DNA from: Turneriella sp.
GTDB lineage: Bacteria > Spirochaetota > Leptospiria > Turneriellales > Turneriellaceae
Assembly: GCA_965279515.1 (NCBI GenBank)
Contig: CBDIID010000003.1
Location: 416,001 to 480,000, forward strand
Length of the DNA stretch: 64,000 bases
Direction: 5' to 3'
A program made the translations under genes and the position numbers. Below, piece by piece: positions 1 through 64,000 of the stretch. The stretch's first letter is position 1. The number at the start of each line of letters is the position of its first letter. The notes under the pieces are model-generated. The model was not told the origin of the DNA. It saw nothing but the letters and a program-made list of their open reading frames with translations, and made no database searches.

Positions 1-564
1 CCTTAATGCCTGATGGTGAATGCTGTTGGTGCGGAAACTACCACGCCCAAAAATTTTTTCCAGGTACGATCCCTCATTGAACTTAATCTCATGAAAATTC
101 TGATCATAGATATGCCAGTCGCGGTGGTTGAGACTAGGTTCAACCTGCGTCGTGATATCCTGATAAAGTGAGCCGCCCAGGGCAACGTTGATCAACTGCG
201 CGCCGCGGCAGACTCCCAGAACCGGTTTATCTGCGTCTTTGAAGGCCCTGAAGAGTTCAATCTCATAGAGATCGCGGACACGATCCCCTTTCCACTCTTC
301 TTTGAGAGGGGTTTCGCCATAACTTTCGGGCGCGACATCGGCGCCGCCGTGCAGCACCAAACCGTCCAGGGACTCTGCATATTCTTTGAGCGCAACTTTG
401 CCCCCCGTGGCTACCGAGGGAATCATATAAGCCTGCGCCCCAAGACGCATCACCCAATGTGCCAGGGATTCCTCGACATAAAGCAGCGTCTTGCCTTTAA
501 AAATCGCCCGCGTCGGGTCTTTGTGCATGAAACATGCTGAAATACCAATCTTTAATTTATCCAT
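1..564 (-). CDS. Gamma-glutamyl-gamma-aminobutyrate hydrolase family (peptidase C26, PuuD-like); 3' end runs off the window
   Basis: Not in the ORF track (no stop in window). Manual translation from ATG at 564: MDKLKIGISACFMHKDPTRAIFKGKTLLYVEES...LDGLVLHGGADVAPESYGE...DRVRDLYEIELF...KPVLGVCRGAQLINVALGGSLYQDI, with the class I glutamine-amidotransferase nucleophile motif GVCRG. Confidence 0.9.
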   Translation of the reverse strand, partial: MDKLKIGISACFMHKDPTRAIFKGKTLLYVEESLAHWVMRLGAQAYMIPSVATGGKVALKEYAESLDGLVLHGGADVAPESYGETPLKEEWKGDRVRDLYEIELFRAFKDADKPVLGVCRGAQLINVALGGSLYQDITTQVEPSLNHRDWHIYDQNFHEIKFNEGSYLEKIFGRGSFRTNSIHHQALR

Positions 565-632
565 GTGTTCGCTCCCGGACGATCTGGCTATCCGCAATAG
601 GATTTATAGCGTTTTTGGATTCCGCATCCGGT

Positions 633-3600
633 TTAGCGCTTATCCCCGTAACCGAATACGCGCCTTGCTTCTTCCGTAGCCAAATCCAGCCCCTTTATCA
701 GCTCACTGCGTAACGTTGCCGGGTCTTCAAATACCCAGTCCAGGACCCCTGTCGACTTCGCATCCGCCCCGGCAGCTGCTTTCTCGTTGTAACTGCGAAT
801 ATACTCGTTCCTGAAGTTTTCTGCAATTTCTTTGTCGCCAGCCAGCAGCTCGCGGTATCTTCCCTGCTCAAACAGATCGAAGGCAGATTGGGCGCCCATG
901 ACGGCCATGACAGCGCGCCGCAAGGCGATATAGATGATTCCAGGCCGCAAATACTTGCTAAACGCATGAATCTGCCTGCCGCCAAAATTCTGGTTAAGCA
1001 CAACGGACACAACCGGCACGTCCCCCCGGATATTCGTATCCAGCGACAACCCGCCGATTTGCTGAATCCTTGCCCCTTCCTGCTTCTTTCCGGGGACAAA
1101 TCCCGGAGCATTGGAAAGCATGATGATCGGCATTGCATTCTGATTCATGAGTTCGGTAAAAATCCTGAATTTCTCCGTGCCGGCAGCATCCGGAGCTCCG
1201 CCGATAATTGCGGGCTGATCAGCGATGACTCCGACTGTGCGGCCCGCGATACGCGCGAGCCCTGTGAGTAAAGCCGGCCCTGCCACGCGGTCGTTCATGT
1301 TCGCAAAAAATTCGACAAAACTCCCTTTATCGAAAACGGGTTCGAGGACGGCCGTCATCATATCGTAGGGTTCCGCCGGATTTTCCGGAATCATGACCGC
1401 ACCTTCGCCGGAAACGCTGGCGGCTTCACGGGACTTCAGCAAATCCATAATGCGCTCTGCGAGGGCAAAACCTTCCCCGAGTGACGGCACCACATGGGTC
1501 GCGGATTTATTGATGTAACTCCTGGTTTCGTCGCTCATGCCATCAGGTGCGACAACGATCACTGCATCAGCATTCGCTGTCAATCCTGCCTCGTCCAGCC
1601 CATGCGGGTGCGTCAGAATATGTATCCGTACTCCGGATTTTTTCTGCAATAACCGCATGAAATCCAGGCGCGCGCGCAGTACGATACTGTCTTCACTGTT
1701 CATTTCCTGGAACCATCGGGCACCACTCAGGAAAATCTGACTGGCCCCTGTTTTTCGTGCGGTTCGCAGCAGTTCGCACGACTTCGTTACCGCCGACGGC
1801 GATCGGATACCAAAATCGTCTCTCGGCCCCATCAGCAAAATCTTACGCCCGCCGAGTCTTGCAAATCCCCCGACCAGCGAAAATGAGCGGTGGTATTTTT
1901 CCTTAAATTCAAGAAATTCGCCCCGATCAACGAAATCCGGAATATGGACGCCGCAGATTTGCACCGCTGGTTGTGTATCTGGGGGAATTTTATTCATGTT
2001 CTTACCGGGTGTATCCGGTGCGAATATTTCGTGAATCTGGCGGATGACACTCAGCATATGAAGGTTACTCTCTGCGACGATATCGACGGTGCCCGTATAG
2101 AAGCCCATGATCCGGGCTCCTCCCAGATCATAATTTGAAACCTTTTCACCTGTCACCGACTGGATGACCTTGGCCCCCGTCAGTACCCTGTACGACTCGG
2201 GAGAATCCACCATGCACTGAATCGCCGCCTGGCTTGAGCCATATACATCCAATCCCGTCGATGAACCGACCCCGATCGCGACAATAAAAGAGCCTGTTTC
2301 GACCCGGCTGCGATCCAGGGAAAACAACTGATCTAACTCAGCAATCAGTGCGCGAAAGCTGCTATCCGCATGCGCATCGACGCGATTAAAAAAATCGCCA
2401 ACACTTGTCTCTGCGTTGACCAGGGAGTTCAGCATGAACCCCTCCCCGGCCCTGTTCAGCGAGATGACGCCCTCCCGGATATTTGCACCGGCACCGTCAT
2501 TAAAGACATAAAGCGGGACGGATGACATAAAAGCAAGGTAGCAGGCAGCAATGTATTTGAGCCCTTCAAGGTTACCCGTGGCGCCGCCGTTGATGCGCGA
2601 ATCCTTGACGTACAGAAATGCTCTTCTGCCTGAAATAGTGCCGTCAAAAAGACGGCTTCCGACAGGAATTTTTCCGGCTTTCCCTGTTTTGGGATTTTTC
2701 GCCCGTACGTCATCGACGGACGGGATAAATACTTCGCGCATAGTCGTGTGATCGAGGCACTGGCTGGCCCAGAATTCAGCAGGCCATTTGTTACGGGCGT
2801 AGAGCGCCTGACTGGCCGTGTTCGCAGATTCTTCCGAATATGGATACGCCGGATCCTGTTCAGAGAGGAGCGTTAGGTCAACCCCATCCTGGGCGGGGGC
2901 AATGAGCAGGTGCACAACGCCTTCTTCGTTATCGGGCTTTGAAAGATATTTTAAACTAACAATGTTCTTTGCCAACCCATCATCGACAAAAAACGGCACG
3001 ACGCGGTCGACGACACGGCGTATGGTTTCAAGGTTTGGGATTCTGGGATCACGGCCTGTGATTTCCATTTCGATGGCCTTTCCGGTAGCGATGATCTCGA
3101 TCCAGCTGAGCTGGCGTCTCTCCACAGACTGGTAAGCGAGGAAAAGTTTCGCGGCGTCAAAGTTTGTGCGCTCCATATTATCACTGCCGATAGCTCTGCC
3201 ATGCAGATCAGCAACAATTGCAACCTCATCCATCAGCGCAACGCAGAGATAATGTTTCTCGCTTGTATTTTGGATGCTTTGCAGCCCAAAGATCAGGATT
3301 TGGGAATAAGGGGAAAAACAGCGGATTATATTGAATTTTTTGGCCAGCTTCTGTTGACGCTCCCGCAATACTTTCTGAGCCCAGGGCGGGATCTCCTGCG
3401 GGATAAGAGCAAACCGGGATTCGCAGAGCGACGCCGTGATCTCGCGTAACAAATTAATGCGGTCGATCCCCGGAAAAACGGAAAGCGGGTCTTTCACCAT
3501 ATCCCGGTATTCGCGGATATATTGCCTCGGCACAGCGCGTCGCGATCTCGGCTCGTGGGGTGAAATACCCCAATCCTGAAAGGTCTGAAGAGCGAGGTCG

Positions 3601-6476
3601 GCCAGGGAATCATCGCGCTCGACTTCTTCCTGCCTGATGAGGCGACGCAGGATGCGGATCGTGCGTTTAGAAGGTTTTGTCAACAGGCTTAATAACTTAA
3701 CAACGATGCGTACCAGTGGTTGAAAGTTCTGACTCGCATAGTATGCCCTAAGAACCTTAATCAGGATGATTTCAGTGCGGCTGTGATTGATGCCGGATGC
3801 AGGTAACCAGTTCGCTACACCATATGGCCGCAAGAGGCTATCCATGGTGGTTTTGAATGCGGGGGATGGATGGTAAGGGGTGCTTACGCCCTGCTCCCTG
3901 GATATGGAATATGCGAACAATTCACGCAGATCGCGGAAGATCCCCGACGGTTCAGTTTCGCTTGGAGAAAAGACTGCTTTGATATTACAATACTGCGAAA
4001 CAATATCTGCCAGTTTATGCTCGGGAAGAGAAGTTGTATCCAACTTCAGCCGGGAATCCGCGAGATTTGCGAGCGCGACCGAAATTTTACCGATGAGCCT
4101 TTCATTGCCCAGCAGGCCGCGAAAGACGGACGCTACGATTTGCAAAAGGACGGGTAAGTGTGCTTCAGGGTTATCCTGAACCAGGTGTGTGAAGCGCTCT
4201 TCCAGGAGATTCTCCATCGTGCCATCACCCACGACTCTTGGGACATGGTCTTTTGACGCCGCATTGGGTGATTCGGCGAGCGCTTCTTCCGGGTTGATAT
4301 GGACCAATACCTCACCCTCGTCGATTTTTTTGCCGAATATCTGTCCCGAAGAAGAGATCCCTAACTGCAGTTTGGATAAATCTCCGTCTTCTAGTAAGTA
4401 AGTTATTTTGCCGCCGATAGGTGCCGTCAGCGTCGCTTCCATTTTCATCGCGGAGAGGATAAGCAGAGGTTGATCTTTACTGACAAGACTACCGATACGA
4501 AGCGGCTCCCCGAGCGAGTCCTTGTCTGCGCAGAATTTCACGAAGCTACCATGAAAAGGCGCGCGCATCAATCCTAACGGATCAGAACGTTCTTTTCCGT
4601 CCTGTGCATGCAGCCTCAAACGGTGGTAATTGACCTTCCCGTCGGCATCGGGAAAGCGCAGCATCATGTACGTGGGGCGCAAATCCAGGCGAACGTGATA
4701 GGAGCGCGATTCAAAACGGATAAAATAATCATCGGAAGCCGGGATGCGCGAGAGAACTTCAATGTCGCCGTAATACGTATTATTGGCAAAGACACGGACG
4801 TTATCGAGCGTCATCGGCAACAAATGTAAATGGAATTGCAGCTTCCCCGCTTCGGCGACGTACTCCTCAGGCGGCGGATTAAACTCTCCCGAATGCAAAA
4901 TGCCCTCGATATCCCGGGCCAAAAGGACGCTCCGGGCCAATTCACTGTTTTTCTTCAGATTGACGGCTACCGACGCAAACACAGCCGCCTGTAATGCGCT
5001 GGCATCAGAAACACCATACTCTGTAAGCTCTGGATGATCACTCAGCAAATTATTCGTGTAATTAATTTCCTGGAAAAAAGGTGAGCGCAGGATATTCAGT
5101 AATTGCTGGGTATTCGTCGTGACGCCTTTGACGTAAAATTCGCTGAGCGCGCGCTCGAGCCGGATAAGTGCTTCGGTGCGGGTTGCCCCCTTTGCAATGA
5201 TCTTGCCGAGCATCGGATCGAAATCCGGCAGAATACTGTCGCCTTTGCTGAAACCAAAATCGCAGCGGATCGCATTAAATGTGGGTAAATTCAGTTCGAG
5301 GAGAGTACCAGAAACAGGATGATAATTATTTTCAGGATCTTCTGCATAGATGCGTGCTTCAATTGCATGGCTTTTATCGGTAAACCGCTGGCGCAATGCA
5401 TGTTCAAAAGGGATCTCGTCCGTTTTTCCGTCAAATTGCAGAATTTGCCACTTCGCGAGATCGATCCCCAGCGATTGATCTGTCACAGGGTGTTCCACTT
5501 GCAGGCGCGTATTCATTTCGAGAAAGCCCAAAGTATTCGAAACCTGATCATATAGGAACTCGACAGTTCCAGCGCCTGCACCGGCGCCGTAACCGGAAAC
5601 TTGCGCCATTTTTTCCGCAGCAGCGATAATGGAGAGATTCATCTGCGGTGAAAGAAAGATGTCGCCACTTTCCTCGATAATTTTCTGGTTTCGCCGCTGC
5701 ACTGCACATTTCCGGATGCCGATCGCCATACCGTTGAAAATCTGCACCTCCATGTGCACGGCCCTGATGATATACCGTTCCAGGTAAAAAATATCGTCGC
5801 CGTTGATTTGCCGGCCCACGCGCTGACAGGTATCTATCGCAGATGCAAGGCCTGCGCGGCTAAAGACGGGTTCCATGCCCTTGCCTCCGCCCCCGGCGTT
5901 TAACTTGACGATTACCGGATAGCCGATCTTTTCCGCGGCGGCCACCGCTTGCTCAGCATTTTTCAAAGCGCTGCTGCTTTGGAACAAAGGGATGCCATGT
6001 TTCCCGGCCAGCTCTCTCGCATTGAGCTTGTTCCCCACACCTTTCATAATTTGGGCCGAGGGCCCCATGAAAATAACTTCCTGTCCGGTTTTTTTCACAT
6101 ATGCATCGAGCGCATCGACGAAGGCATGATTTTCCGAAAGAAAACCGTATCCCGGAAAGATGGCATTGGCCCTAACCAAGGCGGCAGCAGCGATCACCGT
6201 CGCGATATCCATATAGTTCATGGCGTCGCCGATAAAGAGCGCTTCATCCGCCATCGCATACCAGGATTGCCCAAGATCAGGGTTGGTGACGATTGCGACG
6301 CTCGGAATACCAGCTTCTTTCAGCGAATGGAAAAAACGCTTCGCAATCTCGCCCCGATTAGCGACCAGAACTTTCTGCAGGCGGCCCGCACGTTTATCCG
6401 GCTCTTTAGCCAGATAACGCGGATTGAGTTCATGCAGATAACGGATCGGCGCTTCGAGCAAATCTAAATCGGGCAT
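633..6476 (-). CDS. Single-chain multidomain biotin-dependent acyl-CoA carboxylase (BC + BCCP + central region + carboxyltransferase)
   Basis: BC motifs KVLVANRGEIA, PGYGFLSEN, GGGGKGM, EMNTRLQVEHPVT; biotinyl motif SAMKME; CT motifs DGAGANIREG, TGAKVIQSVTGE, GLARIAGRTVGVIADQP, PGFVPG. Confidence 0.9.
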   Translation of the reverse strand: MPDLDLLEAPIRYLHELNPRYLAKEPDKRAGRLQKVLVANRGEIAKRFFHSLKEAGIPSVAIVTNPDLGQSWYAMADEALFIGDAMNYMDIATVIAAAALVRANAIFPGYGFLSENHAFVDALDAYVKKTGQEVIFMGPSAQIMKGVGNKLNARELAGKHGIPLFQSSSALKNAEQAVAAAEKIGYPVIVKLNAGGGGKGMEPVFSRAGLASAIDTCQRVGRQINGDDIFYLERYIIRAVHMEVQIFNGMAIGIRKCAVQRRNQKIIEESGDIFLSPQMNLSIIAAAEKMAQVSGYGAGAGAGTVEFLYDQVSNTLGFLEMNTRLQVEHPVTDQSLGIDLAKWQILQFDGKTDEIPFEHALRQRFTDKSHAIEARIYAEDPENNYHPVSGTLLELNLPTFNAIRCDFGFSKGDSILPDFDPMLGKIIAKGATRTEALIRLERALSEFYVKGVTTNTQQLLNILRSPFFQEINYTNNLLSDHPELTEYGVSDASALQAAVFASVAVNLKKNSELARSVLLARDIEGILHSGEFNPPPEEYVAEAGKLQFHLHLLPMTLDNVRVFANNTYYGDIEVLSRIPASDDYFIRFESRSYHVRLDLRPTYMMLRFPDADGKVNYHRLRLHAQDGKERSDPLGLMRAPFHGSFVKFCADKDSLGEPLRIGSLVSKDQPLLILSAMKMEATLTAPIGGKITYLLEDGDLSKLQLGISSSGQIFGKKIDEGEVLVHINPEEALAESPNAASKDHVPRVVGDGTMENLLEERFTHLVQDNPEAHLPVLLQIVASVFRGLLGNERLIGKISVALANLADSRLKLDTTSLPEHKLADIVSQYCNIKAVFSPSETEPSGIFRDLRELFAYSISREQGVSTPYHPSPAFKTTMDSLLRPYGVANWLPASGINHSRTEIILIKVLRAYYASQNFQPLVRIVVKLLSLLTKPSKRTIRILRRLIRQEEVERDDSLADLALQTFQDWGISPHEPRSRRAVPRQYIREYRDMVKDPLSVFPGIDRINLLREITASLCESRFALIPQEIPPWAQKVLRERQQKLAKKFNIIRCFSPYSQILIFGLQSIQNTSEKHYLCVALMDEVAIVADLHGRAIGSDNMERTNFDAAKLFLAYQSVERRQLSWIEIIATGKAIEMEITGRDPRIPNLETIRRVVDRVVPFFVDDGLAKNIVSLKYLSKPDNEEGVVHLLIAPAQDGVDLTLLSEQDPAYPYSEESANTASQALYARNKWPAEFWASQCLDHTTMREVFIPSVDDVRAKNPKTGKAGKIPVGSRLFDGTISGRRAFLYVKDSRINGGATGNLEGLKYIAACYLAFMSSVPLYVFNDGAGANIREGVISLNRAGEGFMLNSLVNAETSVGDFFNRVDAHADSSFRALIAELDQLFSLDRSRVETGSFIVAIGVGSSTGLDVYGSSQAAIQCMVDSPESYRVLTGAKVIQSVTGEKVSNYDLGGARIMGFYTGTVDIVAESNLHMLSVIRQIHEIFAPDTPGKNMNKIPPDTQPAVQICGVHIPDFVDRGEFLEFKEKYHRSFSLVGGFARLGGRKILLMGPRDDFGIRSPSAVTKSCELLRTARKTGASQIFLSGARWFQEMNSEDSIVLRARLDFMRLLQKKSGVRIHILTHPHGLDEAGLTANADAVIVVAPDGMSDETRSYINKSATHVVPSLGEGFALAERIMDLLKSREAASVSGEGAVMIPENPAEPYDMMTAVLEPVFDKGSFVEFFANMNDRVAGPALLTGLARIAGRTVGVIADQPAIIGGAPDAAGTEKFRIFTELMNQNAMPIIMLSNAPGFVPGKKQEGARIQQIGGLSLDTNIRGDVPVVSVVLNQNFGGRQIHAFSKYLRPGIIYIALRRAVMAVMGAQSAFDLFEQGRYRELLAGDKEIAENFRNEYIRSYNEKAAAGADAKSTGVLDWVFEDPATLRSELIKGLDLATEEARRVFGYGDKR

Positions 6477-6558
6477 AACACTGATGCAGCTGTCTTACTT
6501 TTAGATACCGAGTAAATAGGTTAACGCCGCGGCACCTAATGCACGCGTCGATGGACGA

Positions 6559-7365
6559 TTATCGCTGCGCCGGGGTAGTTAGTTTTCCGGGATCAAAATG
6601 TACCAGTTCATGCCCTTGTTGCCGTAAATAAGTTACGATTTCGGTTAAATGCTGATACGTCTTTGGCATAATGTCGTGGAATATAAGCACGACAGGTTCA
6701 CCGGCAGGAATTTTGGGGTCCGCAAATATCTGGGTAATCCTTGTCTTAATGTCCTCTATGGAATTCAGCGGCGAGGCATCCCCCACCGTATATCCGGTTA
6801 CTACCTGGTAGCCTAAAAGTTTGGAGCTCGCTGTAACGCCTTCATTCTTAATCAAATGGGGCGGACGAAACAACTTTGGCTTTGGCAACGGCGCGCCTGC
6901 ATGGCTGGCATGCGTTTCCCAGTCGCGAATTTCCTCATGAATCGCCGTATGAGACCAAAACCAGGGCCAGCGCAGCCATGCATGGTGCGCAGTATGGTTA
7001 CCCACAAAATGCCCTTCGGCGAGCACGCGTTTCACCAAATCGGGATATTCCAGCATGCTTCCTTTGTTTGTCCAGATTTCATATGGGGCAAAATACCTCC
7101 GCGCAGCAAGCGCGTCTTTGGGAGCATCGCCGATCATGAAAAAAGCTGCTTTAACCCTCGTACCATCTGCTGTCTTCATCTTTTTCACAGCATCGAGAAC
7201 CAGGTCTGTCTTGCCGGGAACCGGGCCATCATCAAAGGTCAACATGAACATACGGGAATGTCCACGGATCGGTAGCGGTGAATTTGCAGACGCCTGTTGA
7301 GTGGGTATCGGCAATGGATACCATAGCAGAGATAAAAAACCAACCAGCAAAAAATTAACGCGCAA
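6559..7365 (-). CDS. Exported polysaccharide deacetylase (CE4/NodB-like)
   Basis: LTFDDGP, GNHTAHH, LFRPP and LIFHD motifs; hydrophobic N-terminal signal. Confidence 0.88.
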   Translation of the reverse strand: MRVNFLLVGFLSLLWYPLPIPTQQASANSPLPIRGHSRMFMLTFDDGPVPGKTDLVLDAVKKMKTADGTRVKAAFFMIGDAPKDALAARRYFAPYEIWTNKGSMLEYPDLVKRVLAEGHFVGNHTAHHAWLRWPWFWSHTAIHEEIRDWETHASHAGAPLPKPKLFRPPHLIKNEGVTASSKLLGYQVVTGYTVGDASPLNSIEDIKTRITQIFADPKIPAGEPVVLIFHDIMPKTYQHLTEIVTYLRQQGHELVHFDPGKLTTPAQR

Positions 7366-7513
7366 TGGAGCTACTCAGGTTAGGGATTCGGGCAGATATC
7401 TCACAAGGATTTCTCGCGTTGCTTTGCAAAGAGCGCTTTGAGCGCTCAAGAATCACCGCGTCAAGTAATTGTCTTGATTTTTTATTGCCAGCTTATAAGT
7501 ATCCTGGAAAGCA

Positions 7514-8467
7514 ATGGAGTTTTTGAAAAATAATATGAAGAGTGTTCACAATCTGGTCTTTCCCGGCCAAGGATCGCAGCGCCCCGGTATGGGTGCAGAT
7601 TTTTTTGAAAATTTTCCCGGGGCAAAAGCCGTTTTCGAACGCGCCTCAGCAGCGCTTGGGGAAGACCTTGGCGCGATATGTTTCAGTGAAAATGAGAAGC
7701 TCGATCTCACCGAGTATACACAGCCCTGCATCCTGACATGTTCGATAGCCATGCTCGAAACTTTACGAAACGAACTGCCATTAGAAGCGGCGTTTTTTGC
7801 CGGGCACAGTTTGGGCGAATACACCGCACTGGTCGCAGCTGGCGTATTTCAGCTCGAGGATGCCGTTAAAATTGTCCGAAAACGGGGCGCCCTGATGCAG
7901 CGGGCCGTACCGGCTGGCGAGGGAGCTATGGCAGCGCTGATCGCTGAAGACCTGCAAAATCTACCGTACCAGGAACTGGTACTCGCAAGCGGGGCTGAAA
8001 TAGCGAATGTTAATTCTGCCGAGCAGACGGTGATTAGCGGGCAAAAGGTAAATGTCGAGAAAGCGGTGGCGGCACTCGAAGAAAAACTGCCCCAAATTCA
8101 GGTGATTTTCCTGAATGTCAGTGCCCCCTTCCATTCCAGCCTCATGAAGCCAGCCGAATCCGAATTCCGCGAATACATCACGGGCTTTTCACCTTCTATC
8201 AATTTTACGCCTGCCGGCCGCGTCGCTTCCAATGTTTCCGGAACCCTGCACAATGAAAGTACCTTGATCGATAATTTGGTAGCACAGATCGGTGCTCCGG
8301 TGCATTGGCTGGAAAACATGAGACTACTCATTGAAACAAAAAATCCGATCCTGGAAATCGGCCCGAATAAAACTCTCAGCAGATTTTTCGGTGCCGAAGG
8401 CGTTAAAATAAAATCCGTCACGAATTTGCGATCGATGCAGGCGTTCTGCGCCCCCGAGACGGTTTGA
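7514..8467 (+). CDS. fabD: Malonyl-CoA:ACP transacylase
   Basis: FPGQGSQ, GHSLGEY (catalytic Ser), VSAPFHS. Confidence 0.93.
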   Translation: MEFLKNNMKSVHNLVFPGQGSQRPGMGADFFENFPGAKAVFERASAALGEDLGAICFSENEKLDLTEYTQPCILTCSIAMLETLRNELPLEAAFFAGHSLGEYTALVAAGVFQLEDAVKIVRKRGALMQRAVPAGEGAMAALIAEDLQNLPYQELVLASGAEIANVNSAEQTVISGQKVNVEKAVAALEEKLPQIQVIFLNVSAPFHSSLMKPAESEFREYITGFSPSINFTPAGRVASNVSGTLHNESTLIDNLVAQIGAPVHWLENMRLLIETKNPILEIGPNKTLSRFFGAEGVKIKSVTNLRSMQAFCAPETV

Positions 8468-9171
8468 CCAAACCTGGGGACATCCGCCTTATTCCTGTCA
8501 AACTCTGGCAAGAGACGCGACTATTACGCTCTGCCATGGCGATATGCACGGTTGTGAAAAATCCTGAAGCGGGTTTGCTCAGGAGCCATGAAGAGCGGCA
8601 ACTCTTTGCGGACTTTAAAACTCCTAAGCGCAGGCAGGAATTCCTCGCCGGCCGGCAAGCGGCATACCAGGCGATTGCACAACTACTGCCCGCAGGGAGT
8701 TCATTGCCTGCGGTAATACCAGGGATTATGGGACAACCAACACTTGTCGGGTCAGAAAATCTCGAACTTAGTATTACCCATACATTTCCCTGCGCTATCG
8801 CTTTTGCCTGCGAACCGGGATTTCCGCTTACCATTGACCTGGAACGCACCGACGGTAGCCGTCAAGCCGCATTGGCCGAGGTACTCACTGACTCCGAGAA
8901 GTCACTTTTCCCTGAACACGCCATTGCATTTAGTGCAAAGGAAGCCATGGGGAAATTTTTGCGCTGTGGTTTTCAGGCCAGCTGGCAGATCTTTGAAATT
9001 TCAGGTTGTACGAAAATTGACGAAGGATACGAAATTACTTTTGCACATTTTTCAGGGATTCGCGTGATCTCCCATCGCATCGGCAACTTTGTTCTCAGCC
9101 TCGCCCTCCCGGGCGAAATGAACGTCAATACGGATCTTCAACTCTTAGCTCAAACGCTTGAAAATCAGTGA
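8464..9171 (+). CDS. 4'-phosphopantetheinyl transferase (Sfp/EntD-like)
   Basis: RRQEFLAGR, SITH, IDLE, FSAKEA motifs; TTG start overlaps the fabD stop. Confidence 0.85.
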   Translation: MTKPGDIRLIPVKLWQETRLLRSAMAICTVVKNPEAGLLRSHEERQLFADFKTPKRRQEFLAGRQAAYQAIAQLLPAGSSLPAVIPGIMGQPTLVGSENLELSITHTFPCAIAFACEPGFPLTIDLERTDGSRQAALAEVLTDSEKSLFPEHAIAFSAKEAMGKFLRCGFQASWQIFEISGCTKIDEGYEITFAHFSGIRVISHRIGNFVLSLALPGEMNVNTDLQLLAQTLENQ

Positions 9172-10371
9172 GGTATTGATGCCGCCGAAGGCGAAGTTGT
9201 TGCTCATCGTATACCCACTCTGTATCTTTCTCGCCGCACCGGCAATATAGTCTAATTCCGCGCATTCCGGATCCACCTCGGTGAGATTTAAGGTGGGAGC
9301 ATACCAGTCGGAATTCATCATCTGCACGGTGGCCCAGGCTTCGATGGCTCCGCAGGCACCGAGGGTATGCCCGAGGTAACTTTTCAGCGAACTCACCGGA
9401 ATGCGCTTGCCGAAAACTTTTTCCGTGGCACGGCTTTCAACGATGTCACCCACCGTGGTTGCAGTCGCATGGGCATTAACGTAACCGATGGCCGAGGGAT
9501 CAAGACCGGCTTCTGCCAGGCTGCGGCGCATGACCAATTCAATCGTTTCCTGATTCGGCTGCGTCACATGTTTACCGTCTGAATTCGTCGCGAAACTGAC
9601 GAGCTCGGCATAGATTCTCGCGCCCCTGGCTTTGGCATGCTCATATTCTTCGAGCACCAATGTCCCGGCGCCTTCGCCGATCACAAGGCCATCGCGGTTT
9701 TTATCAAAAGGCCGTGGCGTCGTCGCTGGTGCGTCATTCCGCGTGCTCGTCGCAAACAAAACATCAAACACGGCGGCTTCGGTCGCGCATAATTCTTCAG
9801 CACCGCCCGCAACCATGAGATCCTGGAGACCAAACTTAATCGCTTCATACGCGTAACCTATGCCCTGGCTGCCGGATGTGCAGGCACTGCACGTCGGTAT
9901 CACCCGGCCTTTTAACTGGAAAAACAATCCGATGTTGGCTGCTGCTGTGTGACTCATCATTTGGATGTAAGATGTGCCATTGATCATAGACATGTCCGAG
10001 TCCATCCGCATTTTTGCGAAAGCGCCTATCGCATCTGTGCTGCCGGTAGACGAACCGTAGGAGACCCCCATGCGGCCGTCCTTAATCGATTCATCGTTCA
10101 GAAGATCAGCATCCCTTAAGGCTTTTTCTGTCGCAGCGGTGGCCAGGAGCGCAACCCGGCCCATGCCCCGCGTTTTTTTTCGTTCGAAGGATTCCGGCGC
10201 TTCAAAATCCAGAACCGGGCCACCGAGGCGGGTATTGAGTTTGTCATAACGATCCCACTCGTCCATGCGGACCACACCATTTTTACCGCGTTCCATGTTT
10301 GCCCGAAATGTTGGCCAATCGTGACCAATCGAAGTAATGGCTCCAAAGCCTGTGATGACAACGCGCCGCAT
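9145..10371 (-). CDS. Beta-ketoacyl-ACP synthase (ApeR-like)
   Basis: RRVVITG start, SACTSG catalytic Cys, NAHAT, GHTLGA, NNFAFGG; last gene of the ape order. Confidence 0.92.
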   Translation of the reverse strand: MRRVVITGFGAITSIGHDWPTFRANMERGKNGVVRMDEWDRYDKLNTRLGGPVLDFEAPESFERKKTRGMGRVALLATAATEKALRDADLLNDESIKDGRMGVSYGSSTGSTDAIGAFAKMRMDSDMSMINGTSYIQMMSHTAAANIGLFFQLKGRVIPTCSACTSGSQGIGYAYEAIKFGLQDLMVAGGAEELCATEAAVFDVLFATSTRNDAPATTPRPFDKNRDGLVIGEGAGTLVLEEYEHAKARGARIYAELVSFATNSDGKHVTQPNQETIELVMRRSLAEAGLDPSAIGYVNAHATATTVGDIVESRATEKVFGKRIPVSSLKSYLGHTLGACGAIEAWATVQMMNSDWYAPTLNLTEVDPECAELDYIAGAARKIQSGYTMSNNFAFGGINTSLIFKRLS

Positions 10372-10372
10372 G

Positions 10373-11113
10373 TTAGACCATGCCTCCATTCACCGAAATG
10401 ACCTGGCGGGTGACATACCCTGCCATGTCTGAAAATAAAAAGCTGACAAGTGCCGCAACCTCTTCGGCTTTACCGAATCGCCTCAGCGGTATCAATCCCT
10501 TGATCTCAGACCGGATAGTTTCATCGTTTAGCATCTCTTTGGTCATTTCGGTTTCGATAACTCCCGGGGCAACACAGTTAACGGTGATATTGCGCTTGGC
10601 GAGTTCAATCGCCAGTGACTTCGTCGCGGCAATGATACCTGCTTTGGCCGCACTGTAATTCGTCTGCCCCCGGTTACCCGTAAGCCCCGAAATAGAAGAG
10701 AGCGTCACAATACGGCCGCCGAATTTTCCATGGATCATGGGCATGATCAGGGGATGCAGGACGTTAAAAAAACCGTCGAGATTCGTACGCATAACCTCAT
10801 CCCATTCTTCCCCCGACATTGCCGGAAAAGCATTGTCCCGGGTTATGCCCGCATTACAGACAACGCCATAATAAGGCCCTGAAGATTCAACCCGTGCCTC
10901 GAGAATCTGTCTGCATGTTTCCCGATCGGAAATATCAAATGACAAAGTGTTGGCCTGGCCACCTGCACCGCGGATCTCGGCGGCAGTTTGTTCGGCCATC
11001 GCCGCATTCTTGTGATAGTGTACCGTGATTTCAAAATTATCTTTACCCAACTGCAGTGCGATCTGCCTGCCAATACCGCGACTGGCCCCCGTTACTAATA
11101 CCTTTCTGTTCAT
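10373..11113 (-). CDS. fabG: 3-oxoacyl-ACP reductase (ApeQ/FabG-like)
   Basis: TGASRGIG, NAG, YSAAK SDR motifs. Confidence 0.92.
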   Translation of the reverse strand: MNRKVLVTGASRGIGRQIALQLGKDNFEITVHYHKNAAMAEQTAAEIRGAGGQANTLSFDISDRETCRQILEARVESSGPYYGVVCNAGITRDNAFPAMSGEEWDEVMRTNLDGFFNVLHPLIMPMIHGKFGGRIVTLSSISGLTGNRGQTNYSAAKAGIIAATKSLAIELAKRNITVNCVAPGVIETEMTKEMLNDETIRSEIKGLIPLRRFGKAEEVAALVSFLFSDMAGYVTRQVISVNGGMV

Positions 11114-11598
11114 CGACCCTCTCCTTGCAGAAACTCTCTCATGTCATTAGGCTGAAATGCTTTCAATTGGCCTTCCGCCATGACTGCCCCGTCTGCATCC
11201 CTCGTTATATTACATGTAAACACGCCCAGCAATTCAGCCTCGAAAGTCATCTCTACGGAAACCGTATAGGTTTTACCACTCTCAAAAACATCTTCTTTTG
11301 CGTTGAAATTATCCACCGCAACCAGAAATCCCGGTTTCGGAGTTTCATTTTTATTGCGGCCGATATTTCCTGCGAAGACGGCTATCGTCTGCGCCATGTA
11401 TTCTATGCCGACGTAATTCGGCACATTACCCGATGGATCCACAAACATGCTGTGCCGGCCGATGCGCACACGCGCTTTCGCTCCGTTTTCCGACGTCTCA
11501 ACAATACCATCCAGCAGCAGCATCGGGGTCGTGATGGGAATAAAATCTTTTAGATCGGCGCCGCCACCAGTGAATTCCACTTCAGCCTCCCTTGCCAA
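11110..11598 (-). CDS. Hotdog-fold dehydratase subunit (ApeP-like)
   Basis: PMLLLD, GIEYMAQ, PGFLV, AFQP; position between the KS and FabG genes. Confidence 0.8.
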   Translation of the reverse strand: MAREAEVEFTGGGADLKDFIPITTPMLLLDGIVETSENGAKARVRIGRHSMFVDPSGNVPNYVGIEYMAQTIAVFAGNIGRNKNETPKPGFLVAVDNFNAKEDVFESGKTYTVSVEMTFEAELLGVFTCNITRDADGAVMAEGQLKAFQPNDMREFLQGEGR

Positions 11599-12775
11599 TA
11601 ATCACTGCAGCGTTATTGCCGCCGAAGCCGTAAGACGCGCTGAGAAAATTCAAATTTCCTGCCGCCGGGATTGTCTGCGAAGGAGATACCATATTAATCC
11701 GCGGTAAAGTCTCATCGAAATTTCCGTCCCAGACATGGGGTGGCAGCATCGTTGTCTTGCCGGATTTCTTCAGGGCAAGGTAACACATTCCCACCTCCGT
11801 TGCTCCTGCCGCGCCTAAGGTATGCCCGGTCAGCGGCTTAGTCGAACTAAACAGGGTATGCTTTTCAAAGACCCGTGAGTTGACCTGTGATTCCATGCTA
11901 TCATTGAGCTCTGTGCCGGTTCCGTGTAAGTTTACATAGGCGATATCTGCCGCGGTGAGCTGGGCATCACGCAAGGCGTTTCTGATGGCGATCTCCGCGC
12001 CGCGTCCCTCGGGTTGGGGAGATGAAATATGGTACGCATCGTTGGACGCACCGACGCCTAACAGGCCAATCTCGCTTTCTTCCCTGTTTAAAATGAATAA
12101 TGCAGCGGCTTCACCAATGGTAATGCCATCGCGGTTGGCGCTGAACGGATTGCAGATAGATTTGGAAAGTGCCTCAAGGGAATTGAAGCCGTTTAGCGTC
12201 AGCTTACAGAGCGAATCCACACCGCCGACAATGACCGCATCGCAGATATTTTTTTCCAGGAGATTTCTTCCCGAGGCGAAGGCATGAGCACTCGACGAAC
12301 AAGCCGTGGATATCGAATACGCAACGTTGCTGAGGCCGAGGTAATCTGCAAGAAACTGTGCCGGCGAACCCAATTCCTGCATTTTATAGCTAAAATCTGC
12401 CGGAAAATGATGATGCCGCGTACGGTAATCGAGCGCTACCTCTCCTTCGGCGATGCCAGCAGTGGTTGCTCCAAGAACGATACCGATACGGTGCCTGCCA
12501 TATTTTGCAGCTTGTTTTTCAAACTCATCGCGAATCTGGTTGAAGGCTTCGAGCAGAATGCGGTTATTCCGGCAGTTGTATGCGCCGAGGGCCCCGCCGA
12601 TTTGCGGCAACTCCCCGCTAATTTCACCCACCCAGACATCTTTTCCGGCAATCAGGTCTGAACGCTTTTTTATACCTTTCTGTGACGCACTGCACAGCGC
12701 TTCGTAGACATCGTCGATGCCCCGCCCGAGGGCATTGATCATGCCCATTGCATGCAAATAGGTTCGCCGGGTCAT
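11582..12775 (-). CDS. Beta-ketoacyl-ACP synthase (ApeO-like)
   Basis: STACSSS, LHGTGT, GHTLGAAG, FGGNN. Confidence 0.92.
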   Translation of the reverse strand: MTRRTYLHAMGMINALGRGIDDVYEALCSASQKGIKKRSDLIAGKDVWVGEISGELPQIGGALGAYNCRNNRILLEAFNQIRDEFEKQAAKYGRHRIGIVLGATTAGIAEGEVALDYRTRHHHFPADFSYKMQELGSPAQFLADYLGLSNVAYSISTACSSSAHAFASGRNLLEKNICDAVIVGGVDSLCKLTLNGFNSLEALSKSICNPFSANRDGITIGEAAALFILNREESEIGLLGVGASNDAYHISSPQPEGRGAEIAIRNALRDAQLTAADIAYVNLHGTGTELNDSMESQVNSRVFEKHTLFSSTKPLTGHTLGAAGATEVGMCYLALKKSGKTTMLPPHVWDGNFDETLPRINMVSPSQTIPAAGNLNFLSASYGFGGNNAAVIIGKGG

Positions 12776-13360
12776 TTAATGCATCATGGCTGTGCCATTC
12801 AGAATCGCCAGGCTGTAGTTACGCTGTAAATTCCTGAAAGCAATACCGCCACGCCACGGATTTTTATGACTGTATTCGATTTCGACAATAAGGCGACCAT
12901 CGCGTAACAATTCCCTGCGAACCCGGGGAGTATCCTTCAGGACAAGCGCCCATTCTGGTCCCTGCAATGCTGCGCGGATAGTCTCTGCAGGCCAGAAAAT
13001 CAACTGAAAGTCTGCGACGATATACTCTGGCTTCACCGTAGTATCATCGAGGACGCCTGAATCAAAATCCAGTTTTCCCTTATCCGAAAGATGAAGCGTA
13101 AAAAGCCGCTGGCCGGTTGCCGTTGCAGCGACGATCGTCATTTTTTCCGGCGAGATCTCGACAGCTGAGAGAAATGTTCCCTTTCGGTCGCCATAATTGG
13201 CGTCAATTTTTTGCTCGGTGCTAATACTGATTCCCAGCTGCCTGGGGTTCAGTCGCTGAAAATACAGCCCGGCTTCGCTTTCAACTGGCCGCACTTGCTC
13301 CATGCCCGAACAAGCCACGAGGAAAAACCCCATGCCAATAAGTGTTACTGCTTGCGGCAT
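12776..13360 (-). CDS. DUF3261-like lipoprotein (ApeN-like)
   Basis: Lipobox LVAC; GQRLFTL and ADFQLIFWP motifs; ape-cluster position. Confidence 0.72.
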   Translation of the reverse strand: MPQAVTLIGMGFFLVACSGMEQVRPVESEAGLYFQRLNPRQLGISISTEQKIDANYGDRKGTFLSAVEISPEKMTIVAATATGQRLFTLHLSDKGKLDFDSGVLDDTTVKPEYIVADFQLIFWPAETIRAALQGPEWALVLKDTPRVRRELLRDGRLIVEIEYSHKNPWRGGIAFRNLQRNYSLAILNGTAMMH

Positions 13361-14568
13361 ATTTCAGCAAGTGTCGCCAGGCGCCGGCCCGTATGTTGGT
13401 TGTACGGATTTGTTTCATCCCAGGCATAACCTGCGAGAATAGAGCAGATCTTCCTTTTTGTTTCCGGATCGGGAGATTCATAGAAAATAATATCCTGTAA
13501 ATCATGCGAATACCAGCCATTGACAAAATGCCTGAACGCATCGACACCTTTCATCAGCGGAATATGGAATTCATTTTGCCAGTCAACCGGCGAGCCGGCC
13601 AACTCTTTTTCAATTAAAGGTGCTGCGACACTCGCTCCTTTAAGAGCGATCGTCAGCCCTGAAGAAAAAATGGGATCCAAAAAACCTCCGGCATTCCCGA
13701 TCATGGCAAATCCCGGACCATATGTCCTCTCCACTGTTCTTGCAAATGCGGATAATCTCCGTGCAGGCCAGAGGAATTTGCAATCCCCGACGGCTGCCGT
13801 CATGTGTGCTTCTTCGCTGACCAGACGGCGCAATATTTCGCTCTCATCGCCCGCAAGCGTATCAGCATGGGTGCTCGGCATCACCGCACCTACGGAGGCG
13901 CGGCCGTCGGAAAAGGGAATCATCCAGTACCAAATGTCCCGGTTTTGCGGATGCACACAGATTAGAATTTTTTCCCAATCTGTGTTTGGGTTTCTCTCTT
14001 TAACTTCGACATGGGAAAAAAATGCCGAACGATCGTCTACGAGCGTCGTGATTTTGTGATTCCAGAGCGCTGCGAGTACATTTGCCTGACCGCTCGCATC
14101 AACAAGAAATTTTGCTGCAAATTCAGTCTCATTACCGTTGACGTCCGCCGCAACAAGGCTGACCTTGCCTGACGAGCACTCTGCCTGCATGACCTTCTGG
14201 CCAAAGAGTATTTTAACACCCTGGGCCGCCGCTCCAGTGGCAAGGACCGAATCGAAATCGGCCCGGGGAACCTGGAAAGTGGTTCCAAAACCCGGAGAAA
14301 ATTTATCAGAAAAATCGAATGCCGTGCGCCTCTCTGCATATCCAAAATCTGCGCCATTCTTTAACTGGTACTTCTGCTCCTGAACGGAGGATAATAACTC
14401 TGCTTCCTCGAGAAACCGCATCGCCTGCGGCAGAAGACTCTCCCCGATCGAAAATCGCGGAAAGACGGAAGCTTCGAGGACCGTTACATGGAGTCCGCGC
14501 CGGGCGAGCATGGTAGCCACGACTGAGCCCGCGGGCCCGGCTCCGATAATTATGACGTCATTTTTCAT
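13345..14568 (-). CDS. FAD-dependent halogenase-like oxidoreductase
   Basis: GAGPAG, FPRFSIGESL, QLKNGA, WYWMIP (WxWxIP), LDPIFSSG; start placed at MKNDVIIIG. Confidence 0.82.
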   Translation of the reverse strand: MKNDVIIIGAGPAGSVVATMLARRGLHVTVLEASVFPRFSIGESLLPQAMRFLEEAELLSSVQEQKYQLKNGADFGYAERRTAFDFSDKFSPGFGTTFQVPRADFDSVLATGAAAQGVKILFGQKVMQAECSSGKVSLVAADVNGNETEFAAKFLVDASGQANVLAALWNHKITTLVDDRSAFFSHVEVKERNPNTDWEKILICVHPQNRDIWYWMIPFSDGRASVGAVMPSTHADTLAGDESEILRRLVSEEAHMTAAVGDCKFLWPARRLSAFARTVERTYGPGFAMIGNAGGFLDPIFSSGLTIALKGASVAAPLIEKELAGSPVDWQNEFHIPLMKGVDAFRHFVNGWYSHDLQDIIFYESPDPETKRKICSILAGYAWDETNPYNQHTGRRLATLAEICRKQ

Positions 14569-16915
14569 ATGCCTCCGGAGAAAATTTGATAATAAATGGG
14601 GACAAGACATATACGACCCCCACCCCGATCGCAGTGGTGAATCCAAAAGCGGAAAGTAATGGCGTGGAGCTGAAGAATAGCAGCCCAAAGGAGAGGATCG
14701 TCGTCACTGCGGAGAGAAAAGTAGCAAGGCCAACGGTCTCATACTCATACCTGGCCTCCTGGAAAAAGATCGCGTAATCGATTCCAATTCCCAGAATCAG
14801 AAGCAACGCAAGCGTATTGAATAAATTCAGAACCTGCCCCGAAAGCGCGAGTAACGCGATTGCGGTAAAAGCGCCAGCAACCGCCGGCAGCATGACGGTG
14901 AAAGCCTGCCTGCGGCCATAACGAATTCCCAGAACGATAAATATGGCGCCATAAGAGACCAGAACCAGGATTGTCGCCAAGATACGGTAGTAGCGGAATA
15001 GATCTGAAATGTCCGCCACCCTATCCACATATGCGGCATGTGAAAGGTTAGATGTCGCCTTCTTTAAGGCAGCGACATCCTGCAGGTCGGAGAGCGGGAC
15101 GATGGAAGCAAATTTTTTGCCCAATTTGCCCTGCCATAAATATCGGTAAGGCTGACTTGCAGGACTTTCCAACCAAATTGAAAAATCCAGCGACTTTTCC
15201 GGGTTCTTTCGGAATCGGCCAAGAGCGCGGTCGATGTCATTTTGAGCGAAGCCCAATTCTCTCATGTATCCATTCAATCTACCTGAATCAATCAGCTGTT
15301 TCCGCAATGCGGAACGACTTTGCTTCTGCTCACTGAGCGGAGGTGCCAGCCGGGAAAGCGCCTGGTAGCCGCTGAGTCCTCCCTCGCTCTTCAGGATATC
15401 CAGCGCTGCAACCAGCTTCGATTCATTGGCGAGAACATCCTGAACGTTTTCGCCGGTCACGACAAAAAAACGGCTGCGGTCCGAATAGCCCAGCAACGAA
15501 GTAATCTTCTCTTCCATTGCCGACAAAGCTGAAGAGCTGCCCCTGAGCAACCTAATATCATCGTCGATCCTGATGAAGCCAAGCCCGGCGACTGCCACCA
15601 GACAGATAAGAATCAGGAGCGCCGGCTTGCGATGGAAATTCCGGGCCCATCTTACAGGTTGGGCGCTGATACGCAGTAAAAATGTTTTCGGGGACCACGG
15701 GGCTTGCCCCATAAGCGCAGGCAGCGCCAGAAGGACGGTAAGATACGCGCCCAGAAGCCCTGCTGTCGAAAAAACAGCCATCTGCCGCAGCGCCGGTAAT
15801 GGCGCGACAAACAGGCAAAGAAAGCCGAGAATCGTCGTCACAAGACCGAGCGTAATACCGGGAAAAATATTGCGGATGCCCGCAGTAGGATTCCACGCGC
15901 CCTTGGTCATGGCCTTGTCGGCGAAATAATGGAACGAATAATCGATCGATACGCCAATGAGGCTCGTGCCGAAAATAACCGTGATGATATGGATCTTCGC
16001 AAAGATAAGAACGCATAGGCAATAAGCGGCGAGAATTCCGTAGGCAACCGGCAGAATACCGAGGAGCAGCGGCCTAACACTGTTGAAGGCCAGTAACAAC
16101 AAAATGATAATGGCTGCGATGGAAATCGATCCGAAGAGCGAGATCTCCCGCCGGGCAGAGTCGACTCCGGCGACTGCGTGGAACAGCAGGCCGGCATGCA
16201 AAATCTCTGCCCCTGTGCCGGCGGCGTGGACGGCAGCGATGCCTTTTTTGAGAGCAGCCATCAGATCGGCCTGCACTTCGGCGGAAAATAATTCCCTTCC
16301 GGATTGGAGAGTCACGAGTACATAGGATTTTTCTTTGTCCTGTGTGGCCATGACGCCATCCCGGACAGAGATCCGTCCGGAAAACTGCTGCACTCCCTGC
16401 ATGAAGTCCTGAAAAAACAGCAACGGGTCGTACTGGAGAATTTTTGAACTGACTATCGAACCCGGGTTAAAAAGCAAATTGCGTCGTTCCGCCAAAAACC
16501 CTGCCGGATCATTCTCCAGAAGTGCCCGTTCCCTGGAACGCAAAAAACCGGGTAAATAATCCTGGTAAAAATCATAAAGTTTCCGGCCGAACTCATCTAC
16601 CCGAAAGATAATCGAATCAAAACTTTTTTCTTTGGCTACGATATCCTGGAACAGAGCTGCGTTTTTTTTCGCCTCGTTGAAGTCGCGGTGACCAAAGAGA
16701 AATATTGTTTTCTGTCCTATCTTTGCCGTAAATTGCCGGGTTGCTTCACCGACTTCATCGTTTCCGTTTTCTCTGGGCAACAGGGCAAGAATATCGGTTT
16801 CGACCGCGATACCCGAATGGGCCCGCCAGAAAAAGAAACCGAGCAAGAGCAATAAGGATGCCGCCCAGACGGCAAACAAAAGACGTTTATGGCTTGCTAA
16901 AAAATCTTTTTTCAT
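14558..16915 (-). CDS. MMPL/RND-family exporter (ApeM-like)
   Basis: Two transmembrane bundles with GVSIDY and GIGIDY repeats; ETDILALLP; start could be 16933. Confidence 0.85.
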   Translation of the reverse strand: MKKDFLASHKRLLFAVWAASLLLLLGFFFWRAHSGIAVETDILALLPRENGNDEVGEATRQFTAKIGQKTIFLFGHRDFNEAKKNAALFQDIVAKEKSFDSIIFRVDEFGRKLYDFYQDYLPGFLRSRERALLENDPAGFLAERRNLLFNPGSIVSSKILQYDPLLFFQDFMQGVQQFSGRISVRDGVMATQDKEKSYVLVTLQSGRELFSAEVQADLMAALKKGIAAVHAAGTGAEILHAGLLFHAVAGVDSARREISLFGSISIAAIIILLLLAFNSVRPLLLGILPVAYGILAAYCLCVLIFAKIHIITVIFGTSLIGVSIDYSFHYFADKAMTKGAWNPTAGIRNIFPGITLGLVTTILGFLCLFVAPLPALRQMAVFSTAGLLGAYLTVLLALPALMGQAPWSPKTFLLRISAQPVRWARNFHRKPALLILICLVAVAGLGFIRIDDDIRLLRGSSSALSAMEEKITSLLGYSDRSRFFVVTGENVQDVLANESKLVAALDILKSEGGLSGYQALSRLAPPLSEQKQSRSALRKQLIDSGRLNGYMRELGFAQNDIDRALGRFRKNPEKSLDFSIWLESPASQPYRYLWQGKLGKKFASIVPLSDLQDVAALKKATSNLSHAAYVDRVADISDLFRYYRILATILVLVSYGAIFIVLGIRYGRRQAFTVMLPAVAGAFTAIALLALSGQVLNLFNTLALLLILGIGIDYAIFFQEARYEYETVGLATFLSAVTTILSFGLLFFSSTPLLSAFGFTTAIGVGVVYVLSPFIIKFSPEAYEK

Positions 16916-17534
16916 CACTGGTAAGCTGACCATCGCTGGCGGGGTTTAACAGCCGGATTCTCGTATAGTCGGATCCCCGCTCCCGGATAACGATCTCTTC
17001 GATGGACTTATTGCCTGTTATTTGCAGGGAGGCAATAAACTGCCGCAGGCTAACATTCCGGGGAAAAAGTTCGATTTGCCATTTGGTTTTTCCTGACACA
17101 TAGCCTATCTCAAAGCGATCTTCAAGCACCGCGGCATCGCCTGAAAATAATGCCAGGAACAGCTCGATAAATTCGTGAACGACTGGCTGCTGGGCTGCGG
17201 TCACGAACACAGGTTTTTTTCCCTCTTCGTATTGAACAACGCCCTGGTTGGTCAGTATATAGATAAAGGGAAAAGGCTTCCGGATCTGCCAGATAATACC
17301 CTGAGACCTGGAAAAAATCAGCTGCCCCTGGGAGACCAGGGGTTTGCTGAGTGCGGAAACGTGTTTCGTCTGCTGGAAATCCGCCCGCATAAATTGAGTA
17401 GCCTTGAGACGATCGACAATCCCCAGCAGGCTCTGCCGGTTCACACCTTCGACTTTCGCCGCGTAACCGGAATAGTTGCCGCCGAGGAAGGCGAGGCATA
17501 AGATAAAAAATATTTTTACGCTAAAGATCTTCAT
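16887..17534 (-). CDS. LolA-like outer-membrane lipoprotein carrier (ApeL-like)
   Basis: ADFQQTK...KPLVSQG...GIIWQIRKPF; signal peptide from MKIFSVK. Confidence 0.8.
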   Translation of the reverse strand: MKIFSVKIFFILCLAFLGGNYSGYAAKVEGVNRQSLLGIVDRLKATQFMRADFQQTKHVSALSKPLVSQGQLIFSRSQGIIWQIRKPFPFIYILTNQGVVQYEEGKKPVFVTAAQQPVVHEFIELFLALFSGDAAVLEDRFEIGYVSGKTKWQIELFPRNVSLRQFIASLQITGNKSIEEIVIRERGSDYTRIRLLNPASDGQLTSDEKRFFSKP

Positions 17535-17949
17535 CACCCTGAATCCCGAATTTCTCGAGAACGCTTTTCGGCGTTTCAAAACACATTTCGAGCGTATCCA
17601 TTTGCACGGCGACCTGAACTGTGTGGCCGCGGCAAATGCGCTCATTTTTTTCAACACTTTCGATCAGATATTCAATCCATAAACGGTTGGTCAGTTCCCT
17701 GAGGCTCGCCGTCACGCGCACCTGCATCCCATAAAAAAGCGGCTTGATGTATTTGCAGCGGCTTTCGATGACAGGCCAGCCATAATTCGACTCTTTCATC
17801 GCGTCAATATCGTAATTGTACTTTTGCATAAGCGCGGTGCGGGCAAGTTCAAAGTATTTCAGGTAGTGCCCGTGCCAGACAATGCCAACCATATCCACAT
17901 CGTGGAACGGAATGGTGATAGTGACATCGGCGGAGATTTTTCCTGGCAT
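17521..17949 (-). CDS. Acyl-CoA/ACP thioesterase, 4HBT family (ApeK-like)
   Basis: PFHDVDMVGIVWHGHYLKYFELAR. Confidence 0.88.
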   Translation of the reverse strand: MPGKISADVTITIPFHDVDMVGIVWHGHYLKYFELARTALMQKYNYDIDAMKESNYGWPVIESRCKYIKPLFYGMQVRVTASLRELTNRLWIEYLIESVEKNERICRGHTVQVAVQMDTLEMCFETPKSVLEKFGIQGDEDL

Positions 17950-17952
17950 ATG

Positions 17953-19479
17953 CTATCCAAATTCCAGTGCAAGCTCCTGGTTCTGAATCCACCGGGTCAA
18001 TTCTTCCAGCTCCCCATCGAGCTCTCTGTCCTCGGTGACGAACTTAAAGCGGGAACGCAGGCTGTGAATCATGTCCTGCACGGGCCGGGACAGCTTTGGT
18101 GTCTGCGAATCCCCGATGCGCAGTGTCACTGCCTGAATCGTAGCCAGAAGCAAAGCCGCAGCAACCTGTTCGGTCAGCTGCAATACGCGCAGGCAATCGC
18201 GGGCGCTTATACTCCCCATACTTACCTTATCCTGGTTATGGCATTCCGTAGACCGGGAAAAAACACTCGCTGGCATCGTCAGTTTCAAAGCTTCGGCAGT
18301 CCACGAAGAGACGGCGATCTGCACTGCTTTGAAGCCGTGGTTAATCTGCCGCCGCTCACCCGTCGCTCCTGAGAGATTTGCGGGCAAGCCGTTGCTGAAT
18401 TTTGTATCTACGAGTAAGGCCAGCTGTCTGTCCATCAGGTCGGCGAGATTGGCAACCAGCGTTTTCATCGAATCCGCTGCAAACCCGATATGCCCGCCAT
18501 AAAAATGCCCGCCATGCAATACCTTCTTCTGTGCGGCGTCGATGATGGGATTGTCGTTGGCGCTGTTGAGTTCAATGCTGATGAACTGTCTCAGCCACGG
18601 CAGCGAATCGGCGAGGACGCCGATAATATGGGGTGCGCAGCGTATGGAGTATCGATCCTGAAGACGGTGGCCACCCGCCATTCCCGTAAGGTCGGTGCGG
18701 ATCAGCCGGGCAATTTCATTCTGCCCGGGATGCGGTTTTACCTGGAAAAGCTCATCGGCAAAATGGTCAGGATTTCCATCGAGGGCAATAACTGCCAGCG
18801 ATGTAATGCGGGCGCACAGCTTCGCGAGGTATTCGGCACGCCTGAATGCCAGTATTGTCTGGGCCGTCATCACCGCGGTGCCATTCATGAGCGCGAGCGC
18901 TTCTTTAGGCTTGAGCACCACCGCCTCCAGGCCTGCTTTTTGCAACGCTGCCGCTGCGCCAAACTCTCCGCCGTCCATGTAAACTTTTCTCTCGCCCGTC
19001 AAGGCCGCGGCGATATATGACAGGGGTGTGAGATCCCCGCTTGCTCCCACGGATCCCTCTTCAGGAATAACCGGAATAATATTGTGGTTTAGAAATTCGA
19101 CCAGGAGCTGAAGGATCTCCAACCGAACCCCGGAATGCCCGCGCGCCAGGGAACACAGCCTGACGAGTAAAATAGCCTTCGCAATCGGCGGCTCAATTTT
19201 TCTTCCGAGACCGACACCATGAAACCGCACCAGGTGTTTCGGCAGCTCTGCCACAAGATCAGCAGAGACGCCGCTCGAAACCGAATCCCCAAAACCGGTA
19301 GTTACGCCATAGACCACTTCGTGATTATCTACCAGCGCCTGAAGAAAATCAGCCCCTGCCTGGATTTTGCCCAACCAGGATGCGTTGTCCGAAAGCTGAA
19401 CCTGCCTGCCCGAGAAGACGACGCTGCAGACATCTTCAATACTAAGATTTTCTAAGCCGACTTCCAGGAAATCATTCAT
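17953..19479 (-). CDS. MIO-dependent aromatic amino acid ammonia-lyase (HAL/PAL/TAL family)
   Basis: VYGVTTGFG, GSVGASGDL (ASG MIO triad), KEALALMNGT, QDRYSIRC, NQDKVSMG. Confidence 0.92.
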   Translation of the reverse strand: MNDFLEVGLENLSIEDVCSVVFSGRQVQLSDNASWLGKIQAGADFLQALVDNHEVVYGVTTGFGDSVSSGVSADLVAELPKHLVRFHGVGLGRKIEPPIAKAILLVRLCSLARGHSGVRLEILQLLVEFLNHNIIPVIPEEGSVGASGDLTPLSYIAAALTGERKVYMDGGEFGAAAALQKAGLEAVVLKPKEALALMNGTAVMTAQTILAFRRAEYLAKLCARITSLAVIALDGNPDHFADELFQVKPHPGQNEIARLIRTDLTGMAGGHRLQDRYSIRCAPHIIGVLADSLPWLRQFISIELNSANDNPIIDAAQKKVLHGGHFYGGHIGFAADSMKTLVANLADLMDRQLALLVDTKFSNGLPANLSGATGERRQINHGFKAVQIAVSSWTAEALKLTMPASVFSRSTECHNQDKVSMGSISARDCLRVLQLTEQVAAALLLATIQAVTLRIGDSQTPKLSRPVQDMIHSLRSRFKFVTEDRELDGELEELTRWIQNQELALEFG

Positions 19480-21160
19480 GCGGATGTTTCCCTGAGCCTT
19501 TCCAGAAATCAAAAAAATTAAACCATTGGTATGGATAGGCAAGCGCATATTTTTCAAGGCGCCTGGCGAATTCCCGGGTTGCTGCCTCGATGGTCCTGGC
19601 GCGTTCTTTTCTCGGCGATTTCAATGTCTTGGCCAGCTTTTCAAAATAAATTTCATAGATGGAATCGTTTCTCAGGCAAAACATTGTATATACAGGGCAT
19701 TCAAGCAGACTGGCTAGCACAAAGGGCCCCTGGGGGAATGGAGCTTTCTGCCCCAAAAAATCCACATCACTGACGCGTAAAATTGAACCGACACTGGTTC
19801 GGTCAGACAGCGCTACAACCAGTTCACCCTCAGCTATCTTATTCTGCAGGTAAATAATGGTATCCGGCATCATCTCTTCGGCCTGGATTAACTCCAGCGT
19901 CACATTCGGGTTAATCTTACGCAGCAGGCTGTTAAAATTGGCCGCATGCCGGGTCACGACCAGCACATTCAATTTAACTTCCGGGACATCTGCGGCCAAT
20001 GCTCTTAGCATTTCGAGGTTACCGAGGTGCGCCCCGAGAATGACGCCGCCGCTCTTGCTCTTGGCGAGATTTACGAAATCCTGGCGGTTGGGCCAATGGA
20101 TGTGTCCGTGATGGAGCTTTCCCATCCAGGCTGAGATCTTATCGAGGGAACTCCGCCCGAATTCCAGAAAATGTGCAAAGCTCTGGAGCAATCCTGGTTT
20201 TTTGGTAAGCGCGCCACCCCGCTCACGGTATTCATAGACACGTGCAAGAAAAAAGCGCGATGCATTTCTGGCCTCCCGGCCGGTAATGAAAAAATATATT
20301 ATAACGGGATACAAAATCAGGAAAAATACCGGCCGCCCGAAAACCCTGTAGATAAAAACCAGAAAACGGATGCCCAGGGAAGATCCCCGCTCGTCCATCG
20401 TCGACCAATGTTGTGGTTTCTGTTGGCGGAACTTACGCCACAGCAGCGCCGGCAGGCGCAGCAACATGGCAAAAAATAAACGCGTATGCGCGCGCGAAAT
20501 CAGGAGATTATCCTGCAAAGCCCTGAAATGCGACGTGCCGCCCTTAGGATAGATTACCTGGGTCGGCAAAGGGATCATCTGCACACCCTTCCAGTACAGC
20601 CGCACGAGAATCTCGATATCAAAATCCATACGGTCACCCAGCTTGCGGCCTTCCAACAAAGGCATGATCTCTTTAAGGCGATACAGACGAAATCCGCACA
20701 TCGCGTCTTTTATGTGAAATGAAAGCGTTTCAACCCACACCCAGAATCTGGTGACGTAGCGACCATACAGCCTGCTTTTCGGGATGGAAGCATCGAATAC
20801 CGGTTCCCCGACGACCATAGCATCCGGGTTCTGTTTTAACGTCTCCAGAAATCGTGCGATGTCCCGTGAATCGTGCTGGCCGTCGGCATCGATTTGCAGC
20901 ACATGCGTATAACCAGCTTTAAATGCCGCCCTGAACCCGTCTTTTACTGCGGCACCTTTGCCGCCATTTGCCGGGCGATGCACAATAGTGACCCATTTTT
21001 CGCGTTTAGCAATCTTGCTGAGAGCCTCGACCGTCACATCATTGCTTCCGTCGTTGACGACAATACAGGGGAGGTTGAACGATTTTATCGCGGCAATTGT
21101 ATGGAAGATCTCGTTCGTATGATTGTAGATCGGAATCACAATGCAAAGTTTCTGATTCAT
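19472..21160 (-). CDS. Fused GT2 glycosyltransferase / LpxL-like acyltransferase (ApeJ-like)
   Basis: N-terminal VIPIYN, NDGS, DADGQH; C-terminal GAHLGNLE, PYQWFNFFDFW. Confidence 0.88.
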   Translation of the reverse strand: MNQKLCIVIPIYNHTNEIFHTIAAIKSFNLPCIVVNDGSNDVTVEALSKIAKREKWVTIVHRPANGGKGAAVKDGFRAAFKAGYTHVLQIDADGQHDSRDIARFLETLKQNPDAMVVGEPVFDASIPKSRLYGRYVTRFWVWVETLSFHIKDAMCGFRLYRLKEIMPLLEGRKLGDRMDFDIEILVRLYWKGVQMIPLPTQVIYPKGGTSHFRALQDNLLISRAHTRLFFAMLLRLPALLWRKFRQQKPQHWSTMDERGSSLGIRFLVFIYRVFGRPVFFLILYPVIIYFFITGREARNASRFFLARVYEYRERGGALTKKPGLLQSFAHFLEFGRSSLDKISAWMGKLHHGHIHWPNRQDFVNLAKSKSGGVILGAHLGNLEMLRALAADVPEVKLNVLVVTRHAANFNSLLRKINPNVTLELIQAEEMMPDTIIYLQNKIAEGELVVALSDRTSVGSILRVSDVDFLGQKAPFPQGPFVLASLLECPVYTMFCLRNDSIYEIYFEKLAKTLKSPRKERARTIEAATREFARRLEKYALAYPYQWFNFFDFWKGSGKHPHE

Positions 21161-22890
21161 TGGAAAATTATCGCGCCCCCTGAATATTTTACGTTTTCAG
21201 AAGAATACTGAAAGCCTAAGCGCTTCCCGGCCGGCTCATACGTAAGCTCAAGCTCAAGAAGCTGCGCCGGGTAAATGACTCTCTGGAATTTCAATCCCTT
21301 TACGCGGCGGACTGGCTCAGCAATCATAAAATACTGCGATGCAAATTGCACAGCCCAGTTTATCTGAACGATGCCGGGTAAAACCGGCAGGTCGGGAAAA
21401 TGGCCTTCAAAATAACCGAGATCGCGCGGCACGCGTAACTGTGCTGCAATATGGAGATCATCACGGGTCAGTGAAATGACATGCGGTTGCAGAACCTCGC
21501 CGCTGAAGACCGGCTTAAACCATGTTTTCAGCGCAACCGCATTCCGCTTTCCCTGGCTATTCAATTCAATCTTATCTACATAACGCCACTTTTTGGGTAA
21601 AACCACAGCGTCGAGATAACCGGACAGAAAATCCCGGATTTTCTCATTCATGCCCTTCGCGCCGATACGATCCAGCTCCAGTTTTCCTTCAGTGGATAAC
21701 ACCACGGCACAAACAATCTGGCGGCGTTTTAAGTTAACGCTGTCAATCACCAGGGCCGCGCAATCTTCGATTAAAGGCAACTTGCAGACCAGTTGTTCAA
21801 TTTCAAGCAGCGAGACCCGCTTTTCCTGAATCTTTACCACTGAATCTGCGCGCCCCAAAAGCTCAAAGCTGCGGGACTCCCCAAGGCGGACGAGATCGTC
21901 GGTTCTATGCCAGTCAGTGGTCGTAAGGTAGGGCGATTTGATGAGTAAGCGCCCTGAATCATCCTGGGAAATTTCAATCTTCGAAAACGGTTGCCAACTT
22001 CCATCAATAGCCGGACTCCTGAAGGCAATGCCACCGGTCTCCGTTGACCCGTACACCTCTGCCAGAATGTGTGGTTCGCCCCCGCCGATGAATGCGGCGG
22101 TGCTCTTATCAAGCACACCGCCCGATGAAAAAACGCGGGAGAAAAACCGGCTAAGTGCCCTGAGCCGATCTTCGGGCAATGCCCGCAGAAATGCCGGCGA
22201 AGAAACCAATATGGCTTTTCCACCTCCATCTGATGGCGGAGAAAACTCTTCCGGGTAGCGAATGATTTGGCGGCGAAAAGCTCTTCCCGCTGCTAATGGC
22301 CAAAGCACCGAAAACAACAAGCCATAAATGTGTTGGTGATGCACGGTTGAAACAACCGGGGATGCCCCCAGAAACCCGCCCCAGTTGTTTTCCAATTCCG
22401 CAATTTCCGTCTCCAGCTGGCCCAGGGTTTTAAGGACGCGCTTGGGTTCACCTTCAGACCCGGATGTAAAAAGTTCTATTCCGCATTTTGCGGCATTAAG
22501 TACGGAAAATTTTCCGACTGGCCCTGCCTGGCCCGGCCAGCTTTGAACCGGAATATGCGAGAGTTTTGTTTCATTGGAAAAATCGCTGATTATGGCGTCT
22601 GCATACTTCTCCATACCCATCAGGGTGTTGCGTTGCTTATTCGGAGGTAAAAGAATTATTTTCCCTGCATGGCATAACGCAAAAAAACACACGGAAAATG
22701 TATATGCATCGTCGCAAGAAAGCACCCAGCGCTGGGCGGTTTGTCGCTCCAGCACCTGCGATAACTTCCAGACTTCTGATTTAAACCCGCTCCAACGGAC
22801 AGCTTCCTGCTCATCGAAGGCCACGACAGATTCGTCAGCTTCCCGCTCAGCCAGCATCCGGCTCAGCAATTGAAAATGTGAGTTTTTCAT
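21157..22890 (-). CDS. Acyl-ACP/CoA synthetase fused to a C-terminal hotdog dehydratase (ApeH-ApeI fusion)
   Basis: FTSGSEGEPK, HIYGLLF, YGSTETGG, GRAD; C-terminal YFEGHFPDLPVLPGIVQ. Confidence 0.85.
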   Translation of the reverse strand: MKNSHFQLLSRMLAEREADESVVAFDEQEAVRWSGFKSEVWKLSQVLERQTAQRWVLSCDDAYTFSVCFFALCHAGKIILLPPNKQRNTLMGMEKYADAIISDFSNETKLSHIPVQSWPGQAGPVGKFSVLNAAKCGIELFTSGSEGEPKRVLKTLGQLETEIAELENNWGGFLGASPVVSTVHHQHIYGLLFSVLWPLAAGRAFRRQIIRYPEEFSPPSDGGGKAILVSSPAFLRALPEDRLRALSRFFSRVFSSGGVLDKSTAAFIGGGEPHILAEVYGSTETGGIAFRSPAIDGSWQPFSKIEISQDDSGRLLIKSPYLTTTDWHRTDDLVRLGESRSFELLGRADSVVKIQEKRVSLLEIEQLVCKLPLIEDCAALVIDSVNLKRRQIVCAVVLSTEGKLELDRIGAKGMNEKIRDFLSGYLDAVVLPKKWRYVDKIELNSQGKRNAVALKTWFKPVFSGEVLQPHVISLTRDDLHIAAQLRVPRDLGYFEGHFPDLPVLPGIVQINWAVQFASQYFMIAEPVRRVKGLKFQRVIYPAQLLELELTYEPAGKRLGFQYSSENVKYSGGAIIFQ

Positions 22891-22901
22891 CCTGGTAAAT
22901 G

Positions 22902-23471
22902 TTAGTTGGCTGCCGGTCTCTTAGGGCGGACGGCAAACTCAACCGCAAATATTAATCCCATAAAAATATAACTGATGAACCCGTTGTAGAGCGTCCAGAT
23001 CTCCAGCGATGTAAAAAAGACTGTGTATAGGGCCACCAGGCCGTTCATAACAAAAAAAGCCATCCAGACTTTTGTGACCTTTCGCGTATACCTCTGGCCG
23101 CTCTCCGGTAAATCCGGATAACTCAGCCTTGCAATCCGCTCAATCATCGACGGCGGCCTGAGCAGCGTGTAAAAGAAAAGCCCTAAAAGAGTGACGTTAA
23201 TCAATACGGGAATTGCTCTCAGGTAAAGCGGATCATTCGAAATCAAGGTTAAGACGACGATCACCAAAACAGCTAAAAAGACCGGAACAAGCTGTTGCAG
23301 ATTTTTTTTCCGCAGCGAGAGCGTCAGCAACAGACGCAAGGCGAAAACCGCGAGAATCATGAGGCCGACAGATTTAGGCTGCAATGTCTTCAAACCGAAA
23401 TAAACAGCAGGGGGATACGCGACAATCGTAATACCAATGAGAATAGTCAACGCTGTGCGCAGCAGGCGCAC
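22902..23471 (-). CDS. Membrane protein (ApeG/COG4648-like)
   Basis: Multiple TM helices; PSMIERIARL, YTRKVTKVW, WTLYNGFISY. Confidence 0.8.
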   Translation of the reverse strand: MRLLRTALTILIGITIVAYPPAVYFGLKTLQPKSVGLMILAVFALRLLLTLSLRKKNLQQLVPVFLAVLVIVVLTLISNDPLYLRAIPVLINVTLLGLFFYTLLRPPSMIERIARLSYPDLPESGQRYTRKVTKVWMAFFVMNGLVALYTVFFTSLEIWTLYNGFISYIFMGLIFAVEFAVRPKRPAAN

Positions 23472-23474
23472 GAT

Positions 23475-23738
23475 TTAAAGTCCGTGTATGACTTTATACG
23501 CAGCTTCAACCATGTCGTCAACGGTTCTGACGGTCTTAAAGTCTTCGGGCTTTACTTTCTTTCCGGTTTTTTTCTGCAGAAAGATTAACACATCCACGGC
23601 ATCGATACTGTCCAGATCAAGATCATTGTAGATATGGGCAGCCGGTACGACATGTTTTGCATTTAGTTCGAAACGATCGACCAGCAAATTTTTTATTTCC
23701 TGAAATAATTCGTCTTTGGAGGCAATTTCTGCATTCAT
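23475..23738 (-). CDS. Acyl carrier protein (ApeF-like)
   Basis: DLDLDSIDAVD phosphopantetheine site; FKTVRTV. Confidence 0.9.
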   Translation of the reverse strand: MNAEIASKDELFQEIKNLLVDRFELNAKHVVPAAHIYNDLDLDSIDAVDVLIFLQKKTGKKVKPEDFKTVRTVDDMVEAAYKVIHGL

Positions 23739-24019
23739 ACGTGGCTCGGTTCCTGATGAGACTTTTGCTGGCTTTCAATGAACAAAACCAGACTCTTGAC
23801 AGAGGCAAAGTGCTCTTTGTTTTCCTTCGATTTTGCGTTTATTTTAATATTATATTTTTTTGAAATGCGCAGGCCAAGCTCAAGGGCGTCGACGGAATCG
23901 AGCCCGAGGCCTTTACCGAAAAGCGGCGCTTCGCTGTCGATATCGGCGGGCTTGACATCTTCGAGATCGAGTGCACTGACGATAAGTTCTTTCAATTCCA
24001 GATCAAGCTTTTGATTCAT
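23735..24019 (-). CDS. Acyl carrier protein (ApeE-like)
   Basis: PLFGKGLGLDSVDALELG. Confidence 0.9.
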   Translation of the reverse strand: MNQKLDLELKELIVSALDLEDVKPADIDSEAPLFGKGLGLDSVDALELGLRISKKYNIKINAKSKENKEHFASVKSLVLFIESQQKSHQEPSHV

Positions 24020-24788
24020 ATTCTTCCTGAGCTTTTAAAAAATAAGCTTCGAAATACTCGGTAAGGCGACGCGGCCCATTGTCACTATATTGTAAAAATG
24101 CATCTACCTGAAAAGCATCTTTCACAATGACAGTCAGCGTCGCCGGCACCTCGGGAACCTGATACCATTTTTTATCTTTCGTCAGCGTCGATGGCCGCAT
24201 GTCGATGAAAATCGGCTGTACCTTCCGCGAACTCAGTAAGGCAATGCGGGCAGCCCCGCGCTGAAAATGCCGGGGTTTGCCTGGCGTTGTTCTCGTTCCT
24301 TCGGGAAAGAGAATCAGATTATTCCCGGCCTGTATGCGCGCAGCGCACTCGTCTATCAGCGAATGGGGATCATCACTTTTAATGAATCCTGCGGCCCGCA
24401 CAACTCCACCCCAAAAGAAATGGTGGTACGCTCCTGGTTTAACAATACAATCTGCCGTTCGCAGAACTGACATGATGGCAACGACGTCGATCAGTGATGG
24501 ATGGTTCGCTATAATTAACTGGCCTTTGGCCGAGCGCAACTTCTCCCGGCCGATAATTCTAACGCGCATGGCACCCACGCAGCGCATGAATGTTATGAAA
24601 AACTTAAAGGCGATATGCAGATTATACTGAATCAGTTTTTTGCGCCGTTCTTTTCCGATCGGAAGAATCCGGTAAAGAGGGAAAACAAAGAAAAACAACA
24701 CCAGGGCTCCGGAACCAAAGACAAGGAACGATAAACCTGTGCCGCCCACGCGCACCCAGTACGCAAGGGATTTAAGCATTTTTCTCAA
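24003..24788 (-). CDS. PlsC-like lysophospholipid acyltransferase (ApeD-like)
   Basis: ANHPSLID (HX4D) and FPEGTRT. Confidence 0.9.
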   Translation of the reverse strand: MRKMLKSLAYWVRVGGTGLSFLVFGSGALVLFFFVFPLYRILPIGKERRKKLIQYNLHIAFKFFITFMRCVGAMRVRIIGREKLRSAKGQLIIANHPSLIDVVAIMSVLRTADCIVKPGAYHHFFWGGVVRAAGFIKSDDPHSLIDECAARIQAGNNLILFPEGTRTTPGKPRHFQRGAARIALLSSRKVQPIFIDMRPSTLTKDKKWYQVPEVPATLTVIVKDAFQVDAFLQYSDNGPRRLTEYFEAYFLKAQEEYESKA

Positions 24789-25488
24789 ACTGACACCGTA
24801 GCCGGTTGCTGCCTACAGAAATTTGGCGGTCTGAAGAAAGCAACCAGCGCACAAATCCAATTATATCGTTGTTCTCAGGGTATGTCTTTTTCTCAGGGGA
24901 AATCCGCGCGCTGACCTGCATGCCGGAATCTTTACTGATGAGCAGTGCCAATGCCAAATCGACGGCGTCGGGCGAATCAAAGCCTTGATATTCTTCCGGT
25001 AATATGCGGTCGGCGAAAATGAGAAGCACCTCGGGGTAATCCTCATCGAGAAACCCCAGCGCTTCGACGAGGCCGGCAACGAAAGTATCCTCACCGGCAG
25101 CCACGGCGGTCGAAGGCGCAGTGCTGCCCGTGAACATCGAATAAAGCCCGATGCCTGCATTATGCACCGACAAACCAAAAGACATCGGAGATATTTCTTC
25201 ACCTGCGTTTACAAGGTGAAGGAGCTCCACGGCGCGGTGAATTTCTCCGTGCCGTGAAGCCAGTACAGTACGCACGTCTCTCTGCGGAGCGCATTGCTGC
25301 CCCGCAGCAAATAATAACCGGGTCAGAGTGCTCATCCGCCGCCTCATGTTTGCCGGCACGAAACCGACATCTGGCTCTGCCGGATCGCTTGAGAGCGTGA
25401 CTTCACCCCTGCCCCACTTTGTCCATTCATCTCTGGAGGTTAGGCCCGGGGCGATGGCCGCCCATTCCTGAATATAAAAATCAAACAA
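24772..25488 (-). CDS. Ketosynthase chain-length factor (ApeC-like)
   Basis: PANMRRRMS, ASRHGE, SPMSFGLSVHNA; KS N-terminal-like with no catalytic Cys. Confidence 0.85.
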   Translation of the reverse strand: MFDFYIQEWAAIAPGLTSRDEWTKWGRGEVTLSSDPAEPDVGFVPANMRRRMSTLTRLLFAAGQQCAPQRDVRTVLASRHGEIHRAVELLHLVNAGEEISPMSFGLSVHNAGIGLYSMFTGSTAPSTAVAAGEDTFVAGLVEALGFLDEDYPEVLLIFADRILPEEYQGFDSPDAVDLALALLISKDSGMQVSARISPEKKTYPENNDIIGFVRWLLSSDRQISVGSNRLRCQFEKNA

Positions 25489-25517
25489 TCAGATTACCGC
25501 GCCGGTAAAGGCAAACG

Positions 25518-25904
25518 TCACTGGCAACGTCGAATATCGTTAAACAACTTGTCTTCGATCCACGTAAAGTACTTACGGTGGATGTGTTCGCCGTCATACT
25601 TCATGTCGGCGCTGTCGACATAGTCAACGGTAATACCATCCCTTAAGACATTAAATTGTACGCGAACCATGTGTGAACGAACTCTCAGCTCGCCGATATG
25701 TACATCCGGAGACTGTTGCGTCAGCGACCAACCTTCGCTTTTAGTGATCGCTTTTTTTAAACATTCCGTCAGCTTCGCGGGGGTGCTTTCTGCGGGTAGC
25801 GGTGCCCTATAAACCATCTGCCGCATCGGCTTCGTCGTAAAACTACTACAAGCAGAAACCAGCAGAACACAACACATCAGTACATTTCTCATATTACCAG
25901 CCAT
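25518..25904 (-). CDS. Small lipoprotein of unknown function at the head of the ape operon
   Basis: Lipobox LVSAC; IHRKYFTWI C-terminal motif; GGAG Shine-Dalgarno upstream. Confidence 0.65.
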   Translation of the reverse strand: MAGNMRNVLMCCVLLVSACSSFTTKPMRQMVYRAPLPAESTPAKLTECLKKAITKSEGWSLTQQSPDVHIGELRVRSHMVRVQFNVLRDGITVDYVDSADMKYDGEHIHRKYFTWIEDKLFNDIRRCQ

Positions 25905-26122
25905 TTATTATCTCCTGTTATAAGCATTGCGCTTCGGGTGCCTAAAATTGACGTCCACTATGAAATGTGAAGCAGTAACGTAAATTTTATTCCACGTCAA
26001 TGCCTGAGATTTTGAAAAAACGGATGGCAGCTGATTCGTTTTTCTGCTTGTCGTCTAAGCGCATTTGAGATTGGTAGCCGGTTCAAAGCCTTTTGGCATC
26101 ACATCATTTCGAAGGAGATCTA

Positions 26123-26722
26123 ATGAAAAAAAGCACACCCCTAAAAACTCAAATAATCTGCAGTATTTTGATACTCGGAATATTAAATGCCTGCAGCACA
26201 AACGCAAAAATACTCAAGTCCGACAATACGCATGTCACGGGCAAAATTGTCCGCGCTGATGCACAAAATGTTCATATGGAGCAATTTGGCCGTGAGGTCA
26301 CGGTGAAAAGATCTGAGATTCTCGAAGTCTCGCATCCTGGTAAACCCCTGATGTGGGTGGGCGGAGGTACTTTTGCTGGCGGGGCCACGATGGCCATAGC
26401 AGGGGCCATATTGATGTCTACGAACTCATCCGCGACGACTAATTCCGGGTATGGTGTAACGACCACAACGAATTGGAACACTCTGGGCACCGTTTATATT
26501 GTTTCCGGGAGTATTTTAGGCGTTGCCGGAATCGTTCTCTTTTTCACCGGTTATTCACGATACACTACATCGAAAGACAATTTTCAGTCTGGCGGCGGCA
26601 TGACCTTGTGGTCACCGACTCCGGGTATATATCTCGGCTATCAGTCGATTATGCAAATGCCAGTATCTGCTGCCGTTGGTAGTGAAACCATCCACCAAGG
26701 CCGACTCAGCTTTCGCTTCTAG
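26123..26722 (+). CDS. Hypothetical lipoprotein with two internal hydrophobic helices
   Basis: AGGAG Shine-Dalgarno before ATG 26123; lipobox LNAC. Confidence 0.65.
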   Translation: MKKSTPLKTQIICSILILGILNACSTNAKILKSDNTHVTGKIVRADAQNVHMEQFGREVTVKRSEILEVSHPGKPLMWVGGGTFAGGATMAIAGAILMSTNSSATTNSGYGVTTTTNWNTLGTVYIVSGSILGVAGIVLFFTGYSRYTTSKDNFQSGGGMTLWSPTPGIYLGYQSIMQMPVSAAVGSETIHQGRLSFRF

Positions 26723-26729
26723 CTCGTAA

Positions 26730-26761
26730 TTCATAACCGCCTCTTTGGAGGCGGTTATGAA
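26730..26761. terminator. Perfect 14-bp hairpin between convergent genes (likely bidirectional terminator)
   Basis: TTCATAACCGCCTC-TTTG-GAGGCGGTTATGAA. Confidence 0.75.
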
Positions 26762-26762
26762 A

Positions 26763-27896
26763 CTACAAGATAGCGGCGAAAATTTCGCGGAAATTCTGCT
26801 CTGTGACGGGCACGGGGTTGCTCGGATGACAACCGTCGGCAATTGCCACTTTAACGAGCGCATCAATCTTATCCGCTGTGACGCCGGCCGCCTTGAGCGT
26901 CGCCGGTATCTTCAGCCGTTCTTTAAGAGCCTTGACCCACGGTAAAAAATCCGCACCCGATTTTAATCCCACCGCCTGCGCCAGCCGGTCGAAACGATCG
27001 GGCACCGCCTTGAAGTTGAAGGCAAGCGCGTGATCGAGCATGATGCCATTCGCGAGACCGTGGTGCATGTCGACGACAGCCGACAGCGCATGCGCGCAGG
27101 AGTGCACAATGCCGAGCCCTTTCTGGAACGCCACGGCGCCCATCATCGAGGCGGCCAGCATGTCGGCGCGCGCCGCGAGGTCGCCGCCCTTCTCGCACGC
27201 TACAGGAAGAGCCTTCGCAGAGAGATGCAAACCTTCAAGTGCGATACCCTCTGCCATGGGATGCCACCCCTTCGCCAAAAAGGCTTCGATCAAATGCGTC
27301 ATGGCATCCAGGCCCGTCGCCGCGGTAATATGCGCGGGTAAGGCAACCGTCAGCTCAGGGTCGGCAAAGACAGCCTTCGCGAGGAGGCGCGGCGAAAAAA
27401 TAACTTTTTTGACATGCGTAACTTCGTCGGCGACAACGGTGCTGCGCCCGACTTCAGAGCCCGTGCCTGCCGTCGTCGGGATGGCAATCCAGTAAGGGAT
27501 CTCTTTATCAAAAGGCAATGCGCCGGGCTTTTCATCTTCGTAATCGAAGATGTCGCCGGGATGATGCACCATCAGCGCAATCGCTTTAGCGACGTCGAGC
27601 GCAGCCCCGCCACCGATGCCCAGGATCGCATTGGCCCCGCTTTTTCTAAAGGCTTCAACGCCCGCAGTCACCTGGGATTTTACCGGATTCCCGCGCACGC
27701 CGCTGAATATTTCAACGGAGAGGTTTTTCTGAAGCTCGCCCGCATATTCGATGAAGAACGGGAGTTTTGCAAGACCTTCATCCGTGACGATCAGGATCTT
27801 TTCAAAGCCTTGCTGCGCGAGATGTTCACCCGCCTGGCGGCGTACACCCGCGCCGAATGTGATCGCAGTCGGAAAGCTAAAACGTGAAATACTCAT
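26763..27896 (-). CDS. Iron-containing alcohol dehydrogenase
   Basis: GIGGGAALD, IPTTAGTGSE, GLDAMTHLIEA, HSCAH, HHGLAN. Confidence 0.92.
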   Translation of the reverse strand: MSISRFSFPTAITFGAGVRRQAGEHLAQQGFEKILIVTDEGLAKLPFFIEYAGELQKNLSVEIFSGVRGNPVKSQVTAGVEAFRKSGANAILGIGGGAALDVAKAIALMVHHPGDIFDYEDEKPGALPFDKEIPYWIAIPTTAGTGSEVGRSTVVADEVTHVKKVIFSPRLLAKAVFADPELTVALPAHITAATGLDAMTHLIEAFLAKGWHPMAEGIALEGLHLSAKALPVACEKGGDLAARADMLAASMMGAVAFQKGLGIVHSCAHALSAVVDMHHGLANGIMLDHALAFNFKAVPDRFDRLAQAVGLKSGADFLPWVKALKERLKIPATLKAAGVTADKIDALVKVAIADGCHPSNPVPVTEQNFREIFAAIL

Positions 27897-27908
27897 ACCT
27901 TACCCCGA

Positions 27909-29276
27909 TTAAATAATTTCAAAATAACGCTTTGTCTCCCAATCGGTGACGGCATCCTGAAACTGGCGCCACTCCCATTCGCGGGTTTTCACAAAGTGTT
28001 CGATCAGTGCGTCGCCCAGAATCGTCCGGGCAATTTTTGAATCGGCGAGCTTACGCGTTGCATCGAGCAAATTATTCGGCAGACGCGGCACCTTGCTTTC
28101 TGCATAGGCACTGCCGATCACCGGCGCATCTTCGAGGGTGAGCTTTTGCTCGAGGCCATAAAGCCCGGCAGCAAGCGAGGCGGCCACTGACAGGTAGGGA
28201 TTTACATCTGAACCCGAAACACGCACTTCCAGCCGCGTCGATTTTTCAGAGCCCGGAATCACCCGGTGCGAAACGGTGCGGTTGTCGACACCCCAGGTGG
28301 GTTTGACCGGTGCCCAGTAGCCGTCGACGAGACGTTTATACGAATTTACCGTTGGGGCAAAAAATGGCAAAAGCTCGGGCAACAGTTTCAGCTGGCCTGC
28401 AAGATAACTCTTAAAGGCGGAGCTCATCTTGTTTTTATCTTTGGCATCGAAGAAGGCGTTTTCGCCGTTTTTTGTCCACAGCGACTGGTGCATGTGCCCC
28501 GAACAGCCCGGCAGGTTCTGGTGCCATTTCGCCATGAAGCTCGGCATGATGCCGAAACGCACCGCGATATCTTTCGCACCCGACTTGAAGAGCGTGGCGC
28601 GATCGGCGCTCTCCATGGCATCGCTGTAGAGAATCGCTGCCTCGTAGACGCCGGGGCCTGTCTCCGTATGTAATCCTTCTATTGGTACCCGAAATGCCGT
28701 GAGCTCGTCCATGAGTGCATTGAAATAATCTTTCTCTTGCCCGACACGGATCAGCGAGTAGCCGAACATACCTGGGGTTATGGGCTCAGGGCGGATGTAC
28801 CCTTTTTCGGATAAACTCTTCGCCGTCTCACGGAAATTAAACCACTCGAACTCCATGCCGTTCTTCGCGGTGAGCCCCATCGCTTCGGCCTTACCGAGCA
28901 CCCGCGCCAAAGTCTGCCGCGGGCAGATATCGAGGGGTTTCATATCGGATGAGACAAACCCACCCAGAAAAAACGGGATATTGTTATCCCAGGGAACAGT
29001 ACGCTCAGTCGCCGGGTCAAGCTGCACCAGCGCATCGGGATAACCCGAATGCCAGCCGGTATAGGTTATGTTATCATAACAGACGTCGCTGCTATCCCAG
29101 CCTAAGACGACGTTGCAGAAACCGAAGGTCGATTCTGCAGCAGATTTGAATTTATCGAAGTGCAGGTATTTGCCGCGCAGCACGCCGTCGATGTCGGCAA
29201 CCGCGACCTTCACCTTTTTGATGCCGCCTTTTTCCAGGCGTTCTAAAATCTTCTTAAAGTCCGGCGTGCCTTCCAT
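27909..29276 (-). CDS. Glutamine synthetase-like gamma-glutamyl-amine ligase
   Basis: DIDGVLRGK, EFEW, HTETGPG, GCSGHMHQSL, NSYKR, WGVDNRT, RLEVR; start placed at MEGTPDF. Confidence 0.9.
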   Translation of the reverse strand: MEGTPDFKKILERLEKGGIKKVKVAVADIDGVLRGKYLHFDKFKSAAESTFGFCNVVLGWDSSDVCYDNITYTGWHSGYPDALVQLDPATERTVPWDNNIPFFLGGFVSSDMKPLDICPRQTLARVLGKAEAMGLTAKNGMEFEWFNFRETAKSLSEKGYIRPEPITPGMFGYSLIRVGQEKDYFNALMDELTAFRVPIEGLHTETGPGVYEAAILYSDAMESADRATLFKSGAKDIAVRFGIMPSFMAKWHQNLPGCSGHMHQSLWTKNGENAFFDAKDKNKMSSAFKSYLAGQLKLLPELLPFFAPTVNSYKRLVDGYWAPVKPTWGVDNRTVSHRVIPGSEKSTRLEVRVSGSDVNPYLSVAASLAAGLYGLEQKLTLEDAPVIGSAYAESKVPRLPNNLLDATRKLADSKIARTILGDALIEHFVKTREWEWRQFQDAVTDWETKRYFEII

Positions 29277-30600
29277 GCGTGGCCGTATTATGAACGGGCA
29301 TAATCCTGTAACGAAAATAAACAGATGCGGCGCAGAGAATACCGAGGTAGATGAGGGCCAGTAACTGATTAAAATACGCCATGGCACCGAGCGCAAAGAC
29401 AGCAATGGCGAGTGCCAGCGCCGGAGTCAGCGGATACAGCGGCACCTTGAAGGGGCGTTCCATTCCGGGCGCCGATTGGCGCAGTTTGAAGAGCGAAACG
29501 ACAGCGAGAATATAGATCGAAAGCGCGCCAAAGGTCGCCAGCGTGATCATCTCGCCGGTTTTGCCCGAAAGCAGTATGGCAATCCCAAGCAGCATATTGA
29601 GGGCAAGCGCCCATGCCGGGGTCTGACGCGACGCATGCAGCCGCGCAAATATGCCATGGATATAACGCGCTCGCCCCAGCTCCATGGTTGTGCGCCCCGC
29701 AACGTACAGAATGCCGTGGAATGAGGCGACGAGGCCTAAAAGACCAATCGATACCAACAGATGGTACATGGGATGCCCCGGTCCCGTGATATACGCGAGC
29801 GCGAGCGGCAGCGGCGAATCGGAAGGTGTATTTTTTCCTGCGGGGTAAACCACTGCTTCCCAGCCGGCGACGCCGACGGCGCCAAAGAACACCAGCAGAA
29901 CCAGCACGGCGAGAGTTACGATCGCAAGCTTGAACCCCAGGGCGAGGTCACGGCGCGGATTTTTCACCTCTTCTGCCATATTGGCAACGCCTTCGATTGC
30001 GAGATAGAACCACATCGCAAAGGGAATCGCCGGTAAAATGCCCCACCAACCCGACGGCAATGGATTCGCGGTAAACTTGCGGACATCAAAATGCGGCAGC
30101 ACCAGGCCCGCGAAAACCAGAATCTCTGCCACGGCCAGAACTGTGATAAAAACGCCGAAGGCAGTCGATTCCCGTACACCCCAGATATTCAGAACGGTAA
30201 AAAGAAAATACGCCCCAATCGCAAAAACCGTCGGCGGAATCTGCGGCTGAAAAATATTCAGGTAGGCACCAATGGCCGCCGCAATAGCCGGAGGCGCAAA
30301 TATAAATTCGATGTTTTGCGCCAGCGCGGCGAGAAATCCCGCATAGGCACCAAAGGCGCGGTCGGTATAAACAAAGACGCCACCGGCACGCGGCATCGCG
30401 GTGGCAAGTTCGGCGTAGCTGAGTACAAAACAAAATGCCATGACGGTGATGATGGCCATCGCCACCAACATGCCATAGGGCCCCGCTTGGGGTAATCCCA
30501 GGTTCCAGCCAAAATACATGCCGGAGATGACATAACCCACGCCCATGCCCCAGACAGCGAGCGGCCCTAAGCTGCGTTTAAGTTGCGGAGTTTCCGACAC
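29254..30600 (-). CDS. APC-family amino acid/ethanolamine permease (Eat-like)
   Basis: WGMGVGYVISGMYFGWNLG, SYAELATAMPRAGG, WFYLAIEGVANMAEE, MERPFKVP. Confidence 0.88.
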   Translation of the reverse strand: MSETPQLKRSLGPLAVWGMGVGYVISGMYFGWNLGLPQAGPYGMLVAMAIITVMAFCFVLSYAELATAMPRAGGVFVYTDRAFGAYAGFLAALAQNIEFIFAPPAIAAAIGAYLNIFQPQIPPTVFAIGAYFLFTVLNIWGVRESTAFGVFITVLAVAEILVFAGLVLPHFDVRKFTANPLPSGWWGILPAIPFAMWFYLAIEGVANMAEEVKNPRRDLALGFKLAIVTLAVLVLLVFFGAVGVAGWEAVVYPAGKNTPSDSPLPLALAYITGPGHPMYHLLVSIGLLGLVASFHGILYVAGRTTMELGRARYIHGIFARLHASRQTPAWALALNMLLGIAILLSGKTGEMITLATFGALSIYILAVVSLFKLRQSAPGMERPFKVPLYPLTPALALAIAVFALGAMAYFNQLLALIYLGILCAASVYFRYRIMPVHNTATHGRHAGL

Positions 30601-30609
30601 CTTGAGAAA

Positions 30610-31284
30610 TCAATCGTATGTTACGCTGAACACAACGCCTGCGTAAAAATTCGAAATGGTACTATTGTTAAACGGTGCCGGACCGGTATCGGCGACCTGA
30701 CCATAGTAGACTATGGCCGATACACCCAGGCTCAGGCGCGGTGAAACCGCAAACTCCTGTCCCGCCAGCAGGTGGCTGCCCCAGCCATGGCGTGTATAAG
30801 TGCTGACGCTGGAGTCATAGACACTGTATCGATAGTGACTCTGTGCAATGGAAGCGCCTAGTGATAGATACTGACCACCCTTGAGATAATACGCGGCACC
30901 CAGACCTAAATCGAAAATAGTTTGCATACTGTAGACAGTTTCGATATTGAGATTCGTCGTTTTTGCTGACGGCTTGGGCGCAAGGGCCAACCCCGTAAAA
31001 CCAAAGACTTTAAAAGACTTATTCAGCGATCCGCCAACATAGAGGTAGCCAAGGCCGCTGACAGCCGAAAAAGACAGCTTCATATCTTCAGCAGTTTCTG
31101 AAACCGATGTATAGGCACCACCAGCCAGGGCTTTTATGTAGATGCTCTCACCTTGCAAAGCCTCCAGACGGGGAGCCGCAAGACTGATGAGAGTCAGGGG
31201 GATGGCTATTTTCAGGCGGTGTAGCACGGTCTTTGTCTTATTATCGACGGTTTCGGGAATACATTCACGACAACCCGGAAGCAA
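30610..31284 (-). CDS. Putative outer-membrane beta-barrel protein (start probably later than the ORF-track start)
   Basis: Signal-like segment, amphipathic strands rich in G/Y/F, ends ...VVFSVTYD. Confidence 0.55.
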   Translation of the reverse strand: MLPGCRECIPETVDNKTKTVLHRLKIAIPLTLISLAAPRLEALQGESIYIKALAGGAYTSVSETAEDMKLSFSAVSGLGYLYVGGSLNKSFKVFGFTGLALAPKPSAKTTNLNIETVYSMQTIFDLGLGAAYYLKGGQYLSLGASIAQSHYRYSVYDSSVSTYTRHGWGSHLLAGQEFAVSPRLSLGVSAIVYYGQVADTGPAPFNNSTISNFYAGVVFSVTYD

Positions 31285-31348
31285 CTAATGAGCAAACTGC
31301 TCATTTGTTGTCGCCGTGTATAGGATTTTTCTCCCGTCAGGAAACTAT

Positions 31349-31837
31349 ATGCGAAAAATAGAGCAGAACGTCTTCCCACGTTGGGAACGACTGTCTACTG
31401 AACTGGGGTTCGACCAGGCCTTCGAGCATTTCGCCCCCTACGTGGGTGCCAACGTAAAGATCCATACCATCGACCGCTACACGGTTGAATCGTCGATGGC
31501 GCTCATTGAAACCAATACCAACTATGTCGGCACGCATTTCGGCGGTTCGCTGTATTCGATGTGCGATCCCTTCTTTATGTTTATTCTCATGGAGAATCTC
31601 GGCAAAGAGTATATCGTCTGGGACAAGGCGGCTGCCATTGAATTTGTGAAACCTGGCACCGGAACGGTGACGGCGCGTTTCCATATTCCTGCAGAAGAGT
31701 TTGATGCCTTGAGATCAGAGCTCGCAAAAGTGCGTAAGCTCGATCGGATTTATCAGTGTGAAGTGAAGGATGAAACCGGGGCTGTTGTGGCGAAGATGAC
31801 CAAGACTTTGTACATCCGCCTTATGAAAAAATCGTAG
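31349..31837 (+). CDS. Hotdog-fold thioesterase-like protein (DUF4442/YiiD C-terminal type)
   Basis: NYVGTHFGGSLYSMCDPF, VWDKAAAIEFVKPG. Confidence 0.8.
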   Translation: MRKIEQNVFPRWERLSTELGFDQAFEHFAPYVGANVKIHTIDRYTVESSMALIETNTNYVGTHFGGSLYSMCDPFFMFILMENLGKEYIVWDKAAAIEFVKPGTGTVTARFHIPAEEFDALRSELAKVRKLDRIYQCEVKDETGAVVAKMTKTLYIRLMKKS

Positions 31838-31871
31838 GTTATGTCTGAAGCATGATGCCTTAGACATAACC
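31837..31871. terminator. Hairpin between convergent genes
   Basis: GGTTATGTCT...AGACATAACC inverted repeat with an inner GCAT-G-ATGC. Confidence 0.6.
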
Positions 31872-31889
31872 CGACGAATCTAAGTTTGC

Positions 31890-32294
31890 TTAGCGTGAGC
31901 CGTAAAAACTTTTTACGCCTTCGTTTCTTACTACCAGGAAGAGTACCAGTAAAGGGTACAGCAAACCGATAGCTAAACCTGTAATCTGAGCACCGATGAA
32001 CGATGTTCCGATTGTGGCGATACCATACGCTGTGCTTGCGATAGACAACAGAATTGAACCATAAACAACGAGCGATGTGATGCCCAGTGCGTTCTTTTTG
32101 TTTGTCAAAAGCAAGATACCAGAGAATACTTCAATGGCAGAGAGCAGTACTCCGGCCAAAGCAAAAATTCCTGATATTGGCGATAATTGAAAAGCCAAAC
32201 CAATAGCGAGAGCTGGGAGCAACCCAAACCCGCCGAATACGATGTTTAACACACCAAAGACAGTCGCAACTGTCGGTCTTTTTCCATCAGACAT
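31890..32294 (-). CDS. Hypothetical four-TM membrane protein
   Basis: Four hydrophobic segments; GGAGG Shine-Dalgarno before ATG 32294. Confidence 0.7.
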   Translation of the reverse strand: MSDGKRPTVATVFGVLNIVFGGFGLLPALAIGLAFQLSPISGIFALAGVLLSAIEVFSGILLLTNKKNALGITSLVVYGSILLSIASTAYGIATIGTSFIGAQITGLAIGLLYPLLVLFLVVRNEGVKSFYGSR

Positions 32295-32384
32295 AATTTC
32301 CTCCGAAATCTTTTTGACCACGGAGTATACCCCGCGGCATTGGGTCGCTGCTTATAAACGTACCCGCGGTGCGTCAATACTATA

Positions 32385-32972
32385 TTAGCTTTTTTTCTGT
32401 ATTCTTTCTAAATTGGGACTACCTACCTCTTTGAGCAGGTCGTCGCGGAGCCGGATGAATACTTCTTTTCTCCGGTGCAAACGATACATCGCTGCTGTTC
32501 CCTGGAAGAGACGCAAAATCTTCTCCGCTGTAGTTTCAGGATCGCCACGAAACGCTCCTTTCGATTTTTGCAGCGCAAGAAATTCCGCGAGCATCTCTGT
32601 CCATGCGTCGATCACAGCCGTCGCTTCGTTTTGCAGAGTATCATCCGCCGAAAGTGTCTGCATGAGCCGCGAGACACGGCAGCCGGCAAATTTACCGGCC
32701 TTCACCTGACGCATGAGTAAGGCACTCCACGTCTGTATGAAATCCACGGGGTTATCCGAGCGATCCATGAGTATCTGCAGACCTTGCGCAAATGCATCGC
32801 GCTCGCGGTGGAGATATTCTACCGCAACCTCTTCCTTGCTCTGAAAGTAGCGGTAGAAGCTCGCCTTATGTGTTTCTGACGCGGCGATGAGATCGTTGAC
32901 GCTGGTGGCATCAAAACCACGCGCCTGGAAAAGTTCCCGGGCGGTTTCAATGATGCGGTCGCGAGGATTCAT
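32385..32972 (-). CDS. TetR/AcrR-family transcriptional regulator
   Basis: RDRIIETARELFQARGFDATSVNDL...KASFYRYFQSKE helix-turn-helix. Confidence 0.92.
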   Translation of the reverse strand: MNPRDRIIETARELFQARGFDATSVNDLIAASETHKASFYRYFQSKEEVAVEYLHRERDAFAQGLQILMDRSDNPVDFIQTWSALLMRQVKAGKFAGCRVSRLMQTLSADDTLQNEATAVIDAWTEMLAEFLALQKSKGAFRGDPETTAEKILRLFQGTAAMYRLHRRKEVFIRLRDDLLKEVGSPNLERIQKKS

Positions 32973-32987
32973 GCGCCACTATTTTTT

Positions 32988-33041
32988 GATAGACCGCACA
33001 GTCTATCGTTTACCTGTGCCGCATAGACCATTTAGTCTATG
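32988..33041. promoter_or_regulatory. Two palindromic operators ATAGAC-N6-GTCTAT (probable TetR sites)
   Basis: GATAGAC-cgcaca-GTCTATC (32988-33007) and CATAGAC-cattta-GTCTATG (33022-33041) in the 77-bp divergent spacer. Confidence 0.8.
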
Positions 33042-33049
33042 GAGGTTTT

Positions 33050-34072
33050 ATGCAACAACTTACACTCGTCAAACGCAACCTGATCGAATGGCAGGAAGTC
33101 AAAGCGCCCGAAATCACCGGGGCAAACCAGGCGCTGGTGCGGCCGCTCGCCGTCGCGCGCTGCGATCTCGACATACCGATTGCCTTAGGACAAAGTCTTT
33201 TCCGTCCGCCGTTTGCACTGGGCCATGAATTTGTCGGCGAAATTATCAGTACGAGCGAAGATCTGCGGAATGATTTTCCGGCAGGCACGAAGGTCGCGGT
33301 GGCTTTTCAGGTCGCGTGCGGCACCTGCGGCGAATGTGGCCGCGGCCATTCGAATTCCTGCGCGAGCATATCGGGCTTTCACGACTATGGTATGGGCGGC
33401 GGTGGTAAGGCCTTTGGCGGAGCGCTCTCCGACATCGTGCTGGTGCCGTATGCAAAACATATGCTGCTCCCCTTACCCGAAGGCACTGACCTCGTCGCAG
33501 TAGCCAGCCTCAGCGATAATATCGTTGAAGCGTGGAAACTCGCAGGATTTCACCTGGAGAAAGAACCGGGCACACCTGTGCTGATTATGGGTGGCCATGC
33601 GTCGAGCATCGGCCTCTATACCGTCGCGCTCTCACGTGCCATGGGAAGCGAAGTCCTTTACCTCGATAACGATAAAACCCGACTTTCTCTCGCTGAGAGT
33701 TTTGGCGCAAAGGTAGAAGAATTAACAGAGATTCCAAAAGCGTGGGCGAAACGTTATCCGCTGGTGGCAGAATGCAGCGGCGTCGAAGCCGGCTTTCGTT
33801 TCTGCCTGCGGTCCGTTGCACCGTTTGGCACCGTCACCGCGGCCTCGATTTACTGGACGAACGATTTCAGCATCCCTTACCTTGAGCTCTATAACATCGG
33901 TGCGGTCATCCGCATTGGCCGCGTCGATTCGCGCGAGATGATGCCGAAGGTGCTCGATTACATCCAGCGGGGTAATTTTCCAGTTTCAAAGGTGGTTTCG
34001 CAGGTCGCAGACTGGACCGAGGCCAAAGATGCATGGCTTGAGCCGGGGACAAAACTGGTGGTAAAGAGGTAA
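33050..34072 (+). CDS. Zinc-dependent medium-chain alcohol dehydrogenase
   Basis: RCDLD, GHEFVG, CGTCGECGRGHSNSC structural zinc site. Confidence 0.9.
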   Translation: MQQLTLVKRNLIEWQEVKAPEITGANQALVRPLAVARCDLDIPIALGQSLFRPPFALGHEFVGEIISTSEDLRNDFPAGTKVAVAFQVACGTCGECGRGHSNSCASISGFHDYGMGGGGKAFGGALSDIVLVPYAKHMLLPLPEGTDLVAVASLSDNIVEAWKLAGFHLEKEPGTPVLIMGGHASSIGLYTVALSRAMGSEVLYLDNDKTRLSLAESFGAKVEELTEIPKAWAKRYPLVAECSGVEAGFRFCLRSVAPFGTVTAASIYWTNDFSIPYLELYNIGAVIRIGRVDSREMMPKVLDYIQRGNFPVSKVVSQVADWTEAKDAWLEPGTKLVVKR

Positions 34073-34082
34073 TTCTCAATAA

Positions 34083-34162
34083 AACGCAAAGTACGCGAAG
34101 TTGCGCAGAGTTAAGGGAAAATCAGCATCTCTTTCTTTGCGGAACTTGGCGACCTCTGCGTT
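34083..34162. repeat. REP-like imperfect palindrome built from ~9-10-nt CGC(A/G)(A/G)AG units
   Basis: Left arm AACGCAAAGTACGCGAAGTTGCGCAGAG matches the reverse complement of right arm CTTTGCGGAACTTGGCGACCTCTGCGTT at 22/28 positions; a related copy surrounds the IS at 37960-39272. Confidence 0.75.
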
Positions 34163-34215
34163 AAGATGAATGACTGCTTTTCATTTACCGGCTCTTAACG
34201 CATTTACCTTGGGCT

Positions 34216-34941
34216 ATGGCAGAGCTGCAGTACGTCGAACGGTTTGTCGACGGCATGAAAGTCGTGGAGATTCCGGGGCGGCCTGGCGCCCCCACCTTTT
34301 TCTGCATGCACGGCTTCGGCGCGAACTGTTATGACCTCGCCGGGTTATCCCAGCACCTGAAATTTCCCGAGGGCACACGCTATCTTTTCCCCGACGGTAT
34401 TCTGCGGATTGATTTAGGTTACGGTGCGGGTTACGAAGGCCGCGCCTGGTTCCCGATTGATTTCGCTGAAATCGACCGCATACGCCGCGAAGGCGGCCTG
34501 AGGGATCTTTCAAAATCGCTGCCCGCAGGCATGGCCGAGGCGCGCGACAAACTGCTCCAGGCGATGGAGAAACTCGAATGCGATCCCGCAAAAACCGTGG
34601 TGGGAGGCTTCTCACAGGGCGCGATGATGGCCACCGAGATCATGCTCTCGCACAGCGCCTACCTTGCGGGGCTCGTTATTTTTTCCGGAACCCTGGTCAA
34701 CCGCACCGGCTGGGAAAAAGCGTCGGCTGAAAAATATGGCTCGAAAAATAAAACTCTATCCTTTATACAATCCCACGGCAAGCATGATCCCGTACTGCCG
34801 TTTCAGGCGGCGGAACGTTTGAACGAGATACTCCTCAGGAACGGCGGCAAAGGTGATTTTATTAGCTTTGAAGGGCAGCATGAAATCCCCATGGAAGTCA
34901 TTGACGGTACGAACAAGTGGCTTAAAGAAATATTTCCATAG
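34216..34941 (+). CDS. Phospholipase/carboxylesterase (alpha/beta hydrolase)
   Basis: MHGFGA, RAWFPID, GGFSQGA, HGKHDPV, GQHEIP. Confidence 0.9.
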   Translation: MAELQYVERFVDGMKVVEIPGRPGAPTFFCMHGFGANCYDLAGLSQHLKFPEGTRYLFPDGILRIDLGYGAGYEGRAWFPIDFAEIDRIRREGGLRDLSKSLPAGMAEARDKLLQAMEKLECDPAKTVVGGFSQGAMMATEIMLSHSAYLAGLVIFSGTLVNRTGWEKASAEKYGSKNKTLSFIQSHGKHDPVLPFQAAERLNEILLRNGGKGDFISFEGQHEIPMEVIDGTNKWLKEIFP

Positions 34942-36600
34942 ATGGCCGCCGATAAACCCCATTTCCTGGTCATCGGTTCGGGCATTGCGGGCCTCTTTTT
35001 CGCGCTGAAGGCTGCGCGCATCGGCCGTGTGACAATCGTCACGAAAGACGCCGTCGACAACGCCGCCACGACGTATGCGCAGGGCGGTATCGCCGCCGCA
35101 CTCGGCACCTGGGATAATCCGCAAAAACATTTCGAAGATACGCTTGTTGCCGGCGCCGGGCTCTGCGACGAAAAAGCGGTCGACATTCTCGTACACGAAG
35201 GCGTGCATCGCGTTCAGGAACTCATCGACCTCGGCATGGGTTTCACGCGCAGTGAAGATGGCAAACTGCATTTTGGCCGCGAGGGCGGGCACAACGAATC
35301 GCGCGTGCTGCACGACCACGACCATACCGGGCGCTCGCTCGAATCGTTTCTGCTCGAGCGTGTCGCCGCGACGGGTAATGTCACCCTGCTCTCGAACCAC
35401 TGCGTCGTCGAACTCGCGACGGAGCATCACCTGCAAGAGAAAAAAAATTCACAGACGGTTTTTGGCGCCTACGTGCTCGACGCAAAAACCGGTGAAATCG
35501 ATTTGTATACCGCAGACTTCACGATTCTCGCCACCGGCGGCGCCGGGCGGATTTACCCCGTGACGACCAATCCGCCGGTTTCGACGGGCGACGGCGTCGC
35601 CCTTGCCTACCGCGCCGGCTGCCGCGTGCGCAACCTCGAATTTTTCCAGTTTCACCCAACGGCGCTGGCGCTCAGGGGCAAAAGCCCGCCGGGTACGCCG
35701 GCCTTCCTCATCACCGAAGCGATGCGCGGCGAAGGGGCAATCCTGAAAAACCCGAAAAGCGGCCGCGCCTTCATGCAGGATTACCACGAGATGCGAGAGC
35801 TGGCACCGCGCGACATCGTGGCACGCGCGATTGATGCTGAACTCAAGCGCGACGGTCTCGACTTCGTCTATCTCGACATCTCGCACAAGGATGCGGCATT
35901 TATCCGCGAACATTTTCCGCTCATCTATGGCACGCTGAAAGAAAAGTTTAATATCGATATCACCACAGATCCGGTTCCGGTCGTACCCGCGGCGCATTAT
36001 ATGTGCGGCGGCGTGCTCGTCGACTACGACGGCCACACCGACCTCGCTCATCTCTACGCCATCGGCGAAGTGGCCGCGACGGGGGTACATGGCGGCAACC
36101 GGCTGGCATCCAATTCACTCCTCGAAGGCATTGTCTTTGCAGAACGTGCACTCATTCATATTCAAACGGGACTCTCCGACAAGGAACTGATTCAGTCGCG
36201 CGCCACTGCGGAAAAACTTACCGCCTGGGATCACACCAATGCGAAAAACCCCGATGAATGGGTGCTGCTATCGCATGACTTCAAGGAAATCCGCTCGATC
36301 ATGTGGGACTATGTCGGCATCGTGCGCTCGACGCTGCGCCTGGAACGCGCGCTGCGGCGCGTGGATGTCATCTACGGTGAAATCATCGATTTCTACAACC
36401 GCACCATCATCTCCCGCGACCTCCTCGAACTCCGCAATCTCGCCTTGGTCGCGCAGCTGACGATCCGTTCGGCGCTTGCCCGCAAAGAAAGCCGCGGTCT
36501 GCATTTTATGACAGACTATGCTGAGCACCGTGAACCCTCACGTGTCGATACGATACTCGAGCCCGCACACTTCAAGGCAAAAGGACAACACATTGGCTGA
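34942..36600 (+). CDS. nadB: L-aspartate oxidase
   Basis: IGSGIAGL, YAQGGIA, REGGH, QFHPT, LITEAMRGEG, ELAPRDIVAR, HGGNRLASNSLLE, ESRGLH. Confidence 0.95.
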   Translation: MAADKPHFLVIGSGIAGLFFALKAARIGRVTIVTKDAVDNAATTYAQGGIAAALGTWDNPQKHFEDTLVAGAGLCDEKAVDILVHEGVHRVQELIDLGMGFTRSEDGKLHFGREGGHNESRVLHDHDHTGRSLESFLLERVAATGNVTLLSNHCVVELATEHHLQEKKNSQTVFGAYVLDAKTGEIDLYTADFTILATGGAGRIYPVTTNPPVSTGDGVALAYRAGCRVRNLEFFQFHPTALALRGKSPPGTPAFLITEAMRGEGAILKNPKSGRAFMQDYHEMRELAPRDIVARAIDAELKRDGLDFVYLDISHKDAAFIREHFPLIYGTLKEKFNIDITTDPVPVVPAAHYMCGGVLVDYDGHTDLAHLYAIGEVAATGVHGGNRLASNSLLEGIVFAERALIHIQTGLSDKELIQSRATAEKLTAWDHTNAKNPDEWVLLSHDFKEIRSIMWDYVGIVRSTLRLERALRRVDVIYGEIIDFYNRTIISRDLLELRNLALVAQLTIRSALARKESRGLHFMTDYAEHREPSRVDTILEPAHFKAKGQHIG

Positions 36601-36979
36601 GCTGAATGGGTTCTCTGCGGCGCTCGTATTTTTAGGCGGTGGTATCGGTTCCGTGGTGCGTTATGTGATTACAAAATTGTCCCTTGCATGGTTTGGCGCC
36701 TACCCCTATGGTACCCTGATGGCAAATCTCGCCGGGGCGCTTATCGCCGGTATCGTTGCAGTGCTTGTCTTTGAGCGCCGCATGATACAGCCACCGTGGA
36801 ATGATCTATTGCTGGCCGGATTTCTGGGCGGCCTCACCACCTTCAGCGCGATGGTGCTCGACACACACCGGCTGGTGCAGCACGGCATGATCTCCGCGGC
36901 GGTTTTTTACCTGCTGCTGAATGTCATGCTGGGTTTGGCTCTCTTTACAATTGCACACCAGATCACGAGGGCTGCATGA
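36593..36979 (+). CDS. crcB: Fluoride channel Fluc/CrcB
   Basis: GGGIGSVVRY, PYGTLMAN, GFLGGLTTFS; TTG start inferred at 36593. Confidence 0.88.
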   Translation: MAELNGFSAALVFLGGGIGSVVRYVITKLSLAWFGAYPYGTLMANLAGALIAGIVAVLVFERRMIQPPWNDLLLAGFLGGLTTFSAMVLDTHRLVQHGMISAAVFYLLLNVMLGLALFTIAHQITRAA

Positions 36980-37947
36980 GTTTTACCTCAGAGCGCGCCC
37001 CCTTTATCCGCGACCTGCAGAACGGCTTGCTCGAAGAAGGCAAATTTCTCGTTCGCCGCGCGGTGCTACAAAGCGCAAAGAACAATAAACCGTTTCTGCG
37101 CCTGATGCTCGCCGACGCTTCGGGGCACATGCCTGCAATCTACTTTGGCGCAGCGCCAGATCTGAAGAAACTCACCGAAATTGCCAAGCCCGGAAAGATT
37201 ATCCGTATCCAGGGTATCGTCGAAGAATACCAGAACGTCAAACAGATCAAACTCATGAAGATTGAGCCTGCTGAAGACGGCGGCGAGCTCAGCCGTTTTT
37301 GGGCACGCACGCCGCTGTCGCGGCGGCAGATGTATACCGAAATGCGCCAGCTCATCTCCTCTATCCAGAGCAACGAAATCCGCGAAGTCTGCGAAATGTT
37401 TCTCAAAGACCGCGGCTTCATGCGGCTTTTTCTCGAAGCGCCGGCGTCGCGCCAGATTCACCACGCGTATATCGGCGGCCTGATGGAGCACACACTGAAT
37501 GTGATGCGTTCGGCGGCCGCATTCCGCAAACTTTATCCGCATGCCGATTCTGACCTTATGCTCGCGGGCGCGTTTCTGCACGACATCGGCAAAATCGATG
37601 AATACAATTTTCTCGTAAGCCATTACGAACATTCTGAAGCCGGCCGCCTCAAAGGCCACACGCTCTTAGGTTATGAGCGCTTACAGCAGAAGCTGAGCCA
37701 GGTGCGGATGCACCCCTTGACGCGGGCAAAACTCGAGCACGTGGTTCTCGCCCACCAGGGGAAAAAACACTGGGGCGCGATAGAAGAGCCGCGGTTTCTG
37801 GAGGCCTACCTCGTGCATGCCGCTGACGCGGTCGACTCGACGCAGTTCATTTTCCACGAGTTAGCGCAGAATGCACAAAACCGCACGACCGACTCGGCCT
37901 GGTCTGAATACAGCAAATACCTCGGCCGCGAGATTTTCCTGAGATGA
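36976..37947 (+). CDS. OB-fold + HD-domain 3'-5' exoribonuclease (YhaM-like)
   Basis: N-terminal OB fold (KPFLRLMLADASG); HHAYIGGLMEH, LHDIGK, HAAD. Confidence 0.85.
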   Translation: MSFTSERAPFIRDLQNGLLEEGKFLVRRAVLQSAKNNKPFLRLMLADASGHMPAIYFGAAPDLKKLTEIAKPGKIIRIQGIVEEYQNVKQIKLMKIEPAEDGGELSRFWARTPLSRRQMYTEMRQLISSIQSNEIREVCEMFLKDRGFMRLFLEAPASRQIHHAYIGGLMEHTLNVMRSAAAFRKLYPHADSDLMLAGAFLHDIGKIDEYNFLVSHYEHSEAGRLKGHTLLGYERLQQKLSQVRMHPLTRAKLEHVVLAHQGKKHWGAIEEPRFLEAYLVHAADAVDSTQFIFHELAQNAQNRTTDSAWSEYSKYLGREIFLR

Positions 37948-37997
37948 CCAAACCAAAATAACCGCAAAGGACGCGGAGTTACGCAAGGTGCACCTAG

Positions 37998-39238
37998 CAG
38001 GGTGTTGAAAAACGCATAGAATCGGGTATCCGTTCAAACCATAAATACGATTGGACGGGCACGTATTTTGCGCCTTGCCACCTTCGCTTCTGGGCGCAAC
38101 GGGCTCATAGCTTGCCAGCCAAAATAACCAGATTGGCTGCCGCCATCGTGAATATGAAATGAAAGCCAACCTTAGCTTTGCCGCAGTAGCGTGTTTTACG
38201 GATACCACCGATGGTTTTGCCCCAGCCAAATAATTCTTCAATCCGTTTGCGAACGCGTTGGCTGATTGCATAGCCGGTACTTCGCGCCGTTCGGCGATCA
38301 AGGCCTGGTGTTTTTCGTGTTTCAATCATGGCGATGTGCGGTTTTATCTTCAATGACCTGAGCGATGCTACCATGTCTTTCGTATGGTAGCCTTTGTCTG
38401 CACCCAATGTTCGCGGCTTGATTTTGCGCTTGCGGAGATTCTTTAATAGAGCAAGCAAGCCACGGCGTTCTGCTTTGCCATCAGCAGCCTCCAGGTTTGC
38501 CGCAACACAAAGACCGGTACGATTTTCCATGACGACATTACCGCAGTAAGACAGCTTTGCTTCTTTGCCGGGGCCCTTGCGTGCAAGCATGGATTCGGGA
38601 TCAGTAGTACTGGCATGTGTTTCATTGCTGCGTTTTTCATCGTGAAAATTCACGATCGGATTGCGACTGGTGTCTATTGGCTTTTCGCGTTTTACGTCTG
38701 CATCTTTTTGTTTCGGCTTAAAGCTTTTAAGCGATGCCCATGCTTCGATCAATGTGCCGTCAGCGGTGAAGTGTTCATCAGAGACCAGATTCTTGCTTTG
38801 CGCAAAACGAACGACCTGCGCCAGAAAGCTATTTGCGATTTCCTGATTGAGGAGGCGTTCGCGGTTTTTGGCAAAAGTACTGTGATTCGGAACAGGATCA
38901 TTCGGCATCAGATCAAGAAACCAGCGGAAGAGAAAATTGTAGCTGAGTTGTTCACAAAGCTGGCGCTCCGAACGAATCGAATAAAAAGCGATCAGAAGCG
39001 ATGCCTTCAGCAAAAACTCCGGCGGTATCGAGGGTCTGCCAGCATCGGCGTACATCTTATCAAGTGCTCCATCCAGTTTGCCGAGCACGTCATCGGCCAT
39101 AGTCTTGATTTTACGCAATGGATGCGACGGCGGAATCAGATCTTCCGCAGAGAAATTGTAGAGAAAATTCATCTGAGCTTTTTGGTCACCGCGCATTGGC
39201 TCAATATAATCAAAATTAAGGACTTCTTCAACACCCTG
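37998..39238 (-). mobile_element. IS5-family insertion sequence, 1241 bp, apparently intact
   Basis: Terminal inverted repeats CAGGGTGTTGAA / TTCAACACCCTG; CTAG target duplication at 37994-37997 and 39239-39242. Confidence 0.93.
38105..39196 (-). CDS. IS5-family DDE transposase
   Basis: GRPSIPPE, YNFLFRWF, ADGTLIEAWAS, GADKGY, RKRIEELFGW. Confidence 0.95.
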   Translation of the reverse strand: MRGDQKAQMNFLYNFSAEDLIPPSHPLRKIKTMADDVLGKLDGALDKMYADAGRPSIPPEFLLKASLLIAFYSIRSERQLCEQLSYNFLFRWFLDLMPNDPVPNHSTFAKNRERLLNQEIANSFLAQVVRFAQSKNLVSDEHFTADGTLIEAWASLKSFKPKQKDADVKREKPIDTSRNPIVNFHDEKRSNETHASTTDPESMLARKGPGKEAKLSYCGNVVMENRTGLCVAANLEAADGKAERRGLLALLKNLRKRKIKPRTLGADKGYHTKDMVASLRSLKIKPHIAMIETRKTPGLDRRTARSTGYAISQRVRKRIEELFGWGKTIGGIRKTRYCGKAKVGFHFIFTMAAANLVILAGKL

Positions 39239-39318
39239 CTAGAGCTTTGCGAAACTTTGCGGCCTCGGCGTTAGTTTTTCTGGTTTTCGCTTCAAATGTA
39301 TAGCTGGAAAGAGTTGCT

Positions 39319-40104
39319 ATGTCGCAATTCATAATAACCGAAAAAAAGGGCCACGTTTTCATCATGGCCTTCAACCGGCCCGACGCCAATAATGCTTTTA
39401 ACACCCAAATGCTGCGCGAACTATCAGCGGCGTACGAACAGATGGAGAATGACAACGACATACGTGTGGGCGTGGTCTGGGCCGAGGGAAAACATTTCAC
39501 GCTGGGGCTTGAACTCAATGAAGTCGCGGCCGGCATACAAAACAGCAAAGGCAACCTGCTCTCCACGGCCGACGGCATCGACCCCTGGGGTATCTCAGGC
39601 CGCTCAAAAACGAAACCCGTCATCGTCGCGGGTCATGGTTTTTGCCTGACGCTGGCGATTGAACTCATGCTCGCAAGTGAAATCCGCATTGCCGCACCCA
39701 GCGCTAAATTTGCGCAGATGGAGGTGCAGCGCGGCGTCTTTCCGTTCGGCGGCGCAACCTTACGCTTCCACGAACAGTGTGGATGGGGCAATGCCATGAA
39801 ATACATGCTGACAGGCGAGATGTTCACCTCGGCTGAAGCGCTGCGCATCGGCCTCATCCAGGAAATCGTCGAACTGCCCAAGCTGCGCGAGCGCGCGCTC
39901 GAACTGGCACAAAAGATCGCTGACCAGTCGCCGCTGGCCGTGCGCGCGACGCTGGCATCGGCGCACCTTTCTCTAAAAGAGGGGCGAACCGCTGCGGCCA
40001 AGAACCTTTTTCCCGAACTGCAAAAGATGCTGAAGAGCGAAGATGCTGCCGAAGGCATTAAATCGTTTCAGGAGAAGCGAAAAGCAAATTTTCCCGGCCG
40101 TTAA
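39319..40104 (+). CDS. Enoyl-CoA hydratase/crotonase family protein
   Basis: FNRPDANNA, HFTLGLEL, KPVIVA, EVQRGVFPFGG, EGIKSFQEKR. Confidence 0.9.
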   Translation: MSQFIITEKKGHVFIMAFNRPDANNAFNTQMLRELSAAYEQMENDNDIRVGVVWAEGKHFTLGLELNEVAAGIQNSKGNLLSTADGIDPWGISGRSKTKPVIVAGHGFCLTLAIELMLASEIRIAAPSAKFAQMEVQRGVFPFGGATLRFHEQCGWGNAMKYMLTGEMFTSAEALRIGLIQEIVELPKLRERALELAQKIADQSPLAVRATLASAHLSLKEGRTAAAKNLFPELQKMLKSEDAAEGIKSFQEKRKANFPGR

Positions 40105-41255
40105 GCAAGCAGCGCCGGCTGTTTCTCTGCCAGCCTTTCGCGGAGCGCAGCGATGCCCTCTTTCGACAGGGTATTGCCCCAAATTGCGTCTGGAAATTTT
40201 TTTATGAGTTCCTTGCGGTCGTCCGGAAAAACCAGGTCGTCTTTATTAAAATAAAGGATCCGCGGCTTTTCGTTGGCTTTCAGGCGTATCAGCTCTGACG
40301 CTACCACAGCCATTTCATCGGCCAGCTGCGGTGAAGATGCATCGTGTACCTCGATGACAATATCCGCATGACGAATCTCCGCCAGTGTCGACTGGAAAGC
40401 GGCGACGAGCGAAGCCGGTAAATTGCGGATAAAGCCGACGGTATCGGTAACCACAGCGTAGCGCGGTTTGAAATCCTCTTCGCCGAGGTAAATTTTGCGG
40501 GAGAATGTATCCAGGGTGGCGAAGAGTTTATCTTCGGCAAAAACCTTCTGCGAACTCGAAGACAGCGCGTTGAGCGTGCTGCTTTTGCCCGCATTGGTAT
40601 ATCCCACCAGCGCAAAGGTGGTAAGATGCCGGCCCTGCCGCGCGGTGCCGCGGTGGCGTTCGACGTCTTCGAGCTCGTTGCGTATCTTTTGGATACGGCG
40701 GCGGATATAACGGCGGTCGGTCTCAAGCATTGTTTCACCGGGACCACGCGTGCCGATGCCGGGCGCCCCCGTGGCGCCCTGCCGGGAGAGCACTCCCCCT
40801 AACCCTTTGAGGCGGGGCAGAATATAGAGCAGCTGTGCCAGCTCGACCTGCAGAATCGCTTCACGCGTCTTCGCGCGCATCGCAAAGATATCAAGAATGA
40901 CTTCGATGCGGCCAAGAACGCGGATCTTCAGCTCTTCCTCAAGGTTGCGCAGCTGGTTGGGCTTGAGCTGCGCGTCGACAAAGAGCAGGTTGAGGCCCAG
41001 CTCTTCGAGCGCCTTGCGTATCCGCTCAATCTGGCCCGAGGTGAAAAACATCGCGGCGTGGATGTCCGTATGGTGAAAAAACAGTTCATGCAGAGTGCGC
41101 ACACCCGCCGTTTCTGCAAGCATCAACAGCTCGCGCAGCGATTCTTCCTGGCTGCGTTTCTCCCTGAAATAGCGCGAGCCGTACTGGCCGACACAGAGCG
41201 CGCGGTAATGCTCTTTGGAAACGAGTTTTTTCTGGTAAAGTGAGGAGGCGTCCAC
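40101..41255 (-). CDS. hflX: Ribosome-splitting GTPase HflX
   Basis: RGPGETMLETDRR, VGYTNAGKSS, LFATLD, DTVGFI, NKDD. Confidence 0.93.
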   Translation of the reverse strand: MDASSLYQKKLVSKEHYRALCVGQYGSRYFREKRSQEESLRELLMLAETAGVRTLHELFFHHTDIHAAMFFTSGQIERIRKALEELGLNLLFVDAQLKPNQLRNLEEELKIRVLGRIEVILDIFAMRAKTREAILQVELAQLLYILPRLKGLGGVLSRQGATGAPGIGTRGPGETMLETDRRYIRRRIQKIRNELEDVERHRGTARQGRHLTTFALVGYTNAGKSSTLNALSSSSQKVFAEDKLFATLDTFSRKIYLGEEDFKPRYAVVTDTVGFIRNLPASLVAAFQSTLAEIRHADIVIEVHDASSPQLADEMAVVASELIRLKANEKPRILYFNKDDLVFPDDRKELIKKFPDAIWGNTLSKEGIAALRERLAEKQPALLA

Positions 41256-41260
41256 GAAAT

Positions 41261-41848
41261 TTAAGGTGTGGGAACTTCTTTCCGGTACTTGCTCTTTTTA
41301 TCGGATTTATATTCGTCCGGTTTTTTATAGATGGTGATGCGGTTGCCCGATAAAATCGAGTTTGCCTTAAACCAGCCCTGGTTCGCCTCTACCGCATAGA
41401 GTACGGGAATCTCAGAGCCAATGATATCGAGGGAGAACGGCTTCATGTCGTGCATACTCGAAACGAAGAGCTTCTCATGCACGTAGGCGATGCTGAGCGG
41501 AATGTGCGTGTTTTGCATCCAGAAATTCATTTCCGCTGGTTTATTATAGACAAAGATCATGCCGCGGTTTTTGCCGAGAAATTTACGGAACATGAGGCCG
41601 CGCTCCTTGTCTTTTTCAGAGCGGGCAACCTCACAATCGAGCACAACATCCTGGCCTTTGGCATTATGGAATACGACGCGCCAGACCTCATCAAGCGGCT
41701 TAATTAAATTCCCAGCGGGTTCGGCGGCAGTGGGGGCAGTATTTTTCGAATCGGCTTTTTTCTCGTTACCCCAGGTGTCAGGGCGTTCGCCGAACAGGGG
41801 CGAGAGGCTTAGAGATGTAAAAAGCAGCCATGAGGATATTCTCCTCAT
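41261..41848 (-). CDS. DUF192 family exported protein
   Basis: ERGLMFR, GMIFVY, FWMQNTHIPLSIAY, YAVEAN; signal peptide from MRRISS. Confidence 0.85.
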   Translation of the reverse strand: MRRISSWLLFTSLSLSPLFGERPDTWGNEKKADSKNTAPTAAEPAGNLIKPLDEVWRVVFHNAKGQDVVLDCEVARSEKDKERGLMFRKFLGKNRGMIFVYNKPAEMNFWMQNTHIPLSIAYVHEKLFVSSMHDMKPFSLDIIGSEIPVLYAVEANQGWFKANSILSGNRITIYKKPDEYKSDKKSKYRKEVPTP

Positions 41849-41852
41849 CGGG

Positions 41853-43478
41853 CTATTCCCATTCAATCGTGGCCGGAGGTTTGGAAGAAATGTCATAGAC
41901 GACGCGGTTCACACCCCGCACTTCGTTAATGATGCGGGAAGCAATTTTTGATAGCACGTCATAGGGCAGATGCGCAAAATCGGCGGTCATGCCGTCTTCA
42001 CTGGTAACGAGCCGCAGCGCAATGACGTTCTCGTACGTGCGGTTATCGCCCATGACGCCCACAGAGCGCACCGGCAGAAAGATCGCACCTGCCTGCCAGA
42101 CCTTCTCATACCAACCCGAATTTTTGAGTTCGTCGAGCATGATGGCGTCGGCATCGCGCAGTGTGGCGAGGTTCTGTTTGGTCACCGGGGTGAGAATGCG
42201 GATAGCCAGCCCGGGCCCCGGGAATGGATGGCGAAAAAGCAGGTTGCGGTCGATCTTGAGCGCAAGCCCCAGCCGCCGGACTTCGTCTTTGAAGAGCTCT
42301 GCAAGCGGTTCAATCACCCTGCCCGCCTTGATGAGGTCGAGCACACCCTGCACGCGGTTGTGGTGTGACTTAATCGTCTGTGAAGGGCCTTTCACCGACA
42401 CGCTTTCAATGACGTCGGTATAGAGCGTACCCTGAGCGAGAAATTCGTGGTGTCCGAGTTCTTTAGCCTTGGCGGCAAATTCCTCGAGGAATAGTTTGCC
42501 GATGATCTTGCGCTTCTGCTCGGGTTCATCGACACCTGCGAGGGCCGTCAAAAAGCGATCCTCGGCGTCGACAACTTCGAGCGCGATGCCGAATTCTTTT
42601 TTAAACCGCGTGCGCACCGCCTCGGTTTCATTCTTGCGCATGAGGCCGGTGTCGACATAGACACAGGTGAGCTGTTTACCGATGGCTTCGTGCAAAAGTT
42701 TTGCCGTGACGGTCGAATCCACGCCGCCGGATAACCCCAGGAGCACGCGGTTTTTACCGACCTGCGCCCGGATTTCCTGTATTTTTTCTTCGACAAAGCG
42801 GCTCATCGTCCACTCGGGCTTGAGGCCGCAAATTGCCGCGGCAAAATTTTTAAGAATGACCTTGCCCTGCGTCGAATGCTGCACTTCAGGGTGAAACTGC
42901 ACACCGTAGACGCGCGCTTTTTCGTCGGCAATCACCGCCATCGGTGAATTTTCCGTGACGCCGATTTTAACGAATTGTTTCGGCAGCCTTTCGACTTTGT
43001 CGCCGTGTGACATCCACACCTGACCATGCCCCACACCTTTGAGCAGCGGTGATGCCTTTTTGGCTTTGAGCGTTGCGCGGCCAAACTCGCGCGCGGCTGA
43101 AGCAGCGACCTTGCCACCATTGAGGTGGCAGATGAGTTGCAGGCCGTAACAGATGCCGAGAATCGGCACGCCCAGATCAAAGATGCCTTTGTCAACGGTG
43201 GGCGCACCCTTTTCATAAACGGAAGCAGGCCCGCCGGAGAGGATAATCCCCGCGGGGTTGAGCTTCGTAATTTCAGCAAGACTCAGGTGGTGCGGATGGA
43301 TTTCGGCGTAATAACGGAGCTCGCGGATGCGGCGGGCAATCAGTTGCGTGTACTGCGAGCCGAAATCGAGTACGACGATCTTTGCTGGCGTTATGCCCGG
43401 CATTGGTTTCGCTGTGTTTTTAGACGCCGCCTTGGGTGCGGGTTTTTTCGCTACTTTTGCAGGCGTCTTTTTTTTCAC
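41853..43478 (-). CDS. guaA: GMP synthase (glutamine-hydrolysing)
   Basis: LDFGSQYTQLIARR, GICYG, QFHPEV, LSGGVDS, IKSHHN, SKPPATIEWE. Confidence 0.97.
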   Translation of the reverse strand: MKKKTPAKVAKKPAPKAASKNTAKPMPGITPAKIVVLDFGSQYTQLIARRIRELRYYAEIHPHHLSLAEITKLNPAGIILSGGPASVYEKGAPTVDKGIFDLGVPILGICYGLQLICHLNGGKVAASAAREFGRATLKAKKASPLLKGVGHGQVWMSHGDKVERLPKQFVKIGVTENSPMAVIADEKARVYGVQFHPEVQHSTQGKVILKNFAAAICGLKPEWTMSRFVEEKIQEIRAQVGKNRVLLGLSGGVDSTVTAKLLHEAIGKQLTCVYVDTGLMRKNETEAVRTRFKKEFGIALEVVDAEDRFLTALAGVDEPEQKRKIIGKLFLEEFAAKAKELGHHEFLAQGTLYTDVIESVSVKGPSQTIKSHHNRVQGVLDLIKAGRVIEPLAELFKDEVRRLGLALKIDRNLLFRHPFPGPGLAIRILTPVTKQNLATLRDADAIMLDELKNSGWYEKVWQAGAIFLPVRSVGVMGDNRTYENVIALRLVTSEDGMTADFAHLPYDVLSKIASRIINEVRGVNRVVYDISSKPPATIEWE

Positions 43479-43924
43479 GGGAATAACGGGCAGGAAACTG
43501 CAAGCAACAGATCAGATTTTTTATCGAGTTCGCCCGCTGGCACCATCAAATGGTTGCGGTCCATGAAACTTTTGCGGTCGCTGCTGCCCCCCACGGAAAT
43601 GTCTACAGTGATCGTGTTCTTGCGTTGTGCGCGGTTCACCGATACTGCCGTCAGGGAGAAGTTCGATTTGTTTTTCAGCTTCACCGACCCTGTTTTAGTT
43701 TTAGTGGCGCTCAGCGGTTTCTTACTTACGAATTTGAAAGAGTGATACTTTTTCAGCGATTCATCCTTCTCTATGGATTTCATGATCTTCTTCAGCTTTG
43801 AATCCGCGCCGCCCTCCTTTTCAGAGGCGGCGATCTGCGTCACCTGGCAGGTCAAAAACACTTCTTCTGCATGGAGCGGCGCCATGCCTGCGGCAACAGC
43901 TGCCGCCCAAAACACAAACTTCAT
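43475..43924 (-). CDS. Hypothetical secreted basic protein
   Basis: Signal peptide MKFVFWAAAVAAGMAPLHA; stop overlaps the guaA start. Confidence 0.65.
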   Translation of the reverse strand: MKFVFWAAAVAAGMAPLHAEEVFLTCQVTQIAASEKEGGADSKLKKIMKSIEKDESLKKYHSFKFVSKKPLSATKTKTGSVKLKNKSNFSLTAVSVNRAQRKNTITVDISVGGSSDRKSFMDRNHLMVPAGELDKKSDLLLAVSCPLFP

Positions 43925-43993
43925 GAGACATAATCCAAGAAGCCTTTCAGGCGATAAAGAGGTTTTGGGATACCCCCAATCCGCGGGAAAAAG

Positions 43994-44974
43994 TTAATCC
44001 ACAAAAAAGTCGGCTTTGCGCTTTTTGAGGCGCTCCGCCTTTTTCTTAGCCAGGGCATTCGCCAGCTTCTGCCCGGGATGGATATCGGCCGGGGCATCGA
44101 GCACAATTTTCAGATTGCGGTCGAAGCATGCCTTATCTTGCGCAAAAATACAGTATGTACGGGCATAAAAATACTGCGTGATCAACAGTTTGCCTTCGGT
44201 ATATTTGAGGTTCTTTTCAAAGGCTTCTTTAGAACGGGGCAAGTTGCCGCCCATCATCTCAGCGCGGGCACCGAAGTAGACGCCCTCGAACAGCCAGGCG
44301 CCGGCGAAATAATACGCTTCATCCCAGGCTTTGACCTGCGCCATCATAACTTCAATTTTCGGCAGCTCAGACAAAGCCTGCGTGTCTTCACGGTCGACAT
44401 TGATCGACGAGCCCCAGGCAAAGGCATACCAGAACACGGCGGCAATATCGTCTTTGTCGAGTTTTGCGAGTTTTTCCTGTAGCTGTTTTTCGCTGATCGC
44501 CGCGAGGTTATCAATCTCGAGGCGGGGCAACAGTACCTTACCGGCATAATCGCGCGCACGTAGGTAGAGCATCTTCGCGCGCTGCTGCTGGCGTTTGACT
44601 TCGGCTTCTTTTTTATCCGCTTCGGCCTGCTCCATTTTGTCTTCGGCAAACGAGAGCGTGTACGCCGAATAAATTTCGGCGATCATCAGGTTCAGGTCGG
44701 CATTGTTTTCATCATGCACCTGCATCGCTTCGAGCAGTTTCAGGTTTGAAGCGATCGAAATCTCGGCGATTTCGAGATCGGTTTCCTGCTCGAAGACCTT
44801 GCGGCTCTCGGCAAAAAAGCCAGTGGCCTGGCGCACTGCCATTTTTTTCAGCGAGCAGTAGTTTACAGAGAAAAATACAAAGGCTGAGCCCAGCAAGAAG
44901 ACAACGCCCCTCCCCCTGCGCCCCCTCCCCAAATTTGGGGAGGGGGTTGGGGGGTGGGGCGAAACCGACATCAT
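43994..44974 (-). CDS. TRAP-associated TatT-like TPR lipoprotein
   Basis: Lipoprotein Cys (VNYC); ETDLEIA, LKLLEA, YLRARDY, MMGGNL; start placed at ATG 44974, directly after the FNR stop. Confidence 0.75.
   Translation of the reverse strand: MMSVSPHPPTPSPNLGRGRRGRGVVFLLGSAFVFFSVNYCSLKKMAVRQATGFFAESRKVFEQETDLEIAEISIASNLKLLEAMQVHDENNADLNLMIAEIYSAYTLSFAEDKMEQAEADKKEAEVKRQQQRAKMLYLRARDYAGKVLLPRLEIDNLAAISEKQLQEKLAKLDKDDIAAVFWYAFAWGSSINVDREDTQALSELPKIEVMMAQVKAWDEAYYFAGAWLFEGVYFGARAEMMGGNLPRSKEAFEKNLKYTEGKLLITQYFYARTYCIFAQDKACFDRNLKIVLDAPADIHPGQKLANALAKKKAERLKKRKADFFVD
44906..44960. repeat. GC-rich nested palindrome (REP-like element)
   Basis: Perfect 26-bp palindrome CCCCCTCCCCAAATTTGGGGAGGGGG (44921-44946) flanked by GCCCCTCCCCC / GGGGGTGGGGC arms. 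Confidence 0.85.
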
Positions 44975-44975
44975 A

Positions 44976-45857
44976 TCAATACACCTCTTCCACGATGCGG
45001 TCTTCGATACTCTGGTAATAATTCTCACCTTTACCGTTGGCCGCGGCAAGTGCATTCACCGCTTTCGAAACGCCGTCTTCCATGCCTTTCAGGCCACACA
45101 TGAAGATGATGGTTTTCTCATCGCTGAGCACCGGCCAGAGTTTCGGACCGTGATCATGGATCAGGTCGCCGACATAATAACGGCCGCCAGTAGAATTTTT
45201 CATTTCACGGCTCAAAGCCTTGAGGTAGAGAAAATTCGGCTGGGTATACTGGATGAATTCTTCATGGTAAAGTAACTCCGCCTTGGTTTTCACACCGAAC
45301 AGCAGATAGACCGGCGCTGAAAAATTCGGCGTATGCTTGAACAGGCGTTCGAGAAAGCCGCGGAAGGGAGCAATCCCCGTTCCCGTTGCAATGAAGACAT
45401 AGGGGCGATGGATTTCTTCAGGAACCGGTAGTGCAAACTTGCGGCCCGCAGGGCCGGTGAGATTGACTTCGTCGCCGACCTTGAGATCGCAGAGATAATT
45501 CGATGCAACGCCGCGGTAAATTTGCCCGGTTGCCTCGTCTTTACCCCACGAACGTTTGACACAGAGTGAAAGATTTTCACTGCCCGGAACGCGCGAAGCC
45601 AAAGATGCGATTGAATAAAGACGCACTGCATGCGGATTGCCCTTTTCATTCAGCCCTGGGGCCAGCACGCCCACACTCTGCCCGTCGAGGTAGTTCATCT
45701 CGCGAGCGTCGAGTACGATGTGGCGGACGTCGTTTTCGTCATTTTCGCGGTAGAGAATGCGGTTTTCGAGCACCTTGGCCTTGAGCACATTGGCTTTTTT
45801 ATAGGTATTGACCTCGACCGTTGGCCGTGTAAATTCTTTCGTTGCTGTTTCTGACAT
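44976..45857 (-). CDS. Ferredoxin-NADP+ reductase, plant/plastid type
   Basis: RLYSIAS, SLCVKR, GVASNYLCDLK, ATGTGIAPFR, MCGLKGM, C-terminal EVY. Confidence 0.9.
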   Translation of the reverse strand: MSETATKEFTRPTVEVNTYKKANVLKAKVLENRILYRENDENDVRHIVLDAREMNYLDGQSVGVLAPGLNEKGNPHAVRLYSIASLASRVPGSENLSLCVKRSWGKDEATGQIYRGVASNYLCDLKVGDEVNLTGPAGRKFALPVPEEIHRPYVFIATGTGIAPFRGFLERLFKHTPNFSAPVYLLFGVKTKAELLYHEEFIQYTQPNFLYLKALSREMKNSTGGRYYVGDLIHDHGPKLWPVLSDEKTIIFMCGLKGMEDGVSKAVNALAAANGKGENYYQSIEDRIVEEVY

Positions 45858-45885
45858 ATAGGGTTTTAGGTTTGAACCGGGAGCG

Positions 45886-46173
45886 TTAGTGTGCGCAACC
45901 CGGCCCACAGGAATGTGCGCTTTTGGTTGTCGTGGTGCTATCGGCCTTTGTCTCTGTGGAAGTTGTAGTGCTGGCAGCTGAACTACCGGCCTTTTTGTAA
46001 TCGTTCACATAAAAGCCTGAACCCTTGAATACCACGCCGGCGCCAAGGCTGACCTGGCGCGATGTCTTCACAGAGGAGCATTCGGGGCAAACGACCTGCG
46101 GCTGTTCGTTCATGCCATGGAATTTTTCAAAGATGCGCCCGCAATCCGCGCATTTATAATCATACGTTGGCAT
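45886..46173 (-). CDS. FmdB-family zinc-ribbon protein
   Basis: MPTYDYKCADCG...CPECS...FKGSGFYVNDY. Confidence 0.9.
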   Translation of the reverse strand: MPTYDYKCADCGRIFEKFHGMNEQPQVVCPECSSVKTSRQVSLGAGVVFKGSGFYVNDYKKAGSSAASTTTSTETKADSTTTTKSAHSCGPGCAH

Positions 46174-46338
46174 AGGGGTAATATACTAAGGAAAAAACGC
46201 ACCGTCAAGCAGACAAAAAATTGAGCACTTCGGGCCGCTGGGCGTCTCTACGGCTTGTGAAGAGCGCAGGTTTTAAGAAAATATTCCGGACGATTGGCCG
46301 TTCACTGGTAAGGTATTTTGTCGGCGGCTGAGCTCAAC

Positions 46339-47160
46339 ATGTCTTTTAAAAATTCTGCCGCCTGTCTTGCCTTTGCCTTATTCGGCACCCTCTCGCTTTC
46401 GGCCGGCGAATGGGGAGCAGAAGCATCTATCGGCGGATATCCCGCTATTTATTATCAGGAAGAACTCAAGAAAAACAATAGCAATTACCGTAGCCAGTTA
46501 TCGGGGCGCCGCGACGCCCTGTCTTTTACCGCCAAACTTTATTATGAATGGATCGGATTGCGGTTTTGGTCGGACAGTTATTTGGGCGCGTCAGGCAAAC
46601 AGAAACTGGATTACCAGGTTGCGGGTCCGGGAAACAGTTCTTCGAAACAAAGTACTGAAAACCAGGGCATGCCTTTCTCTTCAGCGCAGACACTGCGCGC
46701 AGAAGTACAGCTGCGAAAATTTTATTACGGCCACCGCGAGATTCTGAGCTTAAACGGTGGGCTGCTCTACCGCAGCGTTACGCCGCAGCTGACCGGTCAG
46801 CCGGCAGATTATATACCGCAAAACATTTTGTCCCGTTACGCCACCTTTGGCATCTCCTTCGAACCGCTGCTGACAAATTTCGGCAGGATGGAGCTTTCGC
46901 TGCCGATAGATGTGAGCGTCGGCTTTAAGTTCCCCCAAGGCGGGCTTTTGGACAAAGGCGGTTTGGGAGCGGTTTTTTTCGGCGCTGGCATCAGGCTGGG
47001 TATTGAACCGCGCGGCGCCTTTGTCACGGCGCAGGCATTCGTAAATTTTCACGACACATCTTACCCCGCTGCGGGCGCAGAGTATACTTTCAGCCAGCTC
47101 GAGGTGGCAGCGCGCCTCATGGTGGGTTATTATTTCAGGAATCCGGTGTACCATGAATAG
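46339..47160 (+). CDS. Putative outer-membrane beta-barrel protein
   Basis: Signal peptide; amphipathic strands; near-terminal MVGYYF; first gene of a coupled operon. Confidence 0.6.
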   Translation: MSFKNSAACLAFALFGTLSLSAGEWGAEASIGGYPAIYYQEELKKNNSNYRSQLSGRRDALSFTAKLYYEWIGLRFWSDSYLGASGKQKLDYQVAGPGNSSSKQSTENQGMPFSSAQTLRAEVQLRKFYYGHREILSLNGGLLYRSVTPQLTGQPADYIPQNILSRYATFGISFEPLLTNFGRMELSLPIDVSVGFKFPQGGLLDKGGLGAVFFGAGIRLGIEPRGAFVTAQAFVNFHDTSYPAAGAEYTFSQLEVAARLMVGYYFRNPVYHE

Positions 47161-47563
47161 AGTTCTGCTCACCGTCCTCATGGCCGTCGTCTGTGCATGC
47201 AAAACGCCAACGGAAGTGACATTCAACTACGACCGCAGTGCACGGTCCCTGCAAGAGAAGATCAACGATACGAACTATACGTTTTACCATGAAAAAAATC
47301 CGCCCCGCCTGGAAGTGCCGGTGCACATGCAGCAGGATTTCCGCTCTGAAAAACTTCTGCGGTCGGGCAATTTCGTCTACCGGCTGCGTGTCGACGAGAC
47401 GGGTAAATTCACCTACCGTGCATTGAAACCCGCCCCTGAATTTTTTGAAAAGAACCTCACCGCGGTTTTAGACCAATTAAAATTCAAACCCGCCTGGATC
47501 GGCCCGAAAAATTTTGCGGCAGAACTGGATATCGACTTTGTTGTCGAATTCGAGGCGCAGTAA
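47153..47563 (+). CDS. Lipoprotein with a TonB C-terminal-like domain
   Basis: Lipobox VCAC; LRVDETGK...LDQLKFKPA...G...LDIDF resembles TonB_C. Confidence 0.5.
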   Translation: MNRVLLTVLMAVVCACKTPTEVTFNYDRSARSLQEKINDTNYTFYHEKNPPRLEVPVHMQQDFRSEKLLRSGNFVYRLRVDETGKFTYRALKPAPEFFEKNLTAVLDQLKFKPAWIGPKNFAAELDIDFVVEFEAQ

Positions 47564-49683
47564 TGAAACGGGCGACTCCACTGCTTATTCTCGCCCTGAC
47601 GCTCACCGGTGCGCTGCTGGCAGCGAAGACAGAGCCTGCGTTCCATGTCCGCGGGCGCCTGACATACAATGGTAAACCGCTCGCCGCCGTTGCTGTTGGG
47701 GTGAGGGAGCTGAACCTGACAACCTTCACTGACGAAAAGGGCGAGTTCGATCTCTACCCCGTGAAGCGCGGTGTATATGCTCTCGCCGTAAGCCATCCGA
47801 AGACAAAATCAGAGGTTTTCGATATCTACGTAAAGCGGGATTTCCGCATCGAAAAATCCCTCGGCGACGATGTGCCCCTGATACGCTCACAGCCCATGCA
47901 GCCGCCGTTTTTTGCGCCGACGAGTTCGAGCTATGACTCGGGCAAGACGGTTGAGAAGGCTGTGACCCTTGTCGGCCTTTCACCGCAGTATTACACCTTT
48001 TTACCCGCGAGCGCTAAGATGGGTGTGCTCTTTGAGCCGCCGGTCATCCGCTCACAGAACCCGATGCTGAACAGTTATGTCGCCGATGGCCTCGTGATGG
48101 ATATGCCCTTCCATTCGCTGGGTCTCTATAGCACGGCGAATCTGCGCCATACAGACGGTGTCCGGGTCTCGCGCGGCGTCTATGCAGTCACCGAGCGCGA
48201 CGCCCAGGGTGCCGCGCTCGTCGAAACTTTTTTGCCCGCAGGCAAAGAAGGCCGCAATGGTTTTGATTTCTATATCAACCCTGCGATTGCCGATGCCGCA
48301 GGCCATTACCAGATTTCAGACAAAGCATGGGGCAGCGTCGCTGTGCGGCGTACGATTCTCGAAGGGTATTTTGCGGCCGACAGCGCGGTACCCGCGGCGA
48401 TCGATTATCAAAGCAAAAACATTTTTCGCTTTAACAGCAGAAATTACCTCGAGATCGTTGCTCTAGGCGCAGACGATTCCATTCCTCTCACCAGCACGCA
48501 GAAATTCGGCTCGCGCGCGCATGCGCAAAAGGTCAAATACCGCCATCTGGGTGGTCCCCTGGTCTACGAACTCGAATTCAAGAACCGCTCTTTCGAACAG
48601 AACTATGTCGTGCTGGGCAGCAAAAAGAATATCACCAGCGTCACACCCCGCATCGGGCTGTTCTTCGCCAAAGACCACTATGCCGAAGTCGGCACCGATC
48701 TCTTCTACGAAGGCAGCTCTGCACAACTCTTTCAGGGCCAAAACATCGGCGGGCTCAACCTCGACATTCTTAAGAATTACAATATCGGTGGTTATGACGG
48801 CGGCAAGGGTGTTGCCTTCGGTGGTTATCTTTTATACCGGGGTAAGATCGGTCGTTTCGGTGCTGAGTTAAGCTCACGCCTCGATAAATACCGTGAATAC
48901 GATACCGCGTATTCCGCGAATGCTATCCAACTCTATTATGAATTTATGCCGGGCGCGAAAATCTATGCCGGGGGCGCCAATACCCACCGCCGGCCCGAAC
49001 CCTATAAGTTAATTTCGGTATTGCCGTCGCCAGCGCTCGCACCAGAATCGAACTACAAGGCCGAAGCCGGTGTGGGATTTACCCCATTCCCGTTTCTGAA
49101 AGTGAATACGACAGTTTTCTATACGCGCTGGTCGAATCTCATCGCGCTGCGCACCGACACCGTCGGCATCACAGATATTTCGAATACCAGCATCTACCGG
49201 AACAGTGGTAGCTCTGAAAATACCGGCGTGGAGCTGAGTGCCATATTGCAGTACAAAAATTATTACCTGCGCTCGTCGTATACCTACCAGTATATGCCGG
49301 GGGATGATAATTTCTCGTTCTATTACCGCCGCCACATCGCCAATGCAGCGTTGATCTATTTAAGCGGCATGATGGCGCATACCGTGCAGCTCAAAGTCTG
49401 GTCGTTACCGGGTGATATCGCGGGAGCTAAAGACGATTCGCTGAATCCGGTCGTGCAGCTCGATTACCGCTGGTCGATCCAGTCTGATACCGGCGTATTT
49501 TTTACGGCTGAGATAGGGCAGATTCTGAACGCACCATGGAAATACCTGGCAGACCCGCACCGCAAAGAATATTACGACACCTCGGCGCTCGGCAATGCCT
49601 TTCTGGGCTTGCCGACAAAGGGCACAGCCACGGAAGAGTCGCTGCCCGTTCACCTGAACCTTGCCGCGGGGATGAAGCTATGA
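47563..49683 (+). CDS. TonB-dependent receptor-like outer-membrane protein
   Basis: N-terminal carboxypeptidase-regulatory-like domain (VRGRLT...TFTDEKGEF); plug-like IRSQ...YVADG...FH; barrel with LAPESN. Confidence 0.7.
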   Translation: MKRATPLLILALTLTGALLAAKTEPAFHVRGRLTYNGKPLAAVAVGVRELNLTTFTDEKGEFDLYPVKRGVYALAVSHPKTKSEVFDIYVKRDFRIEKSLGDDVPLIRSQPMQPPFFAPTSSSYDSGKTVEKAVTLVGLSPQYYTFLPASAKMGVLFEPPVIRSQNPMLNSYVADGLVMDMPFHSLGLYSTANLRHTDGVRVSRGVYAVTERDAQGAALVETFLPAGKEGRNGFDFYINPAIADAAGHYQISDKAWGSVAVRRTILEGYFAADSAVPAAIDYQSKNIFRFNSRNYLEIVALGADDSIPLTSTQKFGSRAHAQKVKYRHLGGPLVYELEFKNRSFEQNYVVLGSKKNITSVTPRIGLFFAKDHYAEVGTDLFYEGSSAQLFQGQNIGGLNLDILKNYNIGGYDGGKGVAFGGYLLYRGKIGRFGAELSSRLDKYREYDTAYSANAIQLYYEFMPGAKIYAGGANTHRRPEPYKLISVLPSPALAPESNYKAEAGVGFTPFPFLKVNTTVFYTRWSNLIALRTDTVGITDISNTSIYRNSGSSENTGVELSAILQYKNYYLRSSYTYQYMPGDDNFSFYYRRHIANAALIYLSGMMAHTVQLKVWSLPGDIAGAKDDSLNPVVQLDYRWSIQSDTGVFFTAEIGQILNAPWKYLADPHRKEYYDTSALGNAFLGLPTKGTATEESLPVHLNLAAGMKL

Positions 49684-51467
49684 GAAACACCCTGCTTATC
49701 GCCTGTGCCCTCGCTTTCGGCTGCGCTTCGCTGCCTGAAAAAAAAATCTTAAAAGAGAAGGATTACCTGCTCTGGCAAAAAGATCTCACCGAACGCATCA
49801 GCCGTGAAGGCGATGATTTGGGCCTTCTCGCAGATCTCGCCGAAATCGCCCTGATCAACGAAGACTTTGATACGGCCCTGAAATCTGTCAGAACCCTGCA
49901 AACGAAGTCGGTAGGTGAAATCAAACCCCTGCTGTTACAGGAGATTGAAATTCTGCGCTATGCCTGGCGGCTCGATGAAGCTTTGAAAAAGCTCGACGCC
50001 TATGTCGCGGCCTACCCGCGCGATGCCACCAGCGCTCTTCTCAATAAACGCCGGCCCGTGATCGAAAAGAGCAAGGCATTGCCCGCACCGCTCAAGACTT
50101 CACCCTATGCGAAAAACCCCTACCCTGGATTTACCTACGCTGAATTCATGCAGGCGCCCAACGTCGTTTATCTCGATGGTCCTGAAAAGGAAATCTTTGC
50201 ACAGGCGAAAACGCTTGAGCCGATCGATCAGGAACTCTGGCTTAAGACAATAAAAGAATCGCCGCAGATCAGCTGGGACATGGGCGACGATGCCGAAATC
50301 CACCATTTCCCTGCATACCCCCCGGGCGCGACGAAACCCGTGGAAACGCCGGGGTTTTCCCAGAACAAGGCCGGCAACGTCACGCTGCGGCATGCAGATG
50401 GGCGGCGCGAAGATCTTGACTTTCTGCAGAAGCGTGGCTGCTCATTGCCCGGTTTTTCGCCCTGGCTCGATTTCTTCGTCGTGAGTTGCAAAAACGGCGA
50501 TCACCGGGATCTCGTATTATTCATGCGCACGGGTGCTGAATGGAAAGAGAACCCTATGGGCAGTGACATCAACACGCCGTTCGATGAAGTGCAGCCGCGC
50601 ATCTCGGCCGACGGGCGCTATCTGTTCTTTGCGTCCGATGGGCATCCCGGCTATGGCGCCTTTGATTATTTTTATGCGACCATCAGCTATGCTCAGGGCG
50701 CCATACGGTTCGGTGCTGCGGTGAATTTCGGTCCGCAGGTAAATACGTTCCATAACGAAGTCTATCCATTACAGATTTCCTCAGCGACAGGCGGCATCGT
50801 GTTTTCGGCTGAGGGCAAAAGCGGCCTCATCGGCAAAACCATGGCCGGTGGATTACCCCACGTGCAGGAAACCTTTTCGTGCCGGTTTATTGCCTATGGC
50901 GACAATGGCGCCATCGCCCAACAGGTGACGCTGCGCCCCGTGAAGGGGGACATCCGCCCTGCCATTACACTTGCCACTGGCGAAAAAGCCGACTGGATTC
51001 GCCTCATCGCCGGGGCCGAATACCGCGTGGCTTTCCGCACCACGGCGGGCATAGCGCTGGAGTTTAAGGTTCAGGCGCCCCCAGCTAAAGAAGCTAATTT
51101 TAACATGGAACGCTTCAGTGTGCTCGCGGCGCCTTCAGCGATTCGGCTCACCTACGATGACGACGTCACCAAGGTAACTACAGAAATTCGCCCTGAAATA
51201 GAAAAAGCGGCCCGGCGCCTGAAAGAAGATCCGAATCTGCATGCGCTGATCGAAGGCCATGCTGACAATATCGGCGGTGCTGGCTACAACCAGGGGCTCT
51301 CAGAAAAACGCGCCGAAGCGGCAAAAAAGCAGTTTATCCAATTGGGCATTCCGTCGCGGCGTATCACCACGCGCGGCTGGGGACAAGACAGGCCGCTCAA
51401 CGCTAACGCGACGAAAGAAGAGCGCACAGCAAACCGCCGCATTGAAATTCTGCTCGTCCCTGAATAA
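49680..51467 (+). CDS. Lipoprotein with TPR-like helices, PD40 repeats and a C-terminal OmpA peptidoglycan-binding domain
   Basis: Lipobox AFGC; INTPFDEVQPRISADGRYLFFASD; IEGHADNIG, NQGLSEKRA, NRRIEI. Confidence 0.85.
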   Translation: MRNTLLIACALAFGCASLPEKKILKEKDYLLWQKDLTERISREGDDLGLLADLAEIALINEDFDTALKSVRTLQTKSVGEIKPLLLQEIEILRYAWRLDEALKKLDAYVAAYPRDATSALLNKRRPVIEKSKALPAPLKTSPYAKNPYPGFTYAEFMQAPNVVYLDGPEKEIFAQAKTLEPIDQELWLKTIKESPQISWDMGDDAEIHHFPAYPPGATKPVETPGFSQNKAGNVTLRHADGRREDLDFLQKRGCSLPGFSPWLDFFVVSCKNGDHRDLVLFMRTGAEWKENPMGSDINTPFDEVQPRISADGRYLFFASDGHPGYGAFDYFYATISYAQGAIRFGAAVNFGPQVNTFHNEVYPLQISSATGGIVFSAEGKSGLIGKTMAGGLPHVQETFSCRFIAYGDNGAIAQQVTLRPVKGDIRPAITLATGEKADWIRLIAGAEYRVAFRTTAGIALEFKVQAPPAKEANFNMERFSVLAAPSAIRLTYDDDVTKVTTEIRPEIEKAARRLKEDPNLHALIEGHADNIGGAGYNQGLSEKRAEAAKKQFIQLGIPSRRITTRGWGQDRPLNANATKEERTANRRIEILLVPE

Positions 51468-51494
51468 GCTCCGGCTTGACAGTGTCATCTGCGG

Positions 51495-52115
51495 ATGCAC
51501 TCCGCACGCGCCGTGTCCTGGGATCTGAAAAACGTTCACCATCGCCTGCCCTGGTTCGGCCTGTGGCGCATCCGCCGGCGCATTAACAAGGTGACGAAGA
51601 AGCTTTTCAACCGCCTGCGCAAAGACAAGAAGTCGCTGATGGAATACGGGAATCTGCGCCGGGGCAAACCCTGGGGTTTTCGCGACGGGCACGACCTGAC
51701 CTGGACCTTTCTCGTCGACCTGCTGGCCGACCGGCCCTTAATATATAAGGTGACTTACAATATCCATGAAGGCCGCTACCATTGCTACTCGCGCTCGGGC
51801 GGCAAGAACGAGATGACCAATGTGCTGCAATTTACGAGCGAAGACCTCGACGAGCTTGTCGCCCGCCTCTACACCCTCGCCGCCGAAATTCCGGCGATGC
51901 GTGAGCGTATGCTCAGGCAGCATCTCTACTCGCTGAAAAGCGAGAAAAGCCCGAAAAGGTGGCTTGACCTCTTCCGCAAAAAAAATCCCGAAGCAGACAT
52001 GGCTTCCCTCGCCATGCTGCGCGAAGTAGTACACGCGATGCTGACGCAGAATAAGATTTCGAAGAATGAAGCGTTAAAACTTATGTCATACGCAGAAACG
52101 CTGCACGGCGATTGA
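51495..52115 (+). CDS. Hypothetical basic cytoplasmic protein
   Basis: Long ORF filling the gap between the OmpA and ybaB genes; TTGACA just upstream. Confidence 0.6.
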   Translation: MHSARAVSWDLKNVHHRLPWFGLWRIRRRINKVTKKLFNRLRKDKKSLMEYGNLRRGKPWGFRDGHDLTWTFLVDLLADRPLIYKVTYNIHEGRYHCYSRSGGKNEMTNVLQFTSEDLDELVARLYTLAAEIPAMRERMLRQHLYSLKSEKSPKRWLDLFRKKNPEADMASLAMLREVVHAMLTQNKISKNEALKLMSYAETLHGD

Positions 52116-52155
52116 ATTTCATTTACGGCCGGTCCCGGACATAGGCCATTGCGCC

Positions 52156-52458
52156 ATGGGTTTAGGCGATATCAAAGACATGATGGGTCAGATGCGTGCG
52201 GCGCAGCAGCAGATGAAAGAGGTCCAGAAAAAGCTGGGCTCGATGCGCGTCTCGGCTGAAACCGGTGGCGGCATGGTCAAAGCCATCGTCGACGGTGAGG
52301 CCAACCTCATCGACCTCGAAATTGACACCTCTCTGCTTGAAGCAGACGAAATTAAAGTTTTACCCAAACTCATCAAAAAAGCCATTCAGGAAGCCCAAAA
52401 AGACGCGCGCAAGCAGGTGATGTCCGACATGAAAGGCATGCTGGGTGGCATGATGTAA
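52156..52458 (+). CDS. ybaB: Nucleoid-associated protein YbaB/EbfC
   Basis: AETGGGMVK; adjacent to recR. Confidence 0.88.
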   Translation: MGLGDIKDMMGQMRAAQQQMKEVQKKLGSMRVSAETGGGMVKAIVDGEANLIDLEIDTSLLEADEIKVLPKLIKKAIQEAQKDARKQVMSDMKGMLGGMM

Positions 52459-52602
52459 GACCCGGAGATGCCGCTGCCGGCTGAACAAGCCGGAACGAAA
52501 ACAACGGGCAGCGCAGCGCTTTAGCAGCAACTTGCCAGCAAGTTGCCAGCAAGTTGCGAGGCCTGTTGTTTTCGAGGCATCGTAGGGCCTATTGGAAAAA
52601 AA

Positions 52603-53205
52603 ATGCCCCCCGAATTACTCGCAGCGATCGAGGCCATCGCGGCCCTACCCGGCATCGGCAGGCGCTCGGCCATGCGCATCGCCTTTGATCTCATACACCA
52701 GGGCCCGGTGCGGGTCGGCAATCTCACGAAAGCGCTGACGCAGCTGGTTTCAGAAGTTGCCCTGTGCAGCCGTTGCGGCGCATATATCAGCCGAAATCCC
52801 GGGCAAGAAAATTGCCTCTACTGCGATTCCCCCCGGCGTTCGCATGACAGCCTTTGCGTCGTAGAAAATCCATCCGATGTCTATGCCGTCGAGAACACCG
52901 GCGAGCATGCAGGCCTCTACCATGTGCTGGGCGGAGTGCTTTCGCCGCTCGATGGCATCGGGCCTGAAGAACTGAATCTACCCAGGCTGGCTGAGCGTGT
53001 ACAGCAGCTTGCTGTTAAAGAAGTCATTGTCGCCGCTAACCCGAGTGTCGAGGGCAATGCCACAGGGCACTATATTGCCGATATGCTGAAGCCCACAGGC
53101 GTACGCGTCACACGCATTGCCACAGGCCTGGCGCTCGGGCAAATGCTCGACTACGCTGAAACACAGGCCATATCGCAGTCCCTCAGGCAACGCGTCGAAC
53201 TGTGA
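52603..53205 (+). CDS. recR: Recombination mediator RecR
   Basis: LPGIGRRSA HhH, CSRC...CLYC zinc finger, YHVLGGVLSPLDGIGP, Toprim EGNAT. Confidence 0.95.
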   Translation: MPPELLAAIEAIAALPGIGRRSAMRIAFDLIHQGPVRVGNLTKALTQLVSEVALCSRCGAYISRNPGQENCLYCDSPRRSHDSLCVVENPSDVYAVENTGEHAGLYHVLGGVLSPLDGIGPEELNLPRLAERVQQLAVKEVIVAANPSVEGNATGHYIADMLKPTGVRVTRIATGLALGQMLDYAETQAISQSLRQRVEL

Positions 53206-53897
53206 TCTCTGTCATCATTCCCGCTCTCAACGAAGAAAAATCGCTGCCACTCGTTGTGGCTGGTCTTAAAAAGACGGCGCAGCAGTATAAACTTAAACTC
53301 GAAATCATCGTCTGCGACAACGGTTCATCCGATAAGACGGTTGAGGTGGCAAAAAAAGGCGGATGTCTTGTGGTGCAGGAAAGTGAGCGCGGTTATGGCG
53401 CTGCCTGCCTCAGGGCTTTGACCGAGGTTTCACCAAAGACAAAAGTGATTCTCTTTATCGATGCGGATTATTCCGATTATCCCGAGGAATTCCCCAGCCT
53501 CGTTCTACCTGTCATCAACGGCACTGCCGACCTGGTGATCGGCTCGCGTATCCTTAAGGGAGCGCGCCGCGAGCAAGGCTCGCTTACCCCGCAGCAGAAA
53601 TTCGGCAACTGGCTCGCAACGTTTCTCATCAGGCTGCTTTTCAAACAGCGCTACAGTGACCTGGGGCCATTCCGCGCCGTGAGCGCCCGGGCATTTCACA
53701 ACCTTGCCATGGCCGACCGCAATTTCGGCTGGACCGTAGAGATGCAGATTCGCGCGGCGAAGCAGAAGCTGCGCATTCTCGAAGTGCCAGTGAGTTACCG
53801 CAAACGCATCGGTGTCTCGAAGATTTCGGGAACCGTCAAGGGAACGATTATGGCCGGTTACATTATTCTCAAAACCATCTTCCGGGAGTTGTTTTGA
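53202..53897 (+). CDS. GT2 glycosyltransferase (DPM-synthase-like)
   Basis: VIIPALNEE, DNGSSD, GYGAAC, DADYSD, GVSKISGT. Confidence 0.9.
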   Translation: MISVIIPALNEEKSLPLVVAGLKKTAQQYKLKLEIIVCDNGSSDKTVEVAKKGGCLVVQESERGYGAACLRALTEVSPKTKVILFIDADYSDYPEEFPSLVLPVINGTADLVIGSRILKGARREQGSLTPQQKFGNWLATFLIRLLFKQRYSDLGPFRAVSARAFHNLAMADRNFGWTVEMQIRAAKQKLRILEVPVSYRKRIGVSKISGTVKGTIMAGYIILKTIFRELF

Positions 53898-53931
53898 TTG
53901 ACGCGTCGCCGAATAATTCCCCTGTGCAGGG

Positions 53932-54816
53932 GTGATTCGCCCGAAATTTGCCGGTTTCATTTTATTCTGCGCCTTCGCATCGCTGCACGGGGAGAAATCC
54001 GCCACCTTTGAATGGCCCGTCGAAAAAGACAAAAAATACCAGATCAGCTCGACCTTCGGCGAATCGCGCATCGACCACTTCCATAACGGCATCGACCTGC
54101 CCGGCGAAGGTTCAAAGGTGCTCGCTCCCAAAGACGGCCGCGTGCTCTACCGCATTAACGCCGAATTTACCCCCGGTGAGATGCCGTTCGGTGGCGGCAA
54201 TACGCTGATTCTCGATCACGGCAGCGAATGGTCGGGCTATATGCACCTGAAGAGCGTAGCCGATGCCGTGATAAAAAACGCCCCGATTGCCAAAGGCGAG
54301 AAGCTGGGCGCCTCGGGTAACACCGGGCATTCGGGCGGGCCGCACCTGCACTTTTTCCTCTATAACCCGGTCGAGCGCGCGATGGTGAATCCCCTGCTGT
54401 TCATGAGCGATGCCTACTACCGCGACACAAAACCACCCGAAGCCAAGGAATGGGGAGTCTTGCTCGCGGACAAATTTGCCAATGTCAATCCTGACAAACC
54501 GTTTCGCCTGAGTTCCGATTATCCGGTCTATATTTTTCTGCAGGACCATGGTATCGGGCGCGAGCGCTGGGGTGTATTTGAGTACCAGGTGAAGCTCGAC
54601 GGCAAGGACGCGATTTCAGCCAAGTTCGACAAAATCTTCTTTAAGGACGATGCCTGGAGCCTCACCAGCGGCCAGAAATTCGAAGATATTTTTTACCGCA
54701 ACCTGTATGCGCTGACGCCGCAGGTGCGCCGGTCAAAAAAAGTTTCGGTCGAGGCAAAAGACTTAAAAGGCAATACCTTTTCCAAAACCTACGAACTCAA
54801 AATCCAGCAGAACTAA
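53932..54816 (+). CDS. M23 metallopeptidase
   Basis: HFHNGID, YMHL, GNTGHSGGPHLHF. Confidence 0.9.
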   Translation: MIRPKFAGFILFCAFASLHGEKSATFEWPVEKDKKYQISSTFGESRIDHFHNGIDLPGEGSKVLAPKDGRVLYRINAEFTPGEMPFGGGNTLILDHGSEWSGYMHLKSVADAVIKNAPIAKGEKLGASGNTGHSGGPHLHFFLYNPVERAMVNPLLFMSDAYYRDTKPPEAKEWGVLLADKFANVNPDKPFRLSSDYPVYIFLQDHGIGRERWGVFEYQVKLDGKDAISAKFDKIFFKDDAWSLTSGQKFEDIFYRNLYALTPQVRRSKKVSVEAKDLKGNTFSKTYELKIQQN

Positions 54817-54835
54817 GCTGCGAGTTTGGCCGAGA

Positions 54836-55417
54836 CTATTTTACCGGAAAAATGGGAGGAGAATTTTCCAGTTTCAGGTCGAAAGTTCCCCGAACTATAT
54901 TCTCAGCGTTAGAATAGAATGTGAAAAATCCGGCAAGGCGGCCGCCGGGAACAGGATCCGCATGGGAAAAGACAACATACCCATTACGGAATGTTTCTCT
55001 TCGTAATGACCGGACTTCTTCGTTTTCTCTGCGGGCCGTCCTTTCCGGAGTATAAACTTCAAGTTCAAAATCCGGGCCACTCAAAAAGCCGGAAATGAGA
55101 GCACCGGGCTGCGGTTTATTTTTCATGCGGATGCAGAAATACATTTTTCCTGATACTCCCTGGGGCAGAACAGATACCGGAATATTGTTGAAATCGAGGT
55201 AGCTTTCAGAGTTCATATTCAGCCTTATCGAATCCCATTCAAAATTTTCCATGGTAACCGTCTGGGTACCTATATCCTTTAAGAAATACGTAATCTCTGC
55301 CTTGCCCTTTCCGACAAAAGAATCACTTTTAAACGCCTTCCGCAGATCTGGAGTGCTGCACCCGGCGGCGAAACAAAGCGCAAGGAGCCAGATAAATGGG
55401 TAGCCGACTTTCAACAT
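54836..55417 (-). CDS. Hypothetical lipoprotein
   Basis: Lipobox AAGC. Confidence 0.65.
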   Translation of the reverse strand: MLKVGYPFIWLLALCFAAGCSTPDLRKAFKSDSFVGKGKAEITYFLKDIGTQTVTMENFEWDSIRLNMNSESYLDFNNIPVSVLPQGVSGKMYFCIRMKNKPQPGALISGFLSGPDFELEVYTPERTARRENEEVRSLRRETFRNGYVVFSHADPVPGGRLAGFFTFYSNAENIVRGTFDLKLENSPPIFPVK

Positions 55418-55434
55418 CTATGTCCGCCCACCAG

Positions 55435-56067
55435 CTAGTACTCCACCGGGTACGGATCGAGGCTGCGCCACAGATACCAGACCGCCACAGTCGAATAAGG
55501 CGACCAGGGTGCGGCCACCTTGCGGATGCTCTTCAGTGAAACCTTTTTGCCCTTGAAATAATTGAGTTGAATTGCGCGAATCAGCCCCACATCACCCAAG
55601 GGTAAAACATCAGGCCGCCACAGATTGAACATCAGGTACATTTCGGCCGTCCAGGGGCCGATGCCATGGAGCTCCACCAAAGCGCTTTTCGCTTCGTCGT
55701 CCTCAAGCCGCGCGAGTTTTGCCGCGCTGATTTTTTTCCCTACAAAATGTTCTGCAAGATTCTGTAAATAAACCGCCTTACGCTCCGAGAGTCCACAACC
55801 ACGGAGCTCCGCAACCTTCAAGGCCATAATGCGCCGGGGATCTATCTTCGCGCTTTTGCCCTGAACCGCGCTGACGACTCGCCCCCAAATGGCATCCGCG
55901 GCTTTCACGGAAATCTGCTGCCCTGCAATCGCGCGCGCCAACGTGGTAAATGAATCTTTTTTAAGCCTCAGGCTTACTTCGGGGTAACGCGCAATGATCG
56001 GCCTTAAGACGGGATCACGGCTGAGATGCGTTTTCGCATCCTGCCAATAATGCGGCACCTTTTCCAC
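55435..56067 (-). CDS. DNA-3-methyladenine glycosylase II (AlkA/HhH-GPD family)
   Basis: IAGQQIS, GLSERK, LHGIGPWTAEM, DVLPLGDVGL. Confidence 0.9.
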   Translation of the reverse strand: MEKVPHYWQDAKTHLSRDPVLRPIIARYPEVSLRLKKDSFTTLARAIAGQQISVKAADAIWGRVVSAVQGKSAKIDPRRIMALKVAELRGCGLSERKAVYLQNLAEHFVGKKISAAKLARLEDDEAKSALVELHGIGPWTAEMYLMFNLWRPDVLPLGDVGLIRAIQLNYFKGKKVSLKSIRKVAAPWSPYSTVAVWYLWRSLDPYPVEY

Positions 56068-56068
56068 T

Positions 56069-56794
56069 TTAGGATTTCAAAAGTGCTTCGACCTTATGCA
56101 CATCGTCGGGCACATCGACCCCCGGCGAATCGACCGTCGCCACATGCACATAGATCTGAAAGCCGTTAAACAGAAAGCGCAACTGTTCGAGGCTCTCCGC
56201 TTCTTCGAGCGGCGCCACGGGTAACTTGGCGAGCTTTAGCAGCGCTTCGCGCGAATATGCGTACAGGCCCTGGTGTTTTAATGCCGGCAGGCGGTCCTGG
56301 ATGTTCTTGCGGTAAAATGGTATCGGCGAACGCGAAAAATACAGAGCGCGGCCGTCATGCGCGAGAACGACCTTGACCTGATTTTCGTTCCGGAAATCCG
56401 CATCTGCCTTAAACGGCACTGCTGTTGTGGTAATATCCGCGCCACGGGCAAAGAGCGCCAGCGCCCCTGAAATATTCTCAGCGGGTAACAGGGGTTCATC
56501 CCCCTGGACATTGACGTAATGCGTAAAACCGGGATACTGCTCGGCAACCTCGACAATGCGGTCGAAGCCCGAAACATGGTCAGCGCGCGTCATCACAGCC
56601 TCGCCGCCAAAACCTTTCACGGCGTCGGCGATGCGCAAATCATCGGTGGCAACGACGACATGACCGAGTTCGGGGCATTTTTTCGCAGCTGCATAGACCC
56701 ACTCTACCATGGGTTTTCCGGCAATCAGGTGCAGGGGCTTACCCGGAAACCGGGTCGAAGCAAAACGGGCAGGGATTACTCCCAGGGCGCGCAT
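56069..56794 (-). CDS. kdsB: 3-deoxy-manno-octulosonate cytidylyltransferase
   Basis: IPARFASTRFPGKPL, NVQGDEP, ALYFSRSPIP, ESLEQLR. Confidence 0.95.
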   Translation of the reverse strand: MRALGVIPARFASTRFPGKPLHLIAGKPMVEWVYAAAKKCPELGHVVVATDDLRIADAVKGFGGEAVMTRADHVSGFDRIVEVAEQYPGFTHYVNVQGDEPLLPAENISGALALFARGADITTTAVPFKADADFRNENQVKVVLAHDGRALYFSRSPIPFYRKNIQDRLPALKHQGLYAYSREALLKLAKLPVAPLEEAESLEQLRFLFNGFQIYVHVATVDSPGVDVPDDVHKVEALLKS

Positions 56795-56796
56795 TA

Positions 56797-58635
56797 TTAT
56801 ATCTCTTCTTTATCGTCGTTCGATGAAGGCGGTGCGCCGGTGCCAAACGTGGAACCGAAGGAGGCAATCATTTCTTCGTCAGTCATCGGTGTCAGCGGGA
56901 AAAGGTCGCCATTGGCGAGGCGCTCTTTGAAGGCGACGGCATAACAATAGGCATCCATAATACACTGTTTCACCGGCTTGCCATTGAGGCGCTTATTCTT
57001 TTCTTCGGAATCGAATTTCACCGGCTCATCCATGTTACCGACGATCTGCTTGGCACCTTTCATATCGGCAATGAGAAAGGCCATGGACTTGGCGACATTG
57101 TCCATGAACGTGCGCACCAACCCGCGTGTATTGCGGCCTTCCATGTCTGCGCGGCCCTTGGCCTTATCGTCGAGTTTGGATTTTTCAATATAATTCGTTG
57201 ATTTGCGGTCTCTCTGCTGTTTATATTCGAATAGCATCTCTTCGTATTTTTCATACGCCTTGATGATGGCGCGCGATTCATTATAGAGATCTGCCATCTG
57301 CTTTTTGTAGTCGGATTTCACTCCGCCGGAATAATCGACGTTGATGTGGATCTTGTTCGTCGTCAGCACAAAGGAGTACTCGTGGTCAAATTCGAGAAAA
57401 TAGAGATAGGTCAGGAGTATCCGGTCGTTGAGATCGACCTTTTCAAGCATACGCTTCGACTTGTCATGGTGCTCGATGAGCGTGGGGGGCAGCTGCGACT
57501 TCATCAGCGACATGCCATACTGGTATTCCTTGGTATCGTAGATGCCGCCCTTTTTCTCTTCCTCTTTTTTCTCTTCGCCCTTGGCCTCTTCCGCATTTTC
57601 TGCAGGGGCATCAGGCGCATTGGATTCGAGGGTAGAGCCGTCGCCCTTGCGGCGCTGGCCGAGTTTATCATTTTGCGTCACCGAAATTGCCTTTTCCAGC
57701 AGCGGCGACATCGGCGGATAATCCATACTGTCAGCGAGGCAGATCAGGTGGAACAGTTTCGGGTAGGCTGTCTGGAAAGCCGCTTTAGAGTTAGTATGAA
57801 AACGCTTCTGTTTGATGATCATGCCCTGAATCGACTCCGCCGAAAGTTTCGCCGAATGTGCCTCGGGGGTGAAAACATCGAGGGCAAAGCCCATCGCCTT
57901 CTTAAAAGTCTCCTGGAAAGGATAGAGAATGTAGAGGGTACGATAGATCGATTTCAGCGAGGCGATCGCCGTATCGAGGGGCACGGCTGCCCCCGCCTGC
58001 GCCGCCGTCGAGAATGGATTAAAGTATTCGCTGTTATACATATGGTGCGCATACTCGAGTGTCTCCATCAACAGGGGATTGCGGTTGTCGAGATTGTGCA
58101 TGATCTTCTTACCGATCGTCGGGCGCTGCAAAAACAGGTCATTGCCGATCAGGTTAAATTCGATTAAAGCCTGTTTGAGTTCAAGATTTAAGAACTGTAC
58201 AAAAGAGGGTTTAATGACGCGCCCCGAAAAAGGCGCGACGCCAGCCATAAAGCAGCGCAGCTTGATCATAAAGCGCGCACCGGGACCCGAGATTTTCTTC
58301 AGGGCTTTCTCGTATTCCTGCCGCGCCCGCTGCGACTTTTCAGCCTCATCGCGCTCGCGCTCACGGCGCAGCTCCGATGGCAATTTGGTTTCAGGAATGC
58401 CACCGCCCCCGCCACCTCCGCCGCCAACACCCCGAGACAGACCGCCTGCACCACCCGCTTTGGCCTCGGCAGCACGGCGCGCATCTTCAGCCTTTTCGGC
58501 GATGCTTTTTTCCTTGAGAACCTGACCGCCCGACGACTTGAAGCGCTCGAGCATCTCTTTGCGCTCGGCATTATCCATTTCATTGGCACCAATCGCAGAG
58601 CGGGTTTGGTCAAATTCGTACTTAGCGTCAGCCAT
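56797..58635 (-). CDS. Large helical hypothetical protein with a Gly-rich N-terminal tract
   Basis: Long uninterrupted ORF co-oriented with kdsB; start placed at MADAKYEF (ORF track extends to 58707). Confidence 0.75.
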
Positions 58636-58718
58636 CGGTGACTTCTGAAAAGTGGTGCGCGACGTTGGGTCAAGCAGAATCAACTTGCCGCTATGTCTTT
58701 GAGCCAAAGTTTGCCGGT

Positions 58719-58919
58719 ATGAAAGCAGGTATACATCCCGTTTATGAAGACGCGGTGATTCGCTGCGCGTGCGGTGCTGAGCACAAGACGCGTTCGACGA
58801 AAAAAGAGATCTTCGTCGAGATTTGTTCGAATTGCCACCCGTTCTTCACTGGCAAAACGAAGCTGGTCGATACGGCCGGCCGCGTAGACAAATTCAAGAA
58901 AAAATACAAGATGAAGTAA
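58719..58919 (+). CDS. rpmE: 50S ribosomal protein L31 (zinc-binding form)
   Basis: MKAGIHPVY...CACG...[12 protein letters not shown]...DTAGRVDKF. Confidence 0.96.
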
Positions 58920-58956
58920 CCCTTGGGAATTCGCGAAAAATCGCGAACCCGAAGGG
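58920..58956 (+). terminator. Hairpin after rpmE
   Basis: CCCTT-GGG..TTCGCGA-AAAA-TCGCGAA-CCC.AAGGG; no U-tract follows. Confidence 0.4.
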
Positions 58957-59021
58957 AAGCCTCATCAGGCAGCGAAGCGCTTTACAGCTTTACCTGTCAT
59001 TTAACCCGCGCGGCTTAAGCT

Positions 59022-59846
59022 ATGCCCGTACCGTGCGATCTCAGCTGGGCCTGCGCCCAGCAAATCACGATTTATCACCTGAAGATGAATTTTATCCGCT
59101 ACTATCCGATAGCGGGTCTGGCTTTCTTCATCTTCTGGGTTTGGAAAAAAGGCTACTTCCAGCGTTTTCGCATACAACAGGCATTCCCGCGCTGGGATCG
59201 CATCCGGTATGAGATATTTCAATCTGGCGTAACCCTCATCGTATTCTCAGCCATCGCCATTGGCGCCGTCGTCGGCCGCAAGGCTGGCATATTGCCGGGT
59301 GAAATTTACCGTGATGCAGGCAAATACGGCGGATGGCCCTACATGCTGTTTTCGATCGCCCTGCTCACGGTATGGCACGAAACCTGGTTCTACTGGATGC
59401 ACCGCCTCGTGCACCGCAAGGCACTGTATAAACATGTCCATCTCGTGCACCACCGCTCGATCAATCCCTCACCGCTGGCTGCGTATAATTTTCACGCATT
59501 TGAAGCGTTTCTCGAGGCTATCTATATCGTACTCTTTACGTTCGTCATACCTGTGCACTTTTGGGTACTGCTCGGACACACCTTCTATGCGATGATCATG
59601 AACATCTGGTGGCATCTCGGCTATGAGTTTTTTCCTTCAGGCTGGGTAACACACCCCGTTTTAAAATGGATCAACACGTCGACGCACCATAACATGCACC
59701 ACGCCAAATTCGACGGCAACTACAGTCTCTATTTCAACTTCTGGGATCGCGTCATGGGCACCAATTTTCCCGAATATGAGAAACATTTCGCCGAAGTGGC
59801 TGCGCGGCGCAAACAAGGGAGCCAGCCGGCGACGGCAACTGCTTAA
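59022..59846 (+). CDS. Sterol desaturase/fatty-acid hydroxylase family protein
   Basis: His boxes HRLVH, HLVHH, HLGYE, HHNMHH; GNYSLYFNFWDR. Confidence 0.9.
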   Translation: MPVPCDLSWACAQQITIYHLKMNFIRYYPIAGLAFFIFWVWKKGYFQRFRIQQAFPRWDRIRYEIFQSGVTLIVFSAIAIGAVVGRKAGILPGEIYRDAGKYGGWPYMLFSIALLTVWHETWFYWMHRLVHRKALYKHVHLVHHRSINPSPLAAYNFHAFEAFLEAIYIVLFTFVIPVHFWVLLGHTFYAMIMNIWWHLGYEFFPSGWVTHPVLKWINTSTHHNMHHAKFDGNYSLYFNFWDRVMGTNFPEYEKHFAEVAARRKQGSQPATATA

Positions 59847-60261
59847 ACTTTTTTGACTTTGAGTTTTTCGAGTTCGGCCAATTTGATGAGCCGCTTATCG
59901 AAACAAACAAAATAAGCGGCTTTTGCGCTCAAGGCGGACGCAAGCTGAATATTATCCAGCGTTTTATGACCATATTGCTCCGCCAGCTTTTTCACCTTGA
60001 CCTCGATACTTGCATCATAGGGTAAGATGGTAAAATCTTCAAAGTCTGCCTCCAACGCTTGCACGGCGTGCTGGTAATCAGGTTTCGTAATTTTGCCGCC
60101 GCGCAGGTTAAAACCCAGAGATGAATACAACTCAGATTTGGTCACGCCGCTCACAACAATTGAATCTGCTTTTTCGAACAAACGAAGGACATCCGGCGAA
60201 CCTTCTTCAGCGATGTAGCGTTTCAGTAACGCGGAAGTGTCGAAAAAAAGGCGGATATCAA
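59843..60261 (-). pseudogene. PIN-domain (VapC-like) toxin with no in-frame canonical start; frameshifted or non-canonically initiated
   Basis: The frame extends upstream of the listed TTG as IRLFFDTSALLKRYIAEEGS; also TLDNIQLASA and FVCFDKRL; an in-frame stop precedes it with no ATG/GTG/TTG in between. Confidence 0.65.
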
Positions 60262-60485
60262 TCTCTCATGATGCGGAGCGTTTCTTCTATAGACCCACCA
60301 CCCTTGAGCTTAATCGGTTTGAACGGACGCTTCCAGCTTTTTTCCTGTTTAGGCTCGCCGACCGGCACGATCTTAGCAACCACCTTGCCTCGACGTTCTA
60401 TCAGTATCGTATCACCTTTGGCGACGGCATCAAGGTTTTCGGCCAGATGTTGCCTCAGTTCTGAATAGGCGACGTTCAGCAGCAT
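60258..60485 (-). CDS. Phd/YefM-family antitoxin
   Basis: NVAYSELRQHLAENLDAVAKGDTILIERRGKVVAKIVP. Confidence 0.88.
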   Translation of the reverse strand: MLLNVAYSELRQHLAENLDAVAKGDTILIERRGKVVAKIVPVGEPKQEKSWKRPFKPIKLKGGGSIEETLRIMRD

Positions 60486-60513
60486 ACGTACAACTAACAC
60501 TAAAACGTACAAC
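60486..60513. promoter_or_regulatory. Probable TA autorepression operator: two ACGTACAAC repeats
   Basis: ACGTACAAC at 60486-60494 and 60505-60513, between the antitoxin start and a minus-strand TTGTCA (-35-like). Confidence 0.55.
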
Positions 60514-60563
60514 CTGACAAGTTTTTTGTATTTTCAGGGTGTTTCCGCCTACCCTCTTTACCT

Positions 60564-62072
60564 ATGCTCACTCTGATCAAACAAGAAGACGTCATCGAAT
60601 CCGTCGCCGGCGCATTGCAATATATCTCCTACTACCACCCGCCCGACTTCATTCAGGCGATGAAAGTTGCGTACGAGAAAGAAGAGTCACGCGCGGCCAA
60701 AGACGCCATGGCGCAGATATTATTAAACTCACGCATGTCGGCCATCGGCCACCGCCCGCTCTGCCAGGACACAGGTATCGTTTCGGTCTTTGTCAATGTC
60801 GGTATGGATGTCCGCTGGGAGGCCTCCATGACGCTCGAAGACATGATCAACGAGGGTGTGCGCAAAGCGTATATGCACCCCGACAATGTGCTGCGCGCAT
60901 CGATTGTCTCTGACCCGGCGGGCGGTCGTAAGAACACCAAAGACAATACGCCAGCGGTCATCTATACCCGCCTCGTTCCCGGCAACACCCTCGATATCAC
61001 AGTCGCAGCCAAAGGCGGCGGCTCTGAGAACAAGGCTAAATTCACCATGCTGAACCCCTCGGACAGCATTGTCGACTGGATTATCAAAACGGTGCCCACC
61101 ATGGGTGCAGGCTGGTGCCCGCCCGGCATGCTCGGTATCGGTATCGGCGGCACGGCGGACAAGGCCATGGTACTTGCAAAAGAATCCCTCATGGACCCGA
61201 TCGATATCCAGGAACTTATTGCCCGCGGAGCGAAAACTAAATCAGAAGAGTTACGCATCACGATCTTCAACGAAGTCAATAAACTCGGCATCGGTGCGCA
61301 GGGCTTGGGTGGTCTCACCACAGTTCTCGACGTCAAAATTAAGGAATACCCCACGCATGCGGCCTCACTGCCCGTTGCGGTTATACCTAACTGTGCGGCC
61401 ACGCGCCATGCCCACCTGACGCTCGACGGTTCGGGCCCGGTGTATCTTGATCCACCCAAAATCGAAGATTGGCCGAACATTGAATGGAAAGCCGAAGGTG
61501 CAAAACGCGTCAATGTTAACCAACTGAAGAAATCCGACCTTGCTGCCTTCAAGCCCGGCGAAACCTTGCTGCTGACGGGTTCAATTCTGACAGGCCGCGA
61601 CGCCGCGCATAAGCGCATCGCCGATCTCATGGCGAAGGGCGAAAAGCTGCCTGACGGTGTTGATTTTACGGATCGTTTTATTTATTATGTGGGCCCGGTT
61701 GACCCGGTGGCAGGTGAGGTCGTCGGCCCCGCAGGCCCCACAACCGCCACGCGGATGGACAAGTTCACGGAGATGATGCTCGCAAAAACCGGCCTTATCG
61801 GCATGATTGGAAAATCGGAACGCGGCCCTGAAGGTATCGAAGCGATTAAAAAACATCAGGCAATCTACCTGATGGCCGTCGGCGGCGCTGCCTACCTCGT
61901 CGCCAAGGCGATTAAAAAGTCGCGCGTTGTCGCCTTTGCCGATCTCGGCATGGAAGCGATCTATGAATTCGAGGTCGAAGACATGCCGGTATCCGTTGCG
62001 GTCGACGTCAACGGCGAGTCGGTGCACACGACGGGCCCGGCATTCTGGAAGAAGAAGATCTCAGCGGCTTAA
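60564..62072 (+). CDS. Class I (Fe-S) fumarate hydratase
   Basis: PLCQDTG, KGGGSEN, GAGWCPPG, GIGAQGLGG, NCAATRH, GPTTATRMD. Confidence 0.93.
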   Translation: MLTLIKQEDVIESVAGALQYISYYHPPDFIQAMKVAYEKEESRAAKDAMAQILLNSRMSAIGHRPLCQDTGIVSVFVNVGMDVRWEASMTLEDMINEGVRKAYMHPDNVLRASIVSDPAGGRKNTKDNTPAVIYTRLVPGNTLDITVAAKGGGSENKAKFTMLNPSDSIVDWIIKTVPTMGAGWCPPGMLGIGIGGTADKAMVLAKESLMDPIDIQELIARGAKTKSEELRITIFNEVNKLGIGAQGLGGLTTVLDVKIKEYPTHAASLPVAVIPNCAATRHAHLTLDGSGPVYLDPPKIEDWPNIEWKAEGAKRVNVNQLKKSDLAAFKPGETLLLTGSILTGRDAAHKRIADLMAKGEKLPDGVDFTDRFIYYVGPVDPVAGEVVGPAGPTTATRMDKFTEMMLAKTGLIGMIGKSERGPEGIEAIKKHQAIYLMAVGGAAYLVAKAIKKSRVVAFADLGMEAIYEFEVEDMPVSVAVDVNGESVHTTGPAFWKKKISAA

Positions 62073-62132
62073 GGGGTAAGATACCGCTTTAAGTGATTTA
62101 CCCGCTGTCTTCGAGATAAATCCTAACCGTAT

Positions 62133-63833
62133 ATGTTGCCGTCCACCCGCCGCCGCGCGATCATCGCCGGGGCACTTGCGCTACTTTTTGTTGTTCCGCT
62201 GCCACTGATTAGTCAGGCCAAACCCGCCGAACCTTTGGCGATGCAGGTCGCCAAGCGCGGCGATGAAAAAGTAAAGTATACTGTAGAAACGAAGAATTTC
62301 TCTGTGACTTTCTCTGAGCAAGGGGCGCGCATTCTGGAATTCAAAAACCGCGATGCTGCCTACCCGCGCCGTGACGGTGCTGATATAGTTATACCCGGAA
62401 CGGAAATTTTTCTCGCGCCTTATCTGGGTGCGACCGGCACATCGCAATACGTTGGCGGCAATCTGGGCGCGATGATGTATGCGGCTTTCACCTTCACTAA
62501 AGAAGAAACTGCCGATACCGTAAAAATCAAGGCCAGCGCCCCCGTCGTCCTCATCGCTGACAAAACCAAATTCGATGCGACGTTTGTTAAAGAATTCATT
62601 TTCCTGAAACGCAGCCCCTATTTTAAGTTTTCACTGGAAATCCAGACAGCTGCGACGGTTAAACTGCAAAACCTGATGCTTTACGCTTTACCGATGATCG
62701 GGCCAAAACCCGAAAATCAGGGTAACTTCCGCGACTACCACCACTATACGGATCAGGGTAAGGTGGAGTTCGCCTATGCGGGCGGTGGCGGCGGTTTTGG
62801 TTGCGGTGGCTCGACCACCAGCGAAAAAATCAGCAAAGGGCCGACGGAATTTTTCGGTAGCTCATCGCGCTTCCTGATTCTCAACATGCAGCCCCTGTTT
62901 GGCACACGTTCAGCGAGCATCACACCTGAACAGCGACACGGCGACACGAAGCAGCTTCTGCAGGCACAGGCCCTGCACGTCAACATGGGCGACATCATTG
63001 TCGAAAAAGGTAAGCCTGCGCGCTTTGAGTTCATCGGCTATATGGGGCCGAAATTCGATGAAAACTCAATCCCGAATGATGATGCGCGCAAGGTAATGCC
63101 TGACCTCGGTAAATTCAATAAGAGCTATTTCAGCAAATCGTTCGATTTTGGTATCACTGAGCCCATCCGTGACATCATTGTCTCCGCACTAACCCTGCTC
63201 TATAAACTGATCCCCAACTACGGCGTGGGCATCATCCTGATTGCGCTGCTGCTCAAGCTCGCATTTTTCCCGCTGAACCAGAAGCAGGCAGAAGCGATGA
63301 AACGCATGGGTGAACTGCAGCCCAAAATCAAAGAACTCAACGAGCGCTATAAAAACAACCCACAAGAGAAACAGCGCCGCATGATGGAACTCTACAAGAT
63401 CCACAAGGTGAATCCCGTATCGGGCTGCCTGCCGATGCTGATACAGCTGCCGGTCTTCATTGCGATGTATTCGGCGTTTTCCGATGCCTATGACCTGTGG
63501 AAGTCGCCCTTTATTCCGGGTTGGATTCCCGACCTGTCGCAGCCTGACCACGTGTTCTCATTGCCACAAGCCTGGCCCTATGTCGGCGGTTTTGCCGTGC
63601 ACCTGTTACCGATCGTCATGACACTGTCGCAGTATTTCCAGACGAAACTGACTCCCACTTCGGGCGATGAAAACCAGCGCAAGATCATGCTGCTCATGCC
63701 GTTCATGATGCTGTTCCTGTTCTATGCAATGCCATCAGGCGTGGTACTCTACTGGACCGTACAGAATGCACTGTCAATCGCGCAGCAGGTCTATACCAAC
63801 AAGAAGAACCAAAAAGCCGCGGCGAAGACGTAA
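62133..63833 (+). CDS. yidC: Membrane protein insertase YidC
   Basis: NYGVGII, LQPKIKEL, VNPVSGCLPMLIQLPVF, WIPDLSQPD, PSGVVLYW. Confidence 0.95.
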   Translation: MLPSTRRRAIIAGALALLFVVPLPLISQAKPAEPLAMQVAKRGDEKVKYTVETKNFSVTFSEQGARILEFKNRDAAYPRRDGADIVIPGTEIFLAPYLGATGTSQYVGGNLGAMMYAAFTFTKEETADTVKIKASAPVVLIADKTKFDATFVKEFIFLKRSPYFKFSLEIQTAATVKLQNLMLYALPMIGPKPENQGNFRDYHHYTDQGKVEFAYAGGGGGFGCGGSTTSEKISKGPTEFFGSSSRFLILNMQPLFGTRSASITPEQRHGDTKQLLQAQALHVNMGDIIVEKGKPARFEFIGYMGPKFDENSIPNDDARKVMPDLGKFNKSYFSKSFDFGITEPIRDIIVSALTLLYKLIPNYGVGIILIALLLKLAFFPLNQKQAEAMKRMGELQPKIKELNERYKNNPQEKQRRMMELYKIHKVNPVSGCLPMLIQLPVFIAMYSAFSDAYDLWKSPFIPGWIPDLSQPDHVFSLPQAWPYVGGFAVHLLPIVMTLSQYFQTKLTPTSGDENQRKIMLLMPFMMLFLFYAMPSGVVLYWTVQNALSIAQQVYTNKKNQKAAAKT

Positions 63834-63853
63834 TACTATTTAAAGAGGAAAAT

Positions 63854-64000
63854 ATGCAAATTCTGGAAGTACAAGCACTCGGCGACAAGGAAGCTCTGGA
63901 CGAAGGTCTTCAGATTCTCGGCACCGATGCTGAAAATGTCGAACTCAGCGTCTTAAAAAAAGGCAGCTCAGGTTTTTTAGGTCTCGGTCAAAAAACCGCG
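63854..64000 (+). CDS. jag: Jag/KhpB RNA-binding protein, N-terminal part (runs off the window)
   Basis: Manual translation MQILEVQALGDKEALDEGLQILG...VLKKGSSGFLGLGQKTA (Jag_N GFLG motif); directly after yidC with a GAGG Shine-Dalgarno. Confidence 0.82.
   Translation, partial: MQILEVQALGDKEALDEGLQILGTDAENVELSVLKKGSSGFLGLGQKTA

Follow-up and report, generated by a model that had tools for sequence, protein, structure and literature searches.

An inserted island in a Turneriella-like spirochaete likely joins an aryl polyene-type cluster to a candidate malonyl-supply cassette

Introduction

The closest well-described relative of the locus examined here is the aryl polyene (APE) cluster of E. coli (apeA-R), and of its 18 genes, as set out in Table 1 of PMC8253772, 17 have counterparts in the same order in our locus. 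A phosphopantetheinyl transferase (PPTase) gene, acpT, lies directly behind apeR in the E. coli locus that we fetched. A second comparator is the Pseudoalteromonas/Shewanella-type cluster (NZ_CP133570.1), which keeps the same order from the chain length factor (CLF) to the last ketosynthase (KS), shares an ammonia-lyase (57%) and a flavoprotein (42%) with our locus, and also lacks a methyltransferase, but has no carboxylase, FabD or PPTase within the 29.5 kb examined. Lyase-bearing clusters have been linked to a V. fischeri subfamily (PMC5851621), and the literature covered gives no product for the type with both lyase and flavoprotein.

For the carboxylase of the locus, the described systems nearest in layout are SACE_4237, an actinobacterial homodimeric multidomain acetyl-CoA carboxylase (ACC), and the eukaryotic ACCs (5csl, 5i6f), which are, as here, single chains of ~200 kDa with the order BC-BCCP-central-CT; PMC6491548 places the SACE_4237-type CT in a clade with eukaryotic ACC. 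Other bacterial single chains are a carboxylase for long-chain acyl-CoAs, with 1093 aa (4rcn), which is weakly similar to ours (E 1.7e-12), and Shewanella AccS, of ~170 kDa, whose domains are arranged differently from those of the eukaryotic enzymes (PMC11602165); no chain named AccS was among the sequence or profile matches of our enzyme. In the open literature, subscription papers aside, neither this carboxylase family nor the occurrence of aryl polyenes in Leptospira was the subject of any paper that we found.

Here we analyse a 64,000-nucleotide stretch of a Turneriella sp. contig (the window), in which a self-sufficient, portable aryl polyene-type cluster had been proposed from the sequence. 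We consider it likely, with a probability of about 0.7, that a 26-kb insertion, in a spirochaete without accA or another FabD, joins a horizontally acquired aryl polyene-type cluster and a spirochaete carboxylase-FabD-PPTase cassette predicted to supply malonyl-ACP. The ape part is of a known kind; the new variants are its pairing, in a genus that is auxotrophic, with genes for malonyl supply, the build of the carboxylase and its proposed class-wide role.

Results

Gene content of the island

Open reading frames and family scans found every predicted gene present, intact and in the proposed order, with the following assignments.

598..26762, no strand: whole insertion, bounded by a conserved gene ending near 597 and an Fe-alcohol dehydrogenase gene (26763)
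633..6476, minus: single-chain biotin-dependent carboxylase, 1947 aa (Pfam BC, BCCP and CT; motifs; models; fold and profile searches)
6559..7365, minus: polysaccharide deacetylase with an N-terminal signal-like stretch (PF01522)
7514..8467, plus: FabD (malonyl-CoA:ACP transacylase), GHSxG at 97 (family scans, motif, tree)
8464..9171, plus: divergent PPTase (4PPT_N and ACPS, both slightly below curated cut-offs; one homolog cluster at 49%)
9145..10389, minus: ApeR-type KS (NF006587, 711 bits; 60% to E. coli, 64% to Pseudoalteromonas)
10373..11113, minus: ApeQ ketoreductase, FabG2 (family scan and E. coli match)
11110..11598, minus: ApeP dehydratase (PF22817)
11582..12775, minus: ApeO KS (NF006618 and E. 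coli match)
12776..13360, minus: ApeN, DUF3261 (Pfam only)
13345..14688, minus: FAD-dependent, halogenase-like enzyme with GxGxxG and WxWxIP motifs (Pseudoalteromonas counterpart); true start probably downstream of 14688
14558..16933, minus: ApeM, MMPL/RND transporter (Pfam and E. coli match)
16887..17657, minus: ApeL, LolA-like (Pfam and E. coli match)
17521..17949, minus: ApeK thioesterase (Pfam and E. coli match)
17953..19557, minus: aromatic amino acid ammonia-lyase, ASG motif intact (Pfam, alignment)
19472..21160, minus: ApeJ glycosyltransferase-acyltransferase (Pfam and E. coli match)
21157..22890, minus: ApeH (acyl-ACP synthetase) fused to ApeI (dehydratase) (Pfam; ApeH matches its E. 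coli counterpart at 32% over 453 aa)
22902..23471, minus: ApeG membrane protein (44% over 97 aa to E. coli)
23475..23738, minus: ApeF acyl carrier protein (ACP) (Pfam and E. coli match)
23735..24019, minus: ApeE ACP (Pfam and E. coli match)
24003..24788, minus: ApeD acyltransferase (Pfam and E. coli match)
24772..25488, minus: ApeC CLF (PF13723 and E. coli match)
25518..25904, minus: ApeA-like lipoprotein (pairwise match of 23% over 75 aa, with E 4e-6, to the gene that opens the E. coli ape locus)
26093..26722, plus: 209-aa ORF with three paralogous matches in the genome (ORF list, genome search)

As proposed, the ape operon is on the minus strand, where it starts at 25488, or at 25904 if the ApeA-like lipoprotein is included, and ends at 9145. 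After that lipoprotein come the CLF, acyltransferase, two ACPs, membrane protein, fused synthetase-dehydratase, glycosyltransferase-acyltransferase, lyase, thioesterase, LolA, MMPL, flavoprotein, DUF3261, KS, dehydratase, ketoreductase and KS. The idea of one contiguous operon abutted by fabD, a PPTase gene and a carboxylase gene, however, needs correction on two points, although all three genes are there. fabD and the PPTase gene lie on the plus strand and converge on the ape operon, overlapping its last KS by 27 nt, and the deacetylase gene separates fabD from the carboxylase gene; the deacetylase and carboxylase genes, both on the minus strand, diverge from fabD across a 148-bp spacer, giving three transcription units rather than one. 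A promoter and terminator scan of 6300-9400 stayed at chance level. The deacetylase was also considered as a close relative of those in flexirubin-like clusters, and this was rejected on account of its weak likeness.

All parts expected of an aryl polyene cluster were found: the ApeO and ApeR KSs, ApeC, a ketoreductase, dehydratases and two ACPs, the starter-loading synthetase ApeH, and the attachment and export genes ApeD, J, L, M and N. No ape frame is broken, and the KS cysteines and ACP serines are in place. The head-group methyltransferase ApeB, which belongs to the E. coli subtype only, is absent by Pfam and by comparison with the E. coli locus. The island further differs from that locus in its fused apeH-apeI, its extra lyase and flavoprotein, and its own FabD and carboxylase. 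A dedicated PPTase, which had been seen as special to this island, is less so given acpT in E. coli; the island enzyme is encoded on the opposite strand, does not match AcpT and is not its ortholog.

The lyase has Phe at the position aligned with a Phe of cyanobacterial PAL, which we take to indicate phenylalanine as substrate and a cinnamate starter, and the two flavoprotein motifs are presumably of the halogenase type. The predicted product is an unmethylated, perhaps halogenated, aryl polyene lipid.

The insertion and its site

Congener DNA matches the window up to ~564 and again from ~26,770. Both flank genes are present in nine of the ten congener loci fetched, where they lie 12-55 bp apart in three of the nine and 0.45-6.1 kb apart in the other six, compared with 26 kb here. 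Thus the proposal of an inserted island holds, the block being absent from the syntenic site in relatives, but the insertion is longer than had been thought, reaching ~26,760 and taking in the 209-aa ORF. Among congeners, the site takes various inserts.

No integrase or transposase was found among the 29 ORFs scanned, nor convincing terminal repeats at the insertion, and we found no mobility genes for the island. Codon usage in the island is mildly atypical: the 15 island genes scored all fall in the 5th-30th percentile, and three flank genes at 34-59. Short groundwater contigs (four runs, one other study), mostly 99% alike, match the carboxylase, deacetylase, fabD, PPTase and ape genes; one spans carboxylase and deacetylase, and among those listed none spans cassette and ape. 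The block is a real, intact mosaic island, an insertion of ~26 kb.

Malonyl supply in the host

The host had been taken for a spirochaete and indeed belongs to the Leptospirae, being Turneriella-like. Its genome is 99.99% complete and answers the question, raised with the original prediction, of whether accA or fabD occurs elsewhere: accA is absent, and the only PF00698 transferase is the window FabD. The one other CT is a stand-alone beta subunit, and a separate BC is also present. With neither accA nor a second FabD, the island is the only predicted source of malonyl-ACP. We looked in 13 further genomes from the genus, which are 77-99% complete, and found full-length carboxylase, FabD and ApeR in none. 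Independence from the host, as originally claimed, is nevertheless partial, since birA and bioFDAB are encoded elsewhere in the host genome, which also has two other PPTases; two other ACPs were found as well.

A resident SAT-type acyltransferase is conserved in five of five congeners; since these have it but no carboxylase, its substrates are probably acyl chains taken up from outside. Together with the separate BC and CT pair it could provide some malonyl-ACP.

The cassette might instead mainly serve the whole cell, through some de novo fatty-acid synthesis or by feeding a second KS-CLF cluster, with its place beside ape incidental. The genome does have AcpP, a FabG, genes resembling FabH and FabZ, and several KSs, and the second cluster (C3:2.71-2.73 Mb) has no FabD or ACC of its own; its KS has no ortholog that we could find in five congeners (best 29%, in one). 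This second cluster may draw on the same malonyl supply and could even be its main consumer. We nonetheless regard a mainly cell-wide role as unlikely, in that no ortholog was found for the order's enoyl reductase or housekeeping KS, the FabZ-like genes occur only in the two clusters, and the cassette runs straight into the ape operon, overlapping its end.

Origins of the ape genes and the cassette

ApeR occurs in 2 of 190 genomes of the class. Its best matches are one at 93% and the rest at 64-69%, the named ones mostly from Shewanella; the nearest named relatives are from Shewanella and Marinicella (65-68%). The ape genes are thus closest to gammaproteobacterial ones and were likely acquired horizontally. 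Nearly all titled loci among 77 of the carboxylase family, on the other hand, are from Spirochaetota. In a FastTree phylogeny of the CT (68 rows), the window carboxylase groups with three metagenome proteins, to which it is 80, 61 and 56% identical, then with a Leptonema-like clade (95), and not with the enzymes from the host's taxonomic family. By path length, the window FabD is nearest to Leptospirae FAS-II FabDs, in a tree with weak deep support. We found no member of the carboxylase family in viral contigs, and on plasmids none covering 80% of the CT. Of 16 plasmid matches to the ApeA-like lipoprotein, the context of one was checked, and it lies outside an ape cluster.

For the carboxylase, FabD and PPTase alike, a nearest relative (61%, 69% and 48% identical, respectively) is recorded in ENA on a contig 45,286 bp long. 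A contig of 43,748 bp also carries nearest relatives. Going by the equal size of the contigs only, we infer that the three sit on one contig, and the carboxylase-FabD-PPTase trio then likely travels together. No contig of this length turned up among the best 120 ApeR matches, a hint that these relatives have some other cluster as their partner. Taken by sequence, the island is likely a mosaic of a proteobacterial-type ape cluster and a spirochaete carboxylase-FabD-PPTase cassette.

If the host had instead inherited the carboxylase and FabD vertically, as what remains of the fatty-acid module of its order, and all other sampled congeners had lost them, the ape genes would simply have inserted beside them. 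Twelve other genomes of 34 in the order have both genes, two of them in the host's family, and the window FabD is 44-55% identical to these order FabDs. But both genes lie inside the insertion, the CT tree places the carboxylase away from the enzymes of these two genomes of the host's family, the PPTase is unlike the AcpS of the order's module, and the rest of the order's operon was not found in the genome beyond generic matches; a remnant is accordingly improbable.

The carboxylase family in the Leptospirae

A single carboxylase sequence returned no matches as a genome-scan query, and an alignment of the CT region was used with success. The family is present in 65 of 190 class genomes and an acyl transferase in 78, including all 65. 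Of the 125 genomes without the carboxylase, 112 also lack the acyl transferase, and in the other 13 the transferase is present with no carboxylase match at the cut-off used; this co-occurrence is a phylogenetic profile over related, non-independent genomes and carries no statistic. accA was found in none of the 190.

Of 76 genome loci, 20 have a type I synthase next to the carboxylase gene, 13 have birA together with KS or GT genes, 8 have a FAS-II operon, 5 a stand-alone SAT and another 5 only birA; the remaining 25 have no recognised neighbour. One type I protein that we checked is a 3311-aa FAS-I of the fungal/mycobacterial type, followed by AcpS, and the FAS-II operon comprises fabD, an enoyl reductase-like SDR, (fabA), fabG, fabZ, a KS, an acyltransferase and acpS. 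Biotin genes (birA, bio) are also among the neighbours. Because it adjoins FAS-II, FAS-I and biotin genes, the family is likely the acetyl-CoA carboxylase of the class Leptospirae; occurrence profile and neighbours make a strong, though indirect, case for this function. A profile comparison further puts Ile at the position of PccB Asp422 in the window CT, which we presume speaks for acetyl-CoA carboxylase function. Propionyl-CoA may also be a substrate, the CT being PCC-beta-like by sequence. That the carboxylase actually prefers propionyl-CoA or longer acyl-CoAs, and that the cluster is silent or has as its product an aromatic lipid that is branched or not a polyene, would fit this likeness, the missing ApeB and the lack of a product for the lyase-plus-flavoprotein type in the literature covered, but is very improbable given a family that adjoins FAS-I and FAS-II and tracks acyl transferases (65/65), and ape frames that are all intact with their KS cysteines and ACP serines.

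Build of the carboxylase

The chain consists of BC (33-479), BCCP (AMKM at 676), a shortened central domain of eukaryote type (~761-1210) and a CT region of three crotonase domains (~1217-1485, 1500-1685 and 1686-1939). AlphaFold modelled residues 761-1939 with pLDDT 86 and pTM 0.86, and residues 761-1210 with pLDDT 90. For the central domain, all Foldseek matches listed at E up to 0.001 were eukaryotic ACCs, and it aligned with 5i6f (Z 13.0, rmsd 2.8, 167 aligned) and 5cs0 (Z 9.9, rmsd 4.1, 114 aligned). In the model, the central part seems to be a helical part plus one alpha/beta domain, most like eukaryotic ACC.

In the CT region, a sequence search gave 53 PDB sequences at E up to 10, with PCC-beta types best and the profile in agreement; no eukaryotic (yeast, human) ACC CT matched at E up to 10 among the PDB sequences. 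PCC beta, AccB and AccD5-6 are its nearest relatives by both sequence and fold. PCC beta-type CTs are separate two-domain subunits that form hexamers, whereas the window CT is part of a longer chain and includes one more domain, which is less conserved. Taken together, CT domains 2 and 3 can be laid over an entire beta subunit with Z 27-28 and an rmsd of ~3 across ~420 residues. Across 70 sequences, invariant columns number 43, 0 and 31 in CT domains 1, 2 and 3, and domain 2, with none, is likely structural. A sequence shuffle test of the likeness of the middle crotonase domain, itself weak, gave 3/200 against the C domain and 137/200 against the N domain. One hypothesis is that the active site is built by CT domains 1 and 3 of a single chain.

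The enzyme therefore shares with SACE_4237 and eukaryotic ACC the single-chain BC-BCCP-central-CT order, a central domain of the ACC fold and a place beside fatty-acid synthesis. It differs in a central domain that is shortened and seems to have one alpha/beta domain, in the three crotonase domains of its CT, and in the PCC-beta matches of that CT, which by sequence and profile searches does not appear to belong to the eukaryotic ACC clade; SACE_4237 was compared by description only. The predicted protein thus resembles a one-piece ACC without having the CT that marks that family.

Discussion

From these genes and host gaps, the biochemical steps would run as follows. The carboxylase, biotinylated by host BirA, would convert acetyl-CoA from fatty-acid breakdown to malonyl-CoA; the PPTase would activate ApeE/F, and FabD would load malonyl. 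The lyase would make a cinnamate-type starter, probably from phenylalanine, to be loaded by ApeH. ApeO/C, R, Q and P/I would then extend the starter to an unmethylated, possibly halogenated aryl polyene, which ApeD/J would attach to lipid and ApeL/M/N would export to the outer membrane.

On this reading, the locus is a clear example from nature of how a host can retain a foreign biosynthetic cluster although it lacks the pathway to the precursor, since the genes for that precursor came to lie in one insertion with the cluster. The lack of accA in 190 Leptospirae genomes and the tracking of fatty-acid synthases by the carboxylase family offer a candidate answer to the source of malonyl-CoA in these spirochaetes, and the family would mark the lineages that are able to synthesise fatty acids. 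The hybrid build of the enzyme bears on the origin of one-piece ACCs, and a single-gene bacterial ACC could help to raise malonyl-CoA in production strains. More speculatively, and we hold this only as a tentative proposal, the hybrid family would be a previously undescribed one and the acetyl-CoA carboxylase of the Leptospirae, with domain 2 in the place of the normal N domain and domains 1 and 3 active in one chain, possibly as a monomer, and the cassette with FabD and PPTase would be a mobile malonyl plug-in that lets fatty-acid auxotrophs run foreign polyketide clusters.

The original prediction went further, in expecting ape and supply genes to recur as a portable unit and the relatives of the cassette to be linked to ape genes. 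Neither expectation was borne out in the loci and genomes searched. We examined 128 carboxylase-family loci, a set with some redundancy and some short members, and ape-specific neighbours occur at none of them, and the relatives of the carboxylase and FabD are usually found with, and serve, resident fatty-acid synthesis. In the other ApeR genome of the class, carboxylase, fabD and ape lie on three separate contigs. In a phylum sample of 401 genomes, an ApeR-type KS is present in 33, the carboxylase in 55 and both in four, of which only the Turneriella genome has carboxylase and ApeR together, the other three having them on different contigs. Ten other KS-positive genomes have no carboxylase or fabD around the KS, and in five of five KS-positive genomes tested fabD is elsewhere in the genome. 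In favour of the original prediction, another carboxylase subclade is found with birA inside or beside flexirubin-like clusters, at about four independent loci, and these clusters carry a fused KS-CLF, MMPL, LolA and a lyase.

Genomic settings of the single-chain carboxylase and of ape-like clusters

The single-chain carboxylase was present in all 20 sampled genomes of the genus of Leptospira sarikeiensis. In L. sarikeiensis itself, a single operon (L040:3099-19391) comprises FAS-I (3311 aa, of the fungal/mycobacterial type), AcpS and the carboxylase, as do operons at the related loci L097, L105, L107 and L113. Five genomes each carry two carboxylases and two FAS-I-sized frames.

Elsewhere in Spirochaetota (loci L070, L081, L083, L090 and L142), birA and a carboxylase of this family lie in or adjoin flexirubin-like clusters, which encode a fused KS-CLF of ~720 aa, a deacetylase-methyltransferase fusion, MMPL, LolA and BioY. 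Shorter family members, whose central region is missing some 250 residues, are found directly upstream of bioBFDA:

L017:7849-13125, carboxylase, ~1760 aa
L038:7019-12310, carboxylase, ~1760 aa

Ape-like clusters, frequently split, occur in genus g125 and in a single spirochaete outside it (L180-L191); the genomes carrying them have fabD at another place and lack the single-chain carboxylase.

Right-hand edge of the insertion

window 26729-26762, perfect GC-rich hairpin

This hairpin at the right border has no second copy in the genome and is probably a terminator between converging genes.

Other acyltransferase and KS genes of the host

G000:C3:3155399-3156544 (L202:5399-6544), stand-alone SAT-type acyltransferase
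G000:C3:2.712-2.727 Mb (L200), second type II cluster
G000:C3:1424539-1425891, KS gene
G000:C3:3236426-3237682, KS gene
G000:C3:3447367-3448596, KS gene

The acyltransferase, a candidate for turning imported acyl-CoA into acyl-ACP, has counterparts in all five congeners compared (88-93% identity), and in Leptonema-like genomes the carboxylase gene is directly preceded by relatives of it. The second type II cluster contains ACP, KS, CLF-like, FabZ-like and SDR genes together with genes for a fatty acid hydroxylase family member, a nitroreductase, two radical SAM enzymes, an aminotransferase and an acyltransferase; FabD is absent from it, and no ortholog of its KS was found in five congeners. 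Each of the three KS genes listed last is followed by a gene for a membrane protein of ~650-670 aa.
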